DNA of 64,000 bases from a virus. Each line of letters begins with the position of its first letter. Positions within the stretch are counted from its first letter, which is position 1. A program made the translations under genes and the position numbers. Shown one piece after another: positions 1 through 64,000 of the stretch. The stretch is from IMG/VR virus record IMGVR_UViG_3300035703_000053, positions 19,754-83,753 of that record; one strand, written 5' to 3'. The notes beneath the pieces are model-generated. The model was not told the origin of the DNA and ran no database searches. It saw only the letters and a list, made by a program, of their open reading frames with translations.

Positions 1-38
1 CCTGGGAATTAAAAGGGATCAAGAATGTCCTTTCGTCT

Positions 39-386
39 TTGTGGGAATTTCGTTACAAAAACGGAGAAACAAACTTGTTGCACCCCGAAGCGTTTGCCGA
101 TGAGTATATCTCAATTGAGGAATGTGGTAAACGGTTAAATGTGTCCGAGCAAACTATTAGAAATTGGATTGCAATTGGCAAAAAAAATCCAGCTAAAGGC
201 TGGAAGGAAGGTGTTCACTATGTCAATGTCGCCCCAGAGGAAGCGCGAAAAGTCGGAGTGCGTGTCCCTTGGAACCAATTGGTTCGTTCCTTCTCCCAAA
301 ACGAGAAAGTTACCAATGTTGACTTCCTGAATGGTGCAGCTTACGTTCCCAGACACAACCGACTTGACAATGGCTCACCGTTTTAA
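39..386 (+). CDS. HTH (excisionase/MerR-like) DNA-binding protein
   Basis: ISIEECGKRLNVSEQTIRNWI is an HTH pattern; GVHY..WN is shared with 8327..8545. Confidence 0.6.
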   Translation: MWEFRYKNGETNLLHPEAFADEYISIEECGKRLNVSEQTIRNWIAIGKKNPAKGWKEGVHYVNVAPEEARKVGVRVPWNQLVRSFSQNEKVTNVDFLNGAAYVPRHNRLDNGSPF

Positions 387-822
387 AAACATTGAAGTTC
401 ATCAAGTAACTCTTGATAACTACAGGGAAACATTAACAACATCTCTTGCGGATCAAGTTGAAATGTTTCTGCCTCCGGAGGGCTCGTTTGATGATGGTTG
501 CCTGCAACGGTACTTAGAAAATGTCTTTAATTACGAACAGGAAGACGCAAACTCGAGCATGACGCTTGCAAATCGACTTCGGTTTGCGTTTCAAGACATG
601 CAGCCGGACACAATTTGCGGCAAGTTTCCTTCTGCTGAACTTCCTTTGAAAAGGCGACTGAGGTGTGTTGCCGAATATCTTATTCGCTCAGGTGAATTTG
701 ATAAGCTGCGCGACGAAAAAGGACGACTCGTAAAAAAACGAGGTATTCTCGGTAAAATGGTGGTAATTTATACACCACTACCAAAGCTCATGGAATCTTT
801 AATTCGTCAAGGATTGGTTTAA
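370..822 (+). CDS. hypothetical protein
   Basis: ORF track 331..822; ATG 370 (MAHRF) preferred as start. Confidence 0.6.
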   Translation: MAHRFKNIEVHQVTLDNYRETLTTSLADQVEMFLPPEGSFDDGCLQRYLENVFNYEQEDANSSMTLANRLRFAFQDMQPDTICGKFPSAELPLKRRLRCVAEYLIRSGEFDKLRDEKGRLVKKRGILGKMVVIYTPLPKLMESLIRQGLV

Positions 823-824
823 CA

Positions 825-1214
825 ATGAATAGGCGCGAAAAATTGCTAGCTTCAGCTATTGGTCCAGAGTTAAATGAGACCAAAGCCATGATGCTTGATG
901 CCACCATAAAACTAGTTCTTGGTGACATGGGGCAACATTATGTCAAAATGTGGCAGGCAGAGGGACCTGGAATTATGGTTTTTCAGCCGGACAGAAAGGA
1001 CCGTTCAATGTTTTTTATGACCCTAAAAGAACTTCATGCTGCACAAGAAAGTTGTGAAAAAGAAAATAATGGAGACATGGCAGAATCTTTTAGGCGTATT
1101 TTATCAGCGGCACAAAAAATTAACCCAATGGAAAAAGCTGGGTATGTAATCAACGATTCAGAAGGAATTCGGTATATTGAAATTGATTACAACCAAGAGA
1201 CTGACAAAAAATGA
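825..1214 (+). CDS. hypothetical protein
   Basis: 129 aa, tightly packed with neighbours. Confidence 0.65.
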   Translation: MNRREKLLASAIGPELNETKAMMLDATIKLVLGDMGQHYVKMWQAEGPGIMVFQPDRKDRSMFFMTLKELHAAQESCEKENNGDMAESFRRILSAAQKINPMEKAGYVINDSEGIRYIEIDYNQETDKK

Positions 1215-1798
1215 GCCTGAAGGGTGCCAGGGTCAAGCGCGAAGATGTTGAGTGGATTAGCAATGCGGATCTTGTAGCTTGTGCTCATGAGTTAATGGGT
1301 GGAATTGACCTAGACCCTGCAAGCTCTAACCTTGCAAACGAGTATGTCCAAGCTGAAAAATACTACACGCCAACAGACGATGGTTTAAATTCTCAGCAGT
1401 GGCATGGAAAGGTTTATCTGTTTCCACCCTCCGGCGCTTACTTCTGGGACAAAAAGCAAGGGCGATGGAAGATGACAAGGACTTCTGCAATTTCCTTAAC
1501 ATCTTCACATGCAGTGTGGTTCCGCCGTTTGTACCACGCCTGGTTGACGCGTGAAATCAAAGAGGCACTTTATTTTACCAACTGTCCCGACATGATTCGT
1601 TATGATCAACGAATCTTTGATTTTCCTGTGTGTATCTTCAGGACAACACCAATGCTGGTACGCAGGACCAAAGACGAGGTGTCTTCTTATAAGACTTGCA
1701 CGTCTATTGCTGTATACATGCAACCCCATGAAAACCCAAGTGAGGCAACGGAAAAATTTGTTGAGATTTACTCGCCTAGGGGTCGGATCCTCTATTGA
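1211..1798 (+). CDS. phage DNA N6-adenine methyltransferase-like protein (atypical catalytic motif)
   Basis: GGIDLDPASS...YYT..DDGL..QW.GKVYLFPP; FPPS replaces the usual NPPY. Confidence 0.65.
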   Translation: MSLKGARVKREDVEWISNADLVACAHELMGGIDLDPASSNLANEYVQAEKYYTPTDDGLNSQQWHGKVYLFPPSGAYFWDKKQGRWKMTRTSAISLTSSHAVWFRRLYHAWLTREIKEALYFTNCPDMIRYDQRIFDFPVCIFRTTPMLVRRTKDEVSSYKTCTSIAVYMQPHENPSEATEKFVEIYSPRGRILY

Positions 1799-1831
1799 AT
1801 TGCGTATACTAAAAAACGAATTGGAATCAGC

Positions 1832-2419
1832 ATGAGCATCCTTGCCGATTGGGAGATCAAAAAGCTTGCCGAAGAAGAAGGTATGATTGATCCGTTCGTG
1901 GATCATCAAGTCAAACGAGAAGATGGCAAGCGACTTCTTAGCTATGGACTCAGCTCATACGGCTATGACATCAGGTTGTCTCCAAAGCAATGCCTTATTT
2001 TTGGCAAGGTGCAGGCTGGTGATTGCGACCCAAAAGACTTTGATCCCGATATTCTCAAGCCAGCGGAATTACAAGAAGATTCAAAAGGAAAATACTTCGT
2101 GCTTCCTCCGTACGGTTATTGCCTAGGCGTTGCAATGGAGCACATTAAACTTCCTCCAGACGTCACTGTTGTTGCTGTGGGTAAATCTACGTATGCCCGA
2201 TCGGGAATACTGGTAAATATCACCCCAGCGGAGGCGATGTGGCAAGGACATCTCACCCTTGAAATCAGTAACTGCACAGGGCTCTTTAACAGGGTTTATG
2301 CCAATGAGGGTATTACGCAGCTCTTGTTTTATCGCGGTGAACCCTGCAAGGTTACCTATCAAGATAGGAAGGGCAAGTACCAGGACCAGCCTTACGAAGT
2401 TGTTTATAGCAAAGTGTAA
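1832..2419 (+). CDS. dcd: dCTP deaminase
   Basis: SYGLSSYGYDIRL, GKSTYARSG, TLEISN, ANEGITQLLF, Y.DRKGKYQ.Q motifs. Confidence 0.95.
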   Translation: MSILADWEIKKLAEEEGMIDPFVDHQVKREDGKRLLSYGLSSYGYDIRLSPKQCLIFGKVQAGDCDPKDFDPDILKPAELQEDSKGKYFVLPPYGYCLGVAMEHIKLPPDVTVVAVGKSTYARSGILVNITPAEAMWQGHLTLEISNCTGLFNRVYANEGITQLLFYRGEPCKVTYQDRKGKYQDQPYEVVYSKV

Positions 2420-2631
2420 TGAAAGCTGAATTGCCTGACATTGCCGAAAGACTCGATATTGTCGAGTTAATTTTTAATCTTGTTATCAAACAGGAAAGTG
2501 AAGAGTTTTCAATTGTGCTTGATCAGTTCAAAGTAGAAAATGTGCAGTGGGTTTTGACTCAACTTTCCGATCCCATCGAACAACTTTTTGATTCTCTTGA
2601 ACTGGAATACGAAAAGGCTGTAGATTATTAA
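2419..2631 (+). CDS. hypothetical acidic protein
   Basis: TAATG stop/start coupling to dcd. Confidence 0.5.
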   Translation: MKAELPDIAERLDIVELIFNLVIKQESEEFSIVLDQFKVENVQWVLTQLSDPIEQLFDSLELEYEKAVDY

Positions 2632-2999
2632 AAACTACGTCCAAATGACGGTAGTGGTTTCCTGGCATAGCCTGTGCTTCCCACCTGTCCGTATGTATCC
2701 CCAAGGCTAGGCAACTCGGTTCCATCGATGTTTGCCTGACGCCTTGGGGTTTTGCCACGAATTTGTGGCTCATCTATCGCAGCTTTTTGCCTGAACTTTC
2801 CTGCGGTTTTGGCTGCCCTGAAATATTTCTCTACACGCCCCTGTTTGTCATTAACAGACTCTGCGGACGACCTGTCCCCTGGAGCAACACGGCGTAAATC
2901 AGTGTCATACGCTTGCTCGGGACGCAAGTCTGATACCTCAGCTCCAGAGGTACCCGAGAGTTGCCGTGGATCGTAGAGCGGGTTAAATAAATCAGCCAT
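2628..2999 (-). CDS. hypothetical protein
   Basis: ORF track 2628..3041; ATG 2999 (MADLF) preferred. Confidence 0.55.
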   Translation of the reverse strand: MADLFNPLYDPRQLSGTSGAEVSDLRPEQAYDTDLRRVAPGDRSSAESVNDKQGRVEKYFRAAKTAGKFRQKAAIDEPQIRGKTPRRQANIDGTELPSLGDTYGQVGSTGYARKPLPSFGRSF

Positions 3000-3039
3000 G
3001 ATAATATTGTAATAGGAATAAATCAAGACAATAAGTATC

Positions 3040-3381
3040 ATGCACGGCGCTGCAGGATTCCTTGATAGCTTTGTTCAAGACGAACTTAAGTGTCGTTGTT
3101 TAACTGAAGAGACTTTTGGTCAGCCTATTGACAATGCTGAAAATGACGTGCCACTATACGACCAGTACAACCGTGGTTTAGTTGCATGTCAGCAAGGTTT
3201 GGAGAGGAACCCATTAAATCTCGAGGGGCAACGTCCCGGAACGACGGGCTATATTCCGACAATGGAGCAGGGTCTTCAGATGGGAGCCTCGCCAAAACCC
3301 AAAGCCCTGATGCTGGAGCTGGAGGGGCCGAGCGAGGAAATGCTGGAAGAATCCCGCAAACGTCGTGGTTTACTGCGATAG
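3040..3381 (+). CDS. hypothetical protein
   Basis: 113 aa ORF divergent from 2999. Confidence 0.55.
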   Translation: MHGAAGFLDSFVQDELKCRCLTEETFGQPIDNAENDVPLYDQYNRGLVACQQGLERNPLNLEGQRPGTTGYIPTMEQGLQMGASPKPKALMLELEGPSEEMLEESRKRRGLLR

Positions 3382-3677
3382 AAGAAGACACTGAATGCCC
3401 TGGTGGAGTATGCCCAGTACCCTGGGCCACACAAGAAACTTCTCCTGTGGTCCAAGAGGATGTAGTCAATCATCCCTCGCATTACACAGAGGGTGGTATT
3501 GAATGTATTGACGCCATTGAAGCGGCATTAACCAACGAAGAGTTCCGTGGTTACTGCAAAGGTAATTGCATCAAATATATTTGGAGAGAACGCCACAAAA
3601 ACGGTACCGAATCACTGAAAAAAGCTCAGTGGTACTTGGATCGCCTTATTGTTCTTGACGAAAGTCAGAACGGCTGA
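3186..3677 (+). CDS. DUF3310 / T7 gp1.7-like (nucleotide kinase-like) protein
   Basis: DVVNHPSHYT.GGIECIDAI...GYCKGNCIKYIWR..HKNG.ESLKKAQWYL. Confidence 0.85.
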   Translation: MSARFGEEPIKSRGATSRNDGLYSDNGAGSSDGSLAKTQSPDAGAGGAERGNAGRIPQTSWFTAIEEDTECPGGVCPVPWATQETSPVVQEDVVNHPSHYTEGGIECIDAIEAALTNEEFRGYCKGNCIKYIWRERHKNGTESLKKAQWYLDRLIVLDESQNG

Positions 3678-3973
3678 CACTCTTCTTCATCTTCACCATC
3701 GTCCTCGTCGTCGTATACGCATGCGGCGGCGAGTTCTTCTAGTTCAATATCAGTGGGAATATCAAAATCAAGCTCAATATTCTCTGATGCCATAATCTCT
3801 TTAACTGCGTGCCACTCCATCAGGCGTTGGTGATACAAGTTCAAAAGTGCTGCGTACAACTGCTCCCAAGTCATTTCTTGGGCATGCAACTCTGCTTTGC
3901 GCATGGAGAATTGAAGCTCCAAAGGAAGCTCAAACTCCCGTGGTTCAACTGAACGCTCCATGCCGCTTTGCAT
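3665..3973 (-). CDS. nblA: NblA-like phycobilisome degradation protein with acidic C-terminal tail
   Basis: LPLELQFSMRKAELHAQEMTWEQLYAALLNLYHQRLM fits the NblA pattern LsLEQqF......vq.Ms.EQ....L..LY.Q.m. Confidence 0.7.
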   Translation of the reverse strand: MQSGMERSVEPREFELPLELQFSMRKAELHAQEMTWEQLYAALLNLYHQRLMEWHAVKEIMASENIELDFDIPTDIELEELAAACVYDDEDDGEDEEECQPF

Positions 3974-3997
3974 GTTTGTAATGCAACTATTCTAATT

Positions 3998-4684
3998 CTA
4001 CCTGTCAAAGACAGCATTAAAGTCGTTTTCTGGGTACTCTTCTGGCGGGTATTCCTCCCACCAATTTTCAGCCACTTTGAAGTCATTAGCAAACCGAGAA
4101 AGCACATAAGGGTTGATGCGCTCTTCCAAGTTTTTAATTGCTTGTATTTCGTAGGGTGCTCCAGCATAGATGCGGAATGCTGTGAGCAAAATCTCAGACG
4201 AAGGTGGCATCAGCTCTCCGGAGTCCTGGAGCAACAAGCTGATTTCTTCTCTGCGCCTGTCAAGAAGGTTCCCGATGACGTTATGGTCTACATCAAAAAC
4301 CCACCGCGACATCTCTGCCGTAATTTCTGGCAGGTCGTCGGTTTCCAGGTTATCAACAATACTGCTGTAGAAAAAAGACTCCCATCCAATTGAATGGATA
4401 AACGAAATCAACGCCTGCCGTACTGAGTGCGTCAACACAATATTCAATTTTGTTAGCTGCGTATCAATTACGTCAACTTCGTGAAACAAATATTCCAACG
4501 CTTTTTCTTTACTGCAAAGTTGACCACGCTTTACAGGTGAACCATCGGGATAGAACTGTGTTCCGTAACCAATGGTGTACGGCTCTCCACCTGTAAACGG
4601 ATCAGGATAAGCCTTCTCGTTGAACCCCGAATACTTACAAATTAAATTAATTGAATCAGTGTAATCAGTCATAGGGGGCAACAA
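3998..4684 (-). CDS. GH24 phage lysozyme-like endolysin
   Basis: KAYPDP.TGGEPYTIGYGT, ALISFI.SIG, L..RRREE. Confidence 0.8.
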   Translation of the reverse strand: MLPPMTDYTDSINLICKYSGFNEKAYPDPFTGGEPYTIGYGTQFYPDGSPVKRGQLCSKEKALEYLFHEVDVIDTQLTKLNIVLTHSVRQALISFIHSIGWESFFYSSIVDNLETDDLPEITAEMSRWVFDVDHNVIGNLLDRRREEISLLLQDSGELMPPSSEILLTAFRIYAGAPYEIQAIKNLEERINPYVLSRFANDFKVAENWWEEYPPEEYPENDFNAVFDR

Positions 4685-4706
4685 GCGTTACCCCCAATAT
4701 ACACAA

Positions 4707-4835
4707 TTATTTTTTACCTTGTCCTCGATAAGCTTTTCTGCCTTTGCGGCGAGGGCGACTATTAATGCCGTGGCCAATAGAAGTTGTCTTGGGCTTGGAC
4801 TCAACGTGAACAGAAGTTGACTTTGGTTTTGCCAT
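4707..4835 (-). CDS. small basic protein (42 aa, not in ORF track)
   Basis: Hand translated: MAKPKSTSVHVESKPKTTSIGHGINSRPRRKGRKAYRGQGKK. Confidence 0.6.
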   Translation of the reverse strand: MAKPKSTSVHVESKPKTTSIGHGINSRPRRKGRKAYRGQGKK

Positions 4836-4840
4836 GGTTT

Positions 4841-5128
4841 CTACCAGGTCGCGTTACAGCTCCACCACCCCGGAGTAAGTTTGTTTTTCTTATCCGAGCA
4901 GTTGTGGCGGGCCTTAAAGTTAGCACGGCGCTTCTCGTCGTGGTGTTGTGTGTAGTCTTCGTAACCCCTGGCACCAAAGCGCACAATCGCCTCCTTGCCG
5001 TTGTCACAAGCCTTGACCACGTACTTGTGCTTATCCCCAGCAGGGGCACGCTGTGGCTTATTACAGGCCATCTTATCTTTTTGATACCGCTTAGAAGCAG
5101 CAGCGGCTTTTCTATGTTTTTCAGCCAT
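4841..5128 (-). CDS. small basic phage protein
   Basis: IVRFGARGYEDYTQHHD..RRANFKARH.C pattern; coupled to upstream gene. Confidence 0.7.
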   Translation of the reverse strand: MAEKHRKAAAASKRYQKDKMACNKPQRAPAGDKHKYVVKACDNGKEAIVRFGARGYEDYTQHHDEKRRANFKARHNCSDKKNKLTPGWWSCNATW

Positions 5129-7827
5129 TAAAGTCCTTTAAACATTGAGGTAAATTCACCAAGAATTTGTTGTCCAGTTTTAGATTTGTAATCCTGGTCT
5201 TCCTCGTTCTCTGTATCAAGTTTAAAATAACTATCCAAACCTGTAGTTGATTCTTTTTTACTGGAAGTTGTACTGTCTTCTTCAGTATCAAAGAAACTTT
5301 CAATAGTACCAAGGGAGGCGAAGGGGTCACTGAAGTCAAGCTTGTTCAACTTTAGCGCTTCATTCGATCCTGACTTAGTAAGCACAGCCTGCTCTGAACG
5401 ATCTAAATCAGGGAAGAAGTTATTGTAAAACTCATCCTCTGATCCCTGAAATCCAGCAGATTGAAACACTTTATACAACTCGGTCTCTGGCTTTGCAGCT
5501 TCATCTTTATAGTCTTCTGCTCGCTCAATGTAAGTTAAGCCAAGCTTCTCTTGTGTTGGTCTTTGTTTTTTCTCATTGAGATATTTAATCTCTTCCCTGA
5601 TTTTTTGAGCGGATCCCGTACGCAATGTCTCAGCTACGTACTCTTTCAATTCATCAACTGTGCCTTTAAAATCGGTAATGCCATAACGCTTAAGTATCTC
5701 ATTCCAACTGTCCTTGTCGTTGGGATTCAGGCCTTTAAGAAGTTCGTCTGCAAACTCCTCTGGCTTAATAAATTGACCGAAGATCGTGCCCTGCTTCAAG
5801 GCTTCTTCTTTAAGTGCGGGAAGAATTTTTGTATAGATTTCATTCTGTACTTTGCTTGCATTTAAGATATCATCAGCTGCGTCATACCCCTTCCCTTGAC
5901 CTTTCACCTGGAAGTGCATGCGGGCAAACTCTTCTTTGTTGTTTAGATCAACACCAAACCTGTATGCCTGCTGAGTCCAATACCCATCGCCTTTCTTGGC
6001 TGCTTCCCAGTCTTCGGAGACGGTCTTAGCCTGGTCCAAATACGCACTCTCTCGTGCCTTATCCCCGGTGGGGTTAAAGTAAAACTCAGAATCAAAATAA
6101 CGATCACCTGTATTCTTCAATTGATCAAGATATTGTTTAGCCCTTAGTTCAGCGACAAGAGTCGCTGCATTAACCATGTCTTGTGTTTGGAAGGGGTTTT
6201 GTTCTTTCTGTCGCACATCAAGGTAGTCAACAAATTCATCCATCGAGCGAGACGTGTTAAAACGAGGAATTAAATAAGTGTCAATAAAGTTGCGTGCAAA
6301 TTCTCCATCAATTTGCACCATCTGCTGAGCTTCTCCATCCGAGTAACCAAGCTCAATAGCCTCATCATATTTATCTTTTAGTTTTGTATCAAACCATTGC
6401 TGCCAGTTATACGTTGCATTATTGTTTATACCAGTGATTCCTTTTAAACTTTTCTCCAGGGATTCCTCAGCTTTTCCTCCTGACGTGAAGGAAAGCATGC
6501 CGCCTACCCCCGTGTCTCCAAGGATTGAGTTGGTTAGTTCTTTGTTGATATTTGAAATTTCTGCGAAGCTATCAAATCCATTCAGCAGGCCAAGCATCTC
6601 TTCTTTCTGCTTTGCCTTCTTCATTTCGGCAATGGTATCCTTTAAAACGTTCTGAGCTAATGCACCGAAACGTTTTACATCAACAGTAGCCTTCTCACCA
6701 ACAGCTTGATTGATTGCATCTTCTAGTTCAGTGACGCCATACCCAGCGTTGATGTTGTACTTAAGACTTACCTGCTTGTCCTCTGGTCGATCAGACAACC
6801 TAAACAACGCAGCAAATTCATCTTTTTTGTCAGGGTTTAAAAACTTTTCTTTGGCTAATTTGCTCCAGTATGGATCTCCGTTTTTAGCTTTTTCCCACTC
6901 AGCAGCAATCTCTGGAACATTAATGAGACGATCAGTTTGTGTTGTGGAATCAACACCTAGTTGTAGATTTCGTACGTCCTGAAGGTCTCGATCAGTGGGA
7001 GCGCTTTCTTTATAAAGCTTGGCCGCAGCTGTTTCTTCGGTTGGATTTCCGCGTTTACCAGCGGGCTTGCCTTGTGTTGTGTAGTGTTGAAGATAATAAC
7101 CGTTTTCACCGTATCGCTCTGTTATATCAATGTCATCATTTGCTACAGCATTTTTCCATGCTTCAGCAACTTCTGGATTTTGTTCTTTGTAATATTTAGG
7201 GTCAAAATTTCCATATTGAGGCTTTGACCCTAACGCAACGTCCCAGCCTTGAAGCTTTTCTGTTCTATAAAACGTTTTGTAATATTCCTCTAGTGTTTTC
7301 TTTGTGTCTTCCTCGATATCTAGTTTTCTAATTTGATCACGCATTTGAACGTAATCGCCACCCTTGGTCACACCAGCAACAGAAACGACTGTGTTATATG
7401 CGTTGTTATTTTTACTAGCTTTTGCGTTATACTCTGTACCTTTTTGATTTAATTGTTCATTGTATTTGTTTGTTTCGCGTGTATCTTCTTGGGCCTGTTT
7501 TAGTGCATTTTCAGCTTCCCATGGATCGGGATTTGGTATGCCAGCGGCAATTAAAGAGTTGATGATATCCCAGTAGCTGTCATTAATGTCAACAGTGGCT
7601 GTACGTTTGTTTGTGACTAGTTGCCATTCATACTCTGGCTCGGCATATGGGCTGTATACGGGTTCTCCATTCTCCCAATCTGTTTTTGGTGGTAACTGAA
7701 CACGAACCCAGTCGCCAACATCCCGAGTTATAGATACGGTTTGAGCAACTGGACGATCAGTTTTGTGATCAGTTTTTTCGTATTCTACTTTCCATTTTTT
7801 TGTAACAGGATCATATTCGATTCCCAT
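5128..7827 (-). CDS. large putative virion protein with internal repeats
   Basis: 899 aa; repeated FD..YY/WE.AK.GD.YW/EFA segments. Confidence 0.75.
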   Translation of the reverse strand: MGIEYDPVTKKWKVEYEKTDHKTDRPVAQTVSITRDVGDWVRVQLPPKTDWENGEPVYSPYAEPEYEWQLVTNKRTATVDINDSYWDIINSLIAAGIPNPDPWEAENALKQAQEDTRETNKYNEQLNQKGTEYNAKASKNNNAYNTVVSVAGVTKGGDYVQMRDQIRKLDIEEDTKKTLEEYYKTFYRTEKLQGWDVALGSKPQYGNFDPKYYKEQNPEVAEAWKNAVANDDIDITERYGENGYYLQHYTTQGKPAGKRGNPTEETAAAKLYKESAPTDRDLQDVRNLQLGVDSTTQTDRLINVPEIAAEWEKAKNGDPYWSKLAKEKFLNPDKKDEFAALFRLSDRPEDKQVSLKYNINAGYGVTELEDAINQAVGEKATVDVKRFGALAQNVLKDTIAEMKKAKQKEEMLGLLNGFDSFAEISNINKELTNSILGDTGVGGMLSFTSGGKAEESLEKSLKGITGINNNATYNWQQWFDTKLKDKYDEAIELGYSDGEAQQMVQIDGEFARNFIDTYLIPRFNTSRSMDEFVDYLDVRQKEQNPFQTQDMVNAATLVAELRAKQYLDQLKNTGDRYFDSEFYFNPTGDKARESAYLDQAKTVSEDWEAAKKGDGYWTQQAYRFGVDLNNKEEFARMHFQVKGQGKGYDAADDILNASKVQNEIYTKILPALKEEALKQGTIFGQFIKPEEFADELLKGLNPNDKDSWNEILKRYGITDFKGTVDELKEYVAETLRTGSAQKIREEIKYLNEKKQRPTQEKLGLTYIERAEDYKDEAAKPETELYKVFQSAGFQGSEDEFYNNFFPDLDRSEQAVLTKSGSNEALKLNKLDFSDPFASLGTIESFFDTEEDSTTSSKKESTTGLDSYFKLDTENEEDQDYKSKTGQQILGEFTSMFKGL

Positions 7828-7828
7828 G

Positions 7829-8191
7829 TTAAACAGCCACCGATAAGGTATCTACTTGATAAACAAAAACATCAATAGGTTCTTGTTTGATCCAAGAGTT
7901 GATTCTATCCATCTTAGCTTGCGTAAAGAATTCTTGTTTTTCAAACCACTCTTGTACTTTGCTGCTCGCTTTGGATGCATTACACTTGCGACAAGCTGGA
8001 ACAAGATTGTTTCTGTTACTGGAACCAGATCTAAAGCGGGGGATGACGTGGTCTAAGGATGTTGCCTGTTCGTCGCAATAAGCACATTTAGAGCCCCAGG
8101 CATCGTATATAGATTGGCGATATCTTTTCTTGGCTAGTTTAGGAGTTAGTTCAATGAGCAGGGCGAGAGGTTCTTGCTCGCTGTTGAACAT
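7829..8191 (-). CDS. HNH endonuclease
   Basis: CAYC...SLDHVIPR.RSG....NLVPACRKCNASK. Confidence 0.9.
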   Translation of the reverse strand: MFNSEQEPLALLIELTPKLAKKRYRQSIYDAWGSKCAYCDEQATSLDHVIPRFRSGSSNRNNLVPACRKCNASKASSKVQEWFEKQEFFTQAKMDRINSWIKQEPIDVFVYQVDTLSVAV

Positions 8192-8326
8192 ACTATTAGC
8201 AGCCGTTAACTAATTTTAAGTCCGCCTTACATTGACCAGAATAAATAAAGAGATAAAATTTTGCTTAAACCTCTTGACAGGCTCTTGCAGTCCTGTAGGT
8301 TATGTGTGTACACGACTTCTCTAGTC

Positions 8327-8545
8327 ATGGCCAATCACCCTGGGTGGGTCTCCGTTCAACAAGCGGAAGAACTCCTTGGTATCGACCGCAAGCTTCTCTT
8401 CAAGTACCGCGACAATGGTACCCTGAAACTGGGTCCGCATTATGCAGCCTTCCCTGAGACCCGTTCACGTGATAGCTATCGCTGGAACGTAAGCGCCGTA
8501 CGCAAACAACTGCAGAAGATGAACGCTTGTGAAATGGCGTCCTGA
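8327..8545 (+). CDS. small HTH DNA-binding protein
   Basis: WVSVQQAEELLGIDRKLLFKYR; upstream TTGACA at 8274 and downstream terminator. Confidence 0.65.
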   Translation: MANHPGWVSVQQAEELLGIDRKLLFKYRDNGTLKLGPHYAAFPETRSRDSYRWNVSAVRKQLQKMNACEMAS

Positions 8546-8564
8546 GGCTGCTCACAGATGACAC

Positions 8565-8588
8565 AAGACCCCTTCGGGGGTCTTTTTT
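8565..8588 (+). terminator. intrinsic terminator
   Basis: AAGACCCC-TTCG-GGGGTCTT followed by T tract, between convergent genes. Confidence 0.85.
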
Positions 8589-8808
8589 ATGCTGGGCCGA
8601 TGCCGCTGGCATAGGCTGCCCACGCATTACCTAGGGCTTGCATCGTTGAGGTTTCCCCTGTTTCGTATGGAAGATTTACTACGTCCCCTGGAGAATACAA
8701 AGTAGGACTTCCGCTGTAGTAAACTTCACTAAAACCAAATTTACTTGCCGCAAGTTGTTCTGCGGATAATACATAACGCGTTTCAACAACTTCACCAAAG
8801 TCAGCCAT
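8587..8808 (-). CDS. hypothetical virion-module protein
   Basis: ATG 8808 (MADFGE) two nt after the upstream stop. Confidence 0.55.
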   Translation of the reverse strand: MADFGEVVETRYVLSAEQLAASKFGFSEVYYSGSPTLYSPGDVVNLPYETGETSTMQALGNAWAAYASGIGPA

Positions 8809-8809
8809 G

Positions 8810-10324
8810 TTAATTTGCTGGGTACTCACCTGCACTCGGATTGTAAAAAGCGCCGGTCTTATCCTGCATTCTAAAATTCTCTAATCTAATAAAAGAAGCT
8901 GGAACGTTCAATAGTTTTTGCATCATTGGAAGCATTACTGGTGATTGAAAATTCTTTGGTGGCACATCCATTAAGGCCATGCCTCTTACAGCTTGCATGT
9001 CATTTATGTGTTTATTTGTCACTGACATTTCATACACTAACCTTTGTTCCCATTCCGTAATACTTTCTTCTGTTGCAAAGGGTAGATCAGATGGCTCTGG
9101 CGGTAGAATACCTTCTTCAAAGCGAAGAGCGTAAATATGTTTGCAATAACGCATTTCATCTAATAACGGTGACCAGTAATCCGTATACGACGTTATTTGA
9201 TTATTTTTTGCCGTGTAGTCCACAAATGTGGTAGGACCTTCCGCTCTGCGTGCTGCACTAAAGTTGCGAAGATAACGTCCACCAAAGTCATTGTATACAC
9301 CAGGGTTATCAATAGATTGCGTTGCAAGTGCTAAGTCTCTGTTTTGATTGGCATCCGTCATGGCGCTGTTGTTAACAGAACCAGTATTAGGGTCCGTTAA
9401 TACTTCAGACCGTCCGTATTTTAAAAGTGCTGGTCTTGTAAAAGGAAAGCGTTTTTTCTCACTGCCTTCTAGATTCATCATAAAACTATAACTACGACGG
9501 CTAAAATCCTGGCATGTGCATGCATAACGTGTGCCTACTGTAAAAAACCTCCCAACCGAAAAAGTTTTAGTAGCGGGAGTTAAATAAAGATTGTCCGGAC
9601 TAGCTTCAAACGAACTGCTTTTTTGAAGTTTTAGAATCCCATTAGGACCATCAACATCAATTAAAATTGCCTGAACGTATCCATATCTTTTTGATGTGGA
9701 GGGGTCTAGCGTGTCTTTGGTGATAGGTGACCCACCAACAGCAAGAATTCGATCTTCTAAGATTTCACCCAGCAACGGCTTAATAGGGTCGCCGGATGGG
9801 TTTGGAACGTACAAAGGAGGGGGTAGTGGATTTGTTGTACTCCAGCTACCAGCTAATTGTACATACCAAAATTCATCATCTTCTGTAATTGATGCAATTG
9901 TTGCAGGGGTACCTATTGAATCCCTGACGTTATCAAAACGCAAAATAGATCCAATACGACAACCTACCCAGTGAACTCCAAATTCTTTTCCTGCTGTAAA
10001 AAATCCTTGTACAACACCAAGAATTAAAGGTTGTCGGCCTTCAGCAGGCGGGGTCCCGTCTGGGCTGGGTATCTGATATTCAAACGGATATGTCAATGCA
10101 TGCTGAATACCAACAGCAGTTGAAATCTCGTACCCACGGCGCCATCTGCTCCAGGCTGATTCCCGGTCCATGCGTACAATAGAGTTTGGAACGGAGCCCT
10201 TTGAAAACTCTGTTGTAATAGGCTTTATTTTATCAATGTCAGGTATGTCTTGCGCACCAAAGGTGCCAAAAGCTGTTCCTTTGTTTTTAAACGCACCAAA
10301 GGAATTACCCCCTTTGATTGCCAT
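8810..10324 (-). CDS. putative virion-module protein with split SWIM-like Zn motif
   Basis: 504 aa; YACTCQDF ... YCKHIYAL. Confidence 0.65.
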   Translation of the reverse strand: MAIKGGNSFGAFKNKGTAFGTFGAQDIPDIDKIKPITTEFSKGSVPNSIVRMDRESAWSRWRRGYEISTAVGIQHALTYPFEYQIPSPDGTPPAEGRQPLILGVVQGFFTAGKEFGVHWVGCRIGSILRFDNVRDSIGTPATIASITEDDEFWYVQLAGSWSTTNPLPPPLYVPNPSGDPIKPLLGEILEDRILAVGGSPITKDTLDPSTSKRYGYVQAILIDVDGPNGILKLQKSSSFEASPDNLYLTPATKTFSVGRFFTVGTRYACTCQDFSRRSYSFMMNLEGSEKKRFPFTRPALLKYGRSEVLTDPNTGSVNNSAMTDANQNRDLALATQSIDNPGVYNDFGGRYLRNFSAARRAEGPTTFVDYTAKNNQITSYTDYWSPLLDEMRYCKHIYALRFEEGILPPEPSDLPFATEESITEWEQRLVYEMSVTNKHINDMQAVRGMALMDVPPKNFQSPVMLPMMQKLLNVPASFIRLENFRMQDKTGAFYNPSAGEYPAN

Positions 10325-10327
10325 TAT

Positions 10328-11113
10328 TTAGAAGAAACCACCTTGTGCAATTACGTGAGCACCAGGAATGTAACCAGAACTGTTAGGACCGTCTGGAAAT
10401 ACGCCCACATAGACACGATCACCCCGCTCTAGATAAATACCCTTGTTGCGGAGGGGAGATGTTTCACCTAAGCCATTGGTATTACCTGCATGCATGACGG
10501 GCGCAGCAAGTTGCGGCATCACGTCTGAGCAATCAACTGTTTGTGTGTTGGCCGGTACCGTCTTGGCAAACAGTAGGCGATAATCCCCAGAAGCAGGAAT
10601 GGGTGTGGTCGTGCCGCGAGTGTGATAAAACACAAACGTTACTGCAGGTTGATTACCGTAAGCAACGCCGTTATACAGAAAACCAGAAGCAATACCACCG
10701 GAATAGTTAAGTGCTGTATTTACACCGGTGAGAGTACCCGAGCCTGTATAGGTGTAATAACCATAGCCACTGAACGGAGCGCCACCGCCAGTCAACACGC
10801 CGGTTTGTTGAACAAACACTACTTGTCCGCTGACTAATGAGATGGGAGTACCTGAAGTACCTGAGGCCACTGTGTAGTCTGTCGCACGATAAAAATCATT
10901 GCGTGTGATAGTGATTGAATCAACTACACCACCAGAATTATTGTCTTCGCTTAAGTTTGCATCCATGTCCACCAGTATGGACGGCGCCTGCCCACCTTGC
11001 ACAAACAAGGTATTAGTAGCGGCGGCACCTACGGTTTGAGTGGTAACACGAACCGTATCAAGTAATGGCCGATCAGAAAATACGGGGGACTTGTTGGTTC
11101 CAGTAGAGCTCAA
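10328..11113 (-). CDS. putative tail/structural protein
   Basis: G/T/S/V-rich, beta-type composition; position in structural arm. Confidence 0.6.
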   Translation of the reverse strand: MSSTGTNKSPVFSDRPLLDTVRVTTQTVGAAATNTLFVQGGQAPSILVDMDANLSEDNNSGGVVDSITITRNDFYRATDYTVASGTSGTPISLVSGQVVFVQQTGVLTGGGAPFSGYGYYTYTGSGTLTGVNTALNYSGGIASGFLYNGVAYGNQPAVTFVFYHTRGTTTPIPASGDYRLLFAKTVPANTQTVDCSDVMPQLAAPVMHAGNTNGLGETSPLRNKGIYLERGDRVYVGVFPDGPNSSGYIPGAHVIAQGGFF

Positions 11114-11146
11114 AATTCTTACCCAATCTTTTTGTCAATTATAGCG

Positions 11147-11467
11147 TCAGGAATCAAGCCCAGGAGCTACTGCCAAAGCCTGAGTAAATCCTGCGGGCAA
11201 CCTTAACTTGCCCTCAATAAGACTTTGCGGGTTTCTTTGGATGTTTAAAAACCGTTCAAACAAAGTAGATGGATCAGCACTTTTGGATTCAAAAGCGCTT
11301 TTCTTGTCAAAGATAGCCCCTATCAACGTTGGACTTTTTCTTCCAAGTAAACCGGATGCGGCTCCTGTTGAAACAAAAGGATTGGATCTTGATCCAGTGC
11401 TGTATTCCAGCCACTCACTTGGAAGTGAGGATTCAAGGTAAGACCGTCGTTGAGAGGGGCGTATCAT
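11147..11467 (-). CDS. hypothetical protein
   Basis: TAATG coupling to upstream gene. Confidence 0.5.
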   Translation of the reverse strand: MIRPSQRRSYLESSLPSEWLEYSTGSRSNPFVSTGAASGLLGRKSPTLIGAIFDKKSAFESKSADPSTLFERFLNIQRNPQSLIEGKLRLPAGFTQALAVAPGLDS

Positions 11468-12183
11468 TAAGAGAACAGCTCCATGTAATCAGACAAGTAC
11501 TGCTGGGGCATAGGCAGCGCTGTACTGATCGCACCAAGATTTAAATCTTGTGGATCAAAAGCACTCCGCTGTCGCAATACAGCCGGAACCATGTTTTTCA
11601 GAATGTCCTGAAGGAAATTGCCACCTAGAATATTGCCCTTTTGGCGTGAGCTTGCAGGAGCTTGTGCCGCATTTGAATTAGGGGAACCAGCTTGATTTAG
11701 AAGCTGTAACCCTTTTTGATATTTTTGTGGGTCCAGGGGATCAAAGTAGAAGTTACTTTGACCAGGGACTGGCATATAGTCGCCTGGCTTGCGTGCGCCA
11801 TAAGCGCTGGTGCCCCTAAAGGACTGTGCACCCCTAGACTTGCGAAACTGCTCACCAACAAATTGAGGATTGTTGACAATGTTGCGCAGTCGATTGAATT
11901 CACTTTCACCGCCTAAGACCTTTGCGCCAAATGCCGGATCGGCAAGTTGTTGCATGTTATAGCCTTTAACGGCTTCATACTGACCTGGTGCTGTGGCAAT
12001 GTTTCTTACATCAATTCCGCCCCAGTTTCCTTTCAGACGCCTGGAAAGAACGTTTGCGGCAACGGCGGCAACATCAGGAGAGTTCTGCCCGCCGCGAAAA
12101 CCTTCAAGGCCAGATAGGACGGTCAGAGCATTAAGCTCTTCTGGTTTAAGGTTAAAAAGCTCTTGAACAGTTCTTGGTGCCAT
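11467..12183 (-). CDS. SleB/CwlJ-like (Hydrolase_2) cell wall hydrolase, probably virion-associated
   Basis: LTVLSGLEG...VAAVAANVLSRR...IATAPGQYE pattern. Confidence 0.55.
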   Translation of the reverse strand: MAPRTVQELFNLKPEELNALTVLSGLEGFRGGQNSPDVAAVAANVLSRRLKGNWGGIDVRNIATAPGQYEAVKGYNMQQLADPAFGAKVLGGESEFNRLRNIVNNPQFVGEQFRKSRGAQSFRGTSAYGARKPGDYMPVPGQSNFYFDPLDPQKYQKGLQLLNQAGSPNSNAAQAPASSRQKGNILGGNFLQDILKNMVPAVLRQRSAFDPQDLNLGAISTALPMPQQYLSDYMELFS

Positions 12184-12185
12184 GG

Positions 12186-13106
12186 CTACATTTGTTTCAG
12201 TCGCAACATCTCGCGGTAAGCAAGTCCTGGGTTGGCTTTCACCCACTGCTGGAAGTTCTCGGGCGCCATGCCCGTCCCTGCACCCAGAGCTTGGAGCTCG
12301 CTCGCTAGGTTTCCTTTCTGCATCATACTCCTACCCAATTGCTGCTGGCCCTCATAGAAGGAAGAAAGAGGGACATTTGTAGGAGCAGAGTACTGCTGAG
12401 CAGCATTAAGTACTTCCTGAGAGAGTGTGCGGTTAAGAACATTTTCACGTTGTGCGGGAACACCGGCCCCGTTAGACAAAACTCCAGTTCCAATTGGTGA
12501 AGGAGGTGGAGGTGTCTGTTGTCCGGCTTGCGGCCCGCTAAAAAGACTTGAATTCAAGTCAGGGGCCGAAGGGGCTGGTCCAGGGGGAGCAGCACCCTCA
12601 AGATTGTATTGATAACGGTACTGCGTTGGTCCGTACCTGCCCCATTGCCCTGACCTGCCTGCAGCTTCTGAAACTTTTTGAGCACGACCTGCAGATGCTC
12701 GTTGTGGAGTATCTCCTTCAATCTGTCCCACTAAAAACATTGCTCCAGCCAAGCCTGTTGGTACTCCAGCAAGGCCGGCAACATTAGAAACAACTGGGTT
12801 GCGTAATCCAGGTACAGAAGAAAATACACTGGAAGGCTTGAATAAAGGTGCAGCTGCTGCTGGAACTCCACTGAGATTTCTTAAAACACCACGAGAGGTG
12901 TCAAGTATTGCACCAGGGATATTTCCTGCTTGACGAGTTAAATACTGCGCTTTTCCCTGCAGTAAACGCATAGGATCATCAAAAGGAACCGGTGGGGAGT
13001 TGGGGCCAGGGCGTAAACGACCTCCCAGAAAAACACGGGGAATGGGTGCTGCCGCTCCTTTTGATTGATTGAGTAGTTTTAAAAATGCTTTTAGCATTAT
13101 CGCCAC
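12186..13106 (-). CDS. Pro/Gly/Ala-rich putative virion protein
   Basis: About 300 aa ORF in structural arm. Confidence 0.55.
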   Translation of the reverse strand: MAIMLKAFLKLLNQSKGAAAPIPRVFLGGRLRPGPNSPPVPFDDPMRLLQGKAQYLTRQAGNIPGAILDTSRGVLRNLSGVPAAAAPLFKPSSVFSSVPGLRNPVVSNVAGLAGVPTGLAGAMFLVGQIEGDTPQRASAGRAQKVSEAAGRSGQWGRYGPTQYRYQYNLEGAAPPGPAPSAPDLNSSLFSGPQAGQQTPPPPSPIGTGVLSNGAGVPAQRENVLNRTLSQEVLNAAQQYSAPTNVPLSSFYEGQQQLGRSMMQKGNLASELQALGAGTGMAPENFQQWVKANPGLAYREMLRLKQM

Positions 13107-13561
13107 ACCTCACGTAAGTACAGCCGAGAGCCGATTGCTGTATCTGCTGGACCCGGCAGTGCCTGAATAAATTCAGCACCAGAACGTTCGTAACGATAAC
13201 GTGCCTGGAAAGGATCTTTGTAATTAGGTACGTAAAGAATACCAGCTAAACGATTTGTTTCGTATAGATAAATTTCGTCCCAAACTTTAAGGGCCTCTTT
13301 AGCATTGCTGGAGCGAATTGTACGATCAACGTCACCAGCAATACTTTCAAGACGCGTGGAGGGCGATGTAGCAACTTCCGTTTTCTTTTCGGCTGTGTCG
13401 CAACGACCAAGTTGAATTGAAATCTTATCGTAAAAATAAGAATCCGGCACTGTATTCATAGCCTCTTCCAGCCTGGCGTAATCACCAGCTGGTACAGAGA
13501 CAACAAAGTAACCCAGGTGATACCTTACTCTGCTTTTATCGTAATCGCTGAGCTGCATCAA
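13097..13561 (-). CDS. putative head completion / head-tail connector protein
   Basis: MQLSDYDKSRVRYHLGY start; position downstream of capsid genes. Confidence 0.5.
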   Translation of the reverse strand: MMQLSDYDKSRVRYHLGYFVVSVPAGDYARLEEAMNTVPDSYFYDKISIQLGRCDTAEKKTEVATSPSTRLESIAGDVDRTIRSSNAKEALKVWDEIYLYETNRLAGILYVPNYKDPFQARYRYERSGAEFIQALPGPADTAIGSRLYLREVWR

Positions 13562-13595
13562 TACCTCCGCGTTTTTTCATTATAAAGCCGTGTAA

Positions 13596-14336
13596 TCACA
13601 TAAACTCATCTAACATTTCAGGCCTCAAAATATATTGGGAATACGGGTCACTTGTCCCAGCAAGAATAGAAGTTGGAATAAAACTATTCTTCTTGGCTAA
13701 AGCTTGTTGCAACAGGCTACCAACTAACGACTGAGCAAGGGTCTCTTTATTATCTTCTTTTGTGTTTGTTCCGAATAAGGATTGAAGCATAGTTAATGTG
13801 CGTGCATCATTTACACTTTGCTGTGGGTCACCAGGTAACACAGGGGCTGCGGGAACAGTGGTATCTCCTACCCTTGCTGTACCAGGGGCATTCTTTAGGT
13901 GAAAGACATCAACTTGGTAGCGGTTATCACCTGTGCGCAGCCTAGCTACATTACCCGCATTCCCGTAGTTTGAGAGACCCTCAACCGAGCCTGAGCCAAG
14001 AAAACGTAAATCAGTTCCTTCGGGAAGACTGTAATCTTCTCCTGCATGATAAGCCTGCCTTCCAGTAACAGGATGGGTGCGGTCTCCAACGGGACTCGTC
14101 AAAGGAGCATTTGGATTGGCCGCAAACTGGCCAGGTCCGGTCTGTCTGTATAGCTGCTGCCATTCTTGAGAACCTGGCAAACGAAATTGAATACGCTGAC
14201 CAACATCAGTGCGTGCTTGTGATAATGGAATTAACTTATTTGTTTTTATATCTCTAATTTCAAAATGCGCATGAGGACCAGTAACGCGACCGGTTCTGCC
14301 TACTTGATTTAAATATATTGCGGGACCAATTGACAT
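13596..14336 (-). CDS. M23-family peptidase-like protein (permuted motif order)
   Basis: VGRTGRVTGPHAHFE at N-terminus; LTSPVG.R.HPVTG...HAGEDY and GN...HL later. Confidence 0.7.
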   Translation of the reverse strand: MSIGPAIYLNQVGRTGRVTGPHAHFEIRDIKTNKLIPLSQARTDVGQRIQFRLPGSQEWQQLYRQTGPGQFAANPNAPLTSPVGDRTHPVTGRQAYHAGEDYSLPEGTDLRFLGSGSVEGLSNYGNAGNVARLRTGDNRYQVDVFHLKNAPGTARVGDTTVPAAPVLPGDPQQSVNDARTLTMLQSLFGTNTKEDNKETLAQSLVGSLLQQALAKKNSFIPTSILAGTSDPYSQYILRPEMLDEFM

Positions 14337-14362
14337 CTGACTTTTCTTTTTATTTTAAAACT

Positions 14363-14385
14363 AAAAAACCCCTGAGATCCAGGGG
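14363..14385 (-). terminator. intrinsic terminator ending the capsid transcription unit
   Basis: Minus strand CCCCTG-GATCT-CAGGGG-TTTTTT. Confidence 0.75.
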
Positions 14386-14399
14386 CGTTAGGAGATGGT

Positions 14400-14810
14400 T
14401 TAGACGCGGATTAGATCAGCGGCAAACACTGCATCCCAGTCAATTTTTTTGATTTGCTTGAGCTGCTCAAGATTATTAAACCTTTCACCCGATAAGGACA
14501 TTTGAAGGTCTTTAATATCTCGGGCTGTTTTCAAACCAATCCCCTTGATATGGTCTGCGATCATTTGGGCCGTGGCCGTATTGACGTTTAGGCGGTTATC
14601 AGGGGGAAACGAACGGGGCGTCTCTTTTGCTGCTTTGTCTTTTACTTGAAGAGTTTTAACTTTTTTAGTTGCCTCTTCATCGGGCTCAAGCTCACTTTTG
14701 TAAGCAGTGAAAATGCGATTGTCCTGGTCTTCAACCATGAACCATTCGCCGTTGTCAAACTCACTTACAATCCTGACACGAGCACCGTTCTTCTTGTGTT
14801 TGTAAAGCAT
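14400..14810 (-). CDS. helix-hairpin-helix (ComEA-like) domain protein
   Basis: RLNVNTATA...IKGIGLKTA.DI...F.NLEQL.QI..I. Confidence 0.75.
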   Translation of the reverse strand: MLYKHKKNGARVRIVSEFDNGEWFMVEDQDNRIFTAYKSELEPDEEATKKVKTLQVKDKAAKETPRSFPPDNRLNVNTATAQMIADHIKGIGLKTARDIKDLQMSLSGERFNNLEQLKQIKKIDWDAVFAADLIRV

Positions 14811-14850
14811 AAGGACCAGGGATTAAATCTCTGGTCCTAGTTTACCCTAA

Positions 14851-15654
14851 TCAGCTAACAGTGCGACCAGTCAGGTAGCCGTCAATGTCTTCGTAACCAG
14901 GAGCTTCATCGGGCTGGATGTAGCATACTTCCACAACCAGGTAACCAGTACGGCCAGCAGAGGCATCGCCACTGGAGATGTAGAAACCACCAGAAGTCGT
15001 GGTGCTGTTAGCAGTTTCCTTCGCAAACACCTTCAGGGTGGTAGCAGCGGTGGCAGCGTAGTTAACCACGGCACCAGACACACCTGCAGCACCGGTAGCA
15101 GTCAGGAAGGGGTTAGCGCTATAGCCTGCGGTGCCAGCGGCGAAGAAGATTTCGCCTGCCTGGGTACCAGAGGTGGTAGAAGTAATGTTGGCCTGAATCA
15201 CGGCCTCACCCACGCCAGAAGCGGCGGTGGGGTTGTTGGAGCTAACACGACCGAACGAAATAACATTACCGGTAGCGGCATACACACCAGAGGCCACGCG
15301 ACCATCGCCCCAGCCAGAGGCCACGGAAATAGTGGAGCGGTACACGTAAGCAGGCAGGGTGGAGCTACCAGAAATCACCATGCCGGTGATATCGGGGCGA
15401 GTGTCGTCCTGGCGATAAGGCGAAGGAACGATCACATTGGCAGAAGAAACTGCACCAACGCCAGAGGTGGCGGTTACAGGGACGTAACCACGCTGCTGGA
15501 AATAACGATAACCAGGGATGGCCAACACCGAAGTGGGGCCTCCCTTAGAACCGTCATCAGTACCGTCTTGGGTGTTATCGATGTTCTTATACCAGCCGTT
15601 CAGGGGCTCAGCCCAGTTGCCGGGATAAATTTTCTTGGCGGACAAATAAGTCAT
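14851..15654 (-). CDS. putative capsid decoration / abundant structural protein
   Basis: Directly after MCP; A/G/S/T-rich. Confidence 0.6.
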   Translation of the reverse strand: MTYLSAKKIYPGNWAEPLNGWYKNIDNTQDGTDDGSKGGPTSVLAIPGYRYFQQRGYVPVTATSGVGAVSSANVIVPSPYRQDDTRPDITGMVISGSSTLPAYVYRSTISVASGWGDGRVASGVYAATGNVISFGRVSSNNPTAASGVGEAVIQANITSTTSGTQAGEIFFAAGTAGYSANPFLTATGAAGVSGAVVNYAATAATTLKVFAKETANSTTTSGGFYISSGDASAGRTGYLVVEVCYIQPDEAPGYEDIDGYLTGRTVS

Positions 15655-15689
15655 TTATTTTTTCCTGTGTTTTAGTTATTGTTTAATGA

Positions 15690-17846
15690 TCAAACAGCAC
15701 CGTCGTCTTGGATAAAGCTGAACGCGGTGGTCACGAAGTCCTTGTTCAGGATTTCAAAACCAGCGTACAGTTGCCAAATCAGGATGATAAAGCGGCTGAA
15801 GTCATCGTTGTTGTTGATAAGCACCTGAGCGTTCGGGCCACCAATACCCACGCCAATGGCCTGAGGACCAAAGAAGTAACCCTGGGCGACTTCCTTGGAA
15901 GCATAGCTGGAGCCACCATCAAAAGAGGCACTCACACTCTTGATCGGGAAGTTGGTTGACTCGAAGAACTTGACGCCTTCAAACTGAACGCCAGTCGGCA
16001 TCACAGGCTCACCAGCCACAAAATAGGCTTGGCCAGCCTGGGGACCCATGTAGAAGCTGGAGTTGTTAGGCATCATGGGGTTACCCATGTACATGCCTTG
16101 ACCAGGGTTGCCAGCGTAACGGGCAATCTCACGGAAGTCCTGATCACGACGCAGATGCATCATGAAGGTAGGATCGCAGATGCAGCGATACAGACCATCA
16201 GCGTAGGTCGGAACGTTACGCTTACGGAGATCCTTAACAATGGTCAGCAGGTCGGTACGCACCTGGAACTGCTGAACCTCATTTCCGTACTCAGTGGAAG
16301 TGTAAGAAACACGACCGGAAGAATCCTTAGTCTTTCCACCAGCGAAGTAGTAGCCGCCTTGGGTAGTCGAGGCAGCACCGTTAGCTTCAGCTTTGGACAG
16401 TTCGTCAATGAAGACGCGGTCGCGCCAACGACGATAGTCGTCCAGCAGCGTCAGACTACCGATCGACTGGTGGAACATATTAAGGTTGCCGGTATCCAGC
16501 AGCAAACGCTGGGCGGTGACCAGGGTCTCACGAGCAATCTTGAAGGTCGAGGGCTGGGTCGGATCGCCCGGATCAGCAGGGCCGGTGTCAGTTTTGTTAC
16601 CCCAAGGGCTCTTTATCCCTTGGTTCTACAGCTTTACCATTGCTGCAGCTCAGACTATATCATCACCCTTCAATTAACTATTGAGTTGGGTGCGGGGCAC
16701 TCGTGTCGCCTTATCGTCCATTTCAGGTATCTGAAGTTTGGACTCGCTTAACCATTCAGAAACAGTTCCTGTTCGGTTAAGGTCGGCTTTGTATCCTAAG
16801 CAAGGAAGAATGTAAGGTTGTATTTTCTCAATTAAGTTTTTGCACTGTTGAGAATGCCACCTTAGATAATAACTTCCCGACACATGACGAACTTTTGTAT
16901 ATTTTGAGCCTGTTAAAGACTGAATCCAATCACCAACATTGTTGGTTTTTTCTTCATCTTCACAGACCGCAAGCCATGCTGACTTTTCAATTCTTATAGC
17001 CCCCGTTGGCCTGGTACGTTTTCGAACCTCAAGAGATCCGTCGTCCATCCAAAATAGAGCAAGTTCTTGAAGTCCAAGACCATCGAGAACTTTGGGTGAA
17101 ATGATCTTCTTGCCTATCGGATAAAGAAGTTCATACACTGGGGTCAGTATTTTCTTGTTTGTAACACCAAAACGAGCTGCCGGATATTTGCCTTTGTCAA
17201 CAAAGCATTTAATACTTGCTTTGGTTCCAAGAATTGCATTTAGCTTTTCCAGTTGCCAAACAGCATAGGCAAGGTGTTGCTGCTTCCTTTGAATATGTAG
17301 CGTTACGGATCCAGATCTTTTACATCTAGACAAACACCCATCACCAAGGGAGCATCCAATCAAGAATCTTTGGCTTTCAAGGTTCGTCATGGGGCCGACA
17401 ACGTTAGTCGTTGAACCTTCCATTTATTACTAAATGGCTTGGCTGCTGATTACCCTACCAGTATAGCTCTTTAGAGTACTGGCTGGGGGGCTTCCAGCAA
17501 TTCACCCCGTTTTCGACGCAGATTACGCTGCGAAGGAGCTTACCGGAGTACCAGCAAAAGCACTGGTAATGACGGATGTCAACTCTTTAAGCACAACAAG
17601 CACCTTTTCTTTGGTGATGTTGCGGCTGTTGGCGGTACCAATCGTTTGGTCAGCCACACGCTCGCGGCTGTCCTTCGTACCAGGGGTACCCCAGAACTTA
17701 TAGCGGTCCAGCTGAACGGTTTGACCAGGCTGGCGGGTAAAGTCGTGGACCACCACGGGCTCTACCGCCATCTCGGCAATGTAAGCAGGGTGGGGACGGT
17801 AAAGTTCCGCACCAAGAATCTTTGGAAAGTCGGTATCAAGAAACAC
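15690..17846 (-). CDS. major capsid protein, spliced: exon 1 17846..17582 and exon 2 16588..15690 (387 aa)
   Basis: Joining GAG-T|AC-ACC-GGC restores VLKE-Y-TGPADP; 265+899=1164 nt in frame; GGAGG RBS; follows portal and scaffold. Confidence 0.88.
16589..17581 (-). mobile_element. group I intron (993 nt) in MCP
   Basis: Core motifs GAATTGCTGGAA, AATCAGCAGCCAAG, GTTCAACGACTA, GATATAGTCTG; exon ends in U, intron ends in G; guide GCTCCTT pairs with exon AAAGAGT. Confidence 0.92.
16674..17423 (-). CDS. intron-encoded LAGLIDADG homing endonuclease
   Basis: FLIGCSLGDGCL and LALFWMDDGS motifs; alternative start ATG 17390. Confidence 0.9.
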   Translation of the reverse strand: MEGSTTNVVGPMTNLESQRFLIGCSLGDGCLSRCKRSGSVTLHIQRKQQHLAYAVWQLEKLNAILGTKASIKCFVDKGKYPAARFGVTNKKILTPVYELLYPIGKKIISPKVLDGLGLQELALFWMDDGSLEVRKRTRPTGAIRIEKSAWLAVCEDEEKTNNVGDWIQSLTGSKYTKVRHVSGSYYLRWHSQQCKNLIEKIQPYILPCLGYKADLNRTGTVSEWLSESKLQIPEMDDKATRVPRTQLNS

Positions 17847-17946
17847 TTTGGTTTATCCTCCAGTGTTTGAACAATTATCGGGTGAAAGATTCGACATGTC
17901 AAATGTCTTATCTAACACAAATTTTAGCAGTTGGTAATTTATTTAA

Positions 17947-18576
17947 TTACATATACTGCATGGTGGGCGGCTTAACACGCGCACCAGGGGAATTACTAGA
18001 GCCGTAAGATTCGGGATCTGTGATTTGTTGCTGTTGGAAACCAGGGACACCCATAGCTCCGGGGATGGCGCCAGCAGCAACACCACCTAGTCCGGCTAGA
18101 CCAGCAGCAGCCGGAACTGCAAGTCCTGCAAGGCCGTATTTAAGACCTTGTCCAACCGCTTTTGCACCGGGAGCTTCTAGACCTTGAATAGCTCCTGCAA
18201 GACCACCTAACGCAGCTGCACGTTTGCTTTCACCAGCCATTTGTGCACGAAGCTTATTAATGGCTTGTGCTTTAGCCGTTACCTCTGGAGTAGGCACCAC
18301 GCCTGTATGCTCCATTTGTAGTGGCGGGTATATATTTTGCGATGCCGAGGTTAACGCATTTACCACAGACTTTTGGCCTGTTTGTAATGCAGATGCTACA
18401 GGCTCCGCATACTTGCCAGCTAACTGGCGAGCCCCAACCAAACCTGCTGCTGCACCAGCGCCACCGGCAAGACCAGCAAGAAGTGCAGTACCTGGATCTT
18501 CGCCTTGGGAAGCAGCGTACCCTGCAGTAGCTAAACCACCAACAATGGGTACGCCGTATTTAAGAAGAGGGCGCAT
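17947..18576 (-). CDS. Gly/Ala-rich hydrophobic protein
   Basis: Glycine-zipper-like segments; lies between scaffold and MCP. Confidence 0.65.
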   Translation of the reverse strand: MRPLLKYGVPIVGGLATAGYAASQGEDPGTALLAGLAGGAGAAAGLVGARQLAGKYAEPVASALQTGQKSVVNALTSASQNIYPPLQMEHTGVVPTPEVTAKAQAINKLRAQMAGESKRAAALGGLAGAIQGLEAPGAKAVGQGLKYGLAGLAVPAAAGLAGLGGVAAGAIPGAMGVPGFQQQQITDPESYGSSNSPGARVKPPTMQYM

Positions 18577-18580
18577 GACC

Positions 18581-19555
18581 TCACTCCATCACAAACAGTT
18601 TGTTTGCAATCACGTTCGGCTGAGCCTGGTTGATAACACGCCAGGCATTCTGGGGATCACGCGCCATCATTTCGTTGAACGTGTTCCAGAAGTTTTCAGG
18701 TTGTTGAGGAGCAGCGGCAGCAGGCGGTGCAGGGAACTGACCCATTTCAGGCTGAGCCACTTGAGTGGGATAACCACGCGTCTCAAGCTGGGCTTCGTTT
18801 TCGTATACAGGGTACGGACCTTCGGGACCGAAGAACTTCAGCGTGTAATCACTGAGTACATCAGGGTTGGTCAGAATCTCGTTATAAGCCAGATTCTCTT
18901 GGTGCTCGTTGACAGCAAAGTTGGCGTAGCCGGTGATTACGTTAGCGGCTTGATTTCCCCACGCGACGGCGCTGTCCAGCATTTGCTCCAGGTTTAGAGC
19001 GTAGTTGTTCAGCAGGGCCGGAGCCTCCAGTCCGAACGCGTCCATCACCTGGCGGCTTTCCTGGCTCATTCCCACCAGATCCGCGATTTGCTCCAAGGAA
19101 GGAGTCGAGGAGGTTTGGGAAGAGTTGGGCGAGTATGCCTGGTTGGGAGACCAGGTCTGCGGAGCCGATTGTTGCGTAGCTTGGCTGCTGGCCAGACCGT
19201 AATTGGCCGGGGAATACTGAGTCGTCGGTGTTGACGACTGACCCTGGAACGGGGACTGGACTGGTGCGCTCAGCAGGTTCACCACCTTGTTGAACGCCGA
19301 CTCCCAGGGATTCCCCGCCGAGGTTTCCGCCGGTTGGGATTGGGGGGCGTACTGAGTAGGGCTGGATTGGTAGCTGGGGCTCGCCTGAGGTACCGCTTGG
19401 GGGTAGCTGGTACCCACTTGGTACGCCACCGGACCCGCCTGGTAGCTGGCCGGAGCTGCTTGAGGTGCCGGAGCTGCCACCACGTAGCTGCTCGGAGCGA
19501 CGGCCGCTGGCGCTTGGCTCGTCTGTGGGATCGATTGGACGGTAGCGTCCTGCAT
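18581..19555 (-). CDS. putative capsid scaffolding protein
   Basis: AAGGAG RBS; low-complexity N-terminus; lies between portal and MCP. Confidence 0.65.
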   Translation of the reverse strand: MQDATVQSIPQTSQAPAAVAPSSYVVAAPAPQAAPASYQAGPVAYQVGTSYPQAVPQASPSYQSSPTQYAPQSQPAETSAGNPWESAFNKVVNLLSAPVQSPFQGQSSTPTTQYSPANYGLASSQATQQSAPQTWSPNQAYSPNSSQTSSTPSLEQIADLVGMSQESRQVMDAFGLEAPALLNNYALNLEQMLDSAVAWGNQAANVITGYANFAVNEHQENLAYNEILTNPDVLSDYTLKFFGPEGPYPVYENEAQLETRGYPTQVAQPEMGQFPAPPAAAAPQQPENFWNTFNEMMARDPQNAWRVINQAQPNVIANKLFVME

Positions 19556-21305
19556 AACTCATCTCCTTTTGTAGAGCTTCTAATGTGCGATACAGATATG
19601 GGGTTAAATCCAATCTCGGATCCGCAGCCATCGGTAAGTCCGGTGATTGCGGGTGGGGGGTCTGCATCATTCCACCCACTAGGCGAGCAAATTGAGAGTA
19701 TGCACCCTGCAATTCGTTCACCATCCTGAAGGGGAACCCCGATAACATCGCGGCCCGCTCCTCATCCGTTTTTGAAGGGAAGAGGTATTTCAGTGCTTCA
19801 ATGCTATCAACACCTAATTCCTGCAGATTTCGTACCACGATGGAGTTGTTGAGGATGTCTTGGGTTGAATCCTCATAAACAGGGCCCAACCAACGCCAAA
19901 GCATGGTCACATCACCATCTGGGATTAATCCCAAAACTCCGGGAGGGATTTGTTGTGTACGGAGACAAGCCATCATTAACTGCTTGACTCGATCTTCAAA
20001 AACATTAAGTGCTTCTTCATAAGCATTGATGTCTTCATCAGATGCGTTTTCCGGTAGATCCAGGGGGCGCTCTAATCCTGCTGCTGCGGCAAGCGTTTGA
20101 CGGAATAACTTTTCTTCTTGGAAAATGATTAATTCAAGACAACGACAAACACCATAGGTGTACACCGCGTTTGCTTTTTTCTTTGCTGTGGCGGAAACGC
20201 GACCAAACAGAGATTTGTATTCGGTTGCCGTCACGCCAGCAGAGATAGAAAGTTCGTCAACACCGCCAAGTGCTGTGCGAATTTCTTCTCGATATTGACG
20301 AGCAAACGAGTTCTGGTCCCCTGTAATAGCATCCGGAACAATATAACCAACACGGTCGTTAGGTTCCAGGTTTGCAATGACGCGGGGGACCCTGATAGTA
20401 CCGTCAACACCACGACTAATTGGATCTTGCTTGAATGTAGAGCGGCTCAACGCCGACATGCTGTTAAAGCCTGAGTTGGCTGCGATAGACGGCCTTTGAA
20501 CAACAGAGTCGCCTCCGGTCTCAATAAGGTCAGTTTTTGGACGAGAGGAAAGAAGTGTTGGATTACCAAAGAATGTGATGTTTTTCCGCATGGTGCGGAC
20601 AATTTCATCATGCGTGACGATGTGATTAGCGAGTGCATCAAACTCTCCCACGCCTTCGTTTGAGAAGCCTTTGGGATTGTTAAAGATTTCTACGCAAGGA
20701 ATGAATCCGAGAGTGTTTTTAAATGTCTTGGTTTTGCCAGGGATAGCCTGATGGTTAGTATCAAAAGAAATCTCGCCTTCCGAGTGGGTTTCTTCGATTG
20801 TTTTGCGCTTGATTGAAAGTCTGATATAACGTTTAATGCCTTGATTGCCAAGTGTAGCCATACCGGTAAGACTACTGGATGCAACATCTTGCTGATAACC
20901 AAAGCCATTACGCACCTTATAGCTATAGATGATTACAACTTCATCTAGCTCTCCGTCAATGTTGTAGAAACTTCTGTATTCGTGCTTGCGGAAGAAATAG
21001 AGGCGATAGTTGTTTTCTGTTGGACGAATATAAAAAATTCCTTGACCATCACAAAGGAAATAATCCCAGATGGAATCTAAGCGCGTATCTAGTTGGTTGT
21101 ATTTAATTATACGGTCGATGAAGTCTTTGCGTTGATTACCAAAGTTATCTTGAGCTGGAAAAAATTCAACCCCTTGGCGAATACCAAACAGTTTCATCTG
21201 CGAAAGATGAGAGGCGACAATGCCCGTATCAATCATTGACCCACCGTCTTTTTCAAGGTAGGAGTCAATAATTTCTTTAAGTCGGGATTTAGCGTCGCCT
21301 GCCAT
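18942..21305 (-). CDS. portal protein (probable), with C-terminal extension overlapping scaffold
   Basis: Size and position between TerL and MCP; KNTLGFIPCVEIFNNP..GVGEF portal-like segment. Confidence 0.75.
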   Translation of the reverse strand: MAGDAKSRLKEIIDSYLEKDGGSMIDTGIVASHLSQMKLFGIRQGVEFFPAQDNFGNQRKDFIDRIIKYNQLDTRLDSIWDYFLCDGQGIFYIRPTENNYRLYFFRKHEYRSFYNIDGELDEVVIIYSYKVRNGFGYQQDVASSSLTGMATLGNQGIKRYIRLSIKRKTIEETHSEGEISFDTNHQAIPGKTKTFKNTLGFIPCVEIFNNPKGFSNEGVGEFDALANHIVTHDEIVRTMRKNITFFGNPTLLSSRPKTDLIETGGDSVVQRPSIAANSGFNSMSALSRSTFKQDPISRGVDGTIRVPRVIANLEPNDRVGYIVPDAITGDQNSFARQYREEIRTALGGVDELSISAGVTATEYKSLFGRVSATAKKKANAVYTYGVCRCLELIIFQEEKLFRQTLAAAAGLERPLDLPENASDEDINAYEEALNVFEDRVKQLMMACLRTQQIPPGVLGLIPDGDVTMLWRWLGPVYEDSTQDILNNSIVVRNLQELGVDSIEALKYLFPSKTDEERAAMLSGFPFRMVNELQGAYSQFARLVGGMMQTPHPQSPDLPMAADPRLDLTPYLYRTLEALQKEMSYAGRYRPIDPTDEPSASGRRSEQLRGGSSGTSSSSGQLPGGSGGVPSGYQLPPSGTSGEPQLPIQPYSVRPPIPTGGNLGGESLGVGVQQGGEPAERTSPVPVPGSVVNTDDSVFPGQLRSGQQPSYATIGSADLVSQPGILAQLFPNLLDSFLGANRGSGGNEPGKPPGDGRVRTGGSGPAEQLRSKPGANAGQRRRVGKSSR

Positions 21306-21342
21306 TATCGTGATCGTTTAATAGAATACTAACAAAATATTT

Positions 21343-21864
21343 TTAAATTGCGCCTGTTCCTAACTCGCCTTGTAAGCCAGGTCCTTGATAAGGACCAAAA
21401 TACGGGCGGATACCGGGGCGCATTGGTTGGGTCATGCCTTGCGGCCACCGATAATTTCGCAGAGGATTTACAGAATTGTTTTTACTTGGATCATACGGCA
21501 TCCGTTCATCTAAAAGATTAGTGCGTGCTGCGCCAGGTATGTCAGTCCAACTTTCTTGCGTGCCGCGATCTAAAATTTGTTGCCACGAAGGTTTTGCTTG
21601 TGCAATCAAGCCGTCTACGTTACCAATTCCCGCAAGTGGAAGTTGCGGTCCAGTGCGGCGAAGAAAAATTTCTTTTTCGTTTGGGTTATCTGTTTTTATC
21701 CCTTTGTTATAAATTTTTTGCTGTCGTTGATCACGTTTGAAGGCTTCGGGATCAATAGCACTACCTTCTCCACCAATAAAATTTCCGCCGGCCAAAAAGT
21801 TGCTATTGGGGAGGGCTCCAGCATTGCCCATGTCAACTGGTTGGCCGCCGTAAACCCTATACAT
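21343..21864 (-). CDS. hypothetical protein
   Basis: 173 aa with upstream TAGAAT. Confidence 0.55.
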   Translation of the reverse strand: MYRVYGGQPVDMGNAGALPNSNFLAGGNFIGGEGSAIDPEAFKRDQRQQKIYNKGIKTDNPNEKEIFLRRTGPQLPLAGIGNVDGLIAQAKPSWQQILDRGTQESWTDIPGAARTNLLDERMPYDPSKNNSVNPLRNYRWPQGMTQPMRPGIRPYFGPYQGPGLQGELGTGAI

Positions 21865-21887
21865 ATTTCTTAAAAGTTTTTTTTATT

Positions 21888-22070
21888 CTACTCTTCTAAA
21901 ACTTCATAACCAAACGAATCATGGACTTTGGTTAGCACAACTCCTTCGCCACGCAAATCCCAATTCAAAACATCGCCTTCTTGCCAGCCAAGCTCTTCAA
22001 TCAATTCTTCGGGAAATGTAATGAACTGATCTCCGTTTTCGTCTTCCTGTACTTCAACAATGTAGCTCAT
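21888..22070 (-). CDS. AbrB/MazE-like DNA-binding protein
   Basis: GDQFITFPEELIEELGWQEGDVL.W.....VVLTK. Confidence 0.75.
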   Translation of the reverse strand: MSYIVEVQEDENGDQFITFPEELIEELGWQEGDVLNWDLRGEGVVLTKVHDSFGYEVLEE

Positions 22071-22369
22071 TTTGACAAAAGCTTTTCCATTAGCTTATCA
22101 AGCTTAATATTGATCTGCTTGAAGTTATCGTGCATTTCTTGGATTTCCCTTAGAAAGTCCACCTTAAGAACATACTCCAAAGGCATGCGATTGATTTGGT
22201 TTTCCAGGGAGTTAACCCGGTTTTCTTGTGCAGACAACATTAGATGAACCTGCTTGATCCGTTCGTGTGCACGGCTTAAGATTCTGTTGGCTACCCAGGA
22301 ACCCCCGGTAAAGGCAGAAACAGCAGCCGTAAGCCCGAGGGCTAGGTATTCTGGGCCCACAAGTAACAA
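22067..22369 (-). CDS. membrane-anchored coiled-coil protein (holin-like candidate)
   Basis: N-terminal hydrophobic segment, then coiled coil with MPLEYVLKVDF. Confidence 0.55.
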   Translation of the reverse strand: MLLVGPEYLALGLTAAVSAFTGGSWVANRILSRAHERIKQVHLMLSAQENRVNSLENQINRMPLEYVLKVDFLREIQEMHDNFKQINIKLDKLMEKLLSK

Positions 22370-22391
22370 CGCATTTTTTTAATTCTAAAAC

Positions 22392-23918
22392 CTAGTAATC
22401 AAGATGTAACTCGCCCTTACGCATAAGACCATTAACCAACCAGACCAATGCATCAACGCAGTCGTCGTGACTGCTAACACCAAAGTTGGTCAATTCTTCA
22501 AACATTGCAGTAAAGTTTCTAAACCGATTGAAAATAATTTTGCGATCTTCAAACATACCAATAATGCCTCTGAAACGAGCAAGTTTATCAGCCCTGAAAC
22601 CTTTAACCGGGTGCCAATGCAAGTTATACAAGCTTTCATTGGTTAAACAAATTCGTTTGAAATCGGCCTCCAGGGATGCCTGGTATGCAACTGCTTCACT
22701 CCAGATGTCACACGTTGAATAAGTAGGGAAATAATTACCTGCTTCATCTCGACCAAGAATTGACCAATCATTAAGCAATTCTTTAAGAGCATCAAGTTTT
22801 TCCAGATTACCCATGACGCGCAACCGGCGATAATCAATAATATGTATCTTGTCTCCAATGCGTCCACCAAGAATCATCACTGTATAGTCATTTTTTTCCT
22901 TTGTTCCAACAGAAAGGTCAACGCCAATACCAAGAGTGTCAAACTCTGTTGCAATTTCAGCTTTAACAATTAACTCTGGTGCCAGGGAGAGTTCATTTTG
23001 CCTGACAATTTGATTCATGTACTGGAATGAAAAAGCAATAGGAGCTTGCCGTTTCTTTTCTTTTAAGTACTCTAATGACCACATCTCTGGCCAATAAGAC
23101 AGCTCATCCCCTGTTACTGGATCTGTTTTAATGGCAGGAAGAACGATTTGCTGCCAGTTGTTTTGTTCATTGAAAGTGGTTGCATGAATATCGTCGTGAC
23201 GGAAGCGAGTACCGAGACAAATCGCCCGCCCGCCTTCAAACATAGTTGGCGAGATCACAGCATTCCAGTTGTCCTGCATCATCTTTCTGATGTCAGGGTT
23301 GGCAATATCCGCAGAACTTTTAATAGCGTCGTCAATACAGATTAAGTGACTACGCTTAGAAGTCACTGAACCTTTTAGGCCTGCGGCACATAATGTAAAT
23401 TGTTCGTCACCGGTAACATCAATGCCGGCAAACTTGTGATCAATAGACCAATACTCGTTGCTAGTAACGTTTTTTAAAAGACGGACTGTTGGAAATACTT
23501 CTTGATATCGTTTGCTTTCAATGATTCGTTTGATGGTTGCAGACTTTGAACGAGCAATGTCAACGGTATATGACAGGTAAAGCACCTGCAAGGGTTTCTT
23601 TGCTGTTGTGTGGACGCCTATAGCCCAAGCGGCAAACAAGCCCAGTACGGTGCTCTTGGCTGAGCCCCTAGGAGCTAAAAGGTCAATGTTTGGCCCAGCA
23701 ATTTTTACCAGGCAAGAACTGTCTTGTCCTGTTACAAACTTATGGTGCCACTCTTTGTGGTGTTCTGCGGGAGGCTTATCAGCTACGTATTCACAAAAGT
23801 ATCCAAAGTCTTCGCGTGCCCTCTGGATATCTTTAATATTTTTGGGATCTTTAATTAACTTCCTTTGTGCAGCTGCTTTGGCGTTACGGCGATGTGCTAG
23901 GTGTACGTAAGCAGGCAC
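22392..23918 (-). CDS. terL: terminase large subunit
   Basis: Walker A APRGSAKST, Walker B ICIDD, GTRF..DD, nuclease IGVDL and HDDCVDAL. Confidence 0.95.
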   Translation of the reverse strand: MPAYVHLAHRRNAKAAAQRKLIKDPKNIKDIQRAREDFGYFCEYVADKPPAEHHKEWHHKFVTGQDSSCLVKIAGPNIDLLAPRGSAKSTVLGLFAAWAIGVHTTAKKPLQVLYLSYTVDIARSKSATIKRIIESKRYQEVFPTVRLLKNVTSNEYWSIDHKFAGIDVTGDEQFTLCAAGLKGSVTSKRSHLICIDDAIKSSADIANPDIRKMMQDNWNAVISPTMFEGGRAICLGTRFRHDDIHATTFNEQNNWQQIVLPAIKTDPVTGDELSYWPEMWSLEYLKEKKRQAPIAFSFQYMNQIVRQNELSLAPELIVKAEIATEFDTLGIGVDLSVGTKEKNDYTVMILGGRIGDKIHIIDYRRLRVMGNLEKLDALKELLNDWSILGRDEAGNYFPTYSTCDIWSEAVAYQASLEADFKRICLTNESLYNLHWHPVKGFRADKLARFRGIIGMFEDRKIIFNRFRNFTAMFEELTNFGVSSHDDCVDALVWLVNGLMRKGELHLDY

Positions 23919-23951
23919 AGTATTAATTCAGTGTATTAACTGAATCGTAGC

Positions 23952-24116
23952 CTATTTAGACTTAGATTTGGAACGTTTACTCTCTTGGTACTTACGGGCC
24001 TTGTCAAGAGCAGCTTTACGCTTTTCTTTGTCCGACATCTCAGTACCGTCTTCGTTCTTGGCTTCTTTTTTCTTGAGGTATTCAAGAAATTGAGGTGGCA
24101 TTTTGCTACTAGCCAT
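23952..24116 (-). CDS. small basic protein (54 aa, not in ORF track)
   Basis: Hand translated: MASSKMPPQFLEYLKKKEAKNEDG...RSKSKSK; upstream TAAAAT. Confidence 0.6.
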   Translation of the reverse strand: MASSKMPPQFLEYLKKKEAKNEDGTEMSDKEKRKAALDKARKYQESKRSKSKSK

Positions 24117-24167
24117 CAGCAAATAATCTGCAGAAGTTAAATTACTTTATGTTTATTTTAACTGGGA

Positions 24168-24785
24168 CTACTCTTCTAACTGCATTCGAGACCAAACGCT
24201 CATTGAAGCTTCTTCCAAGGGACCTTCGTAGGGGTCATCTTTGAAAATCATAAGCAACTCACGGATGGCACGATCAGCACCAGCCATCAGCAAGCCCTTG
24301 CGATCTTTAGTAGATGTAAATTGCTCAACCTGTGCAATAGTCCCTCGTAACTCTTTTTGTAGTGCTGCGATACGTGCAACACCTGCATCTCGTTTTACGA
24401 TTTTGTTTTCAATGTCTTCCCGAAGTTTTCGCATATCTTCCAGCATCTCCTCAATTTCCCCCAGTAGGGTTTTGCGGTGATCTGGTTTTCTATAGTTTTG
24501 TTTGATCCAAAGGTCGCACGCTGTGATACTACCGGTGTAACCAAGGAACCTAGCGTAAAGATAAATTTCTACAACCGAATAATTGTCTTCGGCAAAATAG
24601 CAGAAAGTTTCTTGTTCTGCTGCATCTAAATTATCGACCCAGTGCTCAAAGAGCTCAATATCGATAAGCTCGTTGGGCCTGATTGTAGTCTCGCTCTTCG
24701 TCTCTTTGTCTGTACTGCTGTTGCTGCTCGGCAGAGGTGCGGGACTCTTCTGCACCTTTACCGATGGTTTCTCGCTCTTGTTCAC
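24168..24785 (-). CDS. helical protein, terminase small subunit candidate
   Basis: Coiled-coil ORF just upstream of terL; function from position only. Confidence 0.45.
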   Translation of the reverse strand: MNKSEKPSVKVQKSPAPLPSSNSSTDKETKSETTIRPNELIDIELFEHWVDNLDAAEQETFCYFAEDNYSVVEIYLYARFLGYTGSITACDLWIKQNYRKPDHRKTLLGEIEEMLEDMRKLREDIENKIVKRDAGVARIAALQKELRGTIAQVEQFTSTKDRKGLLMAGADRAIRELLMIFKDDPYEGPLEEASMSVWSRMQLEE

Positions 24786-24903
24786 CAGCAGTCTCCATTT
24801 TTTTCTTAGAGAATTCGTAAGCCACGCCAGCAGCCTGACGATATTTGTCTAGATCAAACCAATCATCAACATCGGTTTGCCCTGCGGGAACGGTGCTAGC
24901 CAT
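24655..24903 (-). CDS. small Q/E/R-rich protein
   Basis: 82 aa; upstream TAAAAT; DDWFDLDKY motif. Confidence 0.6.
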   Translation of the reverse strand: MASTVPAGQTDVDDWFDLDKYRQAAGVAYEFSKKKMETAGEQERETIGKGAEESRTSAEQQQQYRQRDEERDYNQAQRAYRY

Positions 24904-24949
24904 GGCTTGTAAATCTTACAAAAAGTAAAAATTTTAACTATGCAAAAAT

Positions 24950-25096
24950 TTAAACATAATTAATGGGTTTGTTTTCCAGGGAACTTTGGCGCTGTTGTTC
25001 GTTTTTGGAACTAGTAAGTCGCTGGAGCAACTGTTCAAACTTATTGATATCAAAGGAATCGTTTCCTTCAGGCTGTGAGGCAGAAGTAGATAGCAT
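24950..25096 (-). CDS. 48-aa paralog of adjacent gene (not in ORF track)
   Basis: DSFDINKFEQLLQRLTSSKNEQQRQSSLE aligns with DDFDIDRFDTLLQRLEGSKGRQQRQKSVE. Confidence 0.6.
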   Translation of the reverse strand: MLSTSASQPEGNDSFDINKFEQLLQRLTSSKNEQQRQSSLENKPINYV

Positions 25097-25101
25097 GGTT
25101 A

Positions 25102-25398
25102 TTAGAAATTACTCATCATAGAAGCAAGGCCTTGGGCAAAAATGTCACGACGGCCTTCAACGGATTTTTGACGCTGTTGGCGACCCTTGGAGCCTTCCAA
25201 GCGTTGAAGAAGCGTATCAAACCGATCAATATCAAAGTCATCAGCACCAAACTGCTTTTCTGCAGCTTGCTCTTTTAACGCATTGCGCTTAGCTTCATTG
25301 ATTTCACCACGCTTGAATGCGTCTTCAATAGCACTTACTTTACCTGCATAGACATTGTAATCCTCTCCTTTGCCAGTTTCCCACCAATTGCGAGCCAT
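25102..25398 (-). CDS. hypothetical virion-module protein
   Basis: ATG 25398 (MARNWW); upstream TATAAT. Confidence 0.6.
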   Translation of the reverse strand: MARNWWETGKGEDYNVYAGKVSAIEDAFKRGEINEAKRNALKEQAAEKQFGADDFDIDRFDTLLQRLEGSKGRQQRQKSVEGRRDIFAQGLASMMSNF

Positions 25399-25450
25399 GT
25401 TGATAACCAATTAAGTGAACTTCTTGTTTATTATAGCAAATGTACCAATA

Positions 25451-26344
25451 TCAAGAAAAATTAAACGAACCAATAAGAGCCTTGTACATATCACCGCTTG
25501 AGGAAATACGCTGAACTTCTTTAGCACCTTGATTCCTAAGGTCTTGTACCTCTTTATCAATAGCACCTTGTAAACCAGTCAAACCAGCACTATATAAGTA
25601 CTGCCTGGTATCACGGATGTTTTGAGTTTGCTCTTCAATTTCAGCAGGTGTACCAGTAAAGCTGTCACCAATTTGCGGAAGTTCGACACCAGCCCTGGAC
25701 GCAATCTCGCCTTTATAAGTAGGAAGAAGATTTTGGGAAAATTTAAACGCACGCTTGCCGGTTCTCTCTCCGGCTTGATCGGTCGTTTGTTGTCCATACA
25801 TTGTGTCGTAATAGTTGTCGAGATAACTTTTATTGAATTTTTTTTGAAACTCGGGACTTTTAAGGATCGAATCCCGAAGGTCATCGTTACTTTTGTAATA
25901 ACCCTGGTTAAAGCGTTCCAGGGCCTTTTGTTTTTCTTCTGCTGTTGCAGAGCGCCCCAGGTTTTCTTCGTATGCTGCTTCAATGGCCGTTGAACGCTGA
26001 CCAGGAAGCAGTTCTTTGGTATAGATGTCAGTCAGCGCTGTAATATCTTCCTCAGGAGGATTTAGACTGTATTTAGATGCATAATCACGAAGTTGTGAAG
26101 TTGCATCTTGATAGTTAAGAAGACCCTGGCGCATTTGCGATTCAATGCCGCTACGCAAACCACCGTAGGCAAGTTGTGCCGACGCTTTTCTTGCCGCTTC
26201 TTTATTTATTGCTGCTTCTTTTTCTTCCTGCGCACGCTGATCAGCAAGACTTTCTTTTTCTTGTTGATACCTCAAATATTTCTCAAAGGAGTCATCCTTT
26301 GGAATATTGGGTGGTTGATAGTTAACCGTACGACTTCCGCCCAT
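25451..26344 (-). CDS. putative internal virion protein
   Basis: AGGAGG RBS; helical Q/E-rich. Confidence 0.65.
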   Translation of the reverse strand: MGGSRTVNYQPPNIPKDDSFEKYLRYQQEKESLADQRAQEEKEAAINKEAARKASAQLAYGGLRSGIESQMRQGLLNYQDATSQLRDYASKYSLNPPEEDITALTDIYTKELLPGQRSTAIEAAYEENLGRSATAEEKQKALERFNQGYYKSNDDLRDSILKSPEFQKKFNKSYLDNYYDTMYGQQTTDQAGERTGKRAFKFSQNLLPTYKGEIASRAGVELPQIGDSFTGTPAEIEEQTQNIRDTRQYLYSAGLTGLQGAIDKEVQDLRNQGAKEVQRISSSGDMYKALIGSFNFS

Positions 26345-26356
26345 TTTTACCTCCTG

Positions 26357-26851
26357 TTAGACAACCATAGAACTAACATTTGTTGGAGCTTTAGGCCCAA
26401 ACATTGCAGCCATGCCGCCTTCAATTTGTGCCTGGTTGCGCTTCATATTAAGCAGGTTTTCAAACCTTTGAGCAGCTTGTGCCTCAGGACTGATTTTGGC
26501 AAAACGCGAACGACGCGCTCCTTCTGTAATGCCTGCAAGTTCTTTTTCAAACCCTGGACCTAACTCCCACTCACGCCCGCGTTGCTGTCGACCAAATTCA
26601 AGGTCAGCAGCTGTTTGGCCAAAGACTCGTGCGCCGAGGTTTTCACCGAGTTGAGCATACATGCCCTCTCGGTTAAGCATTGCACTTGTTTCAAGTGCGG
26701 AGTTTTGTGCCCGGAGTTGTGCCTCCAGACCGGAGCGCATAATATCTTGCTGGCGCTGCTGGCTAGCAATCTGAAATGGCAAGCCAACTAGGCCAATACC
26801 TGCTGAAACCAGCGGACCACCAGCTCCTGACCAAAATCCCGATGCCGCCAT
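26357..26851 (-). CDS. putative internal virion/ejection protein
   Basis: Gly-rich hydrophobic N-terminus, then Q/A helix. Confidence 0.6.
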   Translation of the reverse strand: MAASGFWSGAGGPLVSAGIGLVGLPFQIASQQRQQDIMRSGLEAQLRAQNSALETSAMLNREGMYAQLGENLGARVFGQTAADLEFGRQQRGREWELGPGFEKELAGITEGARRSRFAKISPEAQAAQRFENLLNMKRNQAQIEGGMAAMFGPKAPTNVSSMVV

Positions 26852-26898
26852 TTAATCGACCTTAATTATTTGTATTTTAATACAGGTATTCAAGACAA

Positions 26899-27444
26899 CT
26901 AACCAAAGTAACGAGAGATGGGAACTCCGTAGCTCGCGCCTTGGATTTGTTGACGAGGGAATGTGCGATACGTTTCAGACACAACACCCGGGATATCTCC
27001 GTACAACCTAGCCATTAACTCGCGTTCACCAGCACCACCAAAGGCTGATGCAATAGTTCCAGGGAGTTTATTAATTTGATTGTACATTGATGTGATGCCC
27101 AGACTTTCTTTACCTAGTTCCTGGGCACGTTTTGCATTTTCATATTGAATATCGGCGTTCATTTTTAAAAGTTTTTGGTAATCTTCCGGAGATGTCTTTT
27201 GAGATTCAGCAATAAGGCCGACTAGTCCAATAGCTTTTTCGTCGGGAGTTGCGTCTGCGTATCCAGGTGTATTACGGAGCTCGGCAATCTTTTCGACCAG
27301 GGTTTTGTTTTGTGTGGGTTGTGCAGAGCCAGGTGAAACAAGCTGAGGTGTATTAGCACCAAGGCCAAACATGCCTAATTTTTCTCCCGCAGACCAGCGG
27401 AAGTTATTTGGATTGAATGCTTGTTGATAATATCCCATGATCAA
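26899..27444 (-). CDS. hypothetical virion-module protein
   Basis: ATGA overlap with upstream gene. Confidence 0.6.
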   Translation of the reverse strand: MIMGYYQQAFNPNNFRWSAGEKLGMFGLGANTPQLVSPGSAQPTQNKTLVEKIAELRNTPGYADATPDEKAIGLVGLIAESQKTSPEDYQKLLKMNADIQYENAKRAQELGKESLGITSMYNQINKLPGTIASAFGGAGERELMARLYGDIPGVVSETYRTFPRQQIQGASYGVPISRYFG

Positions 27445-28307
27445 CCAAAGCTAATGGACGGCGCTTGCAGGGTTGAGCCAGAGTATGGGTTGGCGCTGAT
27501 CGCAGTACGAAGAGTAGCGCCTGCTTCAGCCATGCCTTGACCAGCTAACTTAAACGAGCCGGCTTGCCGTCCCAGGGTCTGATAGGCAGCTGACTGAGTG
27601 TTAATTAAAGCTTGTTGATTGATCAGCTGTTGACGCATTGTGCGTTCAGCTAAAGGCTGAAGAGATTTCTGGAGTTGAATATAGGAATTAACTTGATCTT
27701 GCATTGCTTGGCGATCAAGCCCTAGCTGGGACTGACCAATTGCACCTTGCCGTTGAACCTCATACTCAAGGTCGCGCTGACGCTGAATACGCTCGCGGGC
27801 CGCATCTGAAACAGGAATTTCAGGCGTTAAAGGAGTTCTGGGTACAGAAATATCGGCACCACCAGCGCCTTTCTTGCCTTCTTCTGCAGCCCCAAACAAA
27901 GATGCAGTACCTGCTTGTGCAGCGGCAGGAGCAAGTAATTGCAGTGCACCACCAGCTAGCTTCATTGGCAGGCTACCTTTCATCAGTAAATTACTGAAGG
28001 GCGCCGTAATGGCTGCTGCACCAAGACCAGCGGCGGTACTAGCAATACCTGGTACAAGCCCTTGTTGCTGGAAGGTTTGCAGTGCGCCAGGGGCAAGACC
28101 AATGGCCGTGGCACCATAGCCGGCAGCGGCACGCATTCTGCCTTGCGCAGCGGGGGCATCTAAGTTCTGCAGACCTTGCTGAAGATATTCACCTGCACCT
28201 CCCATGGCTTCACCCAGACGACGCTGGTAATAGCGCGTACGTGCGCCTAATAAAGTCAGTGGATCGTCTAAAGGGTTTAGCCTAGAACTAGGAGCCTGAT
28301 CCGCCAT
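27441..28307 (-). CDS. putative internal virion/ejection protein
   Basis: A/G/Q-rich; glycine zipper plus coiled coil. Confidence 0.6.
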   Translation of the reverse strand: MADQAPSSRLNPLDDPLTLLGARTRYYQRRLGEAMGGAGEYLQQGLQNLDAPAAQGRMRAAAGYGATAIGLAPGALQTFQQQGLVPGIASTAAGLGAAAITAPFSNLLMKGSLPMKLAGGALQLLAPAAAQAGTASLFGAAEEGKKGAGGADISVPRTPLTPEIPVSDAARERIQRQRDLEYEVQRQGAIGQSQLGLDRQAMQDQVNSYIQLQKSLQPLAERTMRQQLINQQALINTQSAAYQTLGRQAGSFKLAGQGMAEAGATLRTAISANPYSGSTLQAPSISFG

Positions 28308-28350
28308 ATCTAACTGTATTTATATGTTTAAATTCTATCAGTATTGATAT

Positions 28351-29310
28351 TTAATACATTGGAAGTTGTGTATCATTTTGGCTAGCTGCAATAGCTTGGT
28401 TTGCAAGCACACCAGCGATTGCACCAGCTGCTCCACCTAATAAACCACCGACCGTGCCACGGACTCCTTGGCCTTTGGGATGGATTTTTGTAGGAATGTT
28501 TTCGGGAATATTAGACAGCAAGGCCATTTGTTGTGCTTGCGGGGGACGCGGTGCAGAAGCAAGTGCTGTACGTGCGCCAATTACGCCTCCAACCGCTGTC
28601 GTGACCGTAGGTATGCTGACCGGATATCCAAAGAGCCTAGCTTCGGGTACCCCTTGTAAATTCTCTGGTGTTACTTTGGCAACTCCCAAAATACCCGCTT
28701 GGTTGTATAAGAAGTCCATATAGTTTGCATAACGTTTTTTTGTGAGTGTTGGGATTTCTTCTTGTGCTTTTTCGTAAGCCAACGGACGCCCCTGTCTGCC
28801 TTGGATAAAACGTTCGAATATTTCTGTGCCCGGTTCAATTGATTGGGTTGGATCTTCTGAGTCGGGACGATTTTGTTTAAAGCCTTTTGGTCTGCCTAGC
28901 TCAGAGATATTAGTTGGATCGTATGCACCAGACAGGGCAAATGCTGGTGTAAGTATTGATGCACCGATGGCTGCTGACGTATATCTAGGAAGAGTTTTAT
29001 TTGGGTCAATAAATTTTTGCGTTGCTTTTTCGGCAATAGAAATGGGATGGTTGTAACGCCAATACACACCTCGCGTTTCATCTGCAACAATGTCACCTAA
29101 AACTCGCGATGCATACGCACCTAAAAATGCCTTAGGTGTTTCTTTAAAATTAATACCTTGAGCCTGGAGAATTTTTTGAAATTCTTTGTCTTGAATAGTG
29201 TTGACGCCGTAGGAAGGATTGACTTCCGCAGCTTGATACATGGCCCTTTTTCCGGCCCGAAAGCCGGGTATAAAGCCTTTAGTAGCTTGGCCTGGGAGCT
29301 GTGATGTCAT
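28351..29310 (-). CDS. hypothetical virion-module protein
   Basis: 319 aa; C-terminal glycine zipper. Confidence 0.6.
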   Translation of the reverse strand: MTSQLPGQATKGFIPGFRAGKRAMYQAAEVNPSYGVNTIQDKEFQKILQAQGINFKETPKAFLGAYASRVLGDIVADETRGVYWRYNHPISIAEKATQKFIDPNKTLPRYTSAAIGASILTPAFALSGAYDPTNISELGRPKGFKQNRPDSEDPTQSIEPGTEIFERFIQGRQGRPLAYEKAQEEIPTLTKKRYANYMDFLYNQAGILGVAKVTPENLQGVPEARLFGYPVSIPTVTTAVGGVIGARTALASAPRPPQAQQMALLSNIPENIPTKIHPKGQGVRGTVGGLLGGAAGAIAGVLANQAIAASQNDTQLPMY

Positions 29311-29852
29311 TGCATTGACTGCAGGAGTTCCAGGGTTTCCGGTGGCAAAGTAATGCCTGGATAATGAAACTCTTGGAATTGAGTTCCAGGGGAAAGGGGT
29401 TGTGCGTTGATGAGATTATTTACGCGTTGCCGTTGAGCTACTTGTTGGTTGATTTGACGCTCTTGTGATTGTTGCGCTGGTTGCAACTGCTGTTGCTGCT
29501 GGTATAGCGCACCTTGAGTGACGTAATCAACCAAGGGCATTGACGCAAGTGAAGCAATTAAATTAACACCTGTTTCAACACTGGAAGGAGAATATGGAAT
29601 TTCACGTTTGGTGACGACGCCATCTTTTCCTTTAATTGTGGCCATACCCCCTGGCGTACCAGGAAACATCTTGCGAGTTGCACCAACCAAAGGATAGTTA
29701 AGCAAGAAGTCGCCTGCGGCATACGCAGCACCAGCAGCTGGGCCACCCGCCATGGTACCAACAGCAAAGTTCAGTGCTGCTCCAGGGAGCGCTGCTTTTG
29801 CTGCTTGTCTTGAAGTTTGGCTTGTTAGTAACCGCCCCAGCTCCTTAAGCAT
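29307..29852 (-). CDS. hypothetical virion-module protein
   Basis: AGGAGG RBS; Q-rich tail. Confidence 0.65.
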   Translation of the reverse strand: MLKELGRLLTSQTSRQAAKAALPGAALNFAVGTMAGGPAAGAAYAAGDFLLNYPLVGATRKMFPGTPGGMATIKGKDGVVTKREIPYSPSSVETGVNLIASLASMPLVDYVTQGALYQQQQQLQPAQQSQERQINQQVAQRQRVNNLINAQPLSPGTQFQEFHYPGITLPPETLELLQSMQ

Positions 29853-29881
29853 ATATCCTCCTTTGTCTCTTTATTTTAGCT

Positions 29882-30547
29882 TTAGCTATTCAATGTTTTA
29901 CCTGGGGAGGTATTTGTTTCTACACTTGTATCATCAGCAGTTGTCTCGCCAGCGCTCTCTTCTTTTTTAGCGGTATCTGATTGAACTTTAAATTGTCCTT
30001 TTCTGTCAAGCAACTGTGCAATAGACGGTTTATCTTGTACTTCATTCTCTGCACGTTTTTCCGCCATTGCCATTAAGTAGCCATTAGGATCAGGATTGCG
30101 CATCCGTGGCATAGGGTTTTTAGCTACTTTGCCAGGATTTAAAGTTGGACTAAGTTTATATGCTTCGATCCACTGGGGATTGAAATCTGGTTGGTCTTGT
30201 GGACGTTGCTGTGTGCGTGCACGACCTTCGTTAAAGTCATAATCTTCTGGGCGGTTGAATCGACCAAGACCGTCAAACAGCTCGTACTCAGGGGTTACTT
30301 TTTGATTGTCATCAAAAAAAGGAGAGTTACTTACAAAATTAAGAGTTGGGTTGAGTGTTGTTTTGCGAGTCATTGCTCGCTTGGTTAGGTCCTCAGAACT
30401 AAACCTTGACGGGTTCCAAGGGTAAGCACCAGAGCTTGGTTTAGATCTAAACAGTTCATCAAAATCTAACCGCTTAGGGATTTCTCCTTGACGATTAAAT
30501 GGGTTTCGGATGTAACGTCCAAGATCTAAGCGTGGGTCTTGAGCCAT
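29882..30547 (-). CDS. hypothetical protein
   Basis: 221 aa; TAATG coupling. Confidence 0.6.
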   Translation of the reverse strand: MAQDPRLDLGRYIRNPFNRQGEIPKRLDFDELFRSKPSSGAYPWNPSRFSSEDLTKRAMTRKTTLNPTLNFVSNSPFFDDNQKVTPEYELFDGLGRFNRPEDYDFNEGRARTQQRPQDQPDFNPQWIEAYKLSPTLNPGKVAKNPMPRMRNPDPNGYLMAMAEKRAENEVQDKPSIAQLLDRKGQFKVQSDTAKKEESAGETTADDTSVETNTSPGKTLNS

Positions 30548-30765
30548 TAGTTTTTAGCTTTTTCTTTTTTGTTTTTATGTAAGCCTACAAGCGTTTGACG
30601 CAACCTGGCTTGTTTCACCGTTTTTTCATCATATTTATCTGGGTTAGACAAGACGTTCTCTTGTAATTGCGCGGTGGTAATACCCTTCTTTTTTGCTTTA
30701 GCAGTAAAAGCACCTTCTTGAATATCGGCACCTTGAATCCATTTTTTATCTTTTTTTTCAACCAT
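30547..30765 (-). CDS. small basic protein
   Basis: KKWIQGA.I.EGAFTAKAKK...ARL..TL pattern seen in small phage proteins. Confidence 0.65.
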   Translation of the reverse strand: MVEKKDKKWIQGADIQEGAFTAKAKKKGITTAQLQENVLSNPDKYDEKTVKQARLRQTLVGLHKNKKEKAKN

Positions 30766-30767
30766 GA

Positions 30768-33700
30768 TTAACGACGCAAAGCAGAACGCATTAATTGTTG
30801 AATCATCCCTTCAGATGGCGCTTGATAAGGCCGAAGGGCATTTTGTCCCACTCCCTTGAGTTTAACACCTTGAATTGATGCGGGTCCTTCCATGCGCTCT
30901 GCTGCAGCTGAGATATAGTTGCCGATATGACGTGCAACGGCATCAGCACGTGCTTGTTCTGGTGAAATTCCCTGAGGGATGGTAGCGTTACGGCGAGCGT
31001 AACCAGCCATTTCAGTACTCATAGGGGTTTTACGTTCTGTGGGCATCGGTGCTGGCGCTTGAAGAGGAGGGCTAGAAGGGCCTTGCTGGGGAGGAGGAGT
31101 GGCCGAAGTGGGCCCAGGTTGCATGCCACGTTTGTATGCTGCTTGTGCCATCAAGCGATTACCCGCTTCTTGTAATTGAGACCCTGTTACACCATAACGT
31201 GAAATTGTTTGTGATTCAGATAAAGTTCCAACACCTGCTGGGATTGCACCCATTCCTCCTCCAAGTTGTAATCCACCCCTGGACACACGGCCACCAGGTG
31301 TGAGGTTTGCAGTTAATGCAAATTGATTAAGTTGTTCCAATTGAGAGCCGGAACGGGGTTCTAAATTAACGCGTAACTGTTGATTTGGATATTGATAGTC
31401 ACCTGTATTGACGCGAGAAGCGGGACCCATTGCTGCTGCAGCAGCTCCTGTGTACGGATTTTGAGTACGTGCAAAAGAACCGGGAGACTTAACAGGAAAA
31501 CCAACCGGAGGCGTTTCAAGATAAGGACGCGACCCAACAGAGCCTGGCTCGTTTACAGCAGGCCTTCCCGCACCAGGCTGAAGACGTTGTGGCGCCATCT
31601 CATTACGTTCAGCAAAAAATGTAAGCGGGCCTTCATATGTTTCTGTATCAACTTCTTGTGCGGAAACTCCACCCGCGCCGCTCACCTTTGTTTTACCTGG
31701 TAATGGAACCGCTTCCATGTTGATATATTCTGGGTCAACAATAGGCGTTTCACGGATTTGACCTGTTTTAAAAGTTTTGCGATTTACAAGGGGGCGACCT
31801 TGTTCGTTAACTTTTGCCGGTTTTACATAAATGTTTGTTTCTTTTAACCCAGGTTGAATGTTGTTAATAAAGTCAAAAGCTGCAGAAGATAAATATCTTT
31901 TTTCATTTTGCTGAAGAACAGGAAGTGTTATTTGTTTAGACGTTTTTAAATAGTTATCTAAACTTTGAATCAAATATGTTTGGCGTTCCAAGGCGGAACC
32001 ACCACCTTGTGCCGACCACATTTCTGCGGCATTGTTTAAGACTCCGTTTAGTTCATTCCTGTTTAAAGAAATGTCACGAAGATTGGGATCAGCGCCGACA
32101 CGACCTCGTAACGGTTGTTCGCCAGCAACTTTAGTTTTTGCTTGATTTACATACCAATTACCTTTTTCGTCTTGAATGAGACGTTCTTGGGCTGTCATGT
32201 ATTTAGTTACAGGTTGAGTTGTGATTTCAGAGGAGGGTTCGGAGGTTGCTGGTTGATAACGACCCAGCAGTTTACCTCCTGAGGTAGGGTCATAGCTTGG
32301 ATCATCAACGGTGATTGAACCTTGATAGGAACCTAAAGAACGCACTCGTCCTGTTTTTGTATCAACAATACGAATTGGTTTACCTGCAATATTGGTACGT
32401 GTTTCTTTGTTGCGTGTACCAGTGCCAGTTAAATAAGCTCTTCCGGTTTGTGGATCAAAAGTCCAACCAGCTGCCGGATCGCCTTCTAAAGTTTCACGCG
32501 CCGGAAGTACACGGTCAATTTCTCGTTCTTGGCGCATGGATCCAGGTAACGCACCACTGGACTCTGATATTTGTCCAGGAACTGTTGTTGTGCCGCTTTT
32601 TGTTCTTTCTTGGAACCCTTTAGTTAAAACAAATCCGCCAGGACCTTCTACATCTCCGTAATCAGCTGCATTTGCTTCGTAGTCTGTACCACGGCCACGA
32701 TTAAGGTTTAAATCTTCTAAGTCAGCAGTAGTATCAATTTCAAATTGACCGGTAGTTGGGTTATAAGCATATACATCACTACCAAACTCACCAACAATTC
32801 CCTCGCCTGCATTGCGTTCGGTCATGCCGCCGCCTTCGGCCATTACCTCGTAATCTAAATTCCTACCTACACGTCCACCACGAACAGCAAGCGTTGTACC
32901 AAGTAGGTCTTTAACGTTTTTAGTAGGAACAGTAGGGTCAAGTAAAGCAGCAACATCGAGTTGAGTTAATGGCTCCATAGAACCAGGGCGGTAGTCGCTA
33001 GCTGAAGCTGAGATACGATGGAAAATTTCTTCTTGCGTTAAGCCATGACTTGGACCCATTACTTGTAAAGCCCTTGCGTTTTTAGGTGCTTTACTCCTTT
33101 GAGTTGCGAGTGCCCAGGCAGCGGCCTTTTGTGCCGCAGCCTCAGCTGAAATAGCTTCGGCTTGTTGGCTAAAAGTTTTAAACCCGCTGATTTTTCTTTG
33201 TTCTGCGCCAGGGGATTGAGCAAAATTTTCAATTTGATCGGTTGGTAACCCATCTGGTAATTGAGAGGCAACTTGATTAATTGCTGTACCAGGTTCGTAG
33301 CCACTCATTTGAGAGGGCTGAGCCTCTTGCATCATTAAATGTTGTTTTTCAGCGACGTCGTCTTCAAGTGTTTCAATTTGAGACATGTCATAATCTTCAT
33401 TACGTTGAAGTTGTGTTTTAATTCGACCAGTAACTTGGTCTTCCCCGGATTCAACTGCATTTGCAAGTTGGTCACGTGTTTGGGCTAATAAGTTGTTTTG
33501 GATTTCCGTAAGATCAGCAAATGATCCAGGTTGGTTTGCACGTTTAGGTAGTTTTGTTGCTTGGCCTTGAGGAATTTCTGCTAAGGAGCCAGTAGATTCA
33601 ACGTATGCGCGTGGGCTAAAGCCTTCGGCTGGTTGCCTGGATTGAATGCGAGGAGCAGGAGGTGGGGTAGATGGCCTCACTACAGGCAGACCAGCTGATT

Positions 33701-34055
33701 TGGTAGGTGCGGGCGCTTGGGGAATAGGCTCTGCTGCTGCACGCCTCACTGCAGCACCACTGAGGTCAACAGTGGCTGGTTTTACGGCAGAGGCTGCAGC
33801 TTGAGCAGGGGGAGTACCGCGTAAAAAACGAGTGGCGCCATACGCACCAGCCCCTAAGCCAGCTAAAGCAGCTCCTACGCCCAGAGCTTGGGCCAAATTA
33901 AAACCTTGGTTTTCCTCTTGGGACGGAGATTTGAGTTGATTACGACGAAATGCCAGGACCTCAGGGGCCATTTGAGCCTGTTCTTCCGGATCACGGGGGA
34001 TTGGTGCTCCAGTGGCGCGGCTATATGCGTAGAAATCGGCCTGAGATAACGCCAT
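30768..34055 (-). CDS. 1095-aa low-complexity protein, putative internal virion protein
   Basis: First gene of the leftward arm; P/A/Q/G-rich; no recognisable catalytic motif. Confidence 0.7.
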   Translation of the reverse strand: MALSQADFYAYSRATGAPIPRDPEEQAQMAPEVLAFRRNQLKSPSQEENQGFNLAQALGVGAALAGLGAGAYGATRFLRGTPPAQAAASAVKPATVDLSGAAVRRAAAEPIPQAPAPTKSAGLPVVRPSTPPPAPRIQSRQPAEGFSPRAYVESTGSLAEIPQGQATKLPKRANQPGSFADLTEIQNNLLAQTRDQLANAVESGEDQVTGRIKTQLQRNEDYDMSQIETLEDDVAEKQHLMMQEAQPSQMSGYEPGTAINQVASQLPDGLPTDQIENFAQSPGAEQRKISGFKTFSQQAEAISAEAAAQKAAAWALATQRSKAPKNARALQVMGPSHGLTQEEIFHRISASASDYRPGSMEPLTQLDVAALLDPTVPTKNVKDLLGTTLAVRGGRVGRNLDYEVMAEGGGMTERNAGEGIVGEFGSDVYAYNPTTGQFEIDTTADLEDLNLNRGRGTDYEANAADYGDVEGPGGFVLTKGFQERTKSGTTTVPGQISESSGALPGSMRQEREIDRVLPARETLEGDPAAGWTFDPQTGRAYLTGTGTRNKETRTNIAGKPIRIVDTKTGRVRSLGSYQGSITVDDPSYDPTSGGKLLGRYQPATSEPSSEITTQPVTKYMTAQERLIQDEKGNWYVNQAKTKVAGEQPLRGRVGADPNLRDISLNRNELNGVLNNAAEMWSAQGGGSALERQTYLIQSLDNYLKTSKQITLPVLQQNEKRYLSSAAFDFINNIQPGLKETNIYVKPAKVNEQGRPLVNRKTFKTGQIRETPIVDPEYINMEAVPLPGKTKVSGAGGVSAQEVDTETYEGPLTFFAERNEMAPQRLQPGAGRPAVNEPGSVGSRPYLETPPVGFPVKSPGSFARTQNPYTGAAAAAMGPASRVNTGDYQYPNQQLRVNLEPRSGSQLEQLNQFALTANLTPGGRVSRGGLQLGGGMGAIPAGVGTLSESQTISRYGVTGSQLQEAGNRLMAQAAYKRGMQPGPTSATPPPQQGPSSPPLQAPAPMPTERKTPMSTEMAGYARRNATIPQGISPEQARADAVARHIGNYISAAAERMEGPASIQGVKLKGVGQNALRPYQAPSEGMIQQLMRSALRR

Positions 34056-34157
34056 TTGGTTTTATTACGTATATTTTGATCTGTTGTCATTCTATTGTTG
34101 ACAAATCTGGGGAATAGAGGAGTTATATTAAAAGAAATAGCTTTGATTACGCACCAG

Positions 34158-34373
34158 ATGGACGCTGGTACCAGGCAAAAACGAATTGAAGCCCTAGAAG
34201 CGATTAAAAACAACGCTCTTAAGTTGGCACGTGAGGGGCGTGACTCGTTGGAAGTGCGTGATTTTGTAACAGAAGCTAAAAAAGAATTGGCATATGAGCT
34301 TCCCGATGAAGAAGCTTTTGTAAAAGCAAAGAATGCAACATTGGCCTATAAGAGGGCAAAAGAGGAAAAATAA
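34158..34373 (+). CDS. small helical protein
   Basis: ATG 34158 (MDAGTRQK); followed by terminator. Confidence 0.55.
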   Translation: MDAGTRQKRIEALEAIKNNALKLAREGRDSLEVRDFVTEAKKELAYELPDEEAFVKAKNATLAYKRAKEEK

Positions 34374-34492
34374 AATTTTTAAAATTTGTAAAAAATAAAA
34401 ATAAAACAAGGGCAAGTTAGGGTTTAAAGTTAGGGAATATTGGATATTTTACCGACATAAATTAGTTTTTAGTTAATTTTTAATGTTGTGCG

Positions 34493-34512
34493 GCCCAAGT
34501 ATGGGCTTTTTT
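34493..34512 (+). terminator. intrinsic terminator
   Basis: GCCCA-AGTA-TGGGC-TTTTTT. Confidence 0.6.
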
Positions 34513-34645
34513 ATTACCTATTTGTAGTTAGGGCGGCCCCTATAGGGCCCAAATAGGATTAAAAATTACCTGACGCTTCTCCAACCAGCTAACCGAAGTG
34601 GAATGTGGGAAGAAAAAAAAGAATAGGTGAGTGGTTGAATATTGT

Positions 34646-34675
34646 ACGGGGGCTGCGCATCCGTTAATAACGCAG
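34646..34675 (+). ncRNA. H-type pseudoknot, family A copy 1
   Basis: ACGGG/TCCGT and CTGCG/CGCAG; repeated at 35068. Confidence 0.6.
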
Positions 34676-34697
34676 AGTTCTACCACAGGTTAGTTCA

Positions 34698-34934
34698 ATG
34701 ACTGAGCGTGTGAAGCGTTTTGAGAGGGCAGCGAGCATGTTGGTTGCTGGCTGTAAGGTTAGCGTGTTGGTAAGTGAGTTACCGCAGGGTAACGTGCAAG
34801 CATGGCTAGCTGAATTGAAAGGTTACGTAATGTTTGGTCACACTGATCCAGGGGATGAGTGGATTTATAAAGTTTACGTTACTGTGAAGAACGGTCGAGC
34901 AGTAGCGCAGGCGAAAGTAGTGTACGTTAATTGA
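34698..34934 (+). CDS. early hypothetical protein
   Basis: Starts 22 nt after family A element. Confidence 0.6.
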   Translation: MTERVKRFERAASMLVAGCKVSVLVSELPQGNVQAWLAELKGYVMFGHTDPGDEWIYKVYVTVKNGRAVAQAKVVYVN

Positions 34935-35067
34935 GGATAAGTTGGTTTAATCCGACATTATCTGATAAGTAATTGTACTTACTTGTCAATTGTCAGCGTT
35001 TCCTGACACGACTTTTCGGCTACCCGGCGCGAGGCTTGCGGGAAAGACCGTGTGACAGCTGGTAGTA

Positions 35068-35095
35068 ACGGGGGCTGCGCATCCGTACAACGCAG
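35068..35095 (+). ncRNA. H-type pseudoknot, family A copy 2
   Basis: Same stems as copy 1; loop 3 differs (ACAA vs TAATAA). Confidence 0.6.
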
Positions 35096-35118
35096 AACAT
35101 TCCATCGCATTCAACGCA

Positions 35119-35295
35119 ATGATTTATTCGGTATGCATTAAGAGTTCGTTGTCGTATCAAGATTTCTTGTTTGCCAAAACATTGTATAGCTCAGTAGAGA
35201 AAGAGTTTTCTACTGAGCAACAAGCTCAACAATATATCCAATCTTTTGAAGATTGGGAGCGTAACTATTTACATATAGAAGTGTTTCCGTTCTAA
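35119..35295 (+). CDS. early hypothetical protein (58 aa, not in track)
   Basis: MIYSVCIKSS...EVFPF; starts 23 nt after element. Confidence 0.55.
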   Translation: MIYSVCIKSSLSYQDFLFAKTLYSSVEKEFSTEQQAQQYIQSFEDWERNYLHIEVFPF

Positions 35296-35303
35296 GTTTT
35301 AAC

Positions 35304-35369
35304 GCCTGATGGTGCAGGAAGGGTTCGACTCCCTTCCCAGGCATTGCCCCCAGCGGAGATGGGCACCGC
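35304..35369 (+). ncRNA. T-loop module (family B1) plus pseudoknot (family C1)
   Basis: GCCTG..GGAAGGG-TTCGACT-CCCTTCC-CAGGC, then TGCCC/GGGCA and GCGG/CCGC. Confidence 0.65.
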
Positions 35370-35385
35370 ACAACAGGAGTTTCCT

Positions 35386-35481
35386 GTGGACTACACACCA
35401 GTCGGTCAGGTTATTGCACCTTACGTTTCACTGGTTGCAATATTCATTGCTGCCTTTGTAATAGGTTACGTAACCGACTGA
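35386..35481 (+). CDS. 31-aa hydrophobic peptide (not in track)
   Basis: AGGAG RBS, GTG start, one predicted TM segment; stop lies inside B2. Confidence 0.5.
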   Translation: MDYTPVGQVIAPYVSLVAIFIAAFVIGYVTD

Positions 35482-35549
35482 TCCGTATAAGCGGGTGACC
35501 AGGTGCAAACCCTGGTCCAGTTATTGCCCCCAGCGGAGATGGGCACCGC
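35476..35549 (+). ncRNA. tRNA-like three-way junction (B2) plus pseudoknot (C2)
   Basis: GACTG/CAGTT, CCG/CGG, GACCAGG-TGCAAAC-CCTGGTC; C2 identical to C1. Confidence 0.7.
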
Positions 35550-35566
35550 ACAATCCACTGCAAAGC

Positions 35567-35782
35567 ATGTACATCATCTTTGTTAATGGCGAACAGCATA
35601 GCTGCTATGGCTCTAACGAATACGTTGAGGCCATAGAAGAAGCTGCTCAGCTGGACCACATGTACAACTCACCTGAGTTGAACGGTGGCGTCCAGGGCGC
35701 CACAGCGGTCGAGATTCTGACTGTATCAGGCAGGATACTGTCTGATGCAGAGCTTGATGCTCGTGCAGCTATGGCTGACTAA
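35567..35782 (+). CDS. early hypothetical protein
   Basis: ATG 35567 (MYIIFVNG) after C2. Confidence 0.6.
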   Translation: MYIIFVNGEQHSCYGSNEYVEAIEEAAQLDHMYNSPELNGGVQGATAVEILTVSGRILSDAELDARAAMAD

Positions 35783-35856
35783 CTGATCCGTACACACGGA
35801 CTGGGAGGTGTGAGCCCTCCCTCAGTTATTGCCCGACCGTAGGGATGGGCTCCTAC
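35781..35856 (+). ncRNA. tRNA-like three-way junction (B3) plus pseudoknot (C3)
   Basis: AACTGA/TCAGTT, TCCGT/ACGGA, GGGAGG-TGTGAGC-CCTCCC; GCCC/GGGC and GTAGG/CCTAC are compensatory relative to C1/C2. Confidence 0.7.
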
Positions 35857-35860
35857 ACAC

Positions 35861-36157
35861 ATGGAGTTATCCATGGATTTGACTACAGGTTGGCAGCAAC
35901 ATCCCAACGTGCCTGGTGGTTACCACCTGGTTTACGTTGATGATCTGGTCGGTGACTTATCCATTGTTACTGGACCGAGAGGTTCAGGGCTAATGGCATC
36001 TAACGACCCAGGTCAGGAACCTACTTATGAAGTGTGGTTTCCAGGGATGGCTGATCCAACCGGTCACCTAACACTTGATGAGATCAAAGGGATCATCAAG
36101 TACATGCGTCAACGTGAGCAGGAGCGTATGAACTACTGCTACAACGAAGACAACTGA
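35861..36157 (+). CDS. early hypothetical protein
   Basis: 98 aa (or ATG 35873 with GGAG); stop lies inside B4. Confidence 0.6.
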   Translation: MELSMDLTTGWQQHPNVPGGYHLVYVDDLVGDLSIVTGPRGSGLMASNDPGQEPTYEVWFPGMADPTGHLTLDEIKGIIKYMRQREQERMNYCYNEDN

Positions 36158-36220
36158 TCCGTATAAGCGGGAGGCAGGGTGCAAACCCCTGCCCAGTTAT
36201 TGCCAACCACTGAGGTTGGC
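36152..36220 (+). ncRNA. tRNA-like three-way junction (B4) plus hairpin
   Basis: AACTG/CAGTT, CCG/CGG, GGCAGGG-TGCAAAC-CCCTGCC, then ATT-GCCAACC/GGTTGGC. Confidence 0.7.
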
Positions 36221-36231
36221 TTGCAAACACA

Positions 36232-36405
36232 ATGGGCATTCGCAAAACTTTGGCCAATGCACTTAACTCGACAGCAGCAATGCTGGAGAGTGACACATCT
36301 AAAGAGTACATCAGCGCCAAGCTGAGTGAGTACCGTATCCGTGCGGCAGCAATCATGATGCCAAAGGATATGGCATTCATCATTACTCCTAAGACAGACA
36401 TTTGA
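36232..36405 (+). CDS. early hypothetical protein (57 aa, not in track)
   Basis: MGIRKTLANAL...PKTDI after B4. Confidence 0.55.
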   Translation: MGIRKTLANALNSTAAMLESDTSKEYISAKLSEYRIRAAAIMMPKDMAFIITPKTDI

Positions 36406-36436
36406 TCTCAACAGTCAACTTAATTCAATTCAGCTT

Positions 36437-36664
36437 ATGTTTATCTATCAACCAAAGGATGCACTTGATCGTGTCGTATGGTATGGAGGTGAATCTACTC
36501 AGCTCCACTATGAGCAGGAAGTAGATGGATGGGACGGCAATCCTGATTGGATTGAACGTTCAGTTCGTACTCTTGGTGGTGGTATACCAGCGGGAGTATC
36601 TGAACTACAAGCCGAGCTTGTGGATTATTACAACTACTGTCAGTGCGCAGTTAACTACGATTGA
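36437..36664 (+). CDS. early hypothetical protein
   Basis: 75 aa. Confidence 0.6.
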   Translation: MFIYQPKDALDRVVWYGGESTQLHYEQEVDGWDGNPDWIERSVRTLGGGIPAGVSELQAELVDYYNYCQCAVNYD

Positions 36665-36665
36665 C

Positions 36666-36723
36666 TCCTGTAATTAACCCTTTGCTTTGGCAGAGGGTTT
36701 CCTACAGGATTCAACAATCCTGT
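36666..36723 (+). ncRNA. long hairpin with alternative 3' hairpin, family D1
   Basis: TCCTGTA/TACAGGA and AACCCT/AGGGTT; alternative ACAGGATT/AATCCTGT. Confidence 0.65.
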
Positions 36724-36748
36724 CACTCAACTCAACTAGGACTCAACA

Positions 36749-36988
36749 ATGACTCCTGCATACGTTGAACGGCTACTTACACAAGATGCTCGACTGCTTG
36801 CCAGGAGAGATTCCCCTGCCATTGACCAAGATCTTGAGCAGCAGCGTCAAGCTGCACTCGAAATCTTTTTCAAATGGCAGGATGATGCCTGTCAATTTGA
36901 AGACGTTATACCGTTCTGTGTTGTGCTCCAGCGCAAAGTAAATCTCAATCGAGATTTGCTACGTTGGGAACGCCAGAACGCAGACTGA
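36749..36988 (+). CDS. early hypothetical protein
   Basis: 79 aa between D1 and D2. Confidence 0.6.
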   Translation: MTPAYVERLLTQDARLLARRDSPAIDQDLEQQRQAALEIFFKWQDDACQFEDVIPFCVVLQRKVNLNRDLLRWERQNAD

Positions 36989-36989
36989 C

Positions 36990-37060
36990 TTCTGTACTTA
37001 ACCTTCCGTTGATATGAATTCGTATCGGCGGTAGGTTTTCTACAGGACTCAACATCCTGT
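36990..37060 (+). ncRNA. family D2
   Basis: TTCTGTA/TACAGGA, AACCT/AGGTT, longer apical stem; alternative ACAGGA/TCCTGT. Confidence 0.65.
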
Positions 37061-37103
37061 CACCAGTACATACGTACTACCAATCCAATTCAACACAACG
37101 GTC

Positions 37104-37523
37104 ATGTTTAGCAACACCATTATCGGTCGCGTTGTTTACATGGAGCCTGCCGTGCATGAAGGTAGGGAATTCCTGGCTATCAAGCTGGCAGTATCCGATA
37201 TCTCTGGCAACGAGATCCGTATTAAATTCAACAACTCGAACGGGTTGTTTACTGCGTACAAGAATGGCACACTCGTTATTGGTCACCAGCTAATCCTTAC
37301 TCAGTTCGACGTTCGTCTTAATAGCATTCGTACGCATTACCTCAAAGATGGCCTGCTTCATCAGCTGAGGTATCCGGAGATTGCACTGACGAAGGTCAGA
37401 GCTTTTATGGGTTCAGCTCCAAGGCAGAAGGCAGAAGTGCCTCATGCCTACACCGATAACCAACAGGTGGAAGAGCTGACACCATACGGTGGCGAACCAA
37501 CGCTAGAGACTGTACCGTTCTGA
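37104..37523 (+). CDS. OB-fold / SSB-like protein
   Basis: NTIIGRVV start and acidic ...ETVPF C-terminus. Confidence 0.5.
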   Translation: MFSNTIIGRVVYMEPAVHEGREFLAIKLAVSDISGNEIRIKFNNSNGLFTAYKNGTLVIGHQLILTQFDVRLNSIRTHYLKDGLLHQLRYPEIALTKVRAFMGSAPRQKAEVPHAYTDNQQVEELTPYGGEPTLETVPF

Positions 37524-37524
37524 A

Positions 37525-37592
37525 GTCTGCACTTAACCCTTCTGTCGAGAGACAGTGGGTTTTCTGCAGACATCTCACCGCAGGTGTCTGTA
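37525..37592 (+). ncRNA. family D3
   Basis: GTCTGCA/TGCAGAC, AACCC/GGGTT; alternative TGCAGACATCT/AGGTGTCTGTA. Confidence 0.65.
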
Positions 37593-37611
37593 CTATCCAT
37601 CAGCTCAACTT

Positions 37612-37815
37612 ATGAAACATGTAATCAAGCTCAAGCCTAAACACTATGTTCACCTCGATTCTTACGGTGAGTCTCATGAGACTCGCGGTAGTGAGGTGAT
37701 TGTCCTGGCCTTGGGTATACTCATCAGTGCACTCACCGTAGGTGCATTACTTGGCACTGATATTACTCAACCTACTCAACAGAACCATGGCAATTCACAT
37801 CGCACTGATCGTTGA
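37612..37815 (+). CDS. small membrane protein
   Basis: ATG 37612; predicted TM segment VIVLALGILISALTVGALL. Confidence 0.55.
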   Translation: MKHVIKLKPKHYVHLDSYGESHETRGSEVIVLALGILISALTVGALLGTDITQPTQQNHGNSHRTDR

Positions 37816-38014
37816 TGCTACTGGCCGCTATGCCCATGTTTGGGGAGAAGCTTCAAGTTGGGATGACTTCATTGACCAACTTGAAGAACTAGGCGCAGAA
37901 GTAATTGAAGAACAAACTTCTGATTGGGAAGGTTATACCAAGGAAGAGATAGATGAAGATTGTATTTCAATTGGTAAGTTATTAATTGATACAGACTTTG
38001 TACCTTATGAATAG
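37787..38014 (+). CDS. early acidic hypothetical protein
   Basis: ATG 37787 (MAIHIAL). Confidence 0.55.
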   Translation: MAIHIALIVDATGRYAHVWGEASSWDDFIDQLEELGAEVIEEQTSDWEGYTKEEIDEDCISIGKLLIDTDFVPYE

Positions 38015-38058
38015 GCCACCCATAACTGGAGTGGAATGACTCCAGATTTGAGTAGGCT

Positions 38059-38103
38059 CCCCCTGGCCCCCGGCCAACAGCCAGCACCAGGGATATGGCT
38101 GTT
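38059..38103 (+). ncRNA. pseudoknot, family F copy 1
   Basis: CCCTGG/CCAGGG and AACAGCCA/TGGCTGTT around CCCCCGGC. Confidence 0.5.
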
Positions 38104-38169
38104 TAGTGTTTGACTTTACTTTATTAAGTATTTGAGTATTTGAAGTTTATTCAATTTACTTATATGGAT

Positions 38170-38196
38170 GGACCTGAGCATGTCCTTAAACTGCTC
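38170..38196 (+). ncRNA. 27-nt H-type pseudoknot, family E1
   Basis: GGAC-CT-GAGCA-T-GTCC-TTAAAC-TGCTC. Confidence 0.75.
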
Positions 38197-38219
38197 AGCA
38201 AACTTATCTATTACACACC

Positions 38220-38492
38220 ATGACTACACTTGAAGATTTTGCACAAGAAAACGCTATATATCCTTGGCTTGCCAATGATTGTATGGCGGATAATGCTTTA
38301 GATCAGAACTACAACGCTGACTTGCTTGATTCCATGGCTGACATGGCCTACGAACAAGAGCAAGCCATGCGTGAATCAAATGAAGATGACTGGACCCTTG
38401 TAGATCGAACCGATGGAATTGTATCGGTAGATCTACTTAATGGCTATGTAAACTTATTTGAAGACATTATCCATGATGACGAAACACACTGA
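38220..38492 (+). CDS. early acidic hypothetical protein
   Basis: Starts 23 nt after E1. Confidence 0.6.
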   Translation: MTTLEDFAQENAIYPWLANDCMADNALDQNYNADLLDSMADMAYEQEQAMRESNEDDWTLVDRTDGIVSVDLLNGYVNLFEDIIHDDETH

Positions 38493-38561
38493 TCCCACAA
38501 TGGATGACATAATTATTGTCATCCTTGCAATCATTTCAATCATCATTACTGAACTAATCTC

Positions 38562-38918
38562 ATGCTTCACCCCATCACTCAAGAAATCGCTGCAACCTTC
38601 GGGTACCAACCCTTCGACTCAGAAGAAGGTCAGCAGCAGTACCAAGCAGAGTGCGACTTCCAGAACGCACCAAAGGGAGCAATCCCCTGCACTGGTAACG
38701 TCTACAGAAACAAGCAGGGAGTCCTGCGTTGTTACTGGATTCCAGCCGGAGGTAACTACTCGGCCCAAGACAAGGAGGAACTCGAAGGCTGGTACGACAT
38801 CCCAAGCAACGAAGATATCGAGGAGTGGGTGTTCGACAGCATCTGTTTCACACCAGCAGATGATGAAGTAGAACCAGACCACCCTGATAGCTGGCTCTCA
38901 ATCCTTGGATTGATTTAA
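38562..38918 (+). CDS. hypothetical phage protein
   Basis: PSNEDIEEWVFDSIC.TP..DEVEPDHP.SWLSILGLI C-terminus. Confidence 0.65.
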   Translation: MLHPITQEIAATFGYQPFDSEEGQQQYQAECDFQNAPKGAIPCTGNVYRNKQGVLRCYWIPAGGNYSAQDKEELEGWYDIPSNEDIEEWVFDSICFTPADDEVEPDHPDSWLSILGLI

Positions 38919-39014
38919 CCTATGTCATATAACGCAAGTGTAATGATGACATATGCCATTCGCGAATAGCGAATATGTAAGTACCAGGGGTATTGCCAGA
39001 TAACCACTGGCCTA

Positions 39015-39054
39015 CCCCCTGCACCCCCGGCAGAAGTACCAGGAGATAACTTCT
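39015..39054 (+). ncRNA. pseudoknot, family F copy 2
   Basis: CCTG/CAGG and AGAAGT/ACTTCT around CCCCCGGC. Confidence 0.5.
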
Positions 39055-39087
39055 ATTAGTAAATAACCTAACCAATGCATTAAGCCA

Positions 39088-39420
39088 ATGGCACAAACCA
39101 AATCATCTCAACGTAAACAACAACCATCTCCTGATTACCCTCAAGGTAAGCACACAGTTACATTCACAGACATAGATGAAGAAGATTGGTGGTTAATCAC
39201 AAACTTATTCAAAGGACGTATTGATTACTTTAATCAACGTTTACAAGAAATTCAACATTCTAAAGATCCGGATTTAATACGGAGAAACACAGAGTGGCTA
39301 GAAGAAACAATAGAACGTTTGGAGATTAGACTACATCAGTTCGAAGATCAGATCAGTCCTACATACTTTAAGCGTAAGCGTGCAGAACATGCCGCTCGCA
39401 TAAAGCAACCAAACATTTAA
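39088..39420 (+). CDS. hypothetical protein
   Basis: 110 aa. Confidence 0.6.
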   Translation: MAQTKSSQRKQQPSPDYPQGKHTVTFTDIDEEDWWLITNLFKGRIDYFNQRLQEIQHSKDPDLIRRNTEWLEETIERLEIRLHQFEDQISPTYFKRKRAEHAARIKQPNI

Positions 39421-39491
39421 ACACTGGGCATTCATGTATATACATGTTGTAAGTCCCAGGGGGTTTAGAAATTACTCAACACACTCTTGTC

Positions 39492-39818
39492 ATGACAAAC
39501 AAAGTCTTGAAGTTTGAACCAACCATCTATAAGAAATCAGATGGTACAGAGGTTGTATTCCAAGTCAATGATTCCACACGCATTGACATGATCATTACAG
39601 AACTACAAGCTATCTATGCACGTGAACAGAAACGTGACTTGATGGCACTGCACCTTCCATATGAAGCACCTGAGCTGCTGCTGGAAGCCATTGGTCTGCT
39701 TGAGAAAGCAACTGAGTGGGGTGAACCAACAGACGATGATCTATGTGGTGAGCCACCAGTGACCATGGCTGAGATGCACTCAGCTGCATGGAAGGAACAT
39801 CAAGAAGCACACCGGTAA
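39492..39818 (+). CDS. hypothetical protein
   Basis: 108 aa; GEPPVTMAEMH..AW.EH C-terminus. Confidence 0.6.
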   Translation: MTNKVLKFEPTIYKKSDGTEVVFQVNDSTRIDMIITELQAIYAREQKRDLMALHLPYEAPELLLEAIGLLEKATEWGEPTDDDLCGEPPVTMAEMHSAAWKEHQEAHR

Positions 39819-39928
39819 CCATTCACATACCGCAAGGTTAAGAACTGGTTAACACAGTGGTCATGGCTTGACACCACCCGGTAGACTGGCCGTGACCACA
39901 CACTCAACCTCTACAAAACCTACATTAA

Positions 39929-40132
39929 ATGTCCGACAAAATCAGCATTCCAAACTCAATCAACTCCAACAATCTTGCTGCAATGCAACTTGTAGCCAAG
40001 ATGAAAGAGTCTGCAGACAAGCATGGTATTGGCTTCATTGGGGGATTTATATCTCCCGATGGAGAGAAATTTATTATGACGAATATGGATGATGAAGATT
40101 CCCAGGCCTTGCTGCCTGAGAATCTTAAGTGA
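39929..40132 (+). CDS. hypothetical protein
   Basis: 67 aa. Confidence 0.55.
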   Translation: MSDKISIPNSINSNNLAAMQLVAKMKESADKHGIGFIGGFISPDGEKFIMTNMDDEDSQALLPENLK

Positions 40133-40148
40133 ATCTTAAATTACACAC

Positions 40149-40454
40149 TTGAAAACAATGGATGATCGTGAAGCAATGATTGATGAAATCATTGATAAAT
40201 TCAATTTTGAGAAAGTGCACATTGCTATGACTGCACTTGATTGGAAATGGAAACCAACAGTTAGTAACACACCAGCTGTTCCATCAATCTCCAGGCTTAA
40301 GGAGATGGCTCGTCACTTGTTAAGTGAAGCTATCAACCATAAGGTTGTAGGTAGCGGAGGTTTCGAAGCTAAGTACATACCTAAGGTTGATAATGATCCA
40401 GAGTATTTCCATTTGAAATTCATTCTTTGCGAAGCTGATTCCTACGATGACTAA
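40149..40454 (+). CDS. hypothetical phage protein
   Basis: IDEIIDKFNFEKVH.AM.ALDW.W pattern. Confidence 0.65.
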   Translation: MKTMDDREAMIDEIIDKFNFEKVHIAMTALDWKWKPTVSNTPAVPSISRLKEMARHLLSEAINHKVVGSGGFEAKYIPKVDNDPEYFHLKFILCEADSYDD

Positions 40455-40770
40455 TCAAGAACACAACGGCAACCGTACGTGTATCTCGATGACTGACCTC
40501 TCCCCCGCCGCTGCTGCTGTCAGGGCCGCTTACTCGGAAGGCTGCTATTTGCTGATGCCGCACCGCAAGCATCAACTGGATGGCATGGCTTGCCCTGGGC
40601 TAACCTCCGCCATCCGCGCTATTGCGGATCAGGTGGTGCCAGAGGAACCGGAGCCAGATCAATCAGCTATGACGTTTTCAGATTGGAATCTCAAAACTGA
40701 AAGCTGGGATGCCCGCATGGCTACTCGCTCCGCGATCCTCGCCATTGCCTACGAGCTGGAGGCTGTTTGA
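40447..40770 (+). CDS. hypothetical protein, paralog of 45330..45593
   Basis: LSPAA.AV..A...AIRAIADQV...ILAIA.ELE. Confidence 0.65.
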   Translation: MTNQEHNGNRTCISMTDLSPAAAAVRAAYSEGCYLLMPHRKHQLDGMACPGLTSAIRAIADQVVPEEPEPDQSAMTFSDWNLKTESWDARMATRSAILAIAYELEAV

Positions 40771-40970
40771 TGATTAAACCTAAATCACCCATCAACTTCG
40801 ATAAAACTATTGCAGGATTTAATATCACGGAACATGGTATCAAATCATTTACTAAGTCAATTAAACTTGGTCCGTTACAAGTAACATTTAACGCCAGAGA
40901 ATCTGGTGTACGTGCATCTGTATCATTACCTGGTACAGGACTATCACGTCGTAACATCAAGTTACTTTGA
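40767..40970 (+). CDS. DUF4236-like small basic protein
   Basis: KSIKLGP...N....G...SVSLPGTGLSR. Confidence 0.55.
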   Translation: MMIKPKSPINFDKTIAGFNITEHGIKSFTKSIKLGPLQVTFNARESGVRASVSLPGTGLSRRNIKLL

Positions 40971-40976
40971 TTGACT

Positions 40977-41003
40977 CGTCCTGGGCATGACGTTAAACTG
41001 CCT
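40977..41003 (+). ncRNA. pseudoknot family E2
   Basis: CGTC-CT-GGGCA-T-GACG-TTAAAC-TGCCT. Confidence 0.75.
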
Positions 41004-41025
41004 ATGTTCACTCAACTTAAATCAC

Positions 41026-41202
41026 ATGGAACCAGGACTTACTTTCTTTGACAGGCTGTCAATTGCGAATTGCGCCAAGCAACGAGCAGAACAGAACTGT
41101 TGCGACAGACGTCGTTTTACCGACGAGTTTTTCACTGCGCGCATGTGGGCTCGCTATCGGTGCTACATCACACGTGAGATTCAATTCGTGGAGCCTGATT
41201 GA
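41026..41202 (+). CDS. hypothetical protein
   Basis: ATG 41026 after E2. Confidence 0.5.
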   Translation: MEPGLTFFDRLSIANCAKQRAEQNCCDRRRFTDEFFTARMWARYRCYITREIQFVEPD

Positions 41203-41450
41203 TGTCTGTACTTGCAGTCGAACACACTACTATTGATGGTAACGATGTTACTGTTACAGCAGTTGTTGATGAGATGCGTTTGCTTTATCGAGCAACACAT
41301 CTTGATCCTGAAGAGTATGCTCCTGCATTGTGCCAGGTATATTTCACAGTGGATGAGGGAGAACAAATCCCTACTGACGAAGATGGCTTCTGTCAGTATC
41401 TTGATTCACTCAATCTTGACTGGCAACTACTCCCTATAGAGAACGACTGA
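41199..41450 (+). CDS. acidic hypothetical protein
   Basis: 83 aa, coupled to neighbours. Confidence 0.6.
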   Translation: MMSVLAVEHTTIDGNDVTVTAVVDEMRLLYRATHLDPEEYAPALCQVYFTVDEGEQIPTDEDGFCQYLDSLNLDWQLLPIEND

Positions 41451-41680
41451 TGATTGGATTATCAATTGAATTCAAACGCTGGTACATTGTTATCAGGGGC
41501 CCCAAGGGTAGAATTTATTTGGCCACTGGATTTGCCAGAAGCATGCCTGTGTTTATGCCAACAGGTACACTGACTCTTGGCGACCATATAGATGACAGTC
41601 ACTCTGCAATCCTTGCAGATGAATGGAGAGAAGATGAAACGGATGAGGAACTGTTACAACAGTTAAAGGACATCCGTTGA
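41450..41680 (+). CDS. hypothetical protein
   Basis: TGATG coupling. Confidence 0.55.
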   Translation: MIGLSIEFKRWYIVIRGPKGRIYLATGFARSMPVFMPTGTLTLGDHIDDSHSAILADEWREDETDEELLQQLKDIR

Positions 41681-41685
41681 TCACA

Positions 41686-41712
41686 CGTCCTGGACATGAC
41701 GTTAAACTGTCC
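41686..41712 (+). ncRNA. pseudoknot family E3
   Basis: CGTC-CT-GGACA-T-GACG-TTAAAC-TGTCC. Confidence 0.75.
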
Positions 41713-41742
41713 GCTACACTACGAACTTACTTCGAACTCACC

Positions 41743-43422
41743 ATGGAATTTCAACTGCCATCTAACCTCAAGACTGAGCTAATCCCTTATGATGCCACGC
41801 TTAAGCAGCTGGCTAAACTTACCAAACAACCTGGTACTAAAGCAGCTAAGCCTAAGTACCCACTTGGTAATGTTAACGATTTAATTCCTGAAGACATTGT
41901 TGATCCTGCTGTATTGCAACAAGTTGTTGATCGCATCAACAATGTTTATGCACAAGATCGTTGCCATACGTTTAGACCAACAGACGAAGGTGTTAAATCA
42001 ACAGCTATCTTGTATCACTACGAACAACTGTGGATAGCTGCGTGGCTACCACCTGAGGGTGAAGAGAATGTATATGTATATGGATATGCTTATGCATTTA
42101 AAGATACAGAATCTGCACGTAAATTAAATCGTGACTTGATTGCTAATAATCAAATTGATACATTTAACAAGGTTAGTTACGGTCGCAGTCAATTCTTTGT
42201 ACGTAAACGTTACGTCACTGTAGATGATATTAAGAATGGTGATGACATACGTAATTGGAATCATAAATATATGTCATATGGTAAAGGTATAAACATTCGT
42301 CCTACTGTTATTTACTTTGAGAACGCATTGCGTCAAACAATTCCGCAATGGCAGGACTCACGTTATATTTTTGAGCGTCTTAAAGATTCATCTATTCTTA
42401 ATGTGTTGTTTGAAGGTAGGGGACAAGTTGATTCATACTTTAAAGATAAGCGTAATAGCTGGTTGCCTAGTGCCAGTGCAGTCATTGATCTGCTTGACAA
42501 CAATATTATTAACTTATCTCCAGCACCTGCTAATACTATTCGTCACATTGTAGATAAACCATTTTTCCGTAAGTGGATTCAACAACAGTGTGATGAAGTG
42601 CTAGCTATTTATAACAACAAAGATAATAAATCACGCAAGGCTATTCAACGTCCGTGGAACATAATTACTTTATTGTTTAATCGTCTTGCATATGTCAATA
42701 GGATTTGGCCTGACTGCCCTATTGATTACTACCAAAATAATATTGATACACTACTGACAATAGACTTTGGTTATTTTTCCAATAGGGCAGTTGATTATTG
42801 GCTGAATACATACATGCCAGTTGCTTCATTCTTTAATATTCTTAACAAGTTTAAAGAACAGAATACTAGTAACGGTTATACAAACAATGAGACAGGTTTG
42901 ACAATTGCCACTCTATATAATTGGCGTGACACATATCAAATGCTTGGTCAGATTCTTAGCGCTGACAAAACTATTGAACCACCACGTCGTTGGCGTCTCA
43001 ATGAATTCCATGATCATGTACAAGCAGAAGCATGGAAAATCCAACATCCTAATAGTTCATTGCCCCAGGATTTATTCCCTGCTCCAGTACGTATTACATA
43101 CAACGAACAGACCTGGTCATTCTTTCAGCCTATTGATACACATCAACTATCTAGCTGGGGTCAGGCTGTACGTAACTGCGTTGGTAATGCATCTAGCTAT
43201 GCAGAAGGTGTACGCAAGAAGAAACACTTTATTGTTCTGTGTATCATTGATGGCAAACCAACATTTACTGTGCAGCTCACCGTTGATAACGGCATGATGT
43301 CTGTCACGCAGATTGTTGGTACATCTAATGCCAGGCTTAGCTCTGATCAGCAAGCTGAATACACAGAAGCCTTCCGCCTTGCCTTGCAAGCACGGGAATC
43401 TGAGCTAGGATCAAAGGGTTGA
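41743..43422 (+). CDS. PcfJ-like domain protein
   Basis: C-terminal L.EFHD...P.DTHQLSSWGQAVRNCVG..SYA...Q..G..N; ATG 41743 preferred. Confidence 0.7.
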   Translation: MEFQLPSNLKTELIPYDATLKQLAKLTKQPGTKAAKPKYPLGNVNDLIPEDIVDPAVLQQVVDRINNVYAQDRCHTFRPTDEGVKSTAILYHYEQLWIAAWLPPEGEENVYVYGYAYAFKDTESARKLNRDLIANNQIDTFNKVSYGRSQFFVRKRYVTVDDIKNGDDIRNWNHKYMSYGKGINIRPTVIYFENALRQTIPQWQDSRYIFERLKDSSILNVLFEGRGQVDSYFKDKRNSWLPSASAVIDLLDNNIINLSPAPANTIRHIVDKPFFRKWIQQQCDEVLAIYNNKDNKSRKAIQRPWNIITLLFNRLAYVNRIWPDCPIDYYQNNIDTLLTIDFGYFSNRAVDYWLNTYMPVASFFNILNKFKEQNTSNGYTNNETGLTIATLYNWRDTYQMLGQILSADKTIEPPRRWRLNEFHDHVQAEAWKIQHPNSSLPQDLFPAPVRITYNEQTWSFFQPIDTHQLSSWGQAVRNCVGNASSYAEGVRKKKHFIVLCIIDGKPTFTVQLTVDNGMMSVTQIVGTSNARLSSDQQAEYTEAFRLALQARESELGSKG

Positions 43423-43464
43423 AGCCAACAGCCAGCATCCTCGTCACTGCTGGCTTTCATTCTT

Positions 43465-43716
43465 ATGTCAGGGTCCATTGCTCCAGGTGCAGACGATGAT
43501 CAACAGCCACTATCAGTGGAGGATCAACGGCTGCTTGCAATGGCCCTGGCCAACCTTGGTCAATACATTCATGACAACTCACCACACTATGAGTTGATTG
43601 AAGATCCAAGGAACGATGATGACTATGACACCTGGGAGGTGGGTATGGAACCACTACCAGGTGATCATACTTGGCGGTCTAATTCCATAGACGTAAGTCC
43701 AAGTAACGGGGTGTGA
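43465..43716 (+). CDS. acidic hypothetical protein
   Basis: 83 aa; stop overlaps the tRNA 5' end. Confidence 0.45.
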   Translation: MSGSIAPGADDDQQPLSVEDQRLLAMALANLGQYIHDNSPHYELIEDPRNDDDYDTWEVGMEPLPGDHTWRSNSIDVSPSNGV

Positions 43717-43792
43717 TGAAATTAGAAACCATGACTGACTTAAAATCAGTTGGCCTTTGGCCTTGCAGGTGCAAGTCCTGTCACCCCGACCA
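43707..43792 (+). tRNA. tRNA-Leu(TAA), with non-canonical D and T loops
   Basis: Acceptor CGGGGTG/CACCCCG plus ACCA; anticodon arm ACTGA-CTTAAAA-TCAGT; variable arm GGCC/GGCC; T arm GCAGG-TGCAAGT-CCTGT. Confidence 0.8.
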
Positions 43793-43813
43793 CTTACATA
43801 CTTAACTCAAACC

Positions 43814-44176
43814 ATGAACATCTTTGCTTGTTTCAAACACATTGTTCCAGAGTTCCATGCATACAGTGATGAAGACAAACGCTACAACATCGGTGCTACA
43901 TGGACTGGGCAAGATGGTTTGCATGACTATCATAATATTGAATTGAAGTATGTCCATAACTCTGAGCGTCTTGCGCTTCAGGGTGATCCACAACCTGATG
44001 GTAGCTGGAAGTATGTAGAACCCAATGGCAATGTCCATATCATTAGCGCTGAGCGTGCCAAGCATTTCATGGAAGCTACGCAACACAACGCAACAATCAT
44101 GTGCAACATGCTTGACCGCCTCAGAGACTTAGGTGTGACTGGTGAGACACTGGACACCAGTGCTGAACCCGTCTAG
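43814..44176 (+). CDS. hypothetical protein
   Basis: ATG 43814 directly after tRNA. Confidence 0.6.
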   Translation: MNIFACFKHIVPEFHAYSDEDKRYNIGATWTGQDGLHDYHNIELKYVHNSERLALQGDPQPDGSWKYVEPNGNVHIISAERAKHFMEATQHNATIMCNMLDRLRDLGVTGETLDTSAEPV

Positions 44177-44247
44177 TATTCATGTGGAATGTTCAGGCCC
44201 CGGTGCAAGCCGGGGTCTTTCTCTATGACACAACCCAACTTAAAACC

Positions 44248-44619
44248 ATGACACAACAACATCCCATAACCCCACCGCCGGAGCTGGTGCAGCAGTGGGA
44301 AGCTGACTGGCATTGTTCCGGCAATACAAACGGAGACGGATTTACGCGTTTTGTTGCGACTTGCGCTGCCCAATGGGGAGCCGACATGGAGCTGGCGGCC
44401 TGTTGCAGACAACTTACGGATCCCAAGTGGTACGACGAAATCAAGAACTTGCGTGGGCCTTTCCGCGCAGCAGAACTCCGCGCCGCCCGCCGCCCCAAGC
44501 CTCAAACGTTGAACAGTATTGCCTTGCAAATGCTGGGCACCATTGAGCGCGACGCGCACTACTTACCCGAGATCACCGACACCATTCGCCGCGCACTTAA
44601 CCAGCTTTCTGATAGCTAA
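44248..44619 (+). CDS. hypothetical phage protein
   Basis: HPITPPPELVQQW...AAQWGAD.EL.ACC pattern; GC-rich. Confidence 0.65.
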   Translation: MTQQHPITPPPELVQQWEADWHCSGNTNGDGFTRFVATCAAQWGADMELAACCRQLTDPKWYDEIKNLRGPFRAAELRAARRPKPQTLNSIALQMLGTIERDAHYLPEITDTIRRALNQLSDS

Positions 44620-44626
44620 CATTACT

Positions 44627-45094
44627 ATGGAATTGACACTACTAGAGGTCCACCGTTTTTGGTCAAAGGTTGATGTAGTGACAGCCGATATGTGCTGGCA
44701 GTGGACTGGCTACTGCCTTCCGTTTGGCCATGGCCAGGCTTGGCTACAGGGAAAAACTTTTTTATCCCACCGTGTCGCTTACTCCTTGGCACAAGGACAA
44801 GTGCCTCCAAAGTTGCATGTTCGCCACCTTTGCGACAACCCTTGCTGTTGCAATCCTGCTCATCTTGCGCTTGGATCAGATCAGGATAATTCAGACGATA
44901 AATGTCGACAAGGTAGGCAGGCCCGTGGCTCTGGCAATGGGCGGTCAAAGCTTTCCGATCAAGAGGTGCTATGTATCTATAAATCAAGCAAGACACAAGA
45001 GGAGCTTGCATCGGAATTTGGCATACACCAATCAATGGTGAGTCGCATTAAGAACGGTGTTTACTGGAATTGGCTAACTGGAGCAACTCGATGA
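44627..45094 (+). CDS. HNH homing endonuclease with C-terminal HTH
   Basis: RFWSKV..CWQWTG..SHRVAY..VRHLCDNP.CCNPAHL.LG..DN..D. Confidence 0.9.
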   Translation: MELTLLEVHRFWSKVDVVTADMCWQWTGYCLPFGHGQAWLQGKTFLSHRVAYSLAQGQVPPKLHVRHLCDNPCCCNPAHLALGSDQDNSDDKCRQGRQARGSGNGRSKLSDQEVLCIYKSSKTQEELASEFGIHQSMVSRIKNGVYWNWLTGATR

Positions 45095-45333
45095 CTGACT
45101 TCCGAACACTTTGCGCTGAGCTTGTTGACTGTTTGGAAAAAGCCAACTGGCCCTTGCGGCATAAGACTGTCTTTGGGATCTGCCTTGACGACGCCCGAGC
45201 CGCTTTGACTCAGCCCGAGCCGCAGGGGCCGACGGATGAGGAGCTGTTTGAACTCTTCAATGAGAACGACTGGAACTACATCAGCCCAGAAACTTTCCTT
45301 GACATTGCTCGTTCTGTACTGGAGTTACGATGA
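45091..45333 (+). CDS. hypothetical phage protein
   Basis: TDFR.LCAEL...ARAAL.QPEPQGPTDEEL. Confidence 0.6.
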   Translation: MTDFRTLCAELVDCLEKANWPLRHKTVFGICLDDARAALTQPEPQGPTDEELFELFNENDWNYISPETFLDIARSVLELR

Positions 45334-45593
45334 CTGAACCTTTCTCCCCCGCCGCGCAGGCGGTGTTGGATGCTGCCTTCACACTGGCCGACAACTTTGA
45401 CCGTGATGTCACCGAAGCGGAAATGATCGCCGCCGCCCTCCGCGCTGCTGCTGATCAGCTTCCACTTCAGCCGCTGACGAGGGATCCCGCCGATCCGTTT
45501 GAGCAGGGGCTTCGTCAAGGCCAGGAACTGAGCCGCGTTGAAATTCTCGCCATCGCCGTTGAGCTGGAAACCTCTACCACTGAAAACCGATGA
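45330..45593 (+). CDS. hypothetical protein, paralog of 40447..40770
   Basis: SPAAQAVLDAA...AAALRAAADQ...ILAIA.ELE. Confidence 0.65.
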   Translation: MTEPFSPAAQAVLDAAFTLADNFDRDVTEAEMIAAALRAAADQLPLQPLTRDPADPFEQGLRQGQELSRVEILAIAVELETSTTENR

Positions 45594-45904
45594 CTGACTC
45601 AGTGCTTAATCTTGATTTAGTTGATCAGGTATTTGAACGTATACCTGAATGGACATGGACTACCGTACGTGATGCAATTGTTGCAAACCTTGTTGACAAC
45701 ATGCCAGGTGCAGTAGTTGAACGGTTGACTGGTACCTATGACAACTTTGATTTAGCTGAAAAGATTCTGATTGATTATTACTCACCAGCAGATAAATACA
45801 AAGATTTAATTGTTGATTCATTCAAGATCATTGGTGATGAAAACACTTTGTATTTATTGGATTCATTACAACTAGATAAGATTCCAGAACCAACGGAAGA
45901 CTGA
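45590..45904 (+). CDS. hypothetical protein
   Basis: 104 aa, coupled to neighbours. Confidence 0.6.
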   Translation: MTDSVLNLDLVDQVFERIPEWTWTTVRDAIVANLVDNMPGAVVERLTGTYDNFDLAEKILIDYYSPADKYKDLIVDSFKIIGDENTLYLLDSLQLDKIPEPTED

Positions 45905-46254
45905 TGCGGTGTCGTCAATGTAACAGCAGTAACACACGTGTTACATGCACAGATCATTACGGTCAATACACCAAGCGTTATTGCCGTTGTCTTGATTGCA
46001 ACCACAAGTTCAGAACCATTGAACAGTATGAAGTATTAAAGCCTGGACCTCCCAAAGGGAAGCCACGTTCTGGAAAGATTGCTCGTGGTTCCAGCCATGG
46101 GCAAGCAGTCTTTACGGAACAGGACATTCGCAACATGCGTCTTATGTACGAATCAAAAAACCATACGTTGCAAGAAATTGCAGATAAGTATGGAACCTCT
46201 AGGGCTTACGCTTCTAAGATTATTAACCGGAAGCAGTGGACTCATGTCACGTAA
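45904..46254 (+). CDS. NrdR-like zinc ribbon fused to HTH
   Basis: MRC..C....TRV..T......R.C.CL.C..KFRT.E, then LQEIADKYGTSRAYASKII. Confidence 0.7.
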   Translation: MRCRQCNSSNTRVTCTDHYGQYTKRYCRCLDCNHKFRTIEQYEVLKPGPPKGKPRSGKIARGSSHGQAVFTEQDIRNMRLMYESKNHTLQEIADKYGTSRAYASKIINRKQWTHVT

Positions 46255-46474
46255 ATCAAAGTCTCAATACCAATTCAATGTTGGTGACCGTGTTGCTGAA
46301 CGTCCCAAGCCCCATGGGATATTCACGCAATGTGATGAAGCGTGTAAGCGTATTGCACAATATTGCAGCCAGTGGTATGGTGTAGTACTTAATACCGACA
46401 AACAGTGTCTTGCTTTTGAATTTTTCACAGAATACTTTGAGGGTTTGGGAACTATTGCTAATGAGAACTTATGA
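46244..46474 (+). CDS. hypothetical protein
   Basis: ATG 46244; FNVGDRV motif. Confidence 0.45.
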   Translation: MSRKSKSQYQFNVGDRVAERPKPHGIFTQCDEACKRIAQYCSQWYGVVLNTDKQCLAFEFFTEYFEGLGTIANENL

Positions 46475-46653
46475 AAAACTTCTGGAATAGACGAATGATG
46501 TGGTTCTGGTGTTTTGAGAGTTGGATAAAACTTATGAAGAATTCTTCAGAATTTTATGAGAGTTTTGAATGTAATAGACACTTTTTTTGGTTGTGTTTGA
46601 ATAACTATAATCAAGTTTTTGGTACGAATGATGAATTTGCGAAAGATAAATGA
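46471..46653 (+). CDS. aromatic-rich small protein
   Basis: ATGA overlaps at both ends. Confidence 0.4.
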   Translation: MKNFWNRRMMWFWCFESWIKLMKNSSEFYESFECNRHFFWLCLNNYNQVFGTNDEFAKDK

Positions 46654-46883
46654 GAAAACGACTTAGAACCCCTCCGAAATGTAGAGGACAACTTGGTAAA
46701 ACTGGTGCTACTAAAACTCACTTTGTAGAGCAGTATCAGGTGTATTTTGATGATTGGACTTATTGTGATGTTTCTGTCTGGATTGAGCACGGAGAAAACG
46801 AAAAGAATAGTCACAATATGGCACTACAAGTTGCCAAAAGTGAATTTCCAGATTTGAATGTTGAATGTGTTTATTACTGCTGA
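46650..46883 (+). CDS. hypothetical protein
   Basis: 77 aa. Confidence 0.45.
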   Translation: MRKRLRTPPKCRGQLGKTGATKTHFVEQYQVYFDDWTYCDVSVWIEHGENEKNSHNMALQVAKSEFPDLNVECVYYC

Positions 46884-46930
46884 TGAATTGAAGGCACTAT
46901 GATGACTGACCAACAAACCCTTGATAAACA

Positions 46931-47587
46931 ATGAGTAATGTCAAATTAATTTGGGCAACACCTAATGCTGAACAATTGATTGTAAAGATGGCACGCGTTA
47001 GTGCGCCCGCCAATCAAGACAATATGGATACAGCACCACGGTTGTTGAAGTACCTGATTAAACACAAACATTGGTCGCCGTACGAGATGGCTAATCTTTG
47101 TGTTGAAATCGAAACAACTCGTGGTATTTCAGCACAGATACTTAGGCATCGTTCATTCTCGTTCCAGGAATTTAGTCAACGTTATGCCGACGTTGGTGAA
47201 CTTGGTTCATCTATTGTTCCACACCTACGTAGGCAAGATGGTAAGAACCGACAGAACAGCATTGATGATTTATCGTCTGATGTAATTGCTGGTTATTATC
47301 GTCGCATTGGTCATCTCTTTGAAGATGCAGAGCATCTATATAGGGAGATGGTTAGTGCAGGTGTTGCTAAAGAATGTGCGCGTAACGTATTGCCTATTGC
47401 AACAAAAACTAGGATGTATATGAATGGTACCATCAGGTCTTATATCCATTATCTACAGGTTCGTACTCATGAATCAACCCAATTGGAGCACAGACAAATT
47501 GCAGAACAAATCAAAGACATCTTCTGTGAACAGTTCCCTATCATTGGGGAGGCAGTGTTCTCAGCAGAGGGTGCAGCCTCACGATGA
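46931..47587 (+). CDS. thyX: flavin-dependent thymidylate synthase
   Basis: HWSPYE, QILRHRSFSFQEFSQRY, KECARNVLP, TQLEHR. Confidence 0.95.
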   Translation: MSNVKLIWATPNAEQLIVKMARVSAPANQDNMDTAPRLLKYLIKHKHWSPYEMANLCVEIETTRGISAQILRHRSFSFQEFSQRYADVGELGSSIVPHLRRQDGKNRQNSIDDLSSDVIAGYYRRIGHLFEDAEHLYREMVSAGVAKECARNVLPIATKTRMYMNGTIRSYIHYLQVRTHESTQLEHRQIAEQIKDIFCEQFPIIGEAVFSAEGAASR

Positions 47588-47693
47588 TCAGTTCGCAAGG
47601 CTGTTCGTTTTCTAGATCAAGGAAACCACAAAAACTTGATCTCCCTCAGGGCTGACGTGGTTCTTCTGCACCCCATCTGTAGTATAGTTCTAC

Positions 47694-47720
47694 CGTCCTG
47701 GGTACGACGTTAAACTGCCT
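47694..47720 (+). ncRNA. pseudoknot family E4
   Basis: CGTC-CT-GGGTA-C-GACG-TTAAAC-TGCCT, just after a TATAGT -10-like box. Confidence 0.7.
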
Positions 47721-47763
47721 ATCAATGATTAGAAAAACTAATCAATCCATTCATCTCAACATC

Positions 47764-48546
47764 ATGAAACTTCTTAAGTTTTCCAAGGGTAACGGTAAGC
47801 TGAGCAATCGTCTTATCTTCTCACTACCTGCGGGATACGCATGTCCTAACGCTGGTGTATGCAAGACCTTTGCTGACCGTACCTCAGGTCTCATTGTCGA
47901 TCTGCCGCAGCTCACAGGCACTGTTGCGCCAGAGTACAGATGCTTTGCTGCTATGGCAGAGACTAGGCCAACCGTGCGTGAAGCTCGTTGGCATAACTGG
48001 GATCTCTTGCGTACCACCATGTATTCAGATGGTGAGCAGGCTGTGTTGATGCGTGACTTAATTGATATGTCACTCATGGCACAACCTGTGAAGAAGCTTG
48101 TGCGTATTCATGAGTCCGGTGACTTCTGGTGCGAGAACTATCTCAAGGCTTGGCTGATGGTTGCAGACCAGCGGCCACAACAAACTTTCTATGCCTATAC
48201 CAAATCACTAGGCATGTGGCACAACTTGAAGGATCAGATCCCGCCCAACTTCTATCTCACTGCATCGTACGGCGGTACACTTGACTACATGCTGGAGAAG
48301 AATACAGATGTGTATCAGCGCATTGCATATGTTGTGTACACAGAGCAAGAGGCGGCAGAGCTAGGACTTGAGATTGATCATGACGATAGCCACTGTCTAG
48401 GTGACAAACCTTTTGCACTTCTTGTGCACGGCAACCAGCGTGCTGGGTCTGATGCGATGAAGGCTCTAACTCAACGCAAGAAGGAAGGTGGGTTTGTTGG
48501 TTACAACTCCAAAAGAAAATCTGTAAAACCTTGCGTTACAAAATAA
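47764..48546 (+). CDS. gene product 88 (GP88)-like protein
   Basis: GNGKL, FSLPAG..CP.AG.C...CFA, RIHESGDF, FYAYTK; track start 47725. Confidence 0.7.
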   Translation: MKLLKFSKGNGKLSNRLIFSLPAGYACPNAGVCKTFADRTSGLIVDLPQLTGTVAPEYRCFAAMAETRPTVREARWHNWDLLRTTMYSDGEQAVLMRDLIDMSLMAQPVKKLVRIHESGDFWCENYLKAWLMVADQRPQQTFYAYTKSLGMWHNLKDQIPPNFYLTASYGGTLDYMLEKNTDVYQRIAYVVYTEQEAAELGLEIDHDDSHCLGDKPFALLVHGNQRAGSDAMKALTQRKKEGGFVGYNSKRKSVKPCVTK

Positions 48547-48581
48547 ATCGTGTACGATCTGTCAGTCTTCTTGATTGACAG

Positions 48582-48815
48582 ATGTCTTACATGCTTGCGT
48601 GCTGGAGGTGGGGTAAACCTTACGGGGTGACTGCCTCCAGCAGTTCTAATAAGTTTGAGTTGATTCCGTTAGACTCGGATTCAGCATTATCAAAAGTGTT
48701 CAGCCATCCATACAGGGCTGGTGCACAAAACATCTTGAGCTGGATCCAAAACAATGACACAGAAATTAACGGTGAAGAACTCACAATTCAAGATCTCGCC
48801 AGGTTCCAGCACTGA
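48582..48815 (+). CDS. hypothetical protein
   Basis: 77 aa, overlaps the pol start. Confidence 0.5.
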   Translation: MSYMLACWRWGKPYGVTASSSSNKFELIPLDSDSALSKVFSHPYRAGAQNILSWIQNNDTEINGEELTIQDLARFQH

Positions 48816-51402
48816 TACATTTCTTATCTTTGATTGTGAGACGGACGGCCTCTATGATGCAGTGACAACTATCCATTGTCTTGTCATCTACGATGTCGTC
48901 CGACAACAAACTTTTAGCTATGGGCCTGACCGCATTGCTGATGCTCTTGCTCACCTGGCAACTGCTGATGTTTTGATTGGCCACAACATTATCTTTTATG
49001 ACATTCCTGTCATTGAAAAACTTTATTCAAGTTACGCATTTAAATCTACAAACCTTTCATTTAAATCCAAGCACGTCATCGACACACTTGTATGTACAAG
49101 ATTGATCTGGCCCAAGGAAGTTCTCTATGAACTTGACACAGAACAATATCCGCAGGTTCCAAAGGGCTTGCGTGGATCCGCATCACTTAAGGCATGGGGA
49201 TGGAGGCTGGCCGATCATAAGATCGACTTCAAAGATTTCTCTGAATACAGCCAAGAGATGCTTAAGTACTGTATGGCACCCCATCACAAGGTTTTGCGTG
49301 ATGACCTCCGCTGGATTGAATGCGGTTCTATTAATGTTGGTGATGCTATTCTTGGTTTCGATGAATACGGACCAAACAGAAAATTCAAAGCTACAAAAGT
49401 ACTCGTAAAAAACTTTGATGAAGCTGAGCTATTTGAAGTTGTTTTAGAGTCAGGTAAAGTATTTCATGTAACCAAAGAACATAGATGGCTGACTTCATTA
49501 GTCCGTACTGACGGCACTGGTTACCTTCAAGGTAATTGGGTAGAAACTCAGAACCTCCGTACAGATAGTTCTTGCGGCTCAAAAGTACCAAGATTTTTTG
49601 AGCCTTGGGAAGAAGACCTTTCTAAAGATGCTGGCTGGCTGGCAGGAATGTTTGATGGTGAAGGTACTATCTCAAAGAAACGTGTTGACTTTAGTATTGC
49701 TCAAAGACCTGGTATTACATTAAAGAGGCTTGAAGAACTTCTTTGTACTAAATACAATAAAGACTGTGTAAAACATGTCATTAAAAAAAATTCAGATTGT
49801 TTGTCTTTACGTTTTACAGGTAATCAATATTCAAAGATTGAGTTTCTTGGCAAGATTAGGCCAGAGAGATTGATAAATAAATTTAGTTTTGATCAAATGG
49901 GGCGCATGGAAATTAAATCTTCGTGTTTAGTGGATCGTGTCATATCCGTTAAAAGCATTGGCAAAGGAACAATAGTTAAGTTGACAACTGATTCTTCTAC
50001 TTTTGTATTAGATGGTTATCCAATGCACAACTGCCAGCAGGACGTGGCAGTCACTAAGAAGCTTTATGAACTTATCCAAAAACAAAACTATCCAGAAGCA
50101 GCGCTCAAGCTGGAGCATGAACTTGCTGTCTCCATTAACAAACAAATTAGAGCAGGTATTCCTTTTGATGTTGATGCATGCCTTGATCTCGTGGATGATC
50201 TACGAGCAAAGGAAAAAGAACTTGAGTTACAACTAAAGGAAATTTTTCCACCTATTAAACACGAATCAATTTTTGTTCCAAAGGTAAACAACAAGAAACG
50301 TGGTTATGTTAAAGGTCAACCCTTCACTAAAGTTACGTATCAGGAGTTTAATCCTGGGTCTCGCGATCAGATTGTACAGCGTCTCACAGAAAAATATGGA
50401 TGGCAGCCCGAAGCCACCACTGAGAAAGGTAATCCAATTCTTAATGATGATGTACTTGAAACTTTGCCGTACCCAGAAGCAAAACCATTAGCTGAATATA
50501 TGTTGATCAAGAAACGTCTTGGTCAGATTGCTGATGGTAATAATGCTTGGCTCAAGTTAGTAACTGAAGACTGCAAGATCCATGGTGATGTAGTCACTAA
50601 TGGATGTATAACAGGAAGGGCATCTCATCGGACACCAAACATGGCTCAGGTTCCAGCAAGCTATTCACCTTATGGGAAGGAATGTCGCAGCCTTTTCTAT
50701 GCACCAAACAATTGGGATCTTATTGGTATTGATGCCAAAGCACTAGAGCTACGTTGTCTAGCTGGTTATCTTGCTCTCTGGGATGACGGTGAATACGCAA
50801 GTATAGTCACTAATCCCGATATTGATATTCATGTTTATAACCAGCAGATGTTTGGTGTTGCTACACGTGATATATCAAAGAGACTGCTATACGCCCTATT
50901 ATATTCTTGTGGTGCAATGAAAGCTGGTACACTAATTGATCCGAATGAAAAAGATGAAACAGTTCTCAGAAGACTAGGAAGTAATGCAATCAATTCATTC
51001 ATGAAAGGTGTGCCGGCACTTAAGAAACTTAAAGAGCAGATTGAAGAAAAGATTGCAACGCGTGGTTATCTCAAGGGATTAGATGGTCGTGTGTTGTATT
51101 GCCGTTCTGCATTCAAAGGATTGAACGTATTACTACAGGCAAGTGGCGCAGCAATCATGAAGCAAGTAGTAGTGAATGTACATAACAACATTGAGAACAG
51201 TCTTGGACTAGAGCATGGCCAGGATTGGGAGCAACTCTTGTTCATACACGATGAGATTGAGGTGGCATGTAGTCCCAGATACACAGAAGACATCAAGACT
51301 GAAGCACTGAAAGCCTTTGAGGAAGCTGGAGAATTCTTTAGCTTCCGTTGTCCTATTGAGGGAGATGCTAAAGTTGGTCGCACTTGGTACGATGTTCACT
51401 AA
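48754..51402 (+). CDS. polA: family A DNA polymerase (T7-like) with 3'-5' exonuclease and intein
   Basis: FDCETDG, GHNIIFYDIP, FNPGSRDQI, TGR.SH..PNMAQVP, DAKALELR, K.LLYALLY, HDEI. Confidence 0.95.
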   Translation: MTQKLTVKNSQFKISPGSSTDTFLIFDCETDGLYDAVTTIHCLVIYDVVRQQTFSYGPDRIADALAHLATADVLIGHNIIFYDIPVIEKLYSSYAFKSTNLSFKSKHVIDTLVCTRLIWPKEVLYELDTEQYPQVPKGLRGSASLKAWGWRLADHKIDFKDFSEYSQEMLKYCMAPHHKVLRDDLRWIECGSINVGDAILGFDEYGPNRKFKATKVLVKNFDEAELFEVVLESGKVFHVTKEHRWLTSLVRTDGTGYLQGNWVETQNLRTDSSCGSKVPRFFEPWEEDLSKDAGWLAGMFDGEGTISKKRVDFSIAQRPGITLKRLEELLCTKYNKDCVKHVIKKNSDCLSLRFTGNQYSKIEFLGKIRPERLINKFSFDQMGRMEIKSSCLVDRVISVKSIGKGTIVKLTTDSSTFVLDGYPMHNCQQDVAVTKKLYELIQKQNYPEAALKLEHELAVSINKQIRAGIPFDVDACLDLVDDLRAKEKELELQLKEIFPPIKHESIFVPKVNNKKRGYVKGQPFTKVTYQEFNPGSRDQIVQRLTEKYGWQPEATTEKGNPILNDDVLETLPYPEAKPLAEYMLIKKRLGQIADGNNAWLKLVTEDCKIHGDVVTNGCITGRASHRTPNMAQVPASYSPYGKECRSLFYAPNNWDLIGIDAKALELRCLAGYLALWDDGEYASIVTNPDIDIHVYNQQMFGVATRDISKRLLYALLYSCGAMKAGTLIDPNEKDETVLRRLGSNAINSFMKGVPALKKLKEQIEEKIATRGYLKGLDGRVLYCRSAFKGLNVLLQASGAAIMKQVVVNVHNNIENSLGLEHGQDWEQLLFIHDEIEVACSPRYTEDIKTEALKAFEEAGEFFSFRCPIEGDAKVGRTWYDVH
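49270..50031 (+). mobile_element. intein (254 aa) with LAGLIDADG remnant
   Basis: KY|CMAPHHKVL...TKEHRW...WLAGMFDGEG...YPMHN|CQQD; removal restores ExoIII YCQQD. Confidence 0.92.
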
Positions 51403-51407
51403 TGTCC

Positions 51408-51434
51408 CGTCCCAGGTAAGACGTTAAACTGCCT
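51408..51434 (+). ncRNA. pseudoknot family E5
   Basis: CGTC-CC-AGGTA-A-GACG-TTAAAC-TGCCT. Confidence 0.75.
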
Positions 51435-51455
51435 TAACACTTTCTTTTTGATCCG

Positions 51456-52265
51456 ATGAATTTTGCAACAGTTTGTGCACAACTTGCCGAGGATCCTCGG
51501 GAGGTTTATACCAGTGCAACCTCAACTGCTATCCGCTGTAACGTGATGTTGCCTCCAGTAGGTAACAAAGCACCGACTCTGATTGAACTGAATGCTTACG
51601 GCAAAACTTCCGAGCGACTTGCGCGTCTCCAAAAGAACGCACAGATTTACATTCACGGCGCCAAGCTACGTTTCGATCTTGACGCAAGAGCGTACTCACT
51701 ACATGGAGGAGTTATTGCACAAGTTAACGATCAGTTCCCAATCCTCAACACAGTCATCCTTAGTGGACGTTGTGTAAAAGATATTGATACTGCCGATCAA
51801 CGTGCATTTAAAACTACTGCGTCAGGTCTGATGATTTGTAATCAGACATTGGCAGTAAGCACCGGAAGGAATCAATCAGACTTGTTCAACTTCTATGCCA
51901 TCAATTCCCATGAAGACAAGCTAAACCAGGCTCAGCTGCTAGCTGACTTCACGCGCAAGGGCGTGGGGCTGACGATCCAGGGTCGGTTGGTTACCGATGC
52001 CTGGAAGGACAATGACTCTGGTGAGAAGAAAGCTGTGACTAAGATACAGCTAGTGTCAATGACTCTTGCACCTAAGCCCCAGGGTAGTGGGCAAGAAATC
52101 AAACCGCAAACTACGGTTAGCTCATCGGAGAATGTGACTTCCCTTTGGGGTGGTCGCACTGTGGAAGAGTCACAAGATGTGTGGAATCAAGCATCTGGTG
52201 GTGGACTTCCCGATCTGCCGGGCCAATATGGTACGGCACCTGACCTTGACGAAATCCCTTTCTGA
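51456..52265 (+). CDS. ssb: single-stranded DNA-binding protein (tandem OB folds)
   Basis: NTVILSGR, KG..LTIQGRL.TD.WKD..SGEK, DEIPF tail. Confidence 0.8.
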   Translation: MNFATVCAQLAEDPREVYTSATSTAIRCNVMLPPVGNKAPTLIELNAYGKTSERLARLQKNAQIYIHGAKLRFDLDARAYSLHGGVIAQVNDQFPILNTVILSGRCVKDIDTADQRAFKTTASGLMICNQTLAVSTGRNQSDLFNFYAINSHEDKLNQAQLLADFTRKGVGLTIQGRLVTDAWKDNDSGEKKAVTKIQLVSMTLAPKPQGSGQEIKPQTTVSSSENVTSLWGGRTVEESQDVWNQASGGGLPDLPGQYGTAPDLDEIPF

Positions 52266-52268
52266 ACC

Positions 52269-52511
52269 ATGGCGCTCCAAATGAACATTACTGAACTTGA
52301 CTTCAGTTTGCTTGATGCAATTGCCTATGAGTATTTCATGGACAATCTAAATGAATGTATTGAAGTGAACAGCGAAGATGGCGCTGATGTACTATCTCAA
52401 TCTGTTGAACTTCTTGCAGAACTTTCATTCTGTATTGGAGAAATGTTTGTACAAAAACGTCTGAACTATCTTGAGCGCAAGCACAAAAAAGAACAGGAGA
52501 GCAATGACTAA
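52269..52511 (+). CDS. hypothetical protein
   Basis: 80 aa. Confidence 0.55.
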   Translation: MALQMNITELDFSLLDAIAYEYFMDNLNECIEVNSEDGADVLSQSVELLAELSFCIGEMFVQKRLNYLERKHKKEQESND

Positions 52512-52713
52512 TTTTAAATTGGTAAAACGTGCGTTTACATTTACTTTTGTGGAAGATGACTTTAGTTGCGTTCTTGAGAGTCAAGCTGTAACCACTGATG
52601 AAGTTATGGTACACCTCATTCAATTTCTTCGGGGGTGTGGGTACCAGGATGAAAGCATCTATGACGCAATGCGTGAGGCGATTGATGAGCGTGATGCTTT
52701 CAACAAATGCTGA
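52504..52713 (+). CDS. hypothetical protein
   Basis: AGGAG RBS; FLRGCGY motif. Confidence 0.6.
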   Translation: MTNFKLVKRAFTFTFVEDDFSCVLESQAVTTDEVMVHLIQFLRGCGYQDESIYDAMREAIDERDAFNKC

Positions 52714-52778
52714 AATGGCCCTGCACACTGGCCTCCGGACGGCCTTAAAAGCGTCGATGTCCAAACCCTGAAAAAACC

Positions 52779-53894
52779 ATGACTACAACTCCGGTTGACA
52801 TGATGTCTGAAGAATGGATGGACAACATCCAGGCTTCTGCTGCTTCTAATTATGGTTCTGTTCCTTCTCTGAAAACTTCTACAAAAATGACTGTGAAGAA
52901 AACGTCTGCTCTTGCAACTCGTGGTATCGAGTCTTTCAAACTATTTCAATCTAAAGAGTTTGTATCTGGTTACCAGAATCTGGTGACAATTCAGCCGTTG
53001 AATAAGTCTAAGACTCGTGGTTGGTTTGTTCGTAACTCTGACCTGGATACTTGCGGCTGGAGTGCAACTGAAGATCAGTTTGCCAAAGGTTCTGTTATCT
53101 GGAACTACAAGCAAACATTTGGTATGGCACCTAACACTTCTGTTGAAGAGGGCCTTAATTTCACTGAGCCTCGTCTCCAGATCCTATTGCGTTCTCCCCT
53201 CATGGTTGAGGAAACCACAGGGATGCGTCAAACGATTGGAACCTTTGACGATCCAGATGTCAAAGAATTGTTTGAAGCCGATAAGATTGCATCCGACCTT
53301 GCCAACAGCAAGGGCGAGATGTACAAGCGTAAGTACAGTGTACGTACAAAGTATCTGGTGTATATCCTGACCCAGGACAATAAGCGTGCTCACAAAATTC
53401 CTATGGTGCTTACCCTCAAGGGTCTTAATGGTACTGACGTCAGCGACAAAGTCAAGCTGTACGAAAGGGAAATGTCTAAGTGCTTGAGCAAGGCACTAGA
53501 CGCTGAAGTACCACTGAGCTTTAATGAAAAGTTCTATGCCACTACCGTATTTGCTCCGGTACTTGCCAATGAGATGCGCGGCGCCAACAACGTTGAGATC
53601 TGTGCAATTGAATCTTTTGACATACCTGATTACAGCAACCAAGAAGCCGCTGTCGAATCACTAAATCGCTTGTCAATTCCTGATGAAGATCGTGAATCTA
53701 CTTGGAAGTTCCAAGAGTTGTTCCAGGATTACATCAACCAGCATTCTCGGCAAGATGCAGAGAAACTTGGTGGTGCATATGGAATTAAAACTGGTGTAGA
53801 GATTCTGCCTGTATCTCGCACCACGGATGCAGTTGATGTGAAAGCATTAGCTGGTAGCTATGATGTCACGGGTGAGGATGCTAGTCTGTCGTGA
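52779..53894 (+). CDS. hypothetical protein in replication module (DUF5895-like, tentative)
   Basis: 371 aa; PRLQIL.RSPL and HKIP.VLTLKG segments. Confidence 0.6.
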   Translation: MTTTPVDMMSEEWMDNIQASAASNYGSVPSLKTSTKMTVKKTSALATRGIESFKLFQSKEFVSGYQNLVTIQPLNKSKTRGWFVRNSDLDTCGWSATEDQFAKGSVIWNYKQTFGMAPNTSVEEGLNFTEPRLQILLRSPLMVEETTGMRQTIGTFDDPDVKELFEADKIASDLANSKGEMYKRKYSVRTKYLVYILTQDNKRAHKIPMVLTLKGLNGTDVSDKVKLYEREMSKCLSKALDAEVPLSFNEKFYATTVFAPVLANEMRGANNVEICAIESFDIPDYSNQEAAVESLNRLSIPDEDRESTWKFQELFQDYINQHSRQDAEKLGGAYGIKTGVEILPVSRTTDAVDVKALAGSYDVTGEDASLS

Positions 53895-54114
53895 CTTTCT
53901 TTGGGATGCTATTGAAATGACTTGAGTAATTCTCGTTCATTAATTCCATAGCATCCCTGACTAATCCTTTAATTGCCATCTGCCGTGTTGTTGCAATCTT
54001 TGTCAGCAGCACGGCAATTTCTTTTAGCTCACTAAGTGATGTACATTCATTAATTGTTCTGAACATCTTTTCTTGCCAGAACAAATCTTCTGGAGACGAT
54101 TCGAAATGTAACAT
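53881..54114 (-). CDS. divergent NblA-like helix-hairpin protein (tentative)
   Basis: SPEDLFWQEKMFRTINECTSLSELKEIAVLL; lone antisense gene in this arm. Confidence 0.45.
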   Translation of the reverse strand: MLHFESSPEDLFWQEKMFRTINECTSLSELKEIAVLLTKIATTRQMAIKGLVRDAMELMNENYSSHFNSIPKKVTTD

Positions 54115-54194
54115 GCTATTAATTTGGTTTTGTTTATTCTACTCACATAGTTAAATCCTGTTTTGAATTAAAGGTTGTATTTAGAAACACATTC

Positions 54195-54392
54195 ATGAAG
54201 CCCGAACACAAAGCAATGTTTAAGTATGGAGGATCCTTTGGCCTGGTTGGTGCAGGGCTGCTTGCTGCTGTGGGCACTCCTGTGGCATGGGCTGCGCTGG
54301 CTTACGGAACCTACAAGGTATCCAAGGCGGCGTACCAAAACGCCAAGCTCAGTGCTATGCTCCAGGAAGACGACGGCAATTGGCGCGTCTAG
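54195..54392 (+). CDS. small hydrophobic protein
   Basis: Gly/Ala-rich predicted TM segment. Confidence 0.55.
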   Translation: MKPEHKAMFKYGGSFGLVGAGLLAAVGTPVAWAALAYGTYKVSKAAYQNAKLSAMLQEDDGNWRV

Positions 54393-54416
54393 TCAATCTC
54401 AACCTAATCTCAACCT

Positions 54417-55355
54417 ATGTCTACCCAAGTACAAGAAGAACTTAACGCAGCGCAAGCGTGCATCTACACACGTACCAACATTGCGCGTGCGTACCAGGGC
54501 TTTGATGACACCGAAGTTGCTGGCATTTATTTGCGAGGTGATCATTGTGTTGTGGTGCATCGCGATGGTGTTGAGCAGACTTTTGAGCGGTCATTGATTA
54601 AAGCTGCGCACCAGTCTTATACTCATAGACTCAAAGACTTCTTTTCTTACCTTGGTCCCCATTATCGTGGCCCTAGTGTATGGCATAACAATGCTTACAT
54701 TATGTTTAAGGGCTGGCACTACACACACTCACTCGGACACCTGACTTCAAATGCAAAACTACAACAGCACTGGGCCGACAAATTTATACACCTATCAGAC
54801 TCTGCCAAAGTCACAACCCTCCTCCAGTCCAACCAAACGGACCTGGGGCATCTGGTTGCGCCGGACGGGATGCGGCTTTCAAATCGGCCGATTGATATGG
54901 ACGCTGAGTTGGTGGAAAACGAAAGTTCCATTCAGGCACCTGAACCTTGGTGTTCATGCGGGTCCTTTCAGCGTCAGCTCAACAATGTGGATTTGTTCCG
55001 ACAAGAGATTGAAGGATTCAAGCCATGGTGCATCCACTTGACTTGGTTCCACAAGTACCGTGAACTGTTGTGCAAACGCACAGAAGCACGTAACGCATCA
55101 ACCAGTGGAACGCCAGATAAGTGTGTAGCCTGGTGGTATGCACCACCTGCAGACCACACCAATGATGGACGCTTTGTGCTTTTGTATACCAAGTCTGGTG
55201 CACAGGCTCCGTTGACGCACTGGCGTACCTACAAACCAAAGGAAATTTTTACTCAGCACCAGGCGTGGGATTTGTTTTTCAGTATGATGGAGGCTGGCTA
55301 CGTACCATTTCCTGGTGTTGCTTTGCCTCAACTTCAATCAGCAATTAAGAAATGA
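54417..55355 (+). CDS. SWIM zinc-finger protein
   Basis: WCSCGSF...KPWCIHL. Confidence 0.65.
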   Translation: MSTQVQEELNAAQACIYTRTNIARAYQGFDDTEVAGIYLRGDHCVVVHRDGVEQTFERSLIKAAHQSYTHRLKDFFSYLGPHYRGPSVWHNNAYIMFKGWHYTHSLGHLTSNAKLQQHWADKFIHLSDSAKVTTLLQSNQTDLGHLVAPDGMRLSNRPIDMDAELVENESSIQAPEPWCSCGSFQRQLNNVDLFRQEIEGFKPWCIHLTWFHKYRELLCKRTEARNASTSGTPDKCVAWWYAPPADHTNDGRFVLLYTKSGAQAPLTHWRTYKPKEIFTQHQAWDLFFSMMEAGYVPFPGVALPQLQSAIKK

Positions 55356-55385
55356 AAACACACGACATCTCAAAGAACTAAATAA

Positions 55386-55637
55386 ATGACTGATGACATT
55401 CTTGATTATGCTCGTCAGCTTGCAACTAAACCTATGACCAACAACTCAAACAACAACTGGCTTCGAAAATTAAAGATTGAATGTATTGAAGAACAAGAGG
55501 ATGGTAGCTTGACTATCCAAATTGAATGGGATGAAACAGACCCAGACCTTGAGTACTGGGTATCATTAGGGAAGGAAGGACAAAAAACCTTTTTCCTTGA
55601 TTTGTTAACCAACGCAATCACTAGCCATGGCAATTGA
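55386..55637 (+). CDS. hypothetical protein
   Basis: EEQEDGSLTIQIEWDETDP motif. Confidence 0.55.
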   Translation: MTDDILDYARQLATKPMTNNSNNNWLRKLKIECIEEQEDGSLTIQIEWDETDPDLEYWVSLGKEGQKTFFLDLLTNAITSHGN

Positions 55638-55941
55638 TCTTTACGGCATTGATGAAGATCGTTACATTGAAATCTTTAAAGAGAAAGCTGGATTGTTGTA
55701 TCGCACTATGCGGGAAATGATTCGGGTATCTCTTGAAGAGCAAGTGGATCTTAACCACTGGCCGCACGAAACAATTTGGCGTATGTATGAAAGCATTTCA
55801 TATGATGCAAACGAAGAAGCTCGGCAGATTACAAAAAAGGAATGCCCAAGCAAACTTCCTGACTATGATCTGGGTCCAACCAGGGGTGAACTGATGGATG
55901 AAATCCAAAACATCAAAAAGATGTTGGACACACCTGAGTGA
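55627..55941 (+). CDS. hypothetical protein
   Basis: 104 aa. Confidence 0.6.
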   Translation: MAIDLYGIDEDRYIEIFKEKAGLLYRTMREMIRVSLEEQVDLNHWPHETIWRMYESISYDANEEARQITKKECPSKLPDYDLGPTRGELMDEIQNIKKMLDTPE

Positions 55942-55946
55942 TCAGT

Positions 55947-55973
55947 CGTCCTGGTCATGACGTTAAACTGACC
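55947..55973 (+). ncRNA. pseudoknot family E6
   Basis: CGTC-CT-GGTCA-T-GACG-TTAAAC-TGACC. Confidence 0.75.
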
Positions 55974-56005
55974 AACTCATCAGTCTAACTTACGACTTCA
56001 GTTTA

Positions 56006-56125
56006 ATGTTTGAAGCAATCTTTTCTACTGTTCTTCCTGTTTTCAAAGATCTTCTTATAACAGCAGCCGCAGCGCTGCTGGCGTATGGACTCAACAAACT
56101 TCAGTCTTACTTTCAAACCATCTGA
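56006..56125 (+). CDS. 39-aa hydrophobic peptide (not in track)
   Basis: MFEAIFSTVLPVFKDLLITAAAALLAYGLNKLQSYFQTI after E6. Confidence 0.55.
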   Translation: MFEAIFSTVLPVFKDLLITAAAALLAYGLNKLQSYFQTI

Positions 56126-56128
56126 GCT

Positions 56129-56833
56129 ATGACTCAAATTACTCAAACTAAAATCAAAGATCTAAATGTCCTCCAGCTTTATGAACACTATGGTGCCTTG
56201 GAACGCAGTCTTCCTTTGCTTACTCCTGAGTCCCAAGAGCTGGCAAAGGCTGAGCTGGAGTCTTGCTCCAGGCTTCGGTCTGAAAAGATTGATCGCATCT
56301 ATTACGCAATGGCAGCCCATGAGGATGCATTGGAGCGTATTAAGAAAGAAGGTGAGCTGATTACGCAAGCTAAGCGTCATCACGAGTCTCAACTCAATTC
56401 CCTCAAGGGATTGTTAAATTGGTTGCGTCGAGCCTTGCCACTAGACTCGAACAAAATCACAGGTCGCAACTACCAGTTTGTCCTTGTCAAAAAGAGATCA
56501 CTCACCGTTGAAATCAAGTCCGACCCAGAAGACTGGGACGCTGACCAAAGACAGTCTTATTGCGTTGAAGAAGAAGTCACCACAACCAAACGAGTTGTGT
56601 TACGTTCATTATCAGGAGACGTCCTCGAAGAGAGGGTCGAACCTACAACCAAAACTAAAATTGTTCCCAACCTCGATGCCATACGCAGCGCCCATCAAGC
56701 AGGTGAAAGGCTCCCAGCTGGAGTCAAAGTTTTACAAGAGTACAGCATCCGATCTAAACGGATCTACGGAAACGACTCCTCAATGGAACTGGAAGCATCC
56801 CAGTATCCAGGACAGCTTCTACCTGAAGATTGA
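56129..56833 (+). CDS. Siphovirus Gp157-like protein
   Basis: EKID.I...IKKE..LI...K...E.....LK..L; GE.LPAGV C-terminus. Confidence 0.7.
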   Translation: MTQITQTKIKDLNVLQLYEHYGALERSLPLLTPESQELAKAELESCSRLRSEKIDRIYYAMAAHEDALERIKKEGELITQAKRHHESQLNSLKGLLNWLRRALPLDSNKITGRNYQFVLVKKRSLTVEIKSDPEDWDADQRQSYCVEEEVTTTKRVVLRSLSGDVLEERVEPTTKTKIVPNLDAIRSAHQAGERLPAGVKVLQEYSIRSKRIYGNDSSMELEASQYPGQLLPED

Positions 56834-57101
56834 AGCGCCACATAATGTTGATGATGCACGAATCAAAATGGACTGCCATCAACATGCAGTGACTGACTTT
56901 AATCTTCAGCTAGAGATGAATGATCTTGAATACGAAATGCTCAAGGATAATGGTGAGGTGTTGCCATACAACACCGCAAAGGCTGATGACCTAGAACAAA
57001 AGAAACTTAAGTTGTTCTTTGGTAAGAGGTTCCATCAGAATGCAGCTAATGCTTATTGGTATTGGTTGGTTAAGACCCAAAATAAATACGATTACAATTA
57101 A
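56478..57101 (+). CDS. hypothetical protein (start uncertain)
   Basis: C-terminal part fills the gap after Gp157. Confidence 0.45.
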   Translation: MSLSKRDHSPLKSSPTQKTGTLTKDSLIALKKKSPQPNELCYVHYQETSSKRGSNLQPKLKLFPTSMPYAAPIKQVKGSQLESKFYKSTASDLNGSTETTPQWNWKHPSIQDSFYLKIEAPHNVDDARIKMDCHQHAVTDFNLQLEMNDLEYEMLKDNGEVLPYNTAKADDLEQKKLKLFFGKRFHQNAANAYWYWLVKTQNKYDYN

Positions 57102-57121
57102 ATAACTACTGAGGGGTTTCC

Positions 57122-57382
57122 ATGACTGACGATAATCTAGTCAAACTATTGGCTGGGTTTACCAGTGATGGGACCCCTCTCCAAGCATTAATTGGTAACC
57201 GTCAAGAATGGGGCGTTACTATTTTGACTGCTGCAATGCTGGCAAATGAAAACCTTGCTGGCCAAATGACAGCAGAAGAAATGGTTGATGGAGCTATTAA
57301 TTATTACAATGTAATTCAAGAACGTCTTGGTTACTACCAGAAATGTCAAGCACATTCTCTTGAGCGCCTGCTAAATAATTGA
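57122..57382 (+). CDS. hypothetical protein
   Basis: GAGG RBS. Confidence 0.6.
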   Translation: MTDDNLVKLLAGFTSDGTPLQALIGNRQEWGVTILTAAMLANENLAGQMTAEEMVDGAINYYNVIQERLGYYQKCQAHSLERLLNN

Positions 57383-57421
57383 GTTTTCTTGCTAGTGTAT
57401 TAAAGTCCTTAAACCCAACCA

Positions 57422-57619
57422 ATGGAAACCATTGCTGTTCCTAGGTTAACCGTATCTTTTGCGGTTGATCTGGAAGTAGAGTACAACGCTTTTGAAGGTA
57501 AAACACCACAGGATGTGGCTATTGCCCTTCAAGATGAGCTGGATGATTTGTTATTTGAGACCAGCCCAGCTGTTAAAGGTGTGTTCACTTCTATTACTGC
57601 AATTGATTCCAATGGATGA
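57422..57619 (+). CDS. hypothetical protein
   Basis: 65 aa. Confidence 0.55.
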   Translation: METIAVPRLTVSFAVDLEVEYNAFEGKTPQDVAIALQDELDDLLFETSPAVKGVFTSITAIDSNG

Positions 57620-57902
57620 TCTAGTAAAGAAACTTAATACTGCCGGTGCTTTTGATTCGCCTTGGCTTCAGGAGCAACTCCGTAACTGGAACGTGGTTGA
57701 CGAACAGAAGAAAGCAGACTTTATGGAACGTCTGTACGAGGTGTACAAACCAACCAACAACTGCTACACGGGTCTGTGGGAACGTTTCTGTTTGACAGAG
57801 GCTGGCTCGGCAATGCGCGAGCGGTACTTCGAGATGCTTGCAGCTATCAAGGAGTATGAGGAGTTGGTAACAAAACAAAAAGAACGTGAAGCTGCCGTTT
57901 AG
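57612..57902 (+). CDS. hypothetical protein
   Basis: ATG 57612; KADFME.LY......YTGLW motif. Confidence 0.6.
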   Translation: MDDLVKKLNTAGAFDSPWLQEQLRNWNVVDEQKKADFMERLYEVYKPTNNCYTGLWERFCLTEAGSAMRERYFEMLAAIKEYEELVTKQKEREAAV

Positions 57903-57962
57903 TTCCCGTTGAGCAGACTAGACTTTAGAGACGTGCCAGCATTGTGGTGCGTCTTTTTTCTT

Positions 57963-58355
57963 ATGGAAACCAACACTACTAAACCAATGGAAACAATTAA
58001 AAACTGGCAAGAATGGTATAACAAACATCGTGTAGATGTGATTAATGAGCCCGGAGAAACCAAAAAATCACGTGAATCTTTGCATGACACCAGCAACGCA
58101 GTAGATACCCTACCTGCCTGGCGTGATTACTATAAAGAACTTATTAAAAATCCAACAGAAACTTCTGTGTTTAAAGAGAGGGCTATTGCTCATTTCTCAG
58201 ATACACTTGCTGAGTTTGCAAATGAATTAACGGCTACTGAGGTGATTGACTGCTTTCTTTCTGCTGCAACTGAACAACTTAATCAAATTGAAAAAGAACG
58301 TTCACGTGCATTGGATATTGTAAAACTTATTCAGAGTGTTAAAGATGAGAACTAA
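57963..58355 (+). CDS. hypothetical protein
   Basis: ATG 57963 preferred. Confidence 0.55.
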   Translation: METNTTKPMETIKNWQEWYNKHRVDVINEPGETKKSRESLHDTSNAVDTLPAWRDYYKELIKNPTETSVFKERAIAHFSDTLAEFANELTATEVIDCFLSAATEQLNQIEKERSRALDIVKLIQSVKDEN

Positions 58356-58590
58356 AGAATATTATCCTGAATGGATTTGCGATCAGTGTGGTGTGACTTA
58401 TGGTATCTGGTATAAAGGCCATGCTTATATTGGCCCTCCTTCTTGGAGGGCCACATATCATATGGGTAAGTGTCAGGTGTGTGAAACAGAGAATGTGCCT
58501 GTAACAGAACCAAGGGATTATGGTGGGTTAAGTCATAAAGAAATGCGTGAGATTCATGCACAAAAAAAGAAAAAGAAACAGGTGGAATAG
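58336..58590 (+). CDS. small zinc-finger protein
   Basis: WICDQCG...G.CQVC...VTEPRDYG. Confidence 0.6.
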   Translation: MLKMRTKEYYPEWICDQCGVTYGIWYKGHAYIGPPSWRATYHMGKCQVCETENVPVTEPRDYGGLSHKEMREIHAQKKKKKQVE

Positions 58591-58626
58591 TTAGTAAATT
58601 AGAATTACTGAAGCAAATAAATTAGT

Positions 58627-59961
58627 ATGAACATTCGATACGTCAATGATTACGGTGATGGAACGTCAGGATATTTAAACTATGGATCAGGTGTTGTTGT
58701 CACAACCGCTAGTGGACAACCCATTGAAGTAACCACTGAGCCAAGTGGTGTTCTTTCAGTGCAGGGTGGTGGGACAGGTAGTGATGCATTTGGGCGTTTA
58801 CGTACCGCAGCACCTTTGACACTGTTTGATTCCAGCCATAGATACAAAGATAATGGTTTATGGGTTACATCCAGTGGAACTGGTGGTGCTACATCATTTG
58901 ATAGTAATGCTGGTCTTGTTACATTAAACACAACTACTACGTCTGGTTCACAAATTATTCGAGAAACAACAAAAGTATTTTCTTATCAACCAGGGAAATC
59001 TTTGTTGATAATGTCTACGTTTGTTATGAACGCTGCCAAGGCAGGGCTTCGACAACGCGTAGGTTACTTTGGTGCTAATAACGGTATTTACCTAGAACAA
59101 GACGGTACGTCTTCTCCGTCTTTTGTTGAACGTAGTTACGTAACTGGGTCTGTAACAGAAACACGTGTTGCGCAAGGTGACTGGAATATCGACCCATTAA
59201 ATGGTACTGGACCTTCTGGTTTAACACTTGACTTAACTAAAGCTCAAATTCTTTGGATGGATGTTGAGTGGCTAGGACTTGGCACAGTAAGAATTGGTTT
59301 TGTAATCAACGGTAAACTTATTCATTGCCATTCGTTCCATCATTCAAATTTAATTGCATCAACTTATATCACTACAGCATCTTTACCTTTGCGTTATGAA
59401 ATTACCAATACGGCCACAACTGCATCTTCTAGTACATTAAAACAAGTTTGTTCAACCGTTGTGTCAGAGGGTGGTTATGAACTGCGAGGACAACAACAAT
59501 CTATTGGTACTGCAATCACATCTCCATATAGCCTTACAACTGCCGGTACTTTTTATCCTGTAATTTCAATTCAATTAAAATCAACAACACTAGATGCAAT
59601 TGTTATTCTGACTGCATTGTCTATTATGGCTGCAGGTGGTACAGCCAATTATTGCTGGCGTGTATTAGCAAAGGCAACAACTTCTGGTGGTGGCTGGGTA
59701 AGTGCAGGTACTGATTCAGCTGTTGAATATAACCTTACCGGTACTTCAAGTAGTGGCGGCCGGGTAATGGCACAAGGCTACTTCAGTGCATCAAACCAAG
59801 GGACATCAACAATTGATGTATTAAAAGAAGCTTTGTTTAAATTTCAGTTAGAACGTGACGGTCTTGCTGGTACGCCTTATGAAATTAGTTTGTTGATCAG
59901 TGCCAGTGCAAATACATCAACCGTACATGCCGCATTAGATTGGGAAGAAATAAGTCGCTGA
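58627..59961 (+). CDS. putative virion structural / fibre-like protein
   Basis: DAFGRLR..P.TLFDS, YQPGKS, WLG.G.VR.GF; T/S/G-rich; upstream TAGAAT. Confidence 0.7.
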   Translation: MNIRYVNDYGDGTSGYLNYGSGVVVTTASGQPIEVTTEPSGVLSVQGGGTGSDAFGRLRTAAPLTLFDSSHRYKDNGLWVTSSGTGGATSFDSNAGLVTLNTTTTSGSQIIRETTKVFSYQPGKSLLIMSTFVMNAAKAGLRQRVGYFGANNGIYLEQDGTSSPSFVERSYVTGSVTETRVAQGDWNIDPLNGTGPSGLTLDLTKAQILWMDVEWLGLGTVRIGFVINGKLIHCHSFHHSNLIASTYITTASLPLRYEITNTATTASSSTLKQVCSTVVSEGGYELRGQQQSIGTAITSPYSLTTAGTFYPVISIQLKSTTLDAIVILTALSIMAAGGTANYCWRVLAKATTSGGGWVSAGTDSAVEYNLTGTSSSGGRVMAQGYFSASNQGTSTIDVLKEALFKFQLERDGLAGTPYEISLLISASANTSTVHAALDWEEISR

Positions 59962-60089
59962 TCAGCCCCAGGGGGAACCTAAGGCTCTTGCTAAGGCAAA
60001 AACTCCGGGTTAAGCAATGCTAATGAGACACAGCGTTGTCACACCCATTGATCCTGCTACTATGACTGGGCACCTCAGGGCTTCAATCT

Positions 60090-60392
60090 ATGACCCATCC
60101 AGAAACCATAACTATTGACGGCGTACTGTATGTGCGCCAAGATTCAATTCCAAAAGGCAAGCGCGCTGTTGTAGTGGTTGACCGTGGTTGGATTTTTGCT
60201 GGTGACGTAACCAGAGAAAATGGCCGCATTAAACTGAGCCGCGCACTTCATGTTTTTAAGTGGGAATCCATTGGCTTTGCCAAAATGGTTGAAACAGCAA
60301 AAGCAGATCTTCGACCTATTGCAGACGTAGATATTCCCGAAGGAGCAGAAATCTTTGCAGTGCCAGTGAAAGATCAATGGGGGCTCAAATGA
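60090..60392 (+). CDS. DUF6948-like phage protein
   Basis: VVVVDRGWIFAGDV; paired with Gly-Tyr repeat gene. Confidence 0.6.
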   Translation: MTHPETITIDGVLYVRQDSIPKGKRAVVVVDRGWIFAGDVTRENGRIKLSRALHVFKWESIGFAKMVETAKADLRPIADVDIPEGAEIFAVPVKDQWGLK

Positions 60393-60652
60393 CATCTAAT
60401 GCGTTGATGCGCCCTATTGGCAACGGCTACGGCAACGGCAACGGCTACGGCGGCAACGTCTACGGCGGCTACGGCTACGGCTACAGCGACGGCCACGGCT
60501 ACGGCTACGGCTACGGCTACGGCTACGGCTACGGCTACGGCTACGGCTACAGCGACGGCCACGGCTACAGCGGCGGCTACGGCGACGGCTACGGCTACGG
60601 CTACGGCCAAGGCCACGGCACTTGCTCTCCAAATCGCAAAAGGAGACCTTGA
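60389..60652 (+). CDS. Gly-Tyr repeat protein
   Basis: ATGA coupling; (GY)n encoded by GGCTAC repeats. Confidence 0.55.
   Translation: MTSNALMRPIGNGYGNGNGYGGNVYGGYGYGYSDGHGYGYGYGYGYGYGYGYGYSDGHGYSGGYGDGYGYGYGQGHGTCSPNRKRRP
60419..60619. repeat. (GGCTAC)n hexamer tandem repeat
   Basis: About 200 nt of GGCTAC/GGCAAC/GGCCAC units. Confidence 0.95.
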
Positions 60653-60816
60653 TGCCCAAAAGCCCTTACGAAGGCGGCAAAAAACGTCGCCACCTTACGC
60701 TTTCAGACCAGGCCTACAACCATCTTGGAGGCCTGGTCAAAGGGGCCAAGCTTTCGCGCTCTGAAGCTCTTGAACACCTCATTGGATTGGAAACAAATAA
60801 GCCGCTGAGGTGTTAA
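60652..60816 (+). CDS. ribbon-helix-helix (CopG-like) protein
   Basis: KKRRHLTLSDQAY..L......LSRSEALE.L; AAGGAG RBS. Confidence 0.6.
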   Translation: MPKSPYEGGKKRRHLTLSDQAYNHLGGLVKGAKLSRSEALEHLIGLETNKPLRC

Positions 60817-60849
60817 TGACTGATAAACTGGTAGTAATGATAGAAACTT

Positions 60850-61413
60850 ATGTATACCCCCGGTCCTCAACAGTACCAGCCTGCTAAAACCCCTCAGCTT
60901 CAAGCTGTTCCTCAGCCCCAGGTACAAGAGAAGCCTAAGGCTCCTGCAAAAGCTAAGACTCCTGGCAATGACGTTGGGGCTTTTATTCAGCAGTGTATTT
61001 CTCTTTGTGCATACATTAAAGAACTAGAGACCCAAAGTCACTTAATCCACCTCAACTACGAGGGTGGTAACTTTCTTGGGGTACATGCATTCTTAAAAGA
61101 TCAATATAAAGCCCATCTAGAACAGTTTGATACTCTTGCTGAGTTTGTTCGCTCGATGGATTATCTCCTCCCGCAATGTGGTTCTGGACTTAAAGATGCT
61201 GCTCCCCCGATGCAAACAGTGACTTCATATAAAGGCACTGACATGCTTGGCGTGTATTACAAAAATCTTGAAGAGCTTGGCATGAAAACCAAAAAGCTGG
61301 AGCCTGTAGCTGCCAAAGTGGGTGCTATTGATATTCAGAATTACATGGCTGAGTTATGTGGAGAAGCGTTTAAGGCGGCTTGGTTTATTAAAGCAACCTT
61401 GAGGAATGGATGA
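60850..61413 (+). CDS. Dps/ferritin-like protein
   Basis: H.NYEG.NFLGVH.FL..QY......D.LAE.VR and terminal WF..A.L. Confidence 0.75.
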   Translation: MYTPGPQQYQPAKTPQLQAVPQPQVQEKPKAPAKAKTPGNDVGAFIQQCISLCAYIKELETQSHLIHLNYEGGNFLGVHAFLKDQYKAHLEQFDTLAEFVRSMDYLLPQCGSGLKDAAPPMQTVTSYKGTDMLGVYYKNLEELGMKTKKLEPVAAKVGAIDIQNYMAELCGEAFKAAWFIKATLRNG

Positions 61414-62018
61414 TGGATATTTTTGATCCCGCTTCTTTATCTAATTTACCAACAAACTTTGGCGACGTTGCCATGAGTCGTGGACAAGCTCGTCAAATCA
61501 TTGATCGATTTACGCAAGAAGCTGTAAGGAAAAACATAACTCCTGATGCGTTTCAAGAAGGTTTGTATTATCTGGGGCAAGTAGGACAAAGCCCAGATTT
61601 TACTCGAAGCAAAATTCGAAACACATTAAAAAGCCCAATGGGCAGATTAATACTCGAAAATCCACAACTGGCAACGCAAGCAGCTGGCCAGTTTGGTGAT
61701 TTGGTTACAGGTGTTAATCCTGCATTAGCAGGTAAACATATGGGATTGGTAAATCAATTAATGCAAGAAGCCAAAAAAGATAACTTGTTGCGATCTGATG
61801 TAACTTATGACGAAATTAAACGTGAAGTACAACAACCTATGTATGGTGCTTTACAAGATTGGGTAAAAGATAAAAAAAGTAACACGGCTGCAATAGAGGT
61901 TTTAAAAGAATCATACTTAGGAAAAAATATAACGCCCGGTACAGTAAGCCGTATCTTTCCTAAAGGTATGCCAAAAACCGGGCTTCCTCAATACGCATTG
62001 GGAATACCTTTTAAATAG
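61410..62018 (+). CDS. hypothetical protein
   Basis: 202 aa, ATGA overlap. Confidence 0.55.
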   Translation: MMDIFDPASLSNLPTNFGDVAMSRGQARQIIDRFTQEAVRKNITPDAFQEGLYYLGQVGQSPDFTRSKIRNTLKSPMGRLILENPQLATQAAGQFGDLVTGVNPALAGKHMGLVNQLMQEAKKDNLLRSDVTYDEIKREVQQPMYGALQDWVKDKKSNTAAIEVLKESYLGKNITPGTVSRIFPKGMPKTGLPQYALGIPFK

Positions 62019-62270
62019 TTAATCGCTCCAGTGCTCAAGCCTATGGCAGTTGCAGCACAGCGGGATGCATTTACTCATCTCTTCTTCTATCCTGCTCCAG
62101 CTGTACCCGTGGCTGACCATGTTTGAAATATTGTGATCCTTGTCACCAATGTGGTGGAACTCAAGGACACGATGATCCTTTATGCCACACTTCTTGCAGG
62201 ACAAAGTCTTTTTGTACTCCAAGAACTTGTTGCGATTCTCTTGAAGCTTTGGCTTGGAAGTGGGCACCAA
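62019..62270 (-). CDS. small HNH-like protein
   Basis: CKKCG...LEFHH...KCIPLCCNCHRLEH. Confidence 0.8.
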   Translation of the reverse strand: MVPTSKPKLQENRNKFLEYKKTLSCKKCGIKDHRVLEFHHIGDKDHNISNMVSHGYSWSRIEEEMSKCIPLCCNCHRLEHWSD

Positions 62271-62300
62271 GCTGGTAAATAGCTGTTGTAAATATAACAG

Positions 62301-62969
62301 TTATTCTTCGTTTGGCGTCTTCCAAAAATACTCATCAGATTCACCAAGCCTACCCCACTTAGGCGCGTGTTCTACATCGAAATAACGAGTAGAGACCTTA
62401 AAATCAGGCGTCTTTAAGTCATGATTGGTAAGAGATGGATCACACATGCGGCACCTGTTATTGGGGTAGGCACCAATCTGCCCGTTTTCTAAAACAACAA
62501 TATTATGGGACTTGTGCTCATCGGGGAATTCAGCAAAGTAAAAATCAGGTTCGTTTCGATGAGGGTGATAGTTGTCAATTGTGAACAGATAGTTGCCTTT
62601 CATTACGCCGGCGCTACGGGTCATCACTTGAAACTCCATGTTAAAGATCAAGTTTTTTTCAATGACTGTAAGCCCATGGTCAAATCCATTCCAGAACTGA
62701 AGGTCTGTTAACCCTAAATCAGGGGTTGGACTTTCTGGTTTTTCCGGATAGTTGGGGTCCCAGGACAAGAACGCACTGATAGGCAGCTTGTCATAAAGTG
62801 CACCATACTCAGTCAAGTAAGTTTCAAAATATAGAGCACGTCCTGTTAAAGACTTGCAGGTTACCCAATAACCTGGGGTGTATTCCCCGTGTCCATCGTG
62901 TAGATCACGAAGATACTCCCTTCGTACCCAAACTTTTACTGGTGGTACGTTGGCTACCAAGGTGGTCAT
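62301..62969 (-). CDS. hypothetical phage protein
   Basis: WVRREYLRD..GHGE, YDKLPISAF, EHKSHN...NGQ..AYPNNR. Confidence 0.7.
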   Translation of the reverse strand: MTTLVANVPPVKVWVRREYLRDLHDGHGEYTPGYWVTCKSLTGRALYFETYLTEYGALYDKLPISAFLSWDPNYPEKPESPTPDLGLTDLQFWNGFDHGLTVIEKNLIFNMEFQVMTRSAGVMKGNYLFTIDNYHPHRNEPDFYFAEFPDEHKSHNIVVLENGQIGAYPNNRCRMCDPSLTNHDLKTPDFKVSTRYFDVEHAPKWGRLGESDEYFWKTPNEE

Positions 62970-62998
62970 TAGGTTTGTTCAGATCTATTTAATATAGA

Positions 62999-63099
62999 GC
63001 ACACAGAAGGGACTCGAACCCTTATCGCATTAACTGTTTATAGCACTGCGTCCAGTGCATCAACAGATGCCGCCCTATCCAATTGGTTCGCACTGTGTG
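62999..63099 (-). ncRNA. tRNA-like RNA with 44-nt extended hairpin in place of the anticodon arm
   Basis: CACACAG/CTGTGTG acceptor; AAGGG-TTCGAGT-CCCTT T arm; AATTGGATA D loop. Confidence 0.65.
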
Positions 63100-63101
63100 A
63101 A

Positions 63102-63173
63102 TCGGTCGTGCTGGAATCGAACCAGCTTTCCACGTAGCTTGTCGCCCCGTCCTTACCAATAGACTACCGACCG
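63102..63173 (-). ncRNA. tRNA-like RNA with non-pairing anticodon arm
   Basis: CGGTCG/CGACCG acceptor; GTCT-ATTGGTAA-GGAC D arm; GCTGG-TTCGATT-CCAGC T arm. Confidence 0.65.
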
Positions 63174-63176
63174 AGT

Positions 63177-63503
63177 GACCCCCTGGTTTGTGCATCATCC
63201 GGCGTCCCGGAGCTAGGCATAGGGGGTGTTGCATGATGCAAAGCTTCAGGGCTTTACTTGCTTCAGGGCGTTTCATGCATGATCCGTCGCGCTTGCCAAA
63301 TCGGTCCCCGGCGCACCCGTGAATCAATCGGGCGGAGGTGATCAACCCTCCGGCCTGGAAACCCAGGACTTAGACGCAAACCAGGACAGGCAAGTACGCC
63401 TTCATGGGCTGGTTGCACCCTACCGACAGAGCAGTAGGGGTGGTTGATGGATCAGGTGTGTCGCCTTCTAGGCTATGTGCCTAACGCGCACAGGGACCTG
63501 ACC
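63177..63503 (-). ncRNA. roughly 330-nt structured RNA candidate
   Basis: Multiple GC-rich stems, no convincing ORF, own promoter, abuts the tRNA-like RNAs. Confidence 0.6.
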
Positions 63504-63516
63504 TCTATCACTCGTA

Positions 63517-63545
63517 ATCATACAACAAAAAATAACACTGTGCAA
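63517..63545 (-). promoter_or_regulatory. sigma70-type promoter for the ncRNA cluster
   Basis: TTGCAC-17 nt-TATGAT on the minus strand. Confidence 0.55.
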
Positions 63546-63565
63546 ATATTGTATGCAGCAGAATA

Positions 63566-63865
63566 TTATGACGCAAACACCCTCACCGGCTGCTCAGGGC
63601 TTACCACGTACTGCTCCCACTCCTGTGGAAGGTCACCCACGTAGTTGCAGTGCCAGCCATCCAGCACCGTTGGAGAGGTGATCACCTCACCGGTCTTAGG
63701 GTCGTATTCGCCGCCACGGACGATGACGCCAATGCAGTCGAGGGCGTGTGTGTGACTAGCGGTGAGGATCCGCACGGTGCCATCCTCATCGGTGGCGGTG
63801 AAGCCGGCCTCGGCCAGGGCAGCCATGCCGGTGGTCTCGTCGGGGAAGCGGAGGAAGTGGGTCAT
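63566..63865 (-). CDS. tail-fibre-associated small protein
   Basis: FLRFPDE...ALD.IG.I...GEYD..TGEV...P...DGWH.N pattern; follows a fibre gene. Confidence 0.65.
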   Translation of the reverse strand: MTHFLRFPDETTGMAALAEAGFTATDEDGTVRILTASHTHALDCIGVIVRGGEYDPKTGEVITSPTVLDGWHCNYVGDLPQEWEQYVVSPEQPVRVFAS

Positions 63866-64000
63866 TGCGTGAGGGCTTGGAGAGTGGAGTTACTCAGGCG
63901 CTGGGGGAAGTAGGTGAGGCGGCGGATGGTGCCGTTTACGGATTGGCCAGATGCGAAGTTCTGCCCAATGTGGATTCTGTCTGGTGTTGGAACTGTTGCT
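63862..64000 (-). CDS. C-terminal end of a fibre/LamG-like protein (truncated by window)
   Basis: ...VNGTIRRLTYFPQRLSNSTLQALTQ*. Confidence 0.6.
   Translation of the reverse strand, partial: ATVPTPDRIHIGQNFASGQSVNGTIRRLTYFPQRLSNSTLQALTQ

Follow-up and report, generated by a model that had tools for sequence, protein, structure and literature searches.

The stretch of DNA analyzed here (the window) comprises 64,000 nucleotides of a viral genome (IMG/VR record IMGVR_UViG_3300035703_000053, positions 19,754 to 83,753) that belongs to an S-EIV1-like cyanophage from a lake. Between 34.6 and 56 kb, the gaps between its early and replication genes hold at least seven families of small conserved folded RNA modules, all on the + strand, with folds that include knots, tRNA look-alikes, and a two-state hairpin. 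A gap is laid out as a stop codon, a compact RNA fold, a G-poor leader of ∼20 nt without a Shine-Dalgarno (SD) sequence, and an AUG. The following features were located.

34646..34675, + strand: A1, H-type pseudoknot ACGG/CTGCG .. CCGT/CGCAG, ending 22 nt upstream of ATG 34698
35068..35095, + strand: A2, second copy of the A pseudoknot, 23 nt upstream of ATG 35119
35304..35342, + strand: B1, tRNA-elbow-like, 5-bp outer stem and 7-bp stem with T-loop TTCGACT, without the small first hairpin; 75.1 bits
35345..35369, + strand: C1, pseudoknot directly 3' of B1, TGCCC/GGGCA with GCGG/CCGC
35476..35522, + strand: B2, tRNA-elbow-like, outer stem, small hairpin, and 7-bp stem with loop TGCAAAC; 94.2 bits
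35525..35549, + strand: C2, pseudoknot 3' of B2, ∼18 nt upstream of ATG 35568
35781..35827, + strand: B3, tRNA-elbow-like, upstream stop TAA (35780-35782) within the outer stem; 84.6 bits
35830..35856, + strand: C3, pseudoknot with stem 2 changed to GTAGG/CCTAC; in-frame ATGs downstream at 35861 and 35873
36152..36198, + strand: B4, tRNA-elbow-like, upstream stop TGA (36155-36157) within the outer stem; 91.9 bits
36201..36220, + strand: plain hairpin GCCAACC/GGTTGGC, taking the place of the C pseudoknot after B4
36666..36723, + strand: D1, long hairpin with 7-bp basal stem, 3x3 internal loop, and AACCC/GGGTT helix; alternative hairpin 36704-36723
36990..37060, + strand: D2, architecture of D1; alternative hairpin 37042-37060
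37525..37590, + strand: D3, architecture of D1 with covarying basal stem GTCTGCA/TGCAGAC; alternative hairpin 37567-37590
38047..38100, + strand: candidate F1, C-rich, pseudoknot-like, CCCTGG..CCAGGG with CAGCCA..TGGCTG; weak
38170..38197, + strand: E0, coremin-like H-type pseudoknot with both stems changed (GGAC/GTCC, TGAGCA/TGCTCA), 22 nt upstream of ATG 38220; 44.4 bits
38985..39035, + strand: candidate F2, C-rich hairpin GGGGTA-GCCAG..CTGGC-TACCCC, then CACCCCCGGC
39424..39464, + strand: G1, CTGGG-CAT-[hairpin]-TGTAAGT-CCCAG, 3 nt past a stop and 32 nt upstream of ATG 39492
40977..41004, + strand: E1, coremin-like pseudoknot 6 nt past TGA
41686..41713, + strand: E2, coremin-like pseudoknot 5 nt past TGA, with the ATG of a PcfJ-like protein 29 nt downstream
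43670..43703, + strand: G-like fold, CTTGG..GTAAGT-CCAAG, inside the 3' end of ORF 43465-43716
43707..43792, + strand: tRNA-Leu(UAA), a genuine tRNA in an intercistronic gap
47694..47721, + strand: E3, coremin-like pseudoknot before a phrog_1392 gene, just upstream of DNA polymerase
51408..51435, + strand: E4, coremin-like pseudoknot 5 nt past the DNA polymerase stop and 20 nt upstream of the ATG (51456) of the single-stranded DNA-binding protein (SSB) gene
55947..55974, + strand: E5, coremin-like pseudoknot 5 nt past TGA and 31 nt upstream of the ATG (56006) of a 39-codon ORF

An earlier note on this sequence had listed 20 intergenic elements in six families. We located 18 of these on the + strand, all in families A to E (two A, four B, three C plus the hairpin variant, three D, and six E), while its family F, given without coordinates, corresponds to two weaker candidates only. 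The best matches to F are 38047-38100, which recurs in a single related locus, and 38985-39035, which is conserved in five (L044, L045, L047, L048, and L049); the assignment is weak. The order of families that the note had read (A, then B and C, then D, then F and E) is the order along the window, and locus L047 keeps it, with A at 3185, B at 3538-5182, D at 5586-6386, an F-like element at 8770, and G at 10386. Its placement of elements close to the preceding stop also held: B2, B3, and B4 contain the stop within the outer stem, B1 begins 8 nt past it, D1 to D3 begin 1 nt past a TGA, and E1, E2, E4, and E5 begin 5 to 6 nt past theirs, the exceptions being E0 (155 nt) and E3 (106 nt). The distance to the next start, likewise as described, is 19 to 43 nt in most cases in the window. 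Family G and the genuine tRNA-Leu were absent from the note's list and lie in the same kind of gap. The gene after A1 is the first of the + strand block.

Related viral contigs carry further copies of families A to E and G, and B, D, and E are also present in the cultured Synechococcus phage S-EIV1. Alignment with these relatives bore out the proposal that pairing is kept while sequence changes, for B, C, D, and E and also for A: compensating changes were found in related loci for all five. Family E gave 126 matches in 24 of 38 sources, 125 of them on the + strand. Its paired cells reached 96.4%, compared with 84.3% in shuffles and at most 33% in slid controls, and 131 cells were changed on both sides, compared with 41.5 in shuffles; the related loci share ancestry, so that covariation cells are nonindependent events, and the alignments numbered A2, A5, and A6 were fitted to models. 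Stem 1 of E, which lies outside the search model, is formed by CG (78), GC (7), AU (6), and UA (4) pairs. Within the window, the core pattern GWCNTTAAACTG has six matches, all on the + strand, where 0.10 is expected, and none of 100 shuffles reached six. All 43 matches to B are on the + strand, and 18 of its 21 pairs show both-sided change. For D the corresponding figure is 10 of 12 pairs, a count that takes in rows from 14 minus-strand matches rereading the same palindromic hairpins. Stem 2 of C occurs in five or more compensating versions and has at least 4 bp in 24 of 33 copies, and stem 1 of A covaries (CGG/CCG versus AGG/CCT) among 12 unique copies from the window and related loci, with 46 to 55 nt from the GGGG start to the ATG. 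Family G has 41 unique copies, none on the minus strand.

An explanation at the level of DNA would be that the repeats serve chiefly in gene shuffling, as homology anchors or mobile cassettes, and that their folds are incidental. Six unrelated ORFs of locus L030 are each headed by a nearly identical unit of E plus leader, which fits spread as cassettes. C1 and C2 share 95% identity over 37 nt, and B2 and B4 share 86.5% over 52 nt. Anchors of this kind would not account for the compensatory changes, the frequent G-U pairs (mismatches on the other strand), the strict strand bias, or the fixed register with stop and start codons; moreover, the same core genes stay associated in 10 to 17 loci, and no promoter signal was found. 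We regard this explanation as extremely improbable. Since partner bases change together, G-U pairs occur often, and the copies follow the gene strand (125 of 126 for E and 43 of 43 for B), we conclude that the elements are RNA-level structures rather than DNA repeats. Their positions are exactly the cistron boundaries, and the elements themselves are conserved throughout a phage lineage.

A search of Rfam 15, which the earlier note had proposed as a check along with covariation in wider alignments, matched none of the families to a characterized model. The note's statement that it knew of no described system stands for the other families and fails for E, which by motif and predicted fold is a close relative of coremin (xrRNA-C). 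Published accounts describe coremin as a motif of eukaryotic RNA viruses, beny- and cucumoviruses among them, with a Watson-Crick form (xrRNA-WCC); it brings Xrn1 and scanning ribosomes to a halt and promotes frameshifting (PMC6546385, PMC10520033, PMC10321173). A flaviviral xrRNA is reported to halt bacterial RNase J1 too (PMC5760640). E and coremin have in common GUCC and GACGUUAAACU, and E can be described as coremin in a short hairpin stem GUC/GAC plus the following GUUAAACU (PMC10520033). Pairing of loop and spacer into a small H-type pseudoknot is shared with xrRNA-WCC, coremin-like motifs are reported with loops as long as 8 nt (that of E has 8 nt), and both E and coremin occur in tandem, between genes, and beside stop codons. 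In phage locus L147, two copies have the hexaloop CGAAAU, which fits the published coremin rule YGNNAD, followed by a paired stem. E differs in occurring in double-stranded DNA phages and bacteria instead of RNA viruses, in failing the coremin loop consensus (U, not G, at position 2 of the 8-nt loop), in having 5 to 6 Watson-Crick or wobble pairs in stem 2 instead of the 3 of xrRNA-WCC, and in lacking the second hairpin that coremin needs for stalling Xrn1. To our knowledge, Xrn1 is absent from bacteria; as a guess, the target of E there would be RNase J, RNase E, 3' exonucleases, or ribosomes.

Among 101 unique contexts, E begins exactly 5 nt past the stop in 42, 5 to 7 nt past it in 56, and closer in only 2, and it lies 19 to 22 nt from the ATG in 61, all distances being taken from crude ORF calls (35 or 40 codons upstream, 30 or 40 downstream; mostly ATG only). 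The same lower bound was seen in 137 further copies at 86 other loci (5 nt in 35, 6 in 11, and 7 in 10). With at least 5 nt of clearance, a terminating ribosome would reach the stop while E is still folded. On the downstream side, the last structure of A, C, D, and E ends ∼19 to 25 nt before the ATG, the leaders after E contain 4.7% G compared with 22.5% in the region, and an SD-like word precedes 2 of 25 early starts compared with 9 of 29 late starts.

These regularities could reflect boundary elements that act on translation, with no cutting of the RNA. The folds would insulate the SD-less, G-poor leaders from upstream sequence, the ∼20 nt would be a fixed landing pad for the 30S subunit, just-terminated ribosomes would be kept from sliding on so that each gene is initiated separately, and D would report upstream translation through a hairpin switch. 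The spacing of 19 to 25 nt is about that of the 5' edge of a ribosome footprint from the ATG, and the G-depleted leaders, the fixed register of the stop with B, D, and E, and the effects on ribosomes reported for coremin all agree with such a role. It does not explain why G and coremin-type copies stand directly before tRNAs or why E is found ahead of hammerheads and terminators, all of them sites without a start codon to serve, or why B has tRNA-like features, and D leaves the start codon uncovered in both of its states. We consider a purely translational role unlikely.

The contexts of E are indeed diverse. It precedes 25 protein families, and in locus L191 each of its 4 copies precedes a hammerhead or hammerhead-like sequence, both Rfam-confirmed type III hammerheads being directly preceded by an E copy; the cleavage site lies downstream, placing E on the upstream fragment. 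Coremin-type copies in L147 adjoin tRNA-like genes, E in L126 and L132 is followed by terminators, and in L089 it abuts an SD. A pure 5'-cap role is at odds with the hammerhead, terminator, and SD contexts. In L132, a single 5' region holds three tandem copies, two of which each precede a terminator-like hairpin. Together with the terminator-like hairpin in L126, this arrangement could point to signals for RNA polymerase, either processive antitermination or pausing RNAs, of which HK022 put is an example, or attenuators whose pseudoknot decides whether a downstream terminator works, and a promoter scan twice scored TAAACT in E as a −10-like hexamer. A promoter reading cannot account for covariation in both stems of E, and no E copy in the window has a terminator-like site 3' of it. 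Between the elements, neither promoter-like sites (22 versus 36.7 expected) nor terminator-like sites (19 versus 14.7) exceeded shuffles, which fits long transcripts. A role at the level of RNA polymerase appears very improbable.

E precedes the SSB gene in 17 loci, the window and 16 related ones; upstream of the same gene, G replaces E in L020, L024 to L028, and, by eye, L029. This interchange, in which one family can replace another, counts in favor of the cistron-boundary reading developed below. A contrasting proposal is that the elements are operators for phage RNA-binding proteins that shut off early message classes in turn, each family being the address of a temporal class. T4 gp32, which binds its own leader pseudoknot, and RegA are parallels. 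E4 resembles the gene 32 leader in its pseudoknot, unstructured leader, and SSB gene, and the families lie in runs along the early region in the order kept in L047 and have conserved loops (TTAAAC, GGAGAT, and GTAAGT). One study mentions the gene 32 leader pseudoknot and describes candidate RNAs upstream of gp32-type genes (PMC10690425). Unlike that leader, E also precedes 24 other protein families, tRNAs, ribozymes, and terminators, and the SSB of the window (phrog_44) differs from the gp32 type. Nearly the same E sequence is present in 30 stretches drawn from many bacterial phyla, as well as in numerous unrelated viral contigs, a spread for which one phage protein is an insufficient explanation; E and G swap at the same gene; and a Pfam scan of 52 + strand ORFs recognized no RNA-binding family. 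We judge the operator proposal quite improbable.

Family B resembles the acceptor/T-arm stack of a tRNA, with 12 bp (5+7), a T-loop, and then an unpaired A, and it is called neither by ARAGORN nor by the Rfam tRNA model. A TGA inside its stem is the in-frame stop of the upstream gene in 24 of 32 copies. At the genuine tRNA-Leu, positions 8 to 10 hold the stop of the upstream ORF, and a 21-nt G-poor leader separates its 3' end from an ATG at ∼43815 (placed by eye). The G-like fold ends 3 nt upstream of this tRNA, an arrangement repeated in related loci; in most related loci with a called tRNA-Leu, the tRNA occupies the same type of gap and is preceded by a G-like fold. A genuine tRNA needs excision from its transcript. 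The earlier note's proposal of a phage system that cuts a long early transcript and protects or tunes the pieces is partly supported. The evidence linking the elements to RNA cutting is indirect but real, and it consists of tRNA-Leu in the same gap type, the tRNA-like stack of B, and E before hammerheads. No nuclease family was recognized in the Pfam scan of the 52 + strand ORFs, a weak negative because most of them match nothing.

Punctuation by tRNAs is known from mitochondrial polycistronic transcripts and, as a tRNA-like signal, from mascRNA of MALAT1, and RNase P cleaves bacterial operon mRNAs. B shares the T-loop, the 12-bp coaxial stack with an unpaired A next to it, and the position between cistrons, as does tRNA-Leu, and the extension of upstream reading frames into the tRNA or tRNA-like fold recalls mitochondria. 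It departs from tRNAs in its 5+7 instead of 7+5 stack and in having no anticodon or D arm, and from known punctuation in that each copy is fused to a downstream pseudoknot or hairpin. D, an intercistronic hairpin of ∼20 bp that contains an internal loop and recurs among the early genes, has a counterpart in the RNase III processing sites of T7 early mRNA; cleavage within D would leave hairpins on both new ends, in parallel with T7 and with the 5' stabilizer of SP82 early RNA. Unlike either, D begins 1 nt past the stop codon (in 20 of 31 copies), comes from a phage whose host is a cyanobacterium, and has a built-in second partner for its 3' strand, giving two states: the alternative hairpin, which reuses the 3' strand of the basal stem in D1, is present in all 31 unique + strand copies and covaries with the basal stem.

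Taken together, the modules probably serve to delimit and protect the message of each gene at its ends. Our preferred reading, which we hold tentatively and at somewhat less than even confidence, is that they are cistron-boundary ("punctuation") modules of long codirectional early and middle transcripts and restrain the decay and processing of the RNA. The sequences show the folds, with their covariation, conservation, placement, and strand bias; the enzymatic steps, all of them, and the direction in which each roadblock works are what we infer. Pseudoknots A, C, and E and the T-loop hairpin G would be protein-free mechanical roadblocks, halting exonucleases and scanning RNase E at the boundary and thereby giving each cistron's RNA segment its own lifetime. 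They would also let an adjoining leader, tRNA, or ribozyme fold independently of upstream sequence and ribosome traffic. B would probably be cut by host tRNA-processing enzymes (RNase P and/or RNase Z), like tRNA-Leu; with a cut after its unpaired A, the upstream RNA would keep the tRNA-like fold and the downstream RNA would begin with pseudoknot C. RNase P cleavage at the 5' edge of B or tRNA-Leu would instead remove the upstream ORF's stop, in those 24 of 32 B copies and at the tRNA of the window, and the resulting nonstop messages would count against the punctuation reading. In D, the 5' strand of the two-state hairpin would be removed by an RNase III-like cut or held by a terminating ribosome, and the freed 3' strand would refold with a copy farther downstream, forming a small hairpin ∼20 nt ahead of the AUG.

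As repeated structured units, the elements also recall the PeSLs of T4-type phages, mobile regulatory cassettes that flank small early ORFs and may aid shuffling, and bacterial REP hairpins, which just past stop codons stabilize upstream operon mRNA segments. They differ from both in having seven distinct folds instead of one, no promoter signal, strong covariation, and tight spacing to stop and start.

All plausible genes from ~34.7 kb to beyond 57 kb of the window (positions 19754-83753 of a viral record of 83,753 bases) lie on the plus strand, among them genes for thymidylate synthase, DNA polymerase, SSB, and an HNH endonuclease; genes of structural size occupy the minus strand before 34.1 kb. 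The only cultured relative in the phage collection, Synechococcus phage S-EIVl, matches with 79.5% DNA identity over ~940 nt, and its family A DNA polymerase is 67.8% identical to that of the window. The earlier note had described six families of intergenic RNA elements in the plus-strand block. Reading of ORF gaps, a repeat search, and self-BLAST bore out and extended five of them: the pseudoknots A (two copies), C (three, plus one hairpin variant), and E (six), the tRNA-elbow-like module B (four), and the long two-state hairpin D (three). The sixth, F, comprises two C-rich candidates of uncertain identification (~38047-38100 and ~38985-39035), only the second being clearly conserved (5 related loci). 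The core pattern of E has six matches in the window, all on the plus strand, against 0.10 expected.

No element family matches Rfam 15 when the window is searched with covariance models. The only gathering-score matches were to tRNA (tRNA-Leu), with GP20-b (RF03003), PreQ1, Pistol, and Fluoride among the families not matched, and a permissive search of 34000-57000 (E up to 5) returned only tRNA and four chance matches of snoRNA type. The earlier statement that no described system was known to combine these families needs amending for E, which is coremin-like; A, B, C, and D, and a further family G, match no catalogued family among those searchable. Literature searches returned no prior account of coremin in bacteriophages, of such cyanophage pseudoknots (titles, abstract openings, and partial text), or of intergenic tRNA-like elements cut by RNase P in phage polycistronic RNA (titles and abstract openings). 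The accessible part of one catalogue lists 10,006 candidate viral RNAs, 12 of them upstream of gp32-type genes (PMC10690425), and some families described here may appear among these under different names.

To evaluate conservation, we used 37 loci around relatives of the DNA polymerase and 9 around relatives of the ORF at 37104-37523; covariance models for E, B, and D were built solely from window copies. The E model found 126 matches, 125 of them on the gene strand, across 24 of 38 sources; B with C gave 43 in 16 of 47 sources (all on the plus strand), and D gave 54 in 19 of 47 sources, 40 of them on the plus strand and the other 14 being re-readings of the same palindromic hairpins. BLAST and pattern searches placed A in 12 unique contexts. 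The 41.9 kb of S-EIVl examined holds seven E, two B, and one D; all eight of these ten elements that were compared with the annotation lie in intergenic gaps or overlap them by a few bases, and no RNA feature is annotated at the gaps of those eight.

Paired positions change in step in A, B, C, D, and E, as had been claimed of most families, although the alignments were fitted to the models and the loci are related by descent, so that the cells counted (one pair in one sequence) are not independent events. With both stems of E read as a pseudoknot, 96.4% of 979 cells pair, compared with 84.3% when shuffled and at most 33% with slid partners, and 131 cells changed on both sides versus 41.5 in shuffles; two measures that count pairs or pair types were not above shuffles (158 and 106 of 500). 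Stem 1 of E (4 bp, NGWC/GWCN) pairs in 99.2% of cells across 100 distinct sequences, and its CG/GC/AU/UA exchanges are unbiased because stem 1 was absent from the search model. Stem 2 has six pairs, 94.5% paired, with both-side changes in five. Such changes occur in 18 of 21 pairs of B, for which all measures beat 500 of 500 shuffles, and in 10 of 12 pairs of D, a count that includes rows from the minus-strand matches. Stem 2 of C takes the forms GCGG/CCGC, GTGG/CCAC, GTAGG/CCTAC, GCAGG/CCTGC, GCAG/CTGC, and TGTGG/CCACA, reaching at least 4 bp in 24 of 33 unique copies, the remainder being plain hairpins; stem 1 of A alternates between CGG/CCG and AGG/CCT. Frequent G-U pairs together with the strand bias indicate RNA of the gene strand.

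The elements keep fixed distances to stop and start codons. Of the 126 E matches, 101 unique contexts remained once duplicates, one minus-strand match, and failures of the simple pattern were taken out. In 42 of these, an upstream ORF (at least 40 codons) has its in-frame stop ending exactly 5 nt before stem 1, and in 56 the distance is 5 to 7 nt; it is shorter in only 2, and in 16 no such stop occurs within 60 nt. The first ATG to open at least 40 codons stands 19 to 22 nt after stem 2 in 61 of 101 and never between 4 and 18 nt; at E-to-ATG distances of 136 to 189 nt, a conserved ORF of 37 to 42 codons begins ~20 to 30 nt after E. Stop spacings in a further 137 pseudoknot-compliant copies from 86 other viral loci share this lower limit, with 5 nt in 35 copies, 6 nt in 11, 7 nt in 10, and 1 nt in 1. 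The stem of D begins 1 nt after the end of the stop in 20 of 31 copies, and the triplet stays a stop where it varies (TGA 29, TAA 1, shifted TAG 1). The TGA within CTGA of the B outer stem is an in-frame stop in 24 of 32 copies, three 5'-truncated rows being left out. The final structure of A, C, D, and E ends ~19 to 25 nt before an ATG. About 5 nt is also the distance from the A-site codon to the ribosome mRNA entrance, established for frameshift signals; if it applies here, E could remain folded during termination, while B and D would have to open.

Leaders after E contain 4.7% G, compared with 22.5% in the region, and a Shine-Dalgarno (SD)-like word precedes 2 of 25 early starts versus 9 of 29 late starts, the start calls being rough. 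Leaders of late minus-strand genes (5-34 kb) are A-rich and in some cases carry a clear SD word, for instance AGGAGG; those of early plus-strand genes (34.7-58 kb) are rich in C/A/T, depleted in G, and without SD. The phage seems to use two styles of start signal. In-frame ATG pairs stand at 35861 and 35873 (after the third C copy) and at 47725 and 47764 (after the E copy at 47694-47721); the first of each may not be the real start, since the second fits the usual spacing of 20 to 40 nt.

Judged from its sequence, E is probably a new version of the coremin-like knot, an already known kind. Coremin (xrRNA-C), an exonuclease-blocking motif of eukaryotic RNA viruses, requires, according to the available portion of PMC6546385, a hairpin hp1 of 3 to 5 bp whose loop reads YGAD or YGNNAD, then a conserved spacer of 10 nt, and directly 3' of the spacer another hairpin (hp2), which is needed for Xrn1 stalling. 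The 4-bp stem 1 of E lies within the hp1 range, the first eight spacer positions (GUUAAACU) are identical and nearly invariant, and the motif printed in the accessible text of PMC10520033 has GUCC and GACGUUAAACU in common with E. In place of the last two spacer positions, E has the variable 3' strand of stem 2. The window loop of E, at 8 nt (C-U-R-R-N-Y-A-D), fits at its first and last two positions but breaks the loop rule at position 2, which is U or C and not G; coremin-like loops of 5 to 8 nt exist, according to the same portion of PMC10520033. E has no second hairpin; a G-poor leader follows instead, with no conserved hairpin by eye in the window. Like xrRNA-WCC, the Watson-Crick pseudoknot form of coremin, E has antiparallel Watson-Crick loop-spacer pairing, with six pairs versus the three described in the excerpted text of PMC10321173. 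According to the same text, coremin stimulates frameshifting; it also blocks scanning ribosomes (PMC10520033, in part). Bacterial RNase J1 is stopped by a flaviviral xrRNA (PMC5760640, in the part available), so that a structured RNA, in this case a flaviviral one, can hold up a nuclease of bacteria; coremin may or may not do the same.

The viral locus L147 carries two coremin-type knots with a rule-conforming hexaloop (CGAAAU), each abutting a tRNA-like gene whose acceptor stem stands at the hp2 position. These knots lie on the minus strand ~1070 nt apart, at reverse-complement positions 726 and 1794, the second within plus-strand 1385-1594; the copy at 1794 is followed by a canonical T arm (GGGTTCGAATCCC) and preceded, in tandem, by a knot of Watson-Crick type.

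B joins an outer stem of 5 bp to a stem of 7 bp capped by a 7-nt loop of T-loop type, 12 pairs in all, followed by an unpaired A (rarely C) and then UU. All 12 stack pairs show both-side changes, and we infer that the two stems stack coaxially, as acceptor plus T stack. The first base of the loop is U, or A in a few copies, and the fifth is A (by eye in the alignment); versions include TGCAAAC, TGTGAGC, TTCGACT, TTCGATT, and TGTAAGT, and in some relatives the T arm is of textbook form, GGTTCGATTCC being one example. The loop seen most often, TGCAAAC, is similar to the unusual T-loop (TGCAAGT) of tRNA-Leu in this phage. B has the T-loop, 12-bp stack, and unpaired discriminator of a tRNA but not its cloverleaf with D arm and anticodon arm. 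No B copy is called by ARAGORN, which reports only tRNA-Leu and one minus-strand tRNA, or matched by the Rfam tRNA model, whose single match, even at E up to 5, is 43707-43789.

In D, all 31 unique plus-strand copies offer the 3' strand of the 7-bp basal stem a second partner of 5 to 9 bp, 4 to 7 nt downstream, and this partner covaries (TACAGGA/TCCTGTA, TGCAGAC/GTCTGCA, GCAGTCCT/AGGACTGC, TGCAGAG/CTCTGCA, GCAGGGT/ACCCTGC). The two pairings are mutually exclusive yet both kept, which indicates that D has two states. In shape (7 bp, a 3x3 loop, then at least 5 bp), D recalls the intercistronic hairpin of about two helical turns with an internal loop that RNase III cuts in T7.

Elements can also replace one another. 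The SSB gene is preceded by E in 17 loci and by G instead in six others (L020, L024, L025, L026, L027, and L028), with L029 added by eye. The related loci contain 41 unique copies of G, which has the form CTRGG-CAT-(variable hairpin)-GTAAGY-CCYAG; no copy lies on the minus strand, and the outer stems are CTGGG/CCCAG or CTAGG/CCTAG. The exact pattern recurs in at least 120 stretches of viral sequence, where chance alone would give about a dozen on a rough estimate. Two sites in the window were absent from the earlier list:

39424-39464, plus strand, G copy
43670-43703, plus strand, G-like fold a few nucleotides before tRNA-Leu(UAA)

The 3' loop heptamer of G, TGTAAGT, also occurs as a T-loop variant in some copies of B and is similar to the T-loop of the phage tRNA-Leu. 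The G-like fold precedes tRNA-Leu(UAA) in most related loci in which that tRNA is called and is absent in L030 and L032. The stop of the upstream ORF falls at tRNA-Leu positions 8 to 10 both in the window and in five related loci; in the window this ORF (43465-43716) runs through the G-like fold, and excision of tRNA-Leu would strip the stop codon from its message. A G-poor leader of ~16 to 26 nt separates tRNA-Leu from the next ATG in most loci. Lying between an upstream stop and a G-poor leader, tRNA-Leu, which host enzymes have to excise, fills a gap of the type that the other families occupy.

Genes of 25 protein families follow an E copy; in six core families E is retained in 7 to 17 loci, and the others are lineage specific. 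The proposal that elements spread locally is consistent with L030, where six unrelated ORFs bear near-identical E-plus-leader units, but concerted evolution fits equally well.

E extends well beyond these relatives. At least 114 viral stretches contain its 16-base core pattern, some of them certainly chance hits; 80 of these loci were searched with the model, which confirmed 137 matches. A 24-base pattern occurs in 30 stretches of bacterial genomes and MAGs of many phyla, with fewer than 0.1 expected by chance (an estimate). The Firmicutes contig L191 carries four E copies, each followed by a hammerhead or hammerhead-like sequence, with the knots 6 to 12 nt after a stop codon:

2089-2184, minus strand, knot before a hammerhead or hammerhead-like sequence
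3071-3165, minus strand, knot before a hammerhead or hammerhead-like sequence
5085-5125, minus strand, knot before a hammerhead or hammerhead-like sequence
5636-5678, minus strand, knot before a hammerhead or hammerhead-like sequence

Both type III hammerheads that reach the Rfam gathering score on this contig directly follow an E copy. Since the cleavage site (after GUC) reads as 7 to 8 nt downstream of E, E would stay on the upstream product. Elsewhere, E is followed by terminator-like hairpins (L126 and L132), by a terminator and then a tRNA (L181 and L188), or immediately by SD and ATG (L089). In the GC-rich contig L132, three tandem knots lie in one divergent intergenic region before a gene (4613-4802), the first two each followed by a short terminator-like hairpin; the array resembles an attenuator or a group of small RNA units.

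E stands in two further arrangements. Seven Deltaproteobacteria-type MAGs (L170, L174, L179, L184, L185, L190, and L195) have the knot after a conserved stretch (CCCATGCAACCCATTGTTC...), mostly before a terminator-like hairpin; stretch and knot may be the 3' end of some structured RNA. Four Bacillota contigs (L183, L186, L194, and L196) have the knot, a conserved ~60-nt leader with GCGTRTCTGGGC..GGTCRGATGTGC, a strong SD, and ATG, in that order; these four gave no Rfam match.

To our knowledge, there is no account of how message level and lifetime are set in a 20-kb operon of phages whose early genes are not SD driven. The earlier proposal that the elements cut and protect an early transcript is, from their anatomy and by analogy, the best available frame, and we hold it as a real but tentative possibility. 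Its main rival, a role at translational boundaries only, we consider unlikely. The occurrence of E beside hammerheads, terminators, tRNAs, and SD argues against a role tied only to SD-less starts, and E could protect either side. The remaining weight falls to three minor rivals and to readings not yet conceived.

A wider form of the cut-and-protect reading, built on analogy and in our judgment doubtful, is that dsDNA phages of many bacterial phyla use the knot of coremin, the exonuclease-resistant RNA known from RNA viruses of plants and fungi. In S-EIV1-like cyanophages it would form part of a punctuation code: mimics of the tRNA elbow that the host's tRNA enzymes cleave, a hairpin refolding once cut, and several interchangeable knots would make one long early transcript into separately stabilized single-gene messages, as mitochondria use tRNAs. 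The early block offers seven compact covarying RNA folds, distinguishable by sequence and with exact stop and start spacing rules. S-EIVl on Synechococcus sp. PCCC-A2c, carrying E, B, and D, provides a cultured test system. If bacterial nucleases or ribosomes are indeed stopped by the knots, the principle of xrRNA would reach past eukaryotic RNA viruses into bacteria, the recurrence of the same 27-nt fold beside ribozymes, tRNAs, and gene starts across phyla would be explained, and the knots would be small protein-free insulator parts for synthetic operons.

Several other explanations were considered and set aside. A promoter reading of E drew on TAAACT, twice scored as a -10-like hexamer; both stems covary, so E is not a DNA-only signal. 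Riboswitches, among them those of preQ1-I-like type, need a conserved loop nucleotide; E has no such aptamer-type nucleotide and no Rfam match, and stands in six copies per genome before unrelated genes. Pistol ribozymes have further helices, and E, considered as a pistol-like self-cleaving ribozyme, has neither these nor an Rfam match. Programmed frameshifting or readthrough was rejected because no common slippery sequence precedes the stops (by eye) and the ATG in the E loop varies in frame relative to the ORFs that follow. A K-turn in G was rejected for want of tandem G-A on both strands (by eye).

Promoter-like sites in 34000-53900 numbered 22, compared with 36.7 in shuffles, and none stood at A, B, or D elements; the T4 PeSL cassette, in which an early sigma-70 promoter lies beside a stem-loop, is therefore not the arrangement at these elements. 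Terminator-like sites in the same interval showed no excess (19 versus 14.7 in shuffles). Pfam found no nuclease family among 52 ORFs, and a PHROG scan of 10 larger proteins returned thymidylate synthase, DNA polymerase, SSB, and HNH only. Two sequencing runs of one study (contigs of uncertain kind, a small share) gave 13 short pieces with neither joints nor ends; that pieces of both runs stop at 35030 carries no weight. At the switch from minus- to plus-strand genes, an AT-rich gap of 324 nt holds the octamer AGTTAGGG three times (34415-34422, 34428-34435, and 34526-34533), adjoined by a terminator-like hairpin at 34492-34507, and this gap may be a control region of the early block.

What the first reader, a model, noticed from the sequence alone, without database searches (positions are those of the whole stretch)
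36666..37592. Family D: three conserved bistable hairpins
Seen: each begins 1 nt after a TGA stop. Each has a 7-bp basal stem, a 3x3 pyrimidine-rich internal loop, AACC/GGTT and a variable apex. In all three the 3' basal strand can instead pair with a downstream copy of the 5' strand. In D3 all three strands co-vary (GTCTGCA, TGCAGAC, GTCTGTA). Known: T7 early mRNA is cut by RNase III at internal-loop hairpins. Inference: after cleavage, or when a terminating ribosome melts the basal stem, the freed strand refolds into a 5' hairpin on the next mRNA.
Basis: partly seen in the sequence, partly recalled or inferred. Interest (0 to 1): 0.72.

Follow-up and report, generated by a model that had tools for sequence, protein, structure and literature searches.

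The report
Two-state RNA hairpins between cyanophage genes
Three gaps between early genes of a freshwater cyanophage each hold a conserved RNA hairpin that can swap one strand to form a second, smaller hairpin in front of the next gene; it probably marks where the long early message is cut and capped, but no cut has been shown.

Summary
D1 (36662-36724), D2 (36986-37061) and D3 (37521-37592) are real + strand RNA hairpins. Each has a UGA stop, 1 nt, a 7-bp lower stem, a 3x3 pyrimidine-rich loop, an AACC/GGUU stem and a variable apex. A downstream 'third strand' can pair with the 3' lower strand instead.

The window is an S-EIV1-like Synechococcus phage. Among 66 distinct sense copies from 49 loci, including S-EIV1 itself:
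- 66 of 66 keep a third strand.
- 63 of 66 start 1 nt after TGA.
- In 58 of 66 the next ORF's ATG lies 18-31 nt after the third strand.

Both helices covary, and mismatches are G-U rather than A-C, so selection acts on the mRNA. The long fold is favoured by a median 3.55 kcal/mol, so this is a conditional switch, not two equal states.

Best reading (about 0.45): an intercistronic processing and stability module built like T7 RNase III sites. After a cut, the freed strand folds into a 5' hairpin on the next mRNA. Cleavage, the enzyme and the trigger are all inferred. Rivals are a ribosome-driven switch, a protein-binding site and a leaky terminator.

It matches no Rfam family. Earlier AI notes of this scan describe similar two-state hairpins in other phages. 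I class it as a new variant of a known kind.

The parts
36437..36664 (+). Early ORF (75 aa) whose TGA stop (36662-36664) forms the base of D1
   Evidence: ORF list. No Pfam or PHROG match.
36662..36713 (+). D1 long hairpin: UGA, 1 nt, 7-bp lower stem (36666-36672 with 36703-36709), AUU/UCC 3x3 loop, 10-bp upper stem with UUUG loop (36676-36699). UCA (36711-36713) can pair with UGA.
   Evidence: -29.0 kcal/mol, z -5.7. Covariance model: 53.2 bits.
36704..36723 (+). D1 alternative small hairpin: the 3' lower strand pairs with third strand TCCTGTC (36718-36724). Folded as 8 bp, ACAGGAUU/AAUCCUGU.
   Evidence: -8.6 kcal/mol in the 5'-truncated RNA, z -4.3.
36725..36748 (+). G-poor C/A-rich leader of the next gene (ATG at 36749)
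36749..36988 (+). Early ORF (79 aa) whose TGA stop (36986-36988) forms the base of D2
36986..37051 (+). D2 long hairpin: lower stem TTCTGTA (36990-36996) with TACAGGA (37041-37047) including one U-G pair, CUU/UUC loop, upper stem 37000-37037 with a near-palindromic apex
   Evidence: -31.5 kcal/mol, z -6.5; the reverse strand gives only -20.8. Covariance model: 76.2 bits on +, 31.6 on -.
37042..37060 (+). D2 alternative small hairpin: ACAGGA with UCCUGU of third strand 37055-37061, 7-nt loop
   Evidence: -6.2 kcal/mol in the truncated RNA.
37104..37523 (+). Early ORF (139 aa) lying between D2 and D3 and conserved in relatives. Its TGA (37521-37523) forms the base of D3.
   Evidence: 9 related loci, 55-64% identity. 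A homologous unannotated ORF follows the S-EIV1 copy.
37521..37575 (+). D3 long hairpin: lower stem GTCTGCA (37525-37531) with TGCAGAC (37565-37571), CUU/UUC loop, upper stem 37535-37561
   Evidence: -30.5 kcal/mol, z -4.1. Covariance model: 59.1 bits.
37565..37592 (+). D3 alternative hairpin: 11 bp, UGCAGACAUCU with AGGUGUCUGUA, 6-nt loop. The third strand GTCTGTA is at 37586-37592.
   Evidence: -14.3 kcal/mol, z -4.3.
37612..37815 (+). Next early ORF (67 aa from the first ATG), starting 19 nt after the D3 third strand

Best explanation
D1-D3 are copies of a conserved intercistronic RNA module in the early operon of S-EIV1-like cyanophages.

Proposed mechanism:
1. In the uncut polycistronic transcript the module folds into a long hairpin. 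Its base contains the upstream gene's UGA stop. A conserved 3x3 internal loop splits the helix into a lower stem and an upper stem.
2. An endonucleolytic cut is made in or near the 3' side of that loop. The most likely enzyme is a host RNase III, as at phage T7 early-mRNA sites.
3. The cut leaves the upper hairpin as a 3' cap on the upstream mRNA and frees the 3' lower strand.
4. The freed strand pairs with the downstream third strand. This forms a 6-11-bp hairpin at the new 5'-monophosphate end, followed by an unstructured, G-poor leader of about 25 nt and the next start codon.
5. The result is one module giving two protected monocistronic mRNAs.

Shown here: the two mutually exclusive folds, their selection on the + strand RNA, and their fixed placement relative to the stop and start codons.

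Inferred: that a cut happens, that RNase III makes it, where it falls, and that the small hairpin protects against 5'-end-dependent RNases.
For: 1. Both helices are kept by evolution.
- Of 98 pattern matches in IMG/VR, 67 have the lower stem.
- In a looser scan, 66 distinct sense copies from 49 loci all have a downstream 7-mer with at least 6 contiguous pairs to the 3' strand: 66 of 66, of which 35 have 7. The reverse-complement control gives 11 of 57.
- Third strand with 3' strand: 93.4% of cells paired, against 84.6 +/- 0.9 in 2000 shuffles (0 reach it) and 28-52% when slid by 1-3 nt.
- At the variable positions the third strand tracks the 3' strand: A-T 29, G-C 13, C-G 9, T-G 1, and 2 mismatches.
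- Long hairpin: RNAalifold predicts the same stems. Pairs 5-66, 6-65, 10-61 and 19-52 show changes on both sides.

2. Selection acts on the + strand RNA, not on DNA repeats.
- Lower-stem cells: 422 Watson-Crick, 33 G-U, 2 A-C.
- Third-strand cells: 412 Watson-Crick, 19 G-U, 3 A-C.
- The 5' and third strands are identical in only 10 of 54 combinations. All their differences at positions 2, 3 and 6 are C/T opposite a G.
- The model scores 53-76 bits on the + strand and at most 32 on the - strand.

3. Placement is fixed.
- 63 of 66 copies start 1 nt after TGA, against 60 of 136 TGA stops genome-wide.
- 53 of those 63 TGAs close an ORF of at least 40 codons, or one open to the locus end.
- The next ORF's ATG lies 18-31 nt after the third strand in 58 of 66.
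- Leaders are 5.9% G, against 22.5% in the region.

4. Energies fit a triggered switch.
- Median -27.7 (long fold) against -24.45 kcal/mol (upper hairpin plus small hairpin).
- Median difference 3.55, range -1.3 to +10.

5. The anatomy matches T7-type RNase III signals.
- A helix of about two turns with an internal loop, between early cistrons.
- T7 R0.5 and R1 hairpins also begin at a UGA stop (cut positions recalled).
- Passages of PMC1540722 state that internal loops limit RNase III cleavage to one strand and leave protective 3' hairpins.

6. The enzyme is available in the host group.
- PF14622 rings in Synechococcus elongatus, while the phage has none.
- Passages of PMC10989914 state that all sequenced cyanobacteria have RNase III genes, that two PCC 7002 enzymes cleave many E. 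coli RNase III substrates, and that for most RNase E substrates cleavage is efficient only with a 5'-monophosphate end.

7. The copies cluster.
- 19 of 20 related records (14 of 14 that are at least 90% complete) hold 1-4 matches within about 2 kb.
Against: - No cleavage product, RNA end or enzyme dependence has been observed for any copy.
- In 20 of 66 copies the upper stem has only 5-7 bp. This is below the 11 bp between cut site and loop that E. coli RNase III needs on its minimal substrate (PMC1540722 passage). Recognition would then have to use the lower stem or the whole interrupted helix.
- The strong sequence conservation (CUGCA, CUU, AACCC, GGGUU, UUC, and a shared 16-nt apex palindrome) exceeds what is known for RNase III and fits a sequence-specific binder.
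- The outermost pair of the small hairpin is missing in 28 of 66 copies. A cut at the start of the 3' loop would then leave about 4 unpaired nt.
- The 66 copies are related by descent and many are orthologs, so the shuffle statistics overstate independence. Only 8 different 3'-strand sequences occur.
- The pattern used to collect most copies fixed many columns.
Confidence: 0.45

Rival explanations
1. A ribosome-driven switch with no cleavage. Each ribosome that terminates at the UGA unwinds the lower stem, which starts 1 nt downstream. The freed 3' strand is captured by the third strand, so the stop-codon region stays open, or the structure of the next gene's leader reports that the upstream gene is being translated.
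For: - The element starts 1 nt after TGA in 63 of 66 copies, and TGA is strongly over-represented.
- The lower stem plus loop (1+7+3 nt) is about what a ribosome at a stop codon would cover. This length is from general knowledge and was not tested here.
- The energy gap between the two states is small, median 3.55 kcal/mol.
Against: - Neither state covers the next start codon. The small hairpin ends 18-31 nt upstream of the ATG in 58 of 66 copies, so switching has no obvious translational target.
- An SD-like motif that the third strand could mask is present in only 12 of 55 leaders.
- T7 RNase III hairpins R0.5 and R1 also begin at a UGA, so that placement does not argue against processing.
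Confidence: 0.17
2. A binding site for a sequence-specific protein, either a phage early protein or a host factor other than RNase III. Examples would be a translational repressor, an antitermination factor or another endonuclease. The third strand would act as a competitor that sets the fraction of binding-competent hairpin.
For: Primary sequence is conserved well beyond what pairing requires.
- 22 invariant columns in 45 sequences.
- The loops are CTT in 47 of 66 and TTC in 51 of 66 copies.
- A 16-nt apex palindrome is shared by many copies in different genomes.
- The flanking early proteins have no known family, so an RNA-binding protein could be among them.
Against: - Part of the apparent sequence conservation was imposed by the search pattern.
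- Divergent copies found through the model or through the neighbouring protein replace AACCC/GGGUU with AGGGCC/GGCCUU or AGGGGC/GCCCUU, and CUU/UUC with CUG/CUC or UCA/UCU, yet keep the three-strand layout. Architecture is therefore better conserved than sequence.
- No candidate binder was identified.
Confidence: 0.15
3. A leaky intrinsic terminator or attenuator. The G+C-rich upper stem followed by UUUUCU stops a fraction of RNA polymerases after each early gene and grades expression along the operon. The outer strands act only on read-through transcripts.
For: - The terminator scan flagged the D2 and D3 upper stems with tails TAGGTTTTCT and TGGGTTTTCT.
- 48 of 66 copies have a run of 4 or 5 T right after the last G-C pair of the upper stem.
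- I recall that cyanobacteria lack Rho and rely on intrinsic terminators. This was not checked here.
Against: - 18 of 66 copies have T runs of 3 or fewer.
- The clear terminator in this window (34492-34507) has six T in a row.
- The 3' strand and the third strand lie downstream of any termination point yet are conserved and covary. The read-through RNA therefore carries the selected function.
- T7 RNase III sites have similar U-rich 3' sides.
Confidence: 0.1
4. A DNA-level element: a repeat used for recombination and cassette exchange, a small mobile element with a duplicated target, or a DNA hairpin used by a polymerase.
For: - Near-identical copies sit in front of different genes, and the gene after the D3-equivalent appears to differ between relatives.
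- PeSL cassettes of T4-type phages are a precedent for repeated intergenic elements at mosaic junctions (PMC2839356 and PMC4122927, search listing only).
Against: - Mismatches are G-T, not A-C: 52 against 5 over both helices. That makes sense only for + strand RNA.
- The two direct copies are identical in only 10 of 54 cases, and they differ in ways that keep pairing to the 3' strand.
- The model scores 53-76 bits on + against at most 32 on -.
- No promoter-like site lies in 36600-37650.
- No T7-type RNA polymerase family was found in the genome, but that search's control rang nowhere, so it is weak.
Confidence: 0.05

Closest known systems
RNase III processing signals of the phage T7 early transcript (R0.3, R0.5, R1, R1.1, R1.3)
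   Same: - Hairpins between cistrons of a host-polymerase early operon.
- A lower stem, an internal loop and an upper stem that starts with two A-U pairs, with a U-rich 3' side of the loop.
- R0.5 and R1 also begin at a UGA stop.
- Internal loops restrict cutting to one strand and leave a protective 3' hairpin (PMC1540722 passage).
   Different: - No sequence similarity, and the host is a cyanobacterium.
- Cleavage is unproven here.
- The D family adds a conserved, covarying third strand that turns the freed 3' lower strand into a hairpin before the next gene. I know of no description of that for T7, and my search found none.
- The T7 cut positions used are recalled.
Bs-RNase III processing sites in early mRNA of Bacillus phages SP82/SPO1, and 5' stabiliser structures such as the ompA 5' stem-loop
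   Same: - Phage early-mRNA hairpins cut by the host double-strand RNase.
- 5'-terminal hairpins protect mRNAs from 5'-end-dependent decay.
   Different: - Different hosts and sequences.
- In those cases the 5' structure is not described as arising by strand exchange out of the processing hairpin.
Processing-triggered or RNase III-linked mRNA refolding: hok mRNA activation, lambda cIII alternative structures (recalled)
   Same: Two alternative mRNA folds whose balance is shifted by processing or by RNase III.
   Different: - Those switches gate translation of a single gene.
- Here neither fold covers the start codon, and the element is a repeated intercistronic module.
PeSL (promoter-early stem-loop) cassettes of T4-type phages (PMC2839356, PMC4122927; search listing and abstract starts only)
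   Same: A repeated intergenic element flanking small accessory early genes, possibly at mosaic boundaries.
   Different: - PeSLs combine an early promoter with a stem-loop and are discussed as recombination substrates.
- No promoter-like site lies in the D elements.
- The constraints here are on RNA pairing.
Two-state or punctuating intercistronic hairpins noted earlier by this scan in other phages (e1-1480268, e1-6172090, e1-5923809, e1-5324160)
   Same: According to those AI notes: hairpins that start at stop codons, can refold into a second small hairpin, and are followed by a fixed leader.
   Different: - They lie in other genomes and sequence families.
- The notes are unchecked and are not independent evidence.

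Membership tests
T7-type RNase III processing signal | Double-helical RNA of about two turns (possibly by coaxial stacking) at the target site | tested here: met
   Lower helix of 7 bp, plus a 1x1 mismatch, plus up to 3 bp (UGA/UCA), then a 3x3 loop, then an upper stem of 5-34 bp, median 11. The requirement itself is from a PMC1540722 passage.
T7-type RNase III processing signal | Internal loop or bulge at the site that limits cleavage to one strand and leaves a 3' hairpin | tested here: met
   A 3x3 loop is present in 66 of 66 copies, but the scan itself required a 3-nt gap on each side. Only the structure was tested, not the cleavage pattern.
T7-type RNase III processing signal | Sits between cistrons of an early polycistronic transcript | tested here: met
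   63 of 66 copies lie 1 nt after TGA. The next ATG follows 18-31 nt after the third strand in 58 of 66. All copies in a genome lie on one strand within about 2 kb. That the region is transcribed as one message is inferred.
T7-type RNase III processing signal | Cut by RNase III in vivo or in vitro | not testable with these tools
   No RNA data were usable.
T7-type RNase III processing signal | At least 11 bp between cut site and apical loop (E. coli enzyme, minimal substrate) | tested here: inconclusive
   20 of 66 copies have upper stems of only 5-7 bp. The cut site and the rules of cyanobacterial enzymes are unknown.
Intrinsic (Rho-independent) terminator | G+C-rich stem followed directly by a U tract | tested here: inconclusive
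   The T run after the stem is 4 in 47 of 66 copies, 5 in 1 and 3 or fewer in 18. The scan flags D2 and D3.
PeSL cassette | Early promoter joined to the stem-loop | tested here: not met
   None of the 4 promoter-like sites in 34000-40000 lies within 36600-37650. Shuffled sequence gives 9.9 sites on average.
Any Rfam family, including tRNA-like elements and known ribozymes | Covariance-model match | tested here: not met
   At gathering threshold the whole window gives only a tRNA at 43707-43789. At E up to 5 over 34000-40000 there are only four chance-level rows. One weak row, P27, overlaps D1 at 17.7 bits against a gathering score of 50.
Bacterial SECIS or stop-codon read-through signal | Open reading frame continues past the UGA | tested here: not met
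   Read directly. In D1 the frame hits TAA three codons after the TGA. In D2 it hits TGA eight codons later.

The most novel reading that the evidence does not exclude
The three-strand layout is a designed 'self-capping' device. A single cut, or a terminating ribosome, triggers strand exchange. One module then becomes a 3' cap on the upstream mRNA and a 5' cap on the downstream mRNA. If the similar two-state hairpins noted by this scan in unrelated phages work the same way, this would be a general and so far undescribed principle of phage operon design.
Probability: 0.3. Interest if true: 0.72.

Novelty: new variant of a known kind. Interest (0 to 1): 0.56.

Why it matters
Phage early operons must yield stable, translatable messages in a host whose main decay enzymes attack 5'-monophosphate ends. 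I know of no description of a module that makes both protective ends from one hairpin by strand exchange.

The case is also directly testable:
- A cultured relative, S-EIV1, carries a copy.
- The prediction is precise: ends at the 3' side of the internal loop, and loss of downstream mRNA stability when the third strand is broken.

The module could also serve as a compact insulator between genes in engineered cyanobacterial operons.

Tried and rejected
- RNA evidence. The look-up of sequencing runs listed no holder on record as RNA. The two low-share runs, laid, gave only a few read-length contigs and no information on ends. Nothing can be said about expression or cleavage.
- Named phages. blastn of 36300-38000 and of a consensus-like copy found no match. 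Only a protein search led to S-EIV1.
- Strict motif in S-EIV1. The strict AACC/GGTT motif finds nothing there. Its copy was found by folding the intergenic regions and by the model.
- Third-strand alignment. MAFFT did not put the third strand in register, so the count of structure pairs could not be used for that helix. I computed the counts, shuffles and slides in a script.
- Cross-element control. The 3' strand of one element was tested against the downstream DNA of elements differing at 2 or more nt. It did not discriminate, with 442 of 660 pairings still at 6 or more pairs, because the variants differ only at the ends. I used position-wise covariation instead.
- Rows dropped from the 133 (listed), 10 in all:
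  - 7 chance-looking rows.
  - One copy cut by a locus end.
  - Two genuine copies (L104:2407, L105:1901) lost to my loop filter. Both do show a perfect third strand.
- Readings rejected:
  - SECIS or read-through: in-frame stops follow.
  - Hammerhead or other known ribozymes, and tRNA mimics: no Rfam support.
  - The third strand masking the next gene's SD: seen only in D1, not conserved.
  - A phage-encoded RNase III: none found.
- T7-type RNA polymerase search. It found nothing, but its control rang nowhere, so it is not informative.
- Literature. The S-EIV1 genome paper is not held. I could not check whether it mentions these repeats. No supplements were consulted.
Full report
**What the window is.** The window is bases 19754-83753 of an 83,753-bp IMG/VR virus record rated 100% complete. 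Its 787-aa virion protein is 80% identical to one of Synechococcus phage S-EIV1, KJ410740, from a high-arctic lake. Structural and packaging genes lie on the - strand from about 5 to 34 kb. A run of small ORFs of unknown function lies on the + strand from about 34.7 kb, followed by thymidylate synthase, DNA polymerase A and SSB. The finding lies in this presumed early operon.

**The observation.** Each consists of:
- TGA, then one nucleotide;
- a 7-nt 5' strand;
- three mostly pyrimidine nucleotides;
- AACC...GGTT closing a variable upper stem;
- three pyrimidines;
- the complementary 7-nt 3' strand;
- a 7-14-nt spacer;
- a third strand that again complements the 3' strand.

The + strand RNAs fold into the long hairpin at -29.0, -31.5 and -30.5 kcal/mol. 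Their z-scores are -5.7, -6.5 and -4.1. RNAs that begin at the 3' side of the internal loop fold into the small hairpin at -8.6, -6.2 and -14.3 kcal/mol. In D3 the small hairpin is really 11 bp. The UGA can add up to 3 bp to the base by pairing with UCA after a 1x1 mismatch; 25 of 45 aligned copies have all three pairs.

**Relatives.**
- A pattern built from the conserved core found 92 IMG/VR loci. Of the 98 matches in them, 67 have a lower stem with at least 6 of 7 pairs. The other 31 look like chance.
- A covariance model built from 45 distinct copies finds exactly three strong copies in the window, all on the + strand. It also finds one copy in S-EIV1 itself, at 42668-42717 on the minus strand, 32.4 bits.
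- In 20 related records searched whole, 19 have matches, including 14 of 14 that are at least 90% complete. Each has 1-4 matches, clustered within about 2 kb.
- Loci fetched through the neighbouring 139-aa protein rather than through the RNA pattern carry divergent copies. In these the mid-stem and loop sequences are replaced (AGGGCC/GGCCUU, CUG/CUC and others), but the stop codon, lower stem and third strand remain.
- No named phage other than S-EIV1 matched.

**Both folds are selected, and on the RNA.** A loose structural scan of all held loci gave 133 distinct candidates. They divide as follows:
- 66 are sense copies, from 49 loci.
- 57 are their reverse complements.
- 10 were dropped: 7 chance-looking rows, one truncated copy, and two genuine copies lost to my filter that also show the third strand.

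Evidence for selection on both helices:
- All 66 sense copies have a downstream 7-mer with at least 6 contiguous pairs to the 3' strand. Only 11 of 57 reverse-complement controls do.
- In 54 distinct strand combinations the third-strand helix is 93.4% paired. Shuffles give 84.6 +/- 0.9 (0 of 2000 reach the observed value), and slides of 1-3 nt give 28-52%.
- Where the last base of the 3' strand is A, G, C or U, the first base of the third strand is U, C, G or G in 52 of 54 combinations.
- The lower stem behaves the same way. RNAalifold predicts it independently.
- Mismatches are almost all G-U. There are 33 and 19 in the two helices, against 2 and 3 A-C.
- The 5' and third strands are identical in only 10 of 54 cases. 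At positions 2, 3 and 6 they differ only by C/U opposite a G.

This pattern is what pairing in the + strand RNA predicts. It is not what a DNA direct repeat or a template-strand hairpin predicts.

Caveat: the copies share ancestry, only 8 different 3'-strand sequences occur, and the search pattern fixed many columns. The shuffle numbers are therefore not probabilities.

**Placement.**
- 63 of 66 copies start one nucleotide after TGA. Two have AGA and one has TAA.
- Genome-wide, TGA closes 60 of 136 crude ORFs.
- 53 of the 63 TGAs close a frame of at least 40 codons, or one open to the locus end.
- The next ORF's ATG lies 18-31 nt after the third strand in 58 of 66, median 25.
- The 55 distinct leaders are 5.9% G and 70% A+C. 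Only 12 have a GGA-containing SD-like motif.

**Energetics.** With the lower stem enforced, the median energy is -27.7 kcal/mol. With the small hairpin enforced, and the upper hairpin kept, it is -24.45. The median difference is 3.55, with a range of -1.3 to +10. In the window the differences are 4.9, 4.4 and 2.2. The long fold should therefore dominate in intact RNA. The small fold should take over once the 5' strand is removed or occupied.

**What it most likely is.** The anatomy is that of T7-type RNase III signals. I folded the T7 early intergenic regions (cut positions recalled). They show a lower stem, an internal loop, an upper stem beginning with two A-U pairs and a U-rich 3' loop side. 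R0.5 and R1 also begin at a UGA stop.

Passages of PMC1540722 state that E. coli substrates have about two helical turns. They also state that internal loops limit cleavage to one phosphodiester, and that this leaves protective 3' hairpins.

The phage encodes no RNase III, and the family rings in Synechococcus elongatus. Passages of PMC10989914 state that all sequenced cyanobacteria carry RNase III genes. They add that two Synechococcus PCC 7002 enzymes cut many E. coli RNase III substrates. [quoted passage not shown]

A cut on the 3' side of the loop would leave the 3' lower strand as a 5'-monophosphate tail on the next mRNA. The third strand tucks that tail into a hairpin. This gives the third strand a purpose that none of the rivals supplies, because neither fold covers the start codon. 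The neighbouring junctions at 35780 and 36155, and one in S-EIV1, also place a separate hairpin just ahead of the next leader. That fits the same design, though I did not quantify it.

**What speaks against it, and the rivals.**
- Nothing shows cleavage.
- Twenty of 66 copies have upper stems of only 5-7 bp. That is short by the E. coli 11-bp rule.
- Sequence conservation is high for an RNase III site, and a sequence-specific binder remains possible.
- A ribosome terminating at the UGA would also free the 3' strand. That trigger cannot be excluded and may coexist with cleavage.
- The upper stem followed by UUUUCU resembles a weak intrinsic terminator. However, 18 of 66 copies have T runs of 3 or fewer, and the conserved strands lie beyond any termination point.
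- DNA-level readings fit poorly with the G-U bias and the strand asymmetry.

**Novelty.**
- No Rfam family matches.
- The searches listed no paper on such elements in cyanophages, or on cleavage-triggered formation of a 5' hairpin. Those searches cover only the held library, and the S-EIV1 genome paper is not held.
- The scan's own earlier notes describe similar two-state hairpins in other phages. These are unchecked leads, not support.
- I class the finding as a new variant of a known kind: phage intercistronic processing and stability hairpins.

Noticed in passing
window 35459-35569, 35780-35863, 36155-36234; S-EIV1 record about 43417-43498 and 43730-43845 (minus strand): A second junction family begins at or near the stop codon (TGATCCGT...GCGG, then a stem with a GGTGCAAACCC-type loop, then CAGTTATTGCC). 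At 35780, 36155 and S-EIV1 43498 a separate hairpin follows just before the next leader. The family is conserved in S-EIV1.
   Followed up: partly
window about 34650-34690 and 35070-35105; S-EIV1 intergenic region 44029-44708, minus strand, just upstream of the early gene that starts at 44031: A third conserved element (GGGGCTGCGCATC.GT...ACGCAG) sits just upstream of the first two early genes of the window. It also precedes the first early gene of S-EIV1.
   Followed up: no
leaders after D-type elements, e.g. window 36725-36748, 37062-37103, 37593-37611: The leaders are strikingly G-poor (5.9% G) and rich in TCAAC/TCAATTCAAC repeats. Only 12 of 55 have an SD-like motif, which suggests SD-independent initiation.
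   Followed up: partly
window 37008-37023 and many related loci (e.g. L083, L006, L027): A 16-nt perfect palindrome containing an EcoRI site forms the apex of many copies in different genomes. D2 carries a one-base variant that gives a G-U pair. Conservation exceeds what pairing needs.
   Followed up: no
window 37104-37523; S-EIV1 record 42386-42715 (annotation gap): The 139-aa early protein between D2 and D3 is conserved in 9 related loci. An unannotated homologous ORF follows the S-EIV1 copy. It has no Pfam, PHROG or PDB match. Its pattern and its C-terminal ...VPF remind me of small SSB/OB-fold proteins; that is recall and untested.
   Followed up: partly
L097-L105, downstream of the D3-equivalent: The gene that follows the element downstream of the 139-aa homolog appears to differ between relatives (starts read MPVTIDHK, MKNSYKMK, MKHVIKLK). 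D elements may therefore mark mosaic boundaries.
   Followed up: no
window 45904-46254: A small ORF has weak MarR (Pfam E 3.6e-4, below cut-off) and HNH-endonuclease PHROG hits. A paper listed (PMC9692554, title and abstract start only) reports a cyanophage MarR-type factor that induces host RNase E.
   Followed up: no
window 34492-34507: A canonical-looking intrinsic terminator (GGCCC...GGGCT followed by TTTTTT) lies in the divergent region upstream of the early genes.
   Followed up: no
window 43707-43789: A tRNA gene lies in the early/middle region (Rfam 47.8 bits).
   Followed up: no
T7 NC_001604 5850-5925 (L106): In the minimum-energy fold of the T7 R1.1 region, the sequence just 3' of the recalled cut pairs with a downstream stretch to form a 7-bp hairpin. 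This is reminiscent of the D third strand. It may be chance.
   Followed up: no
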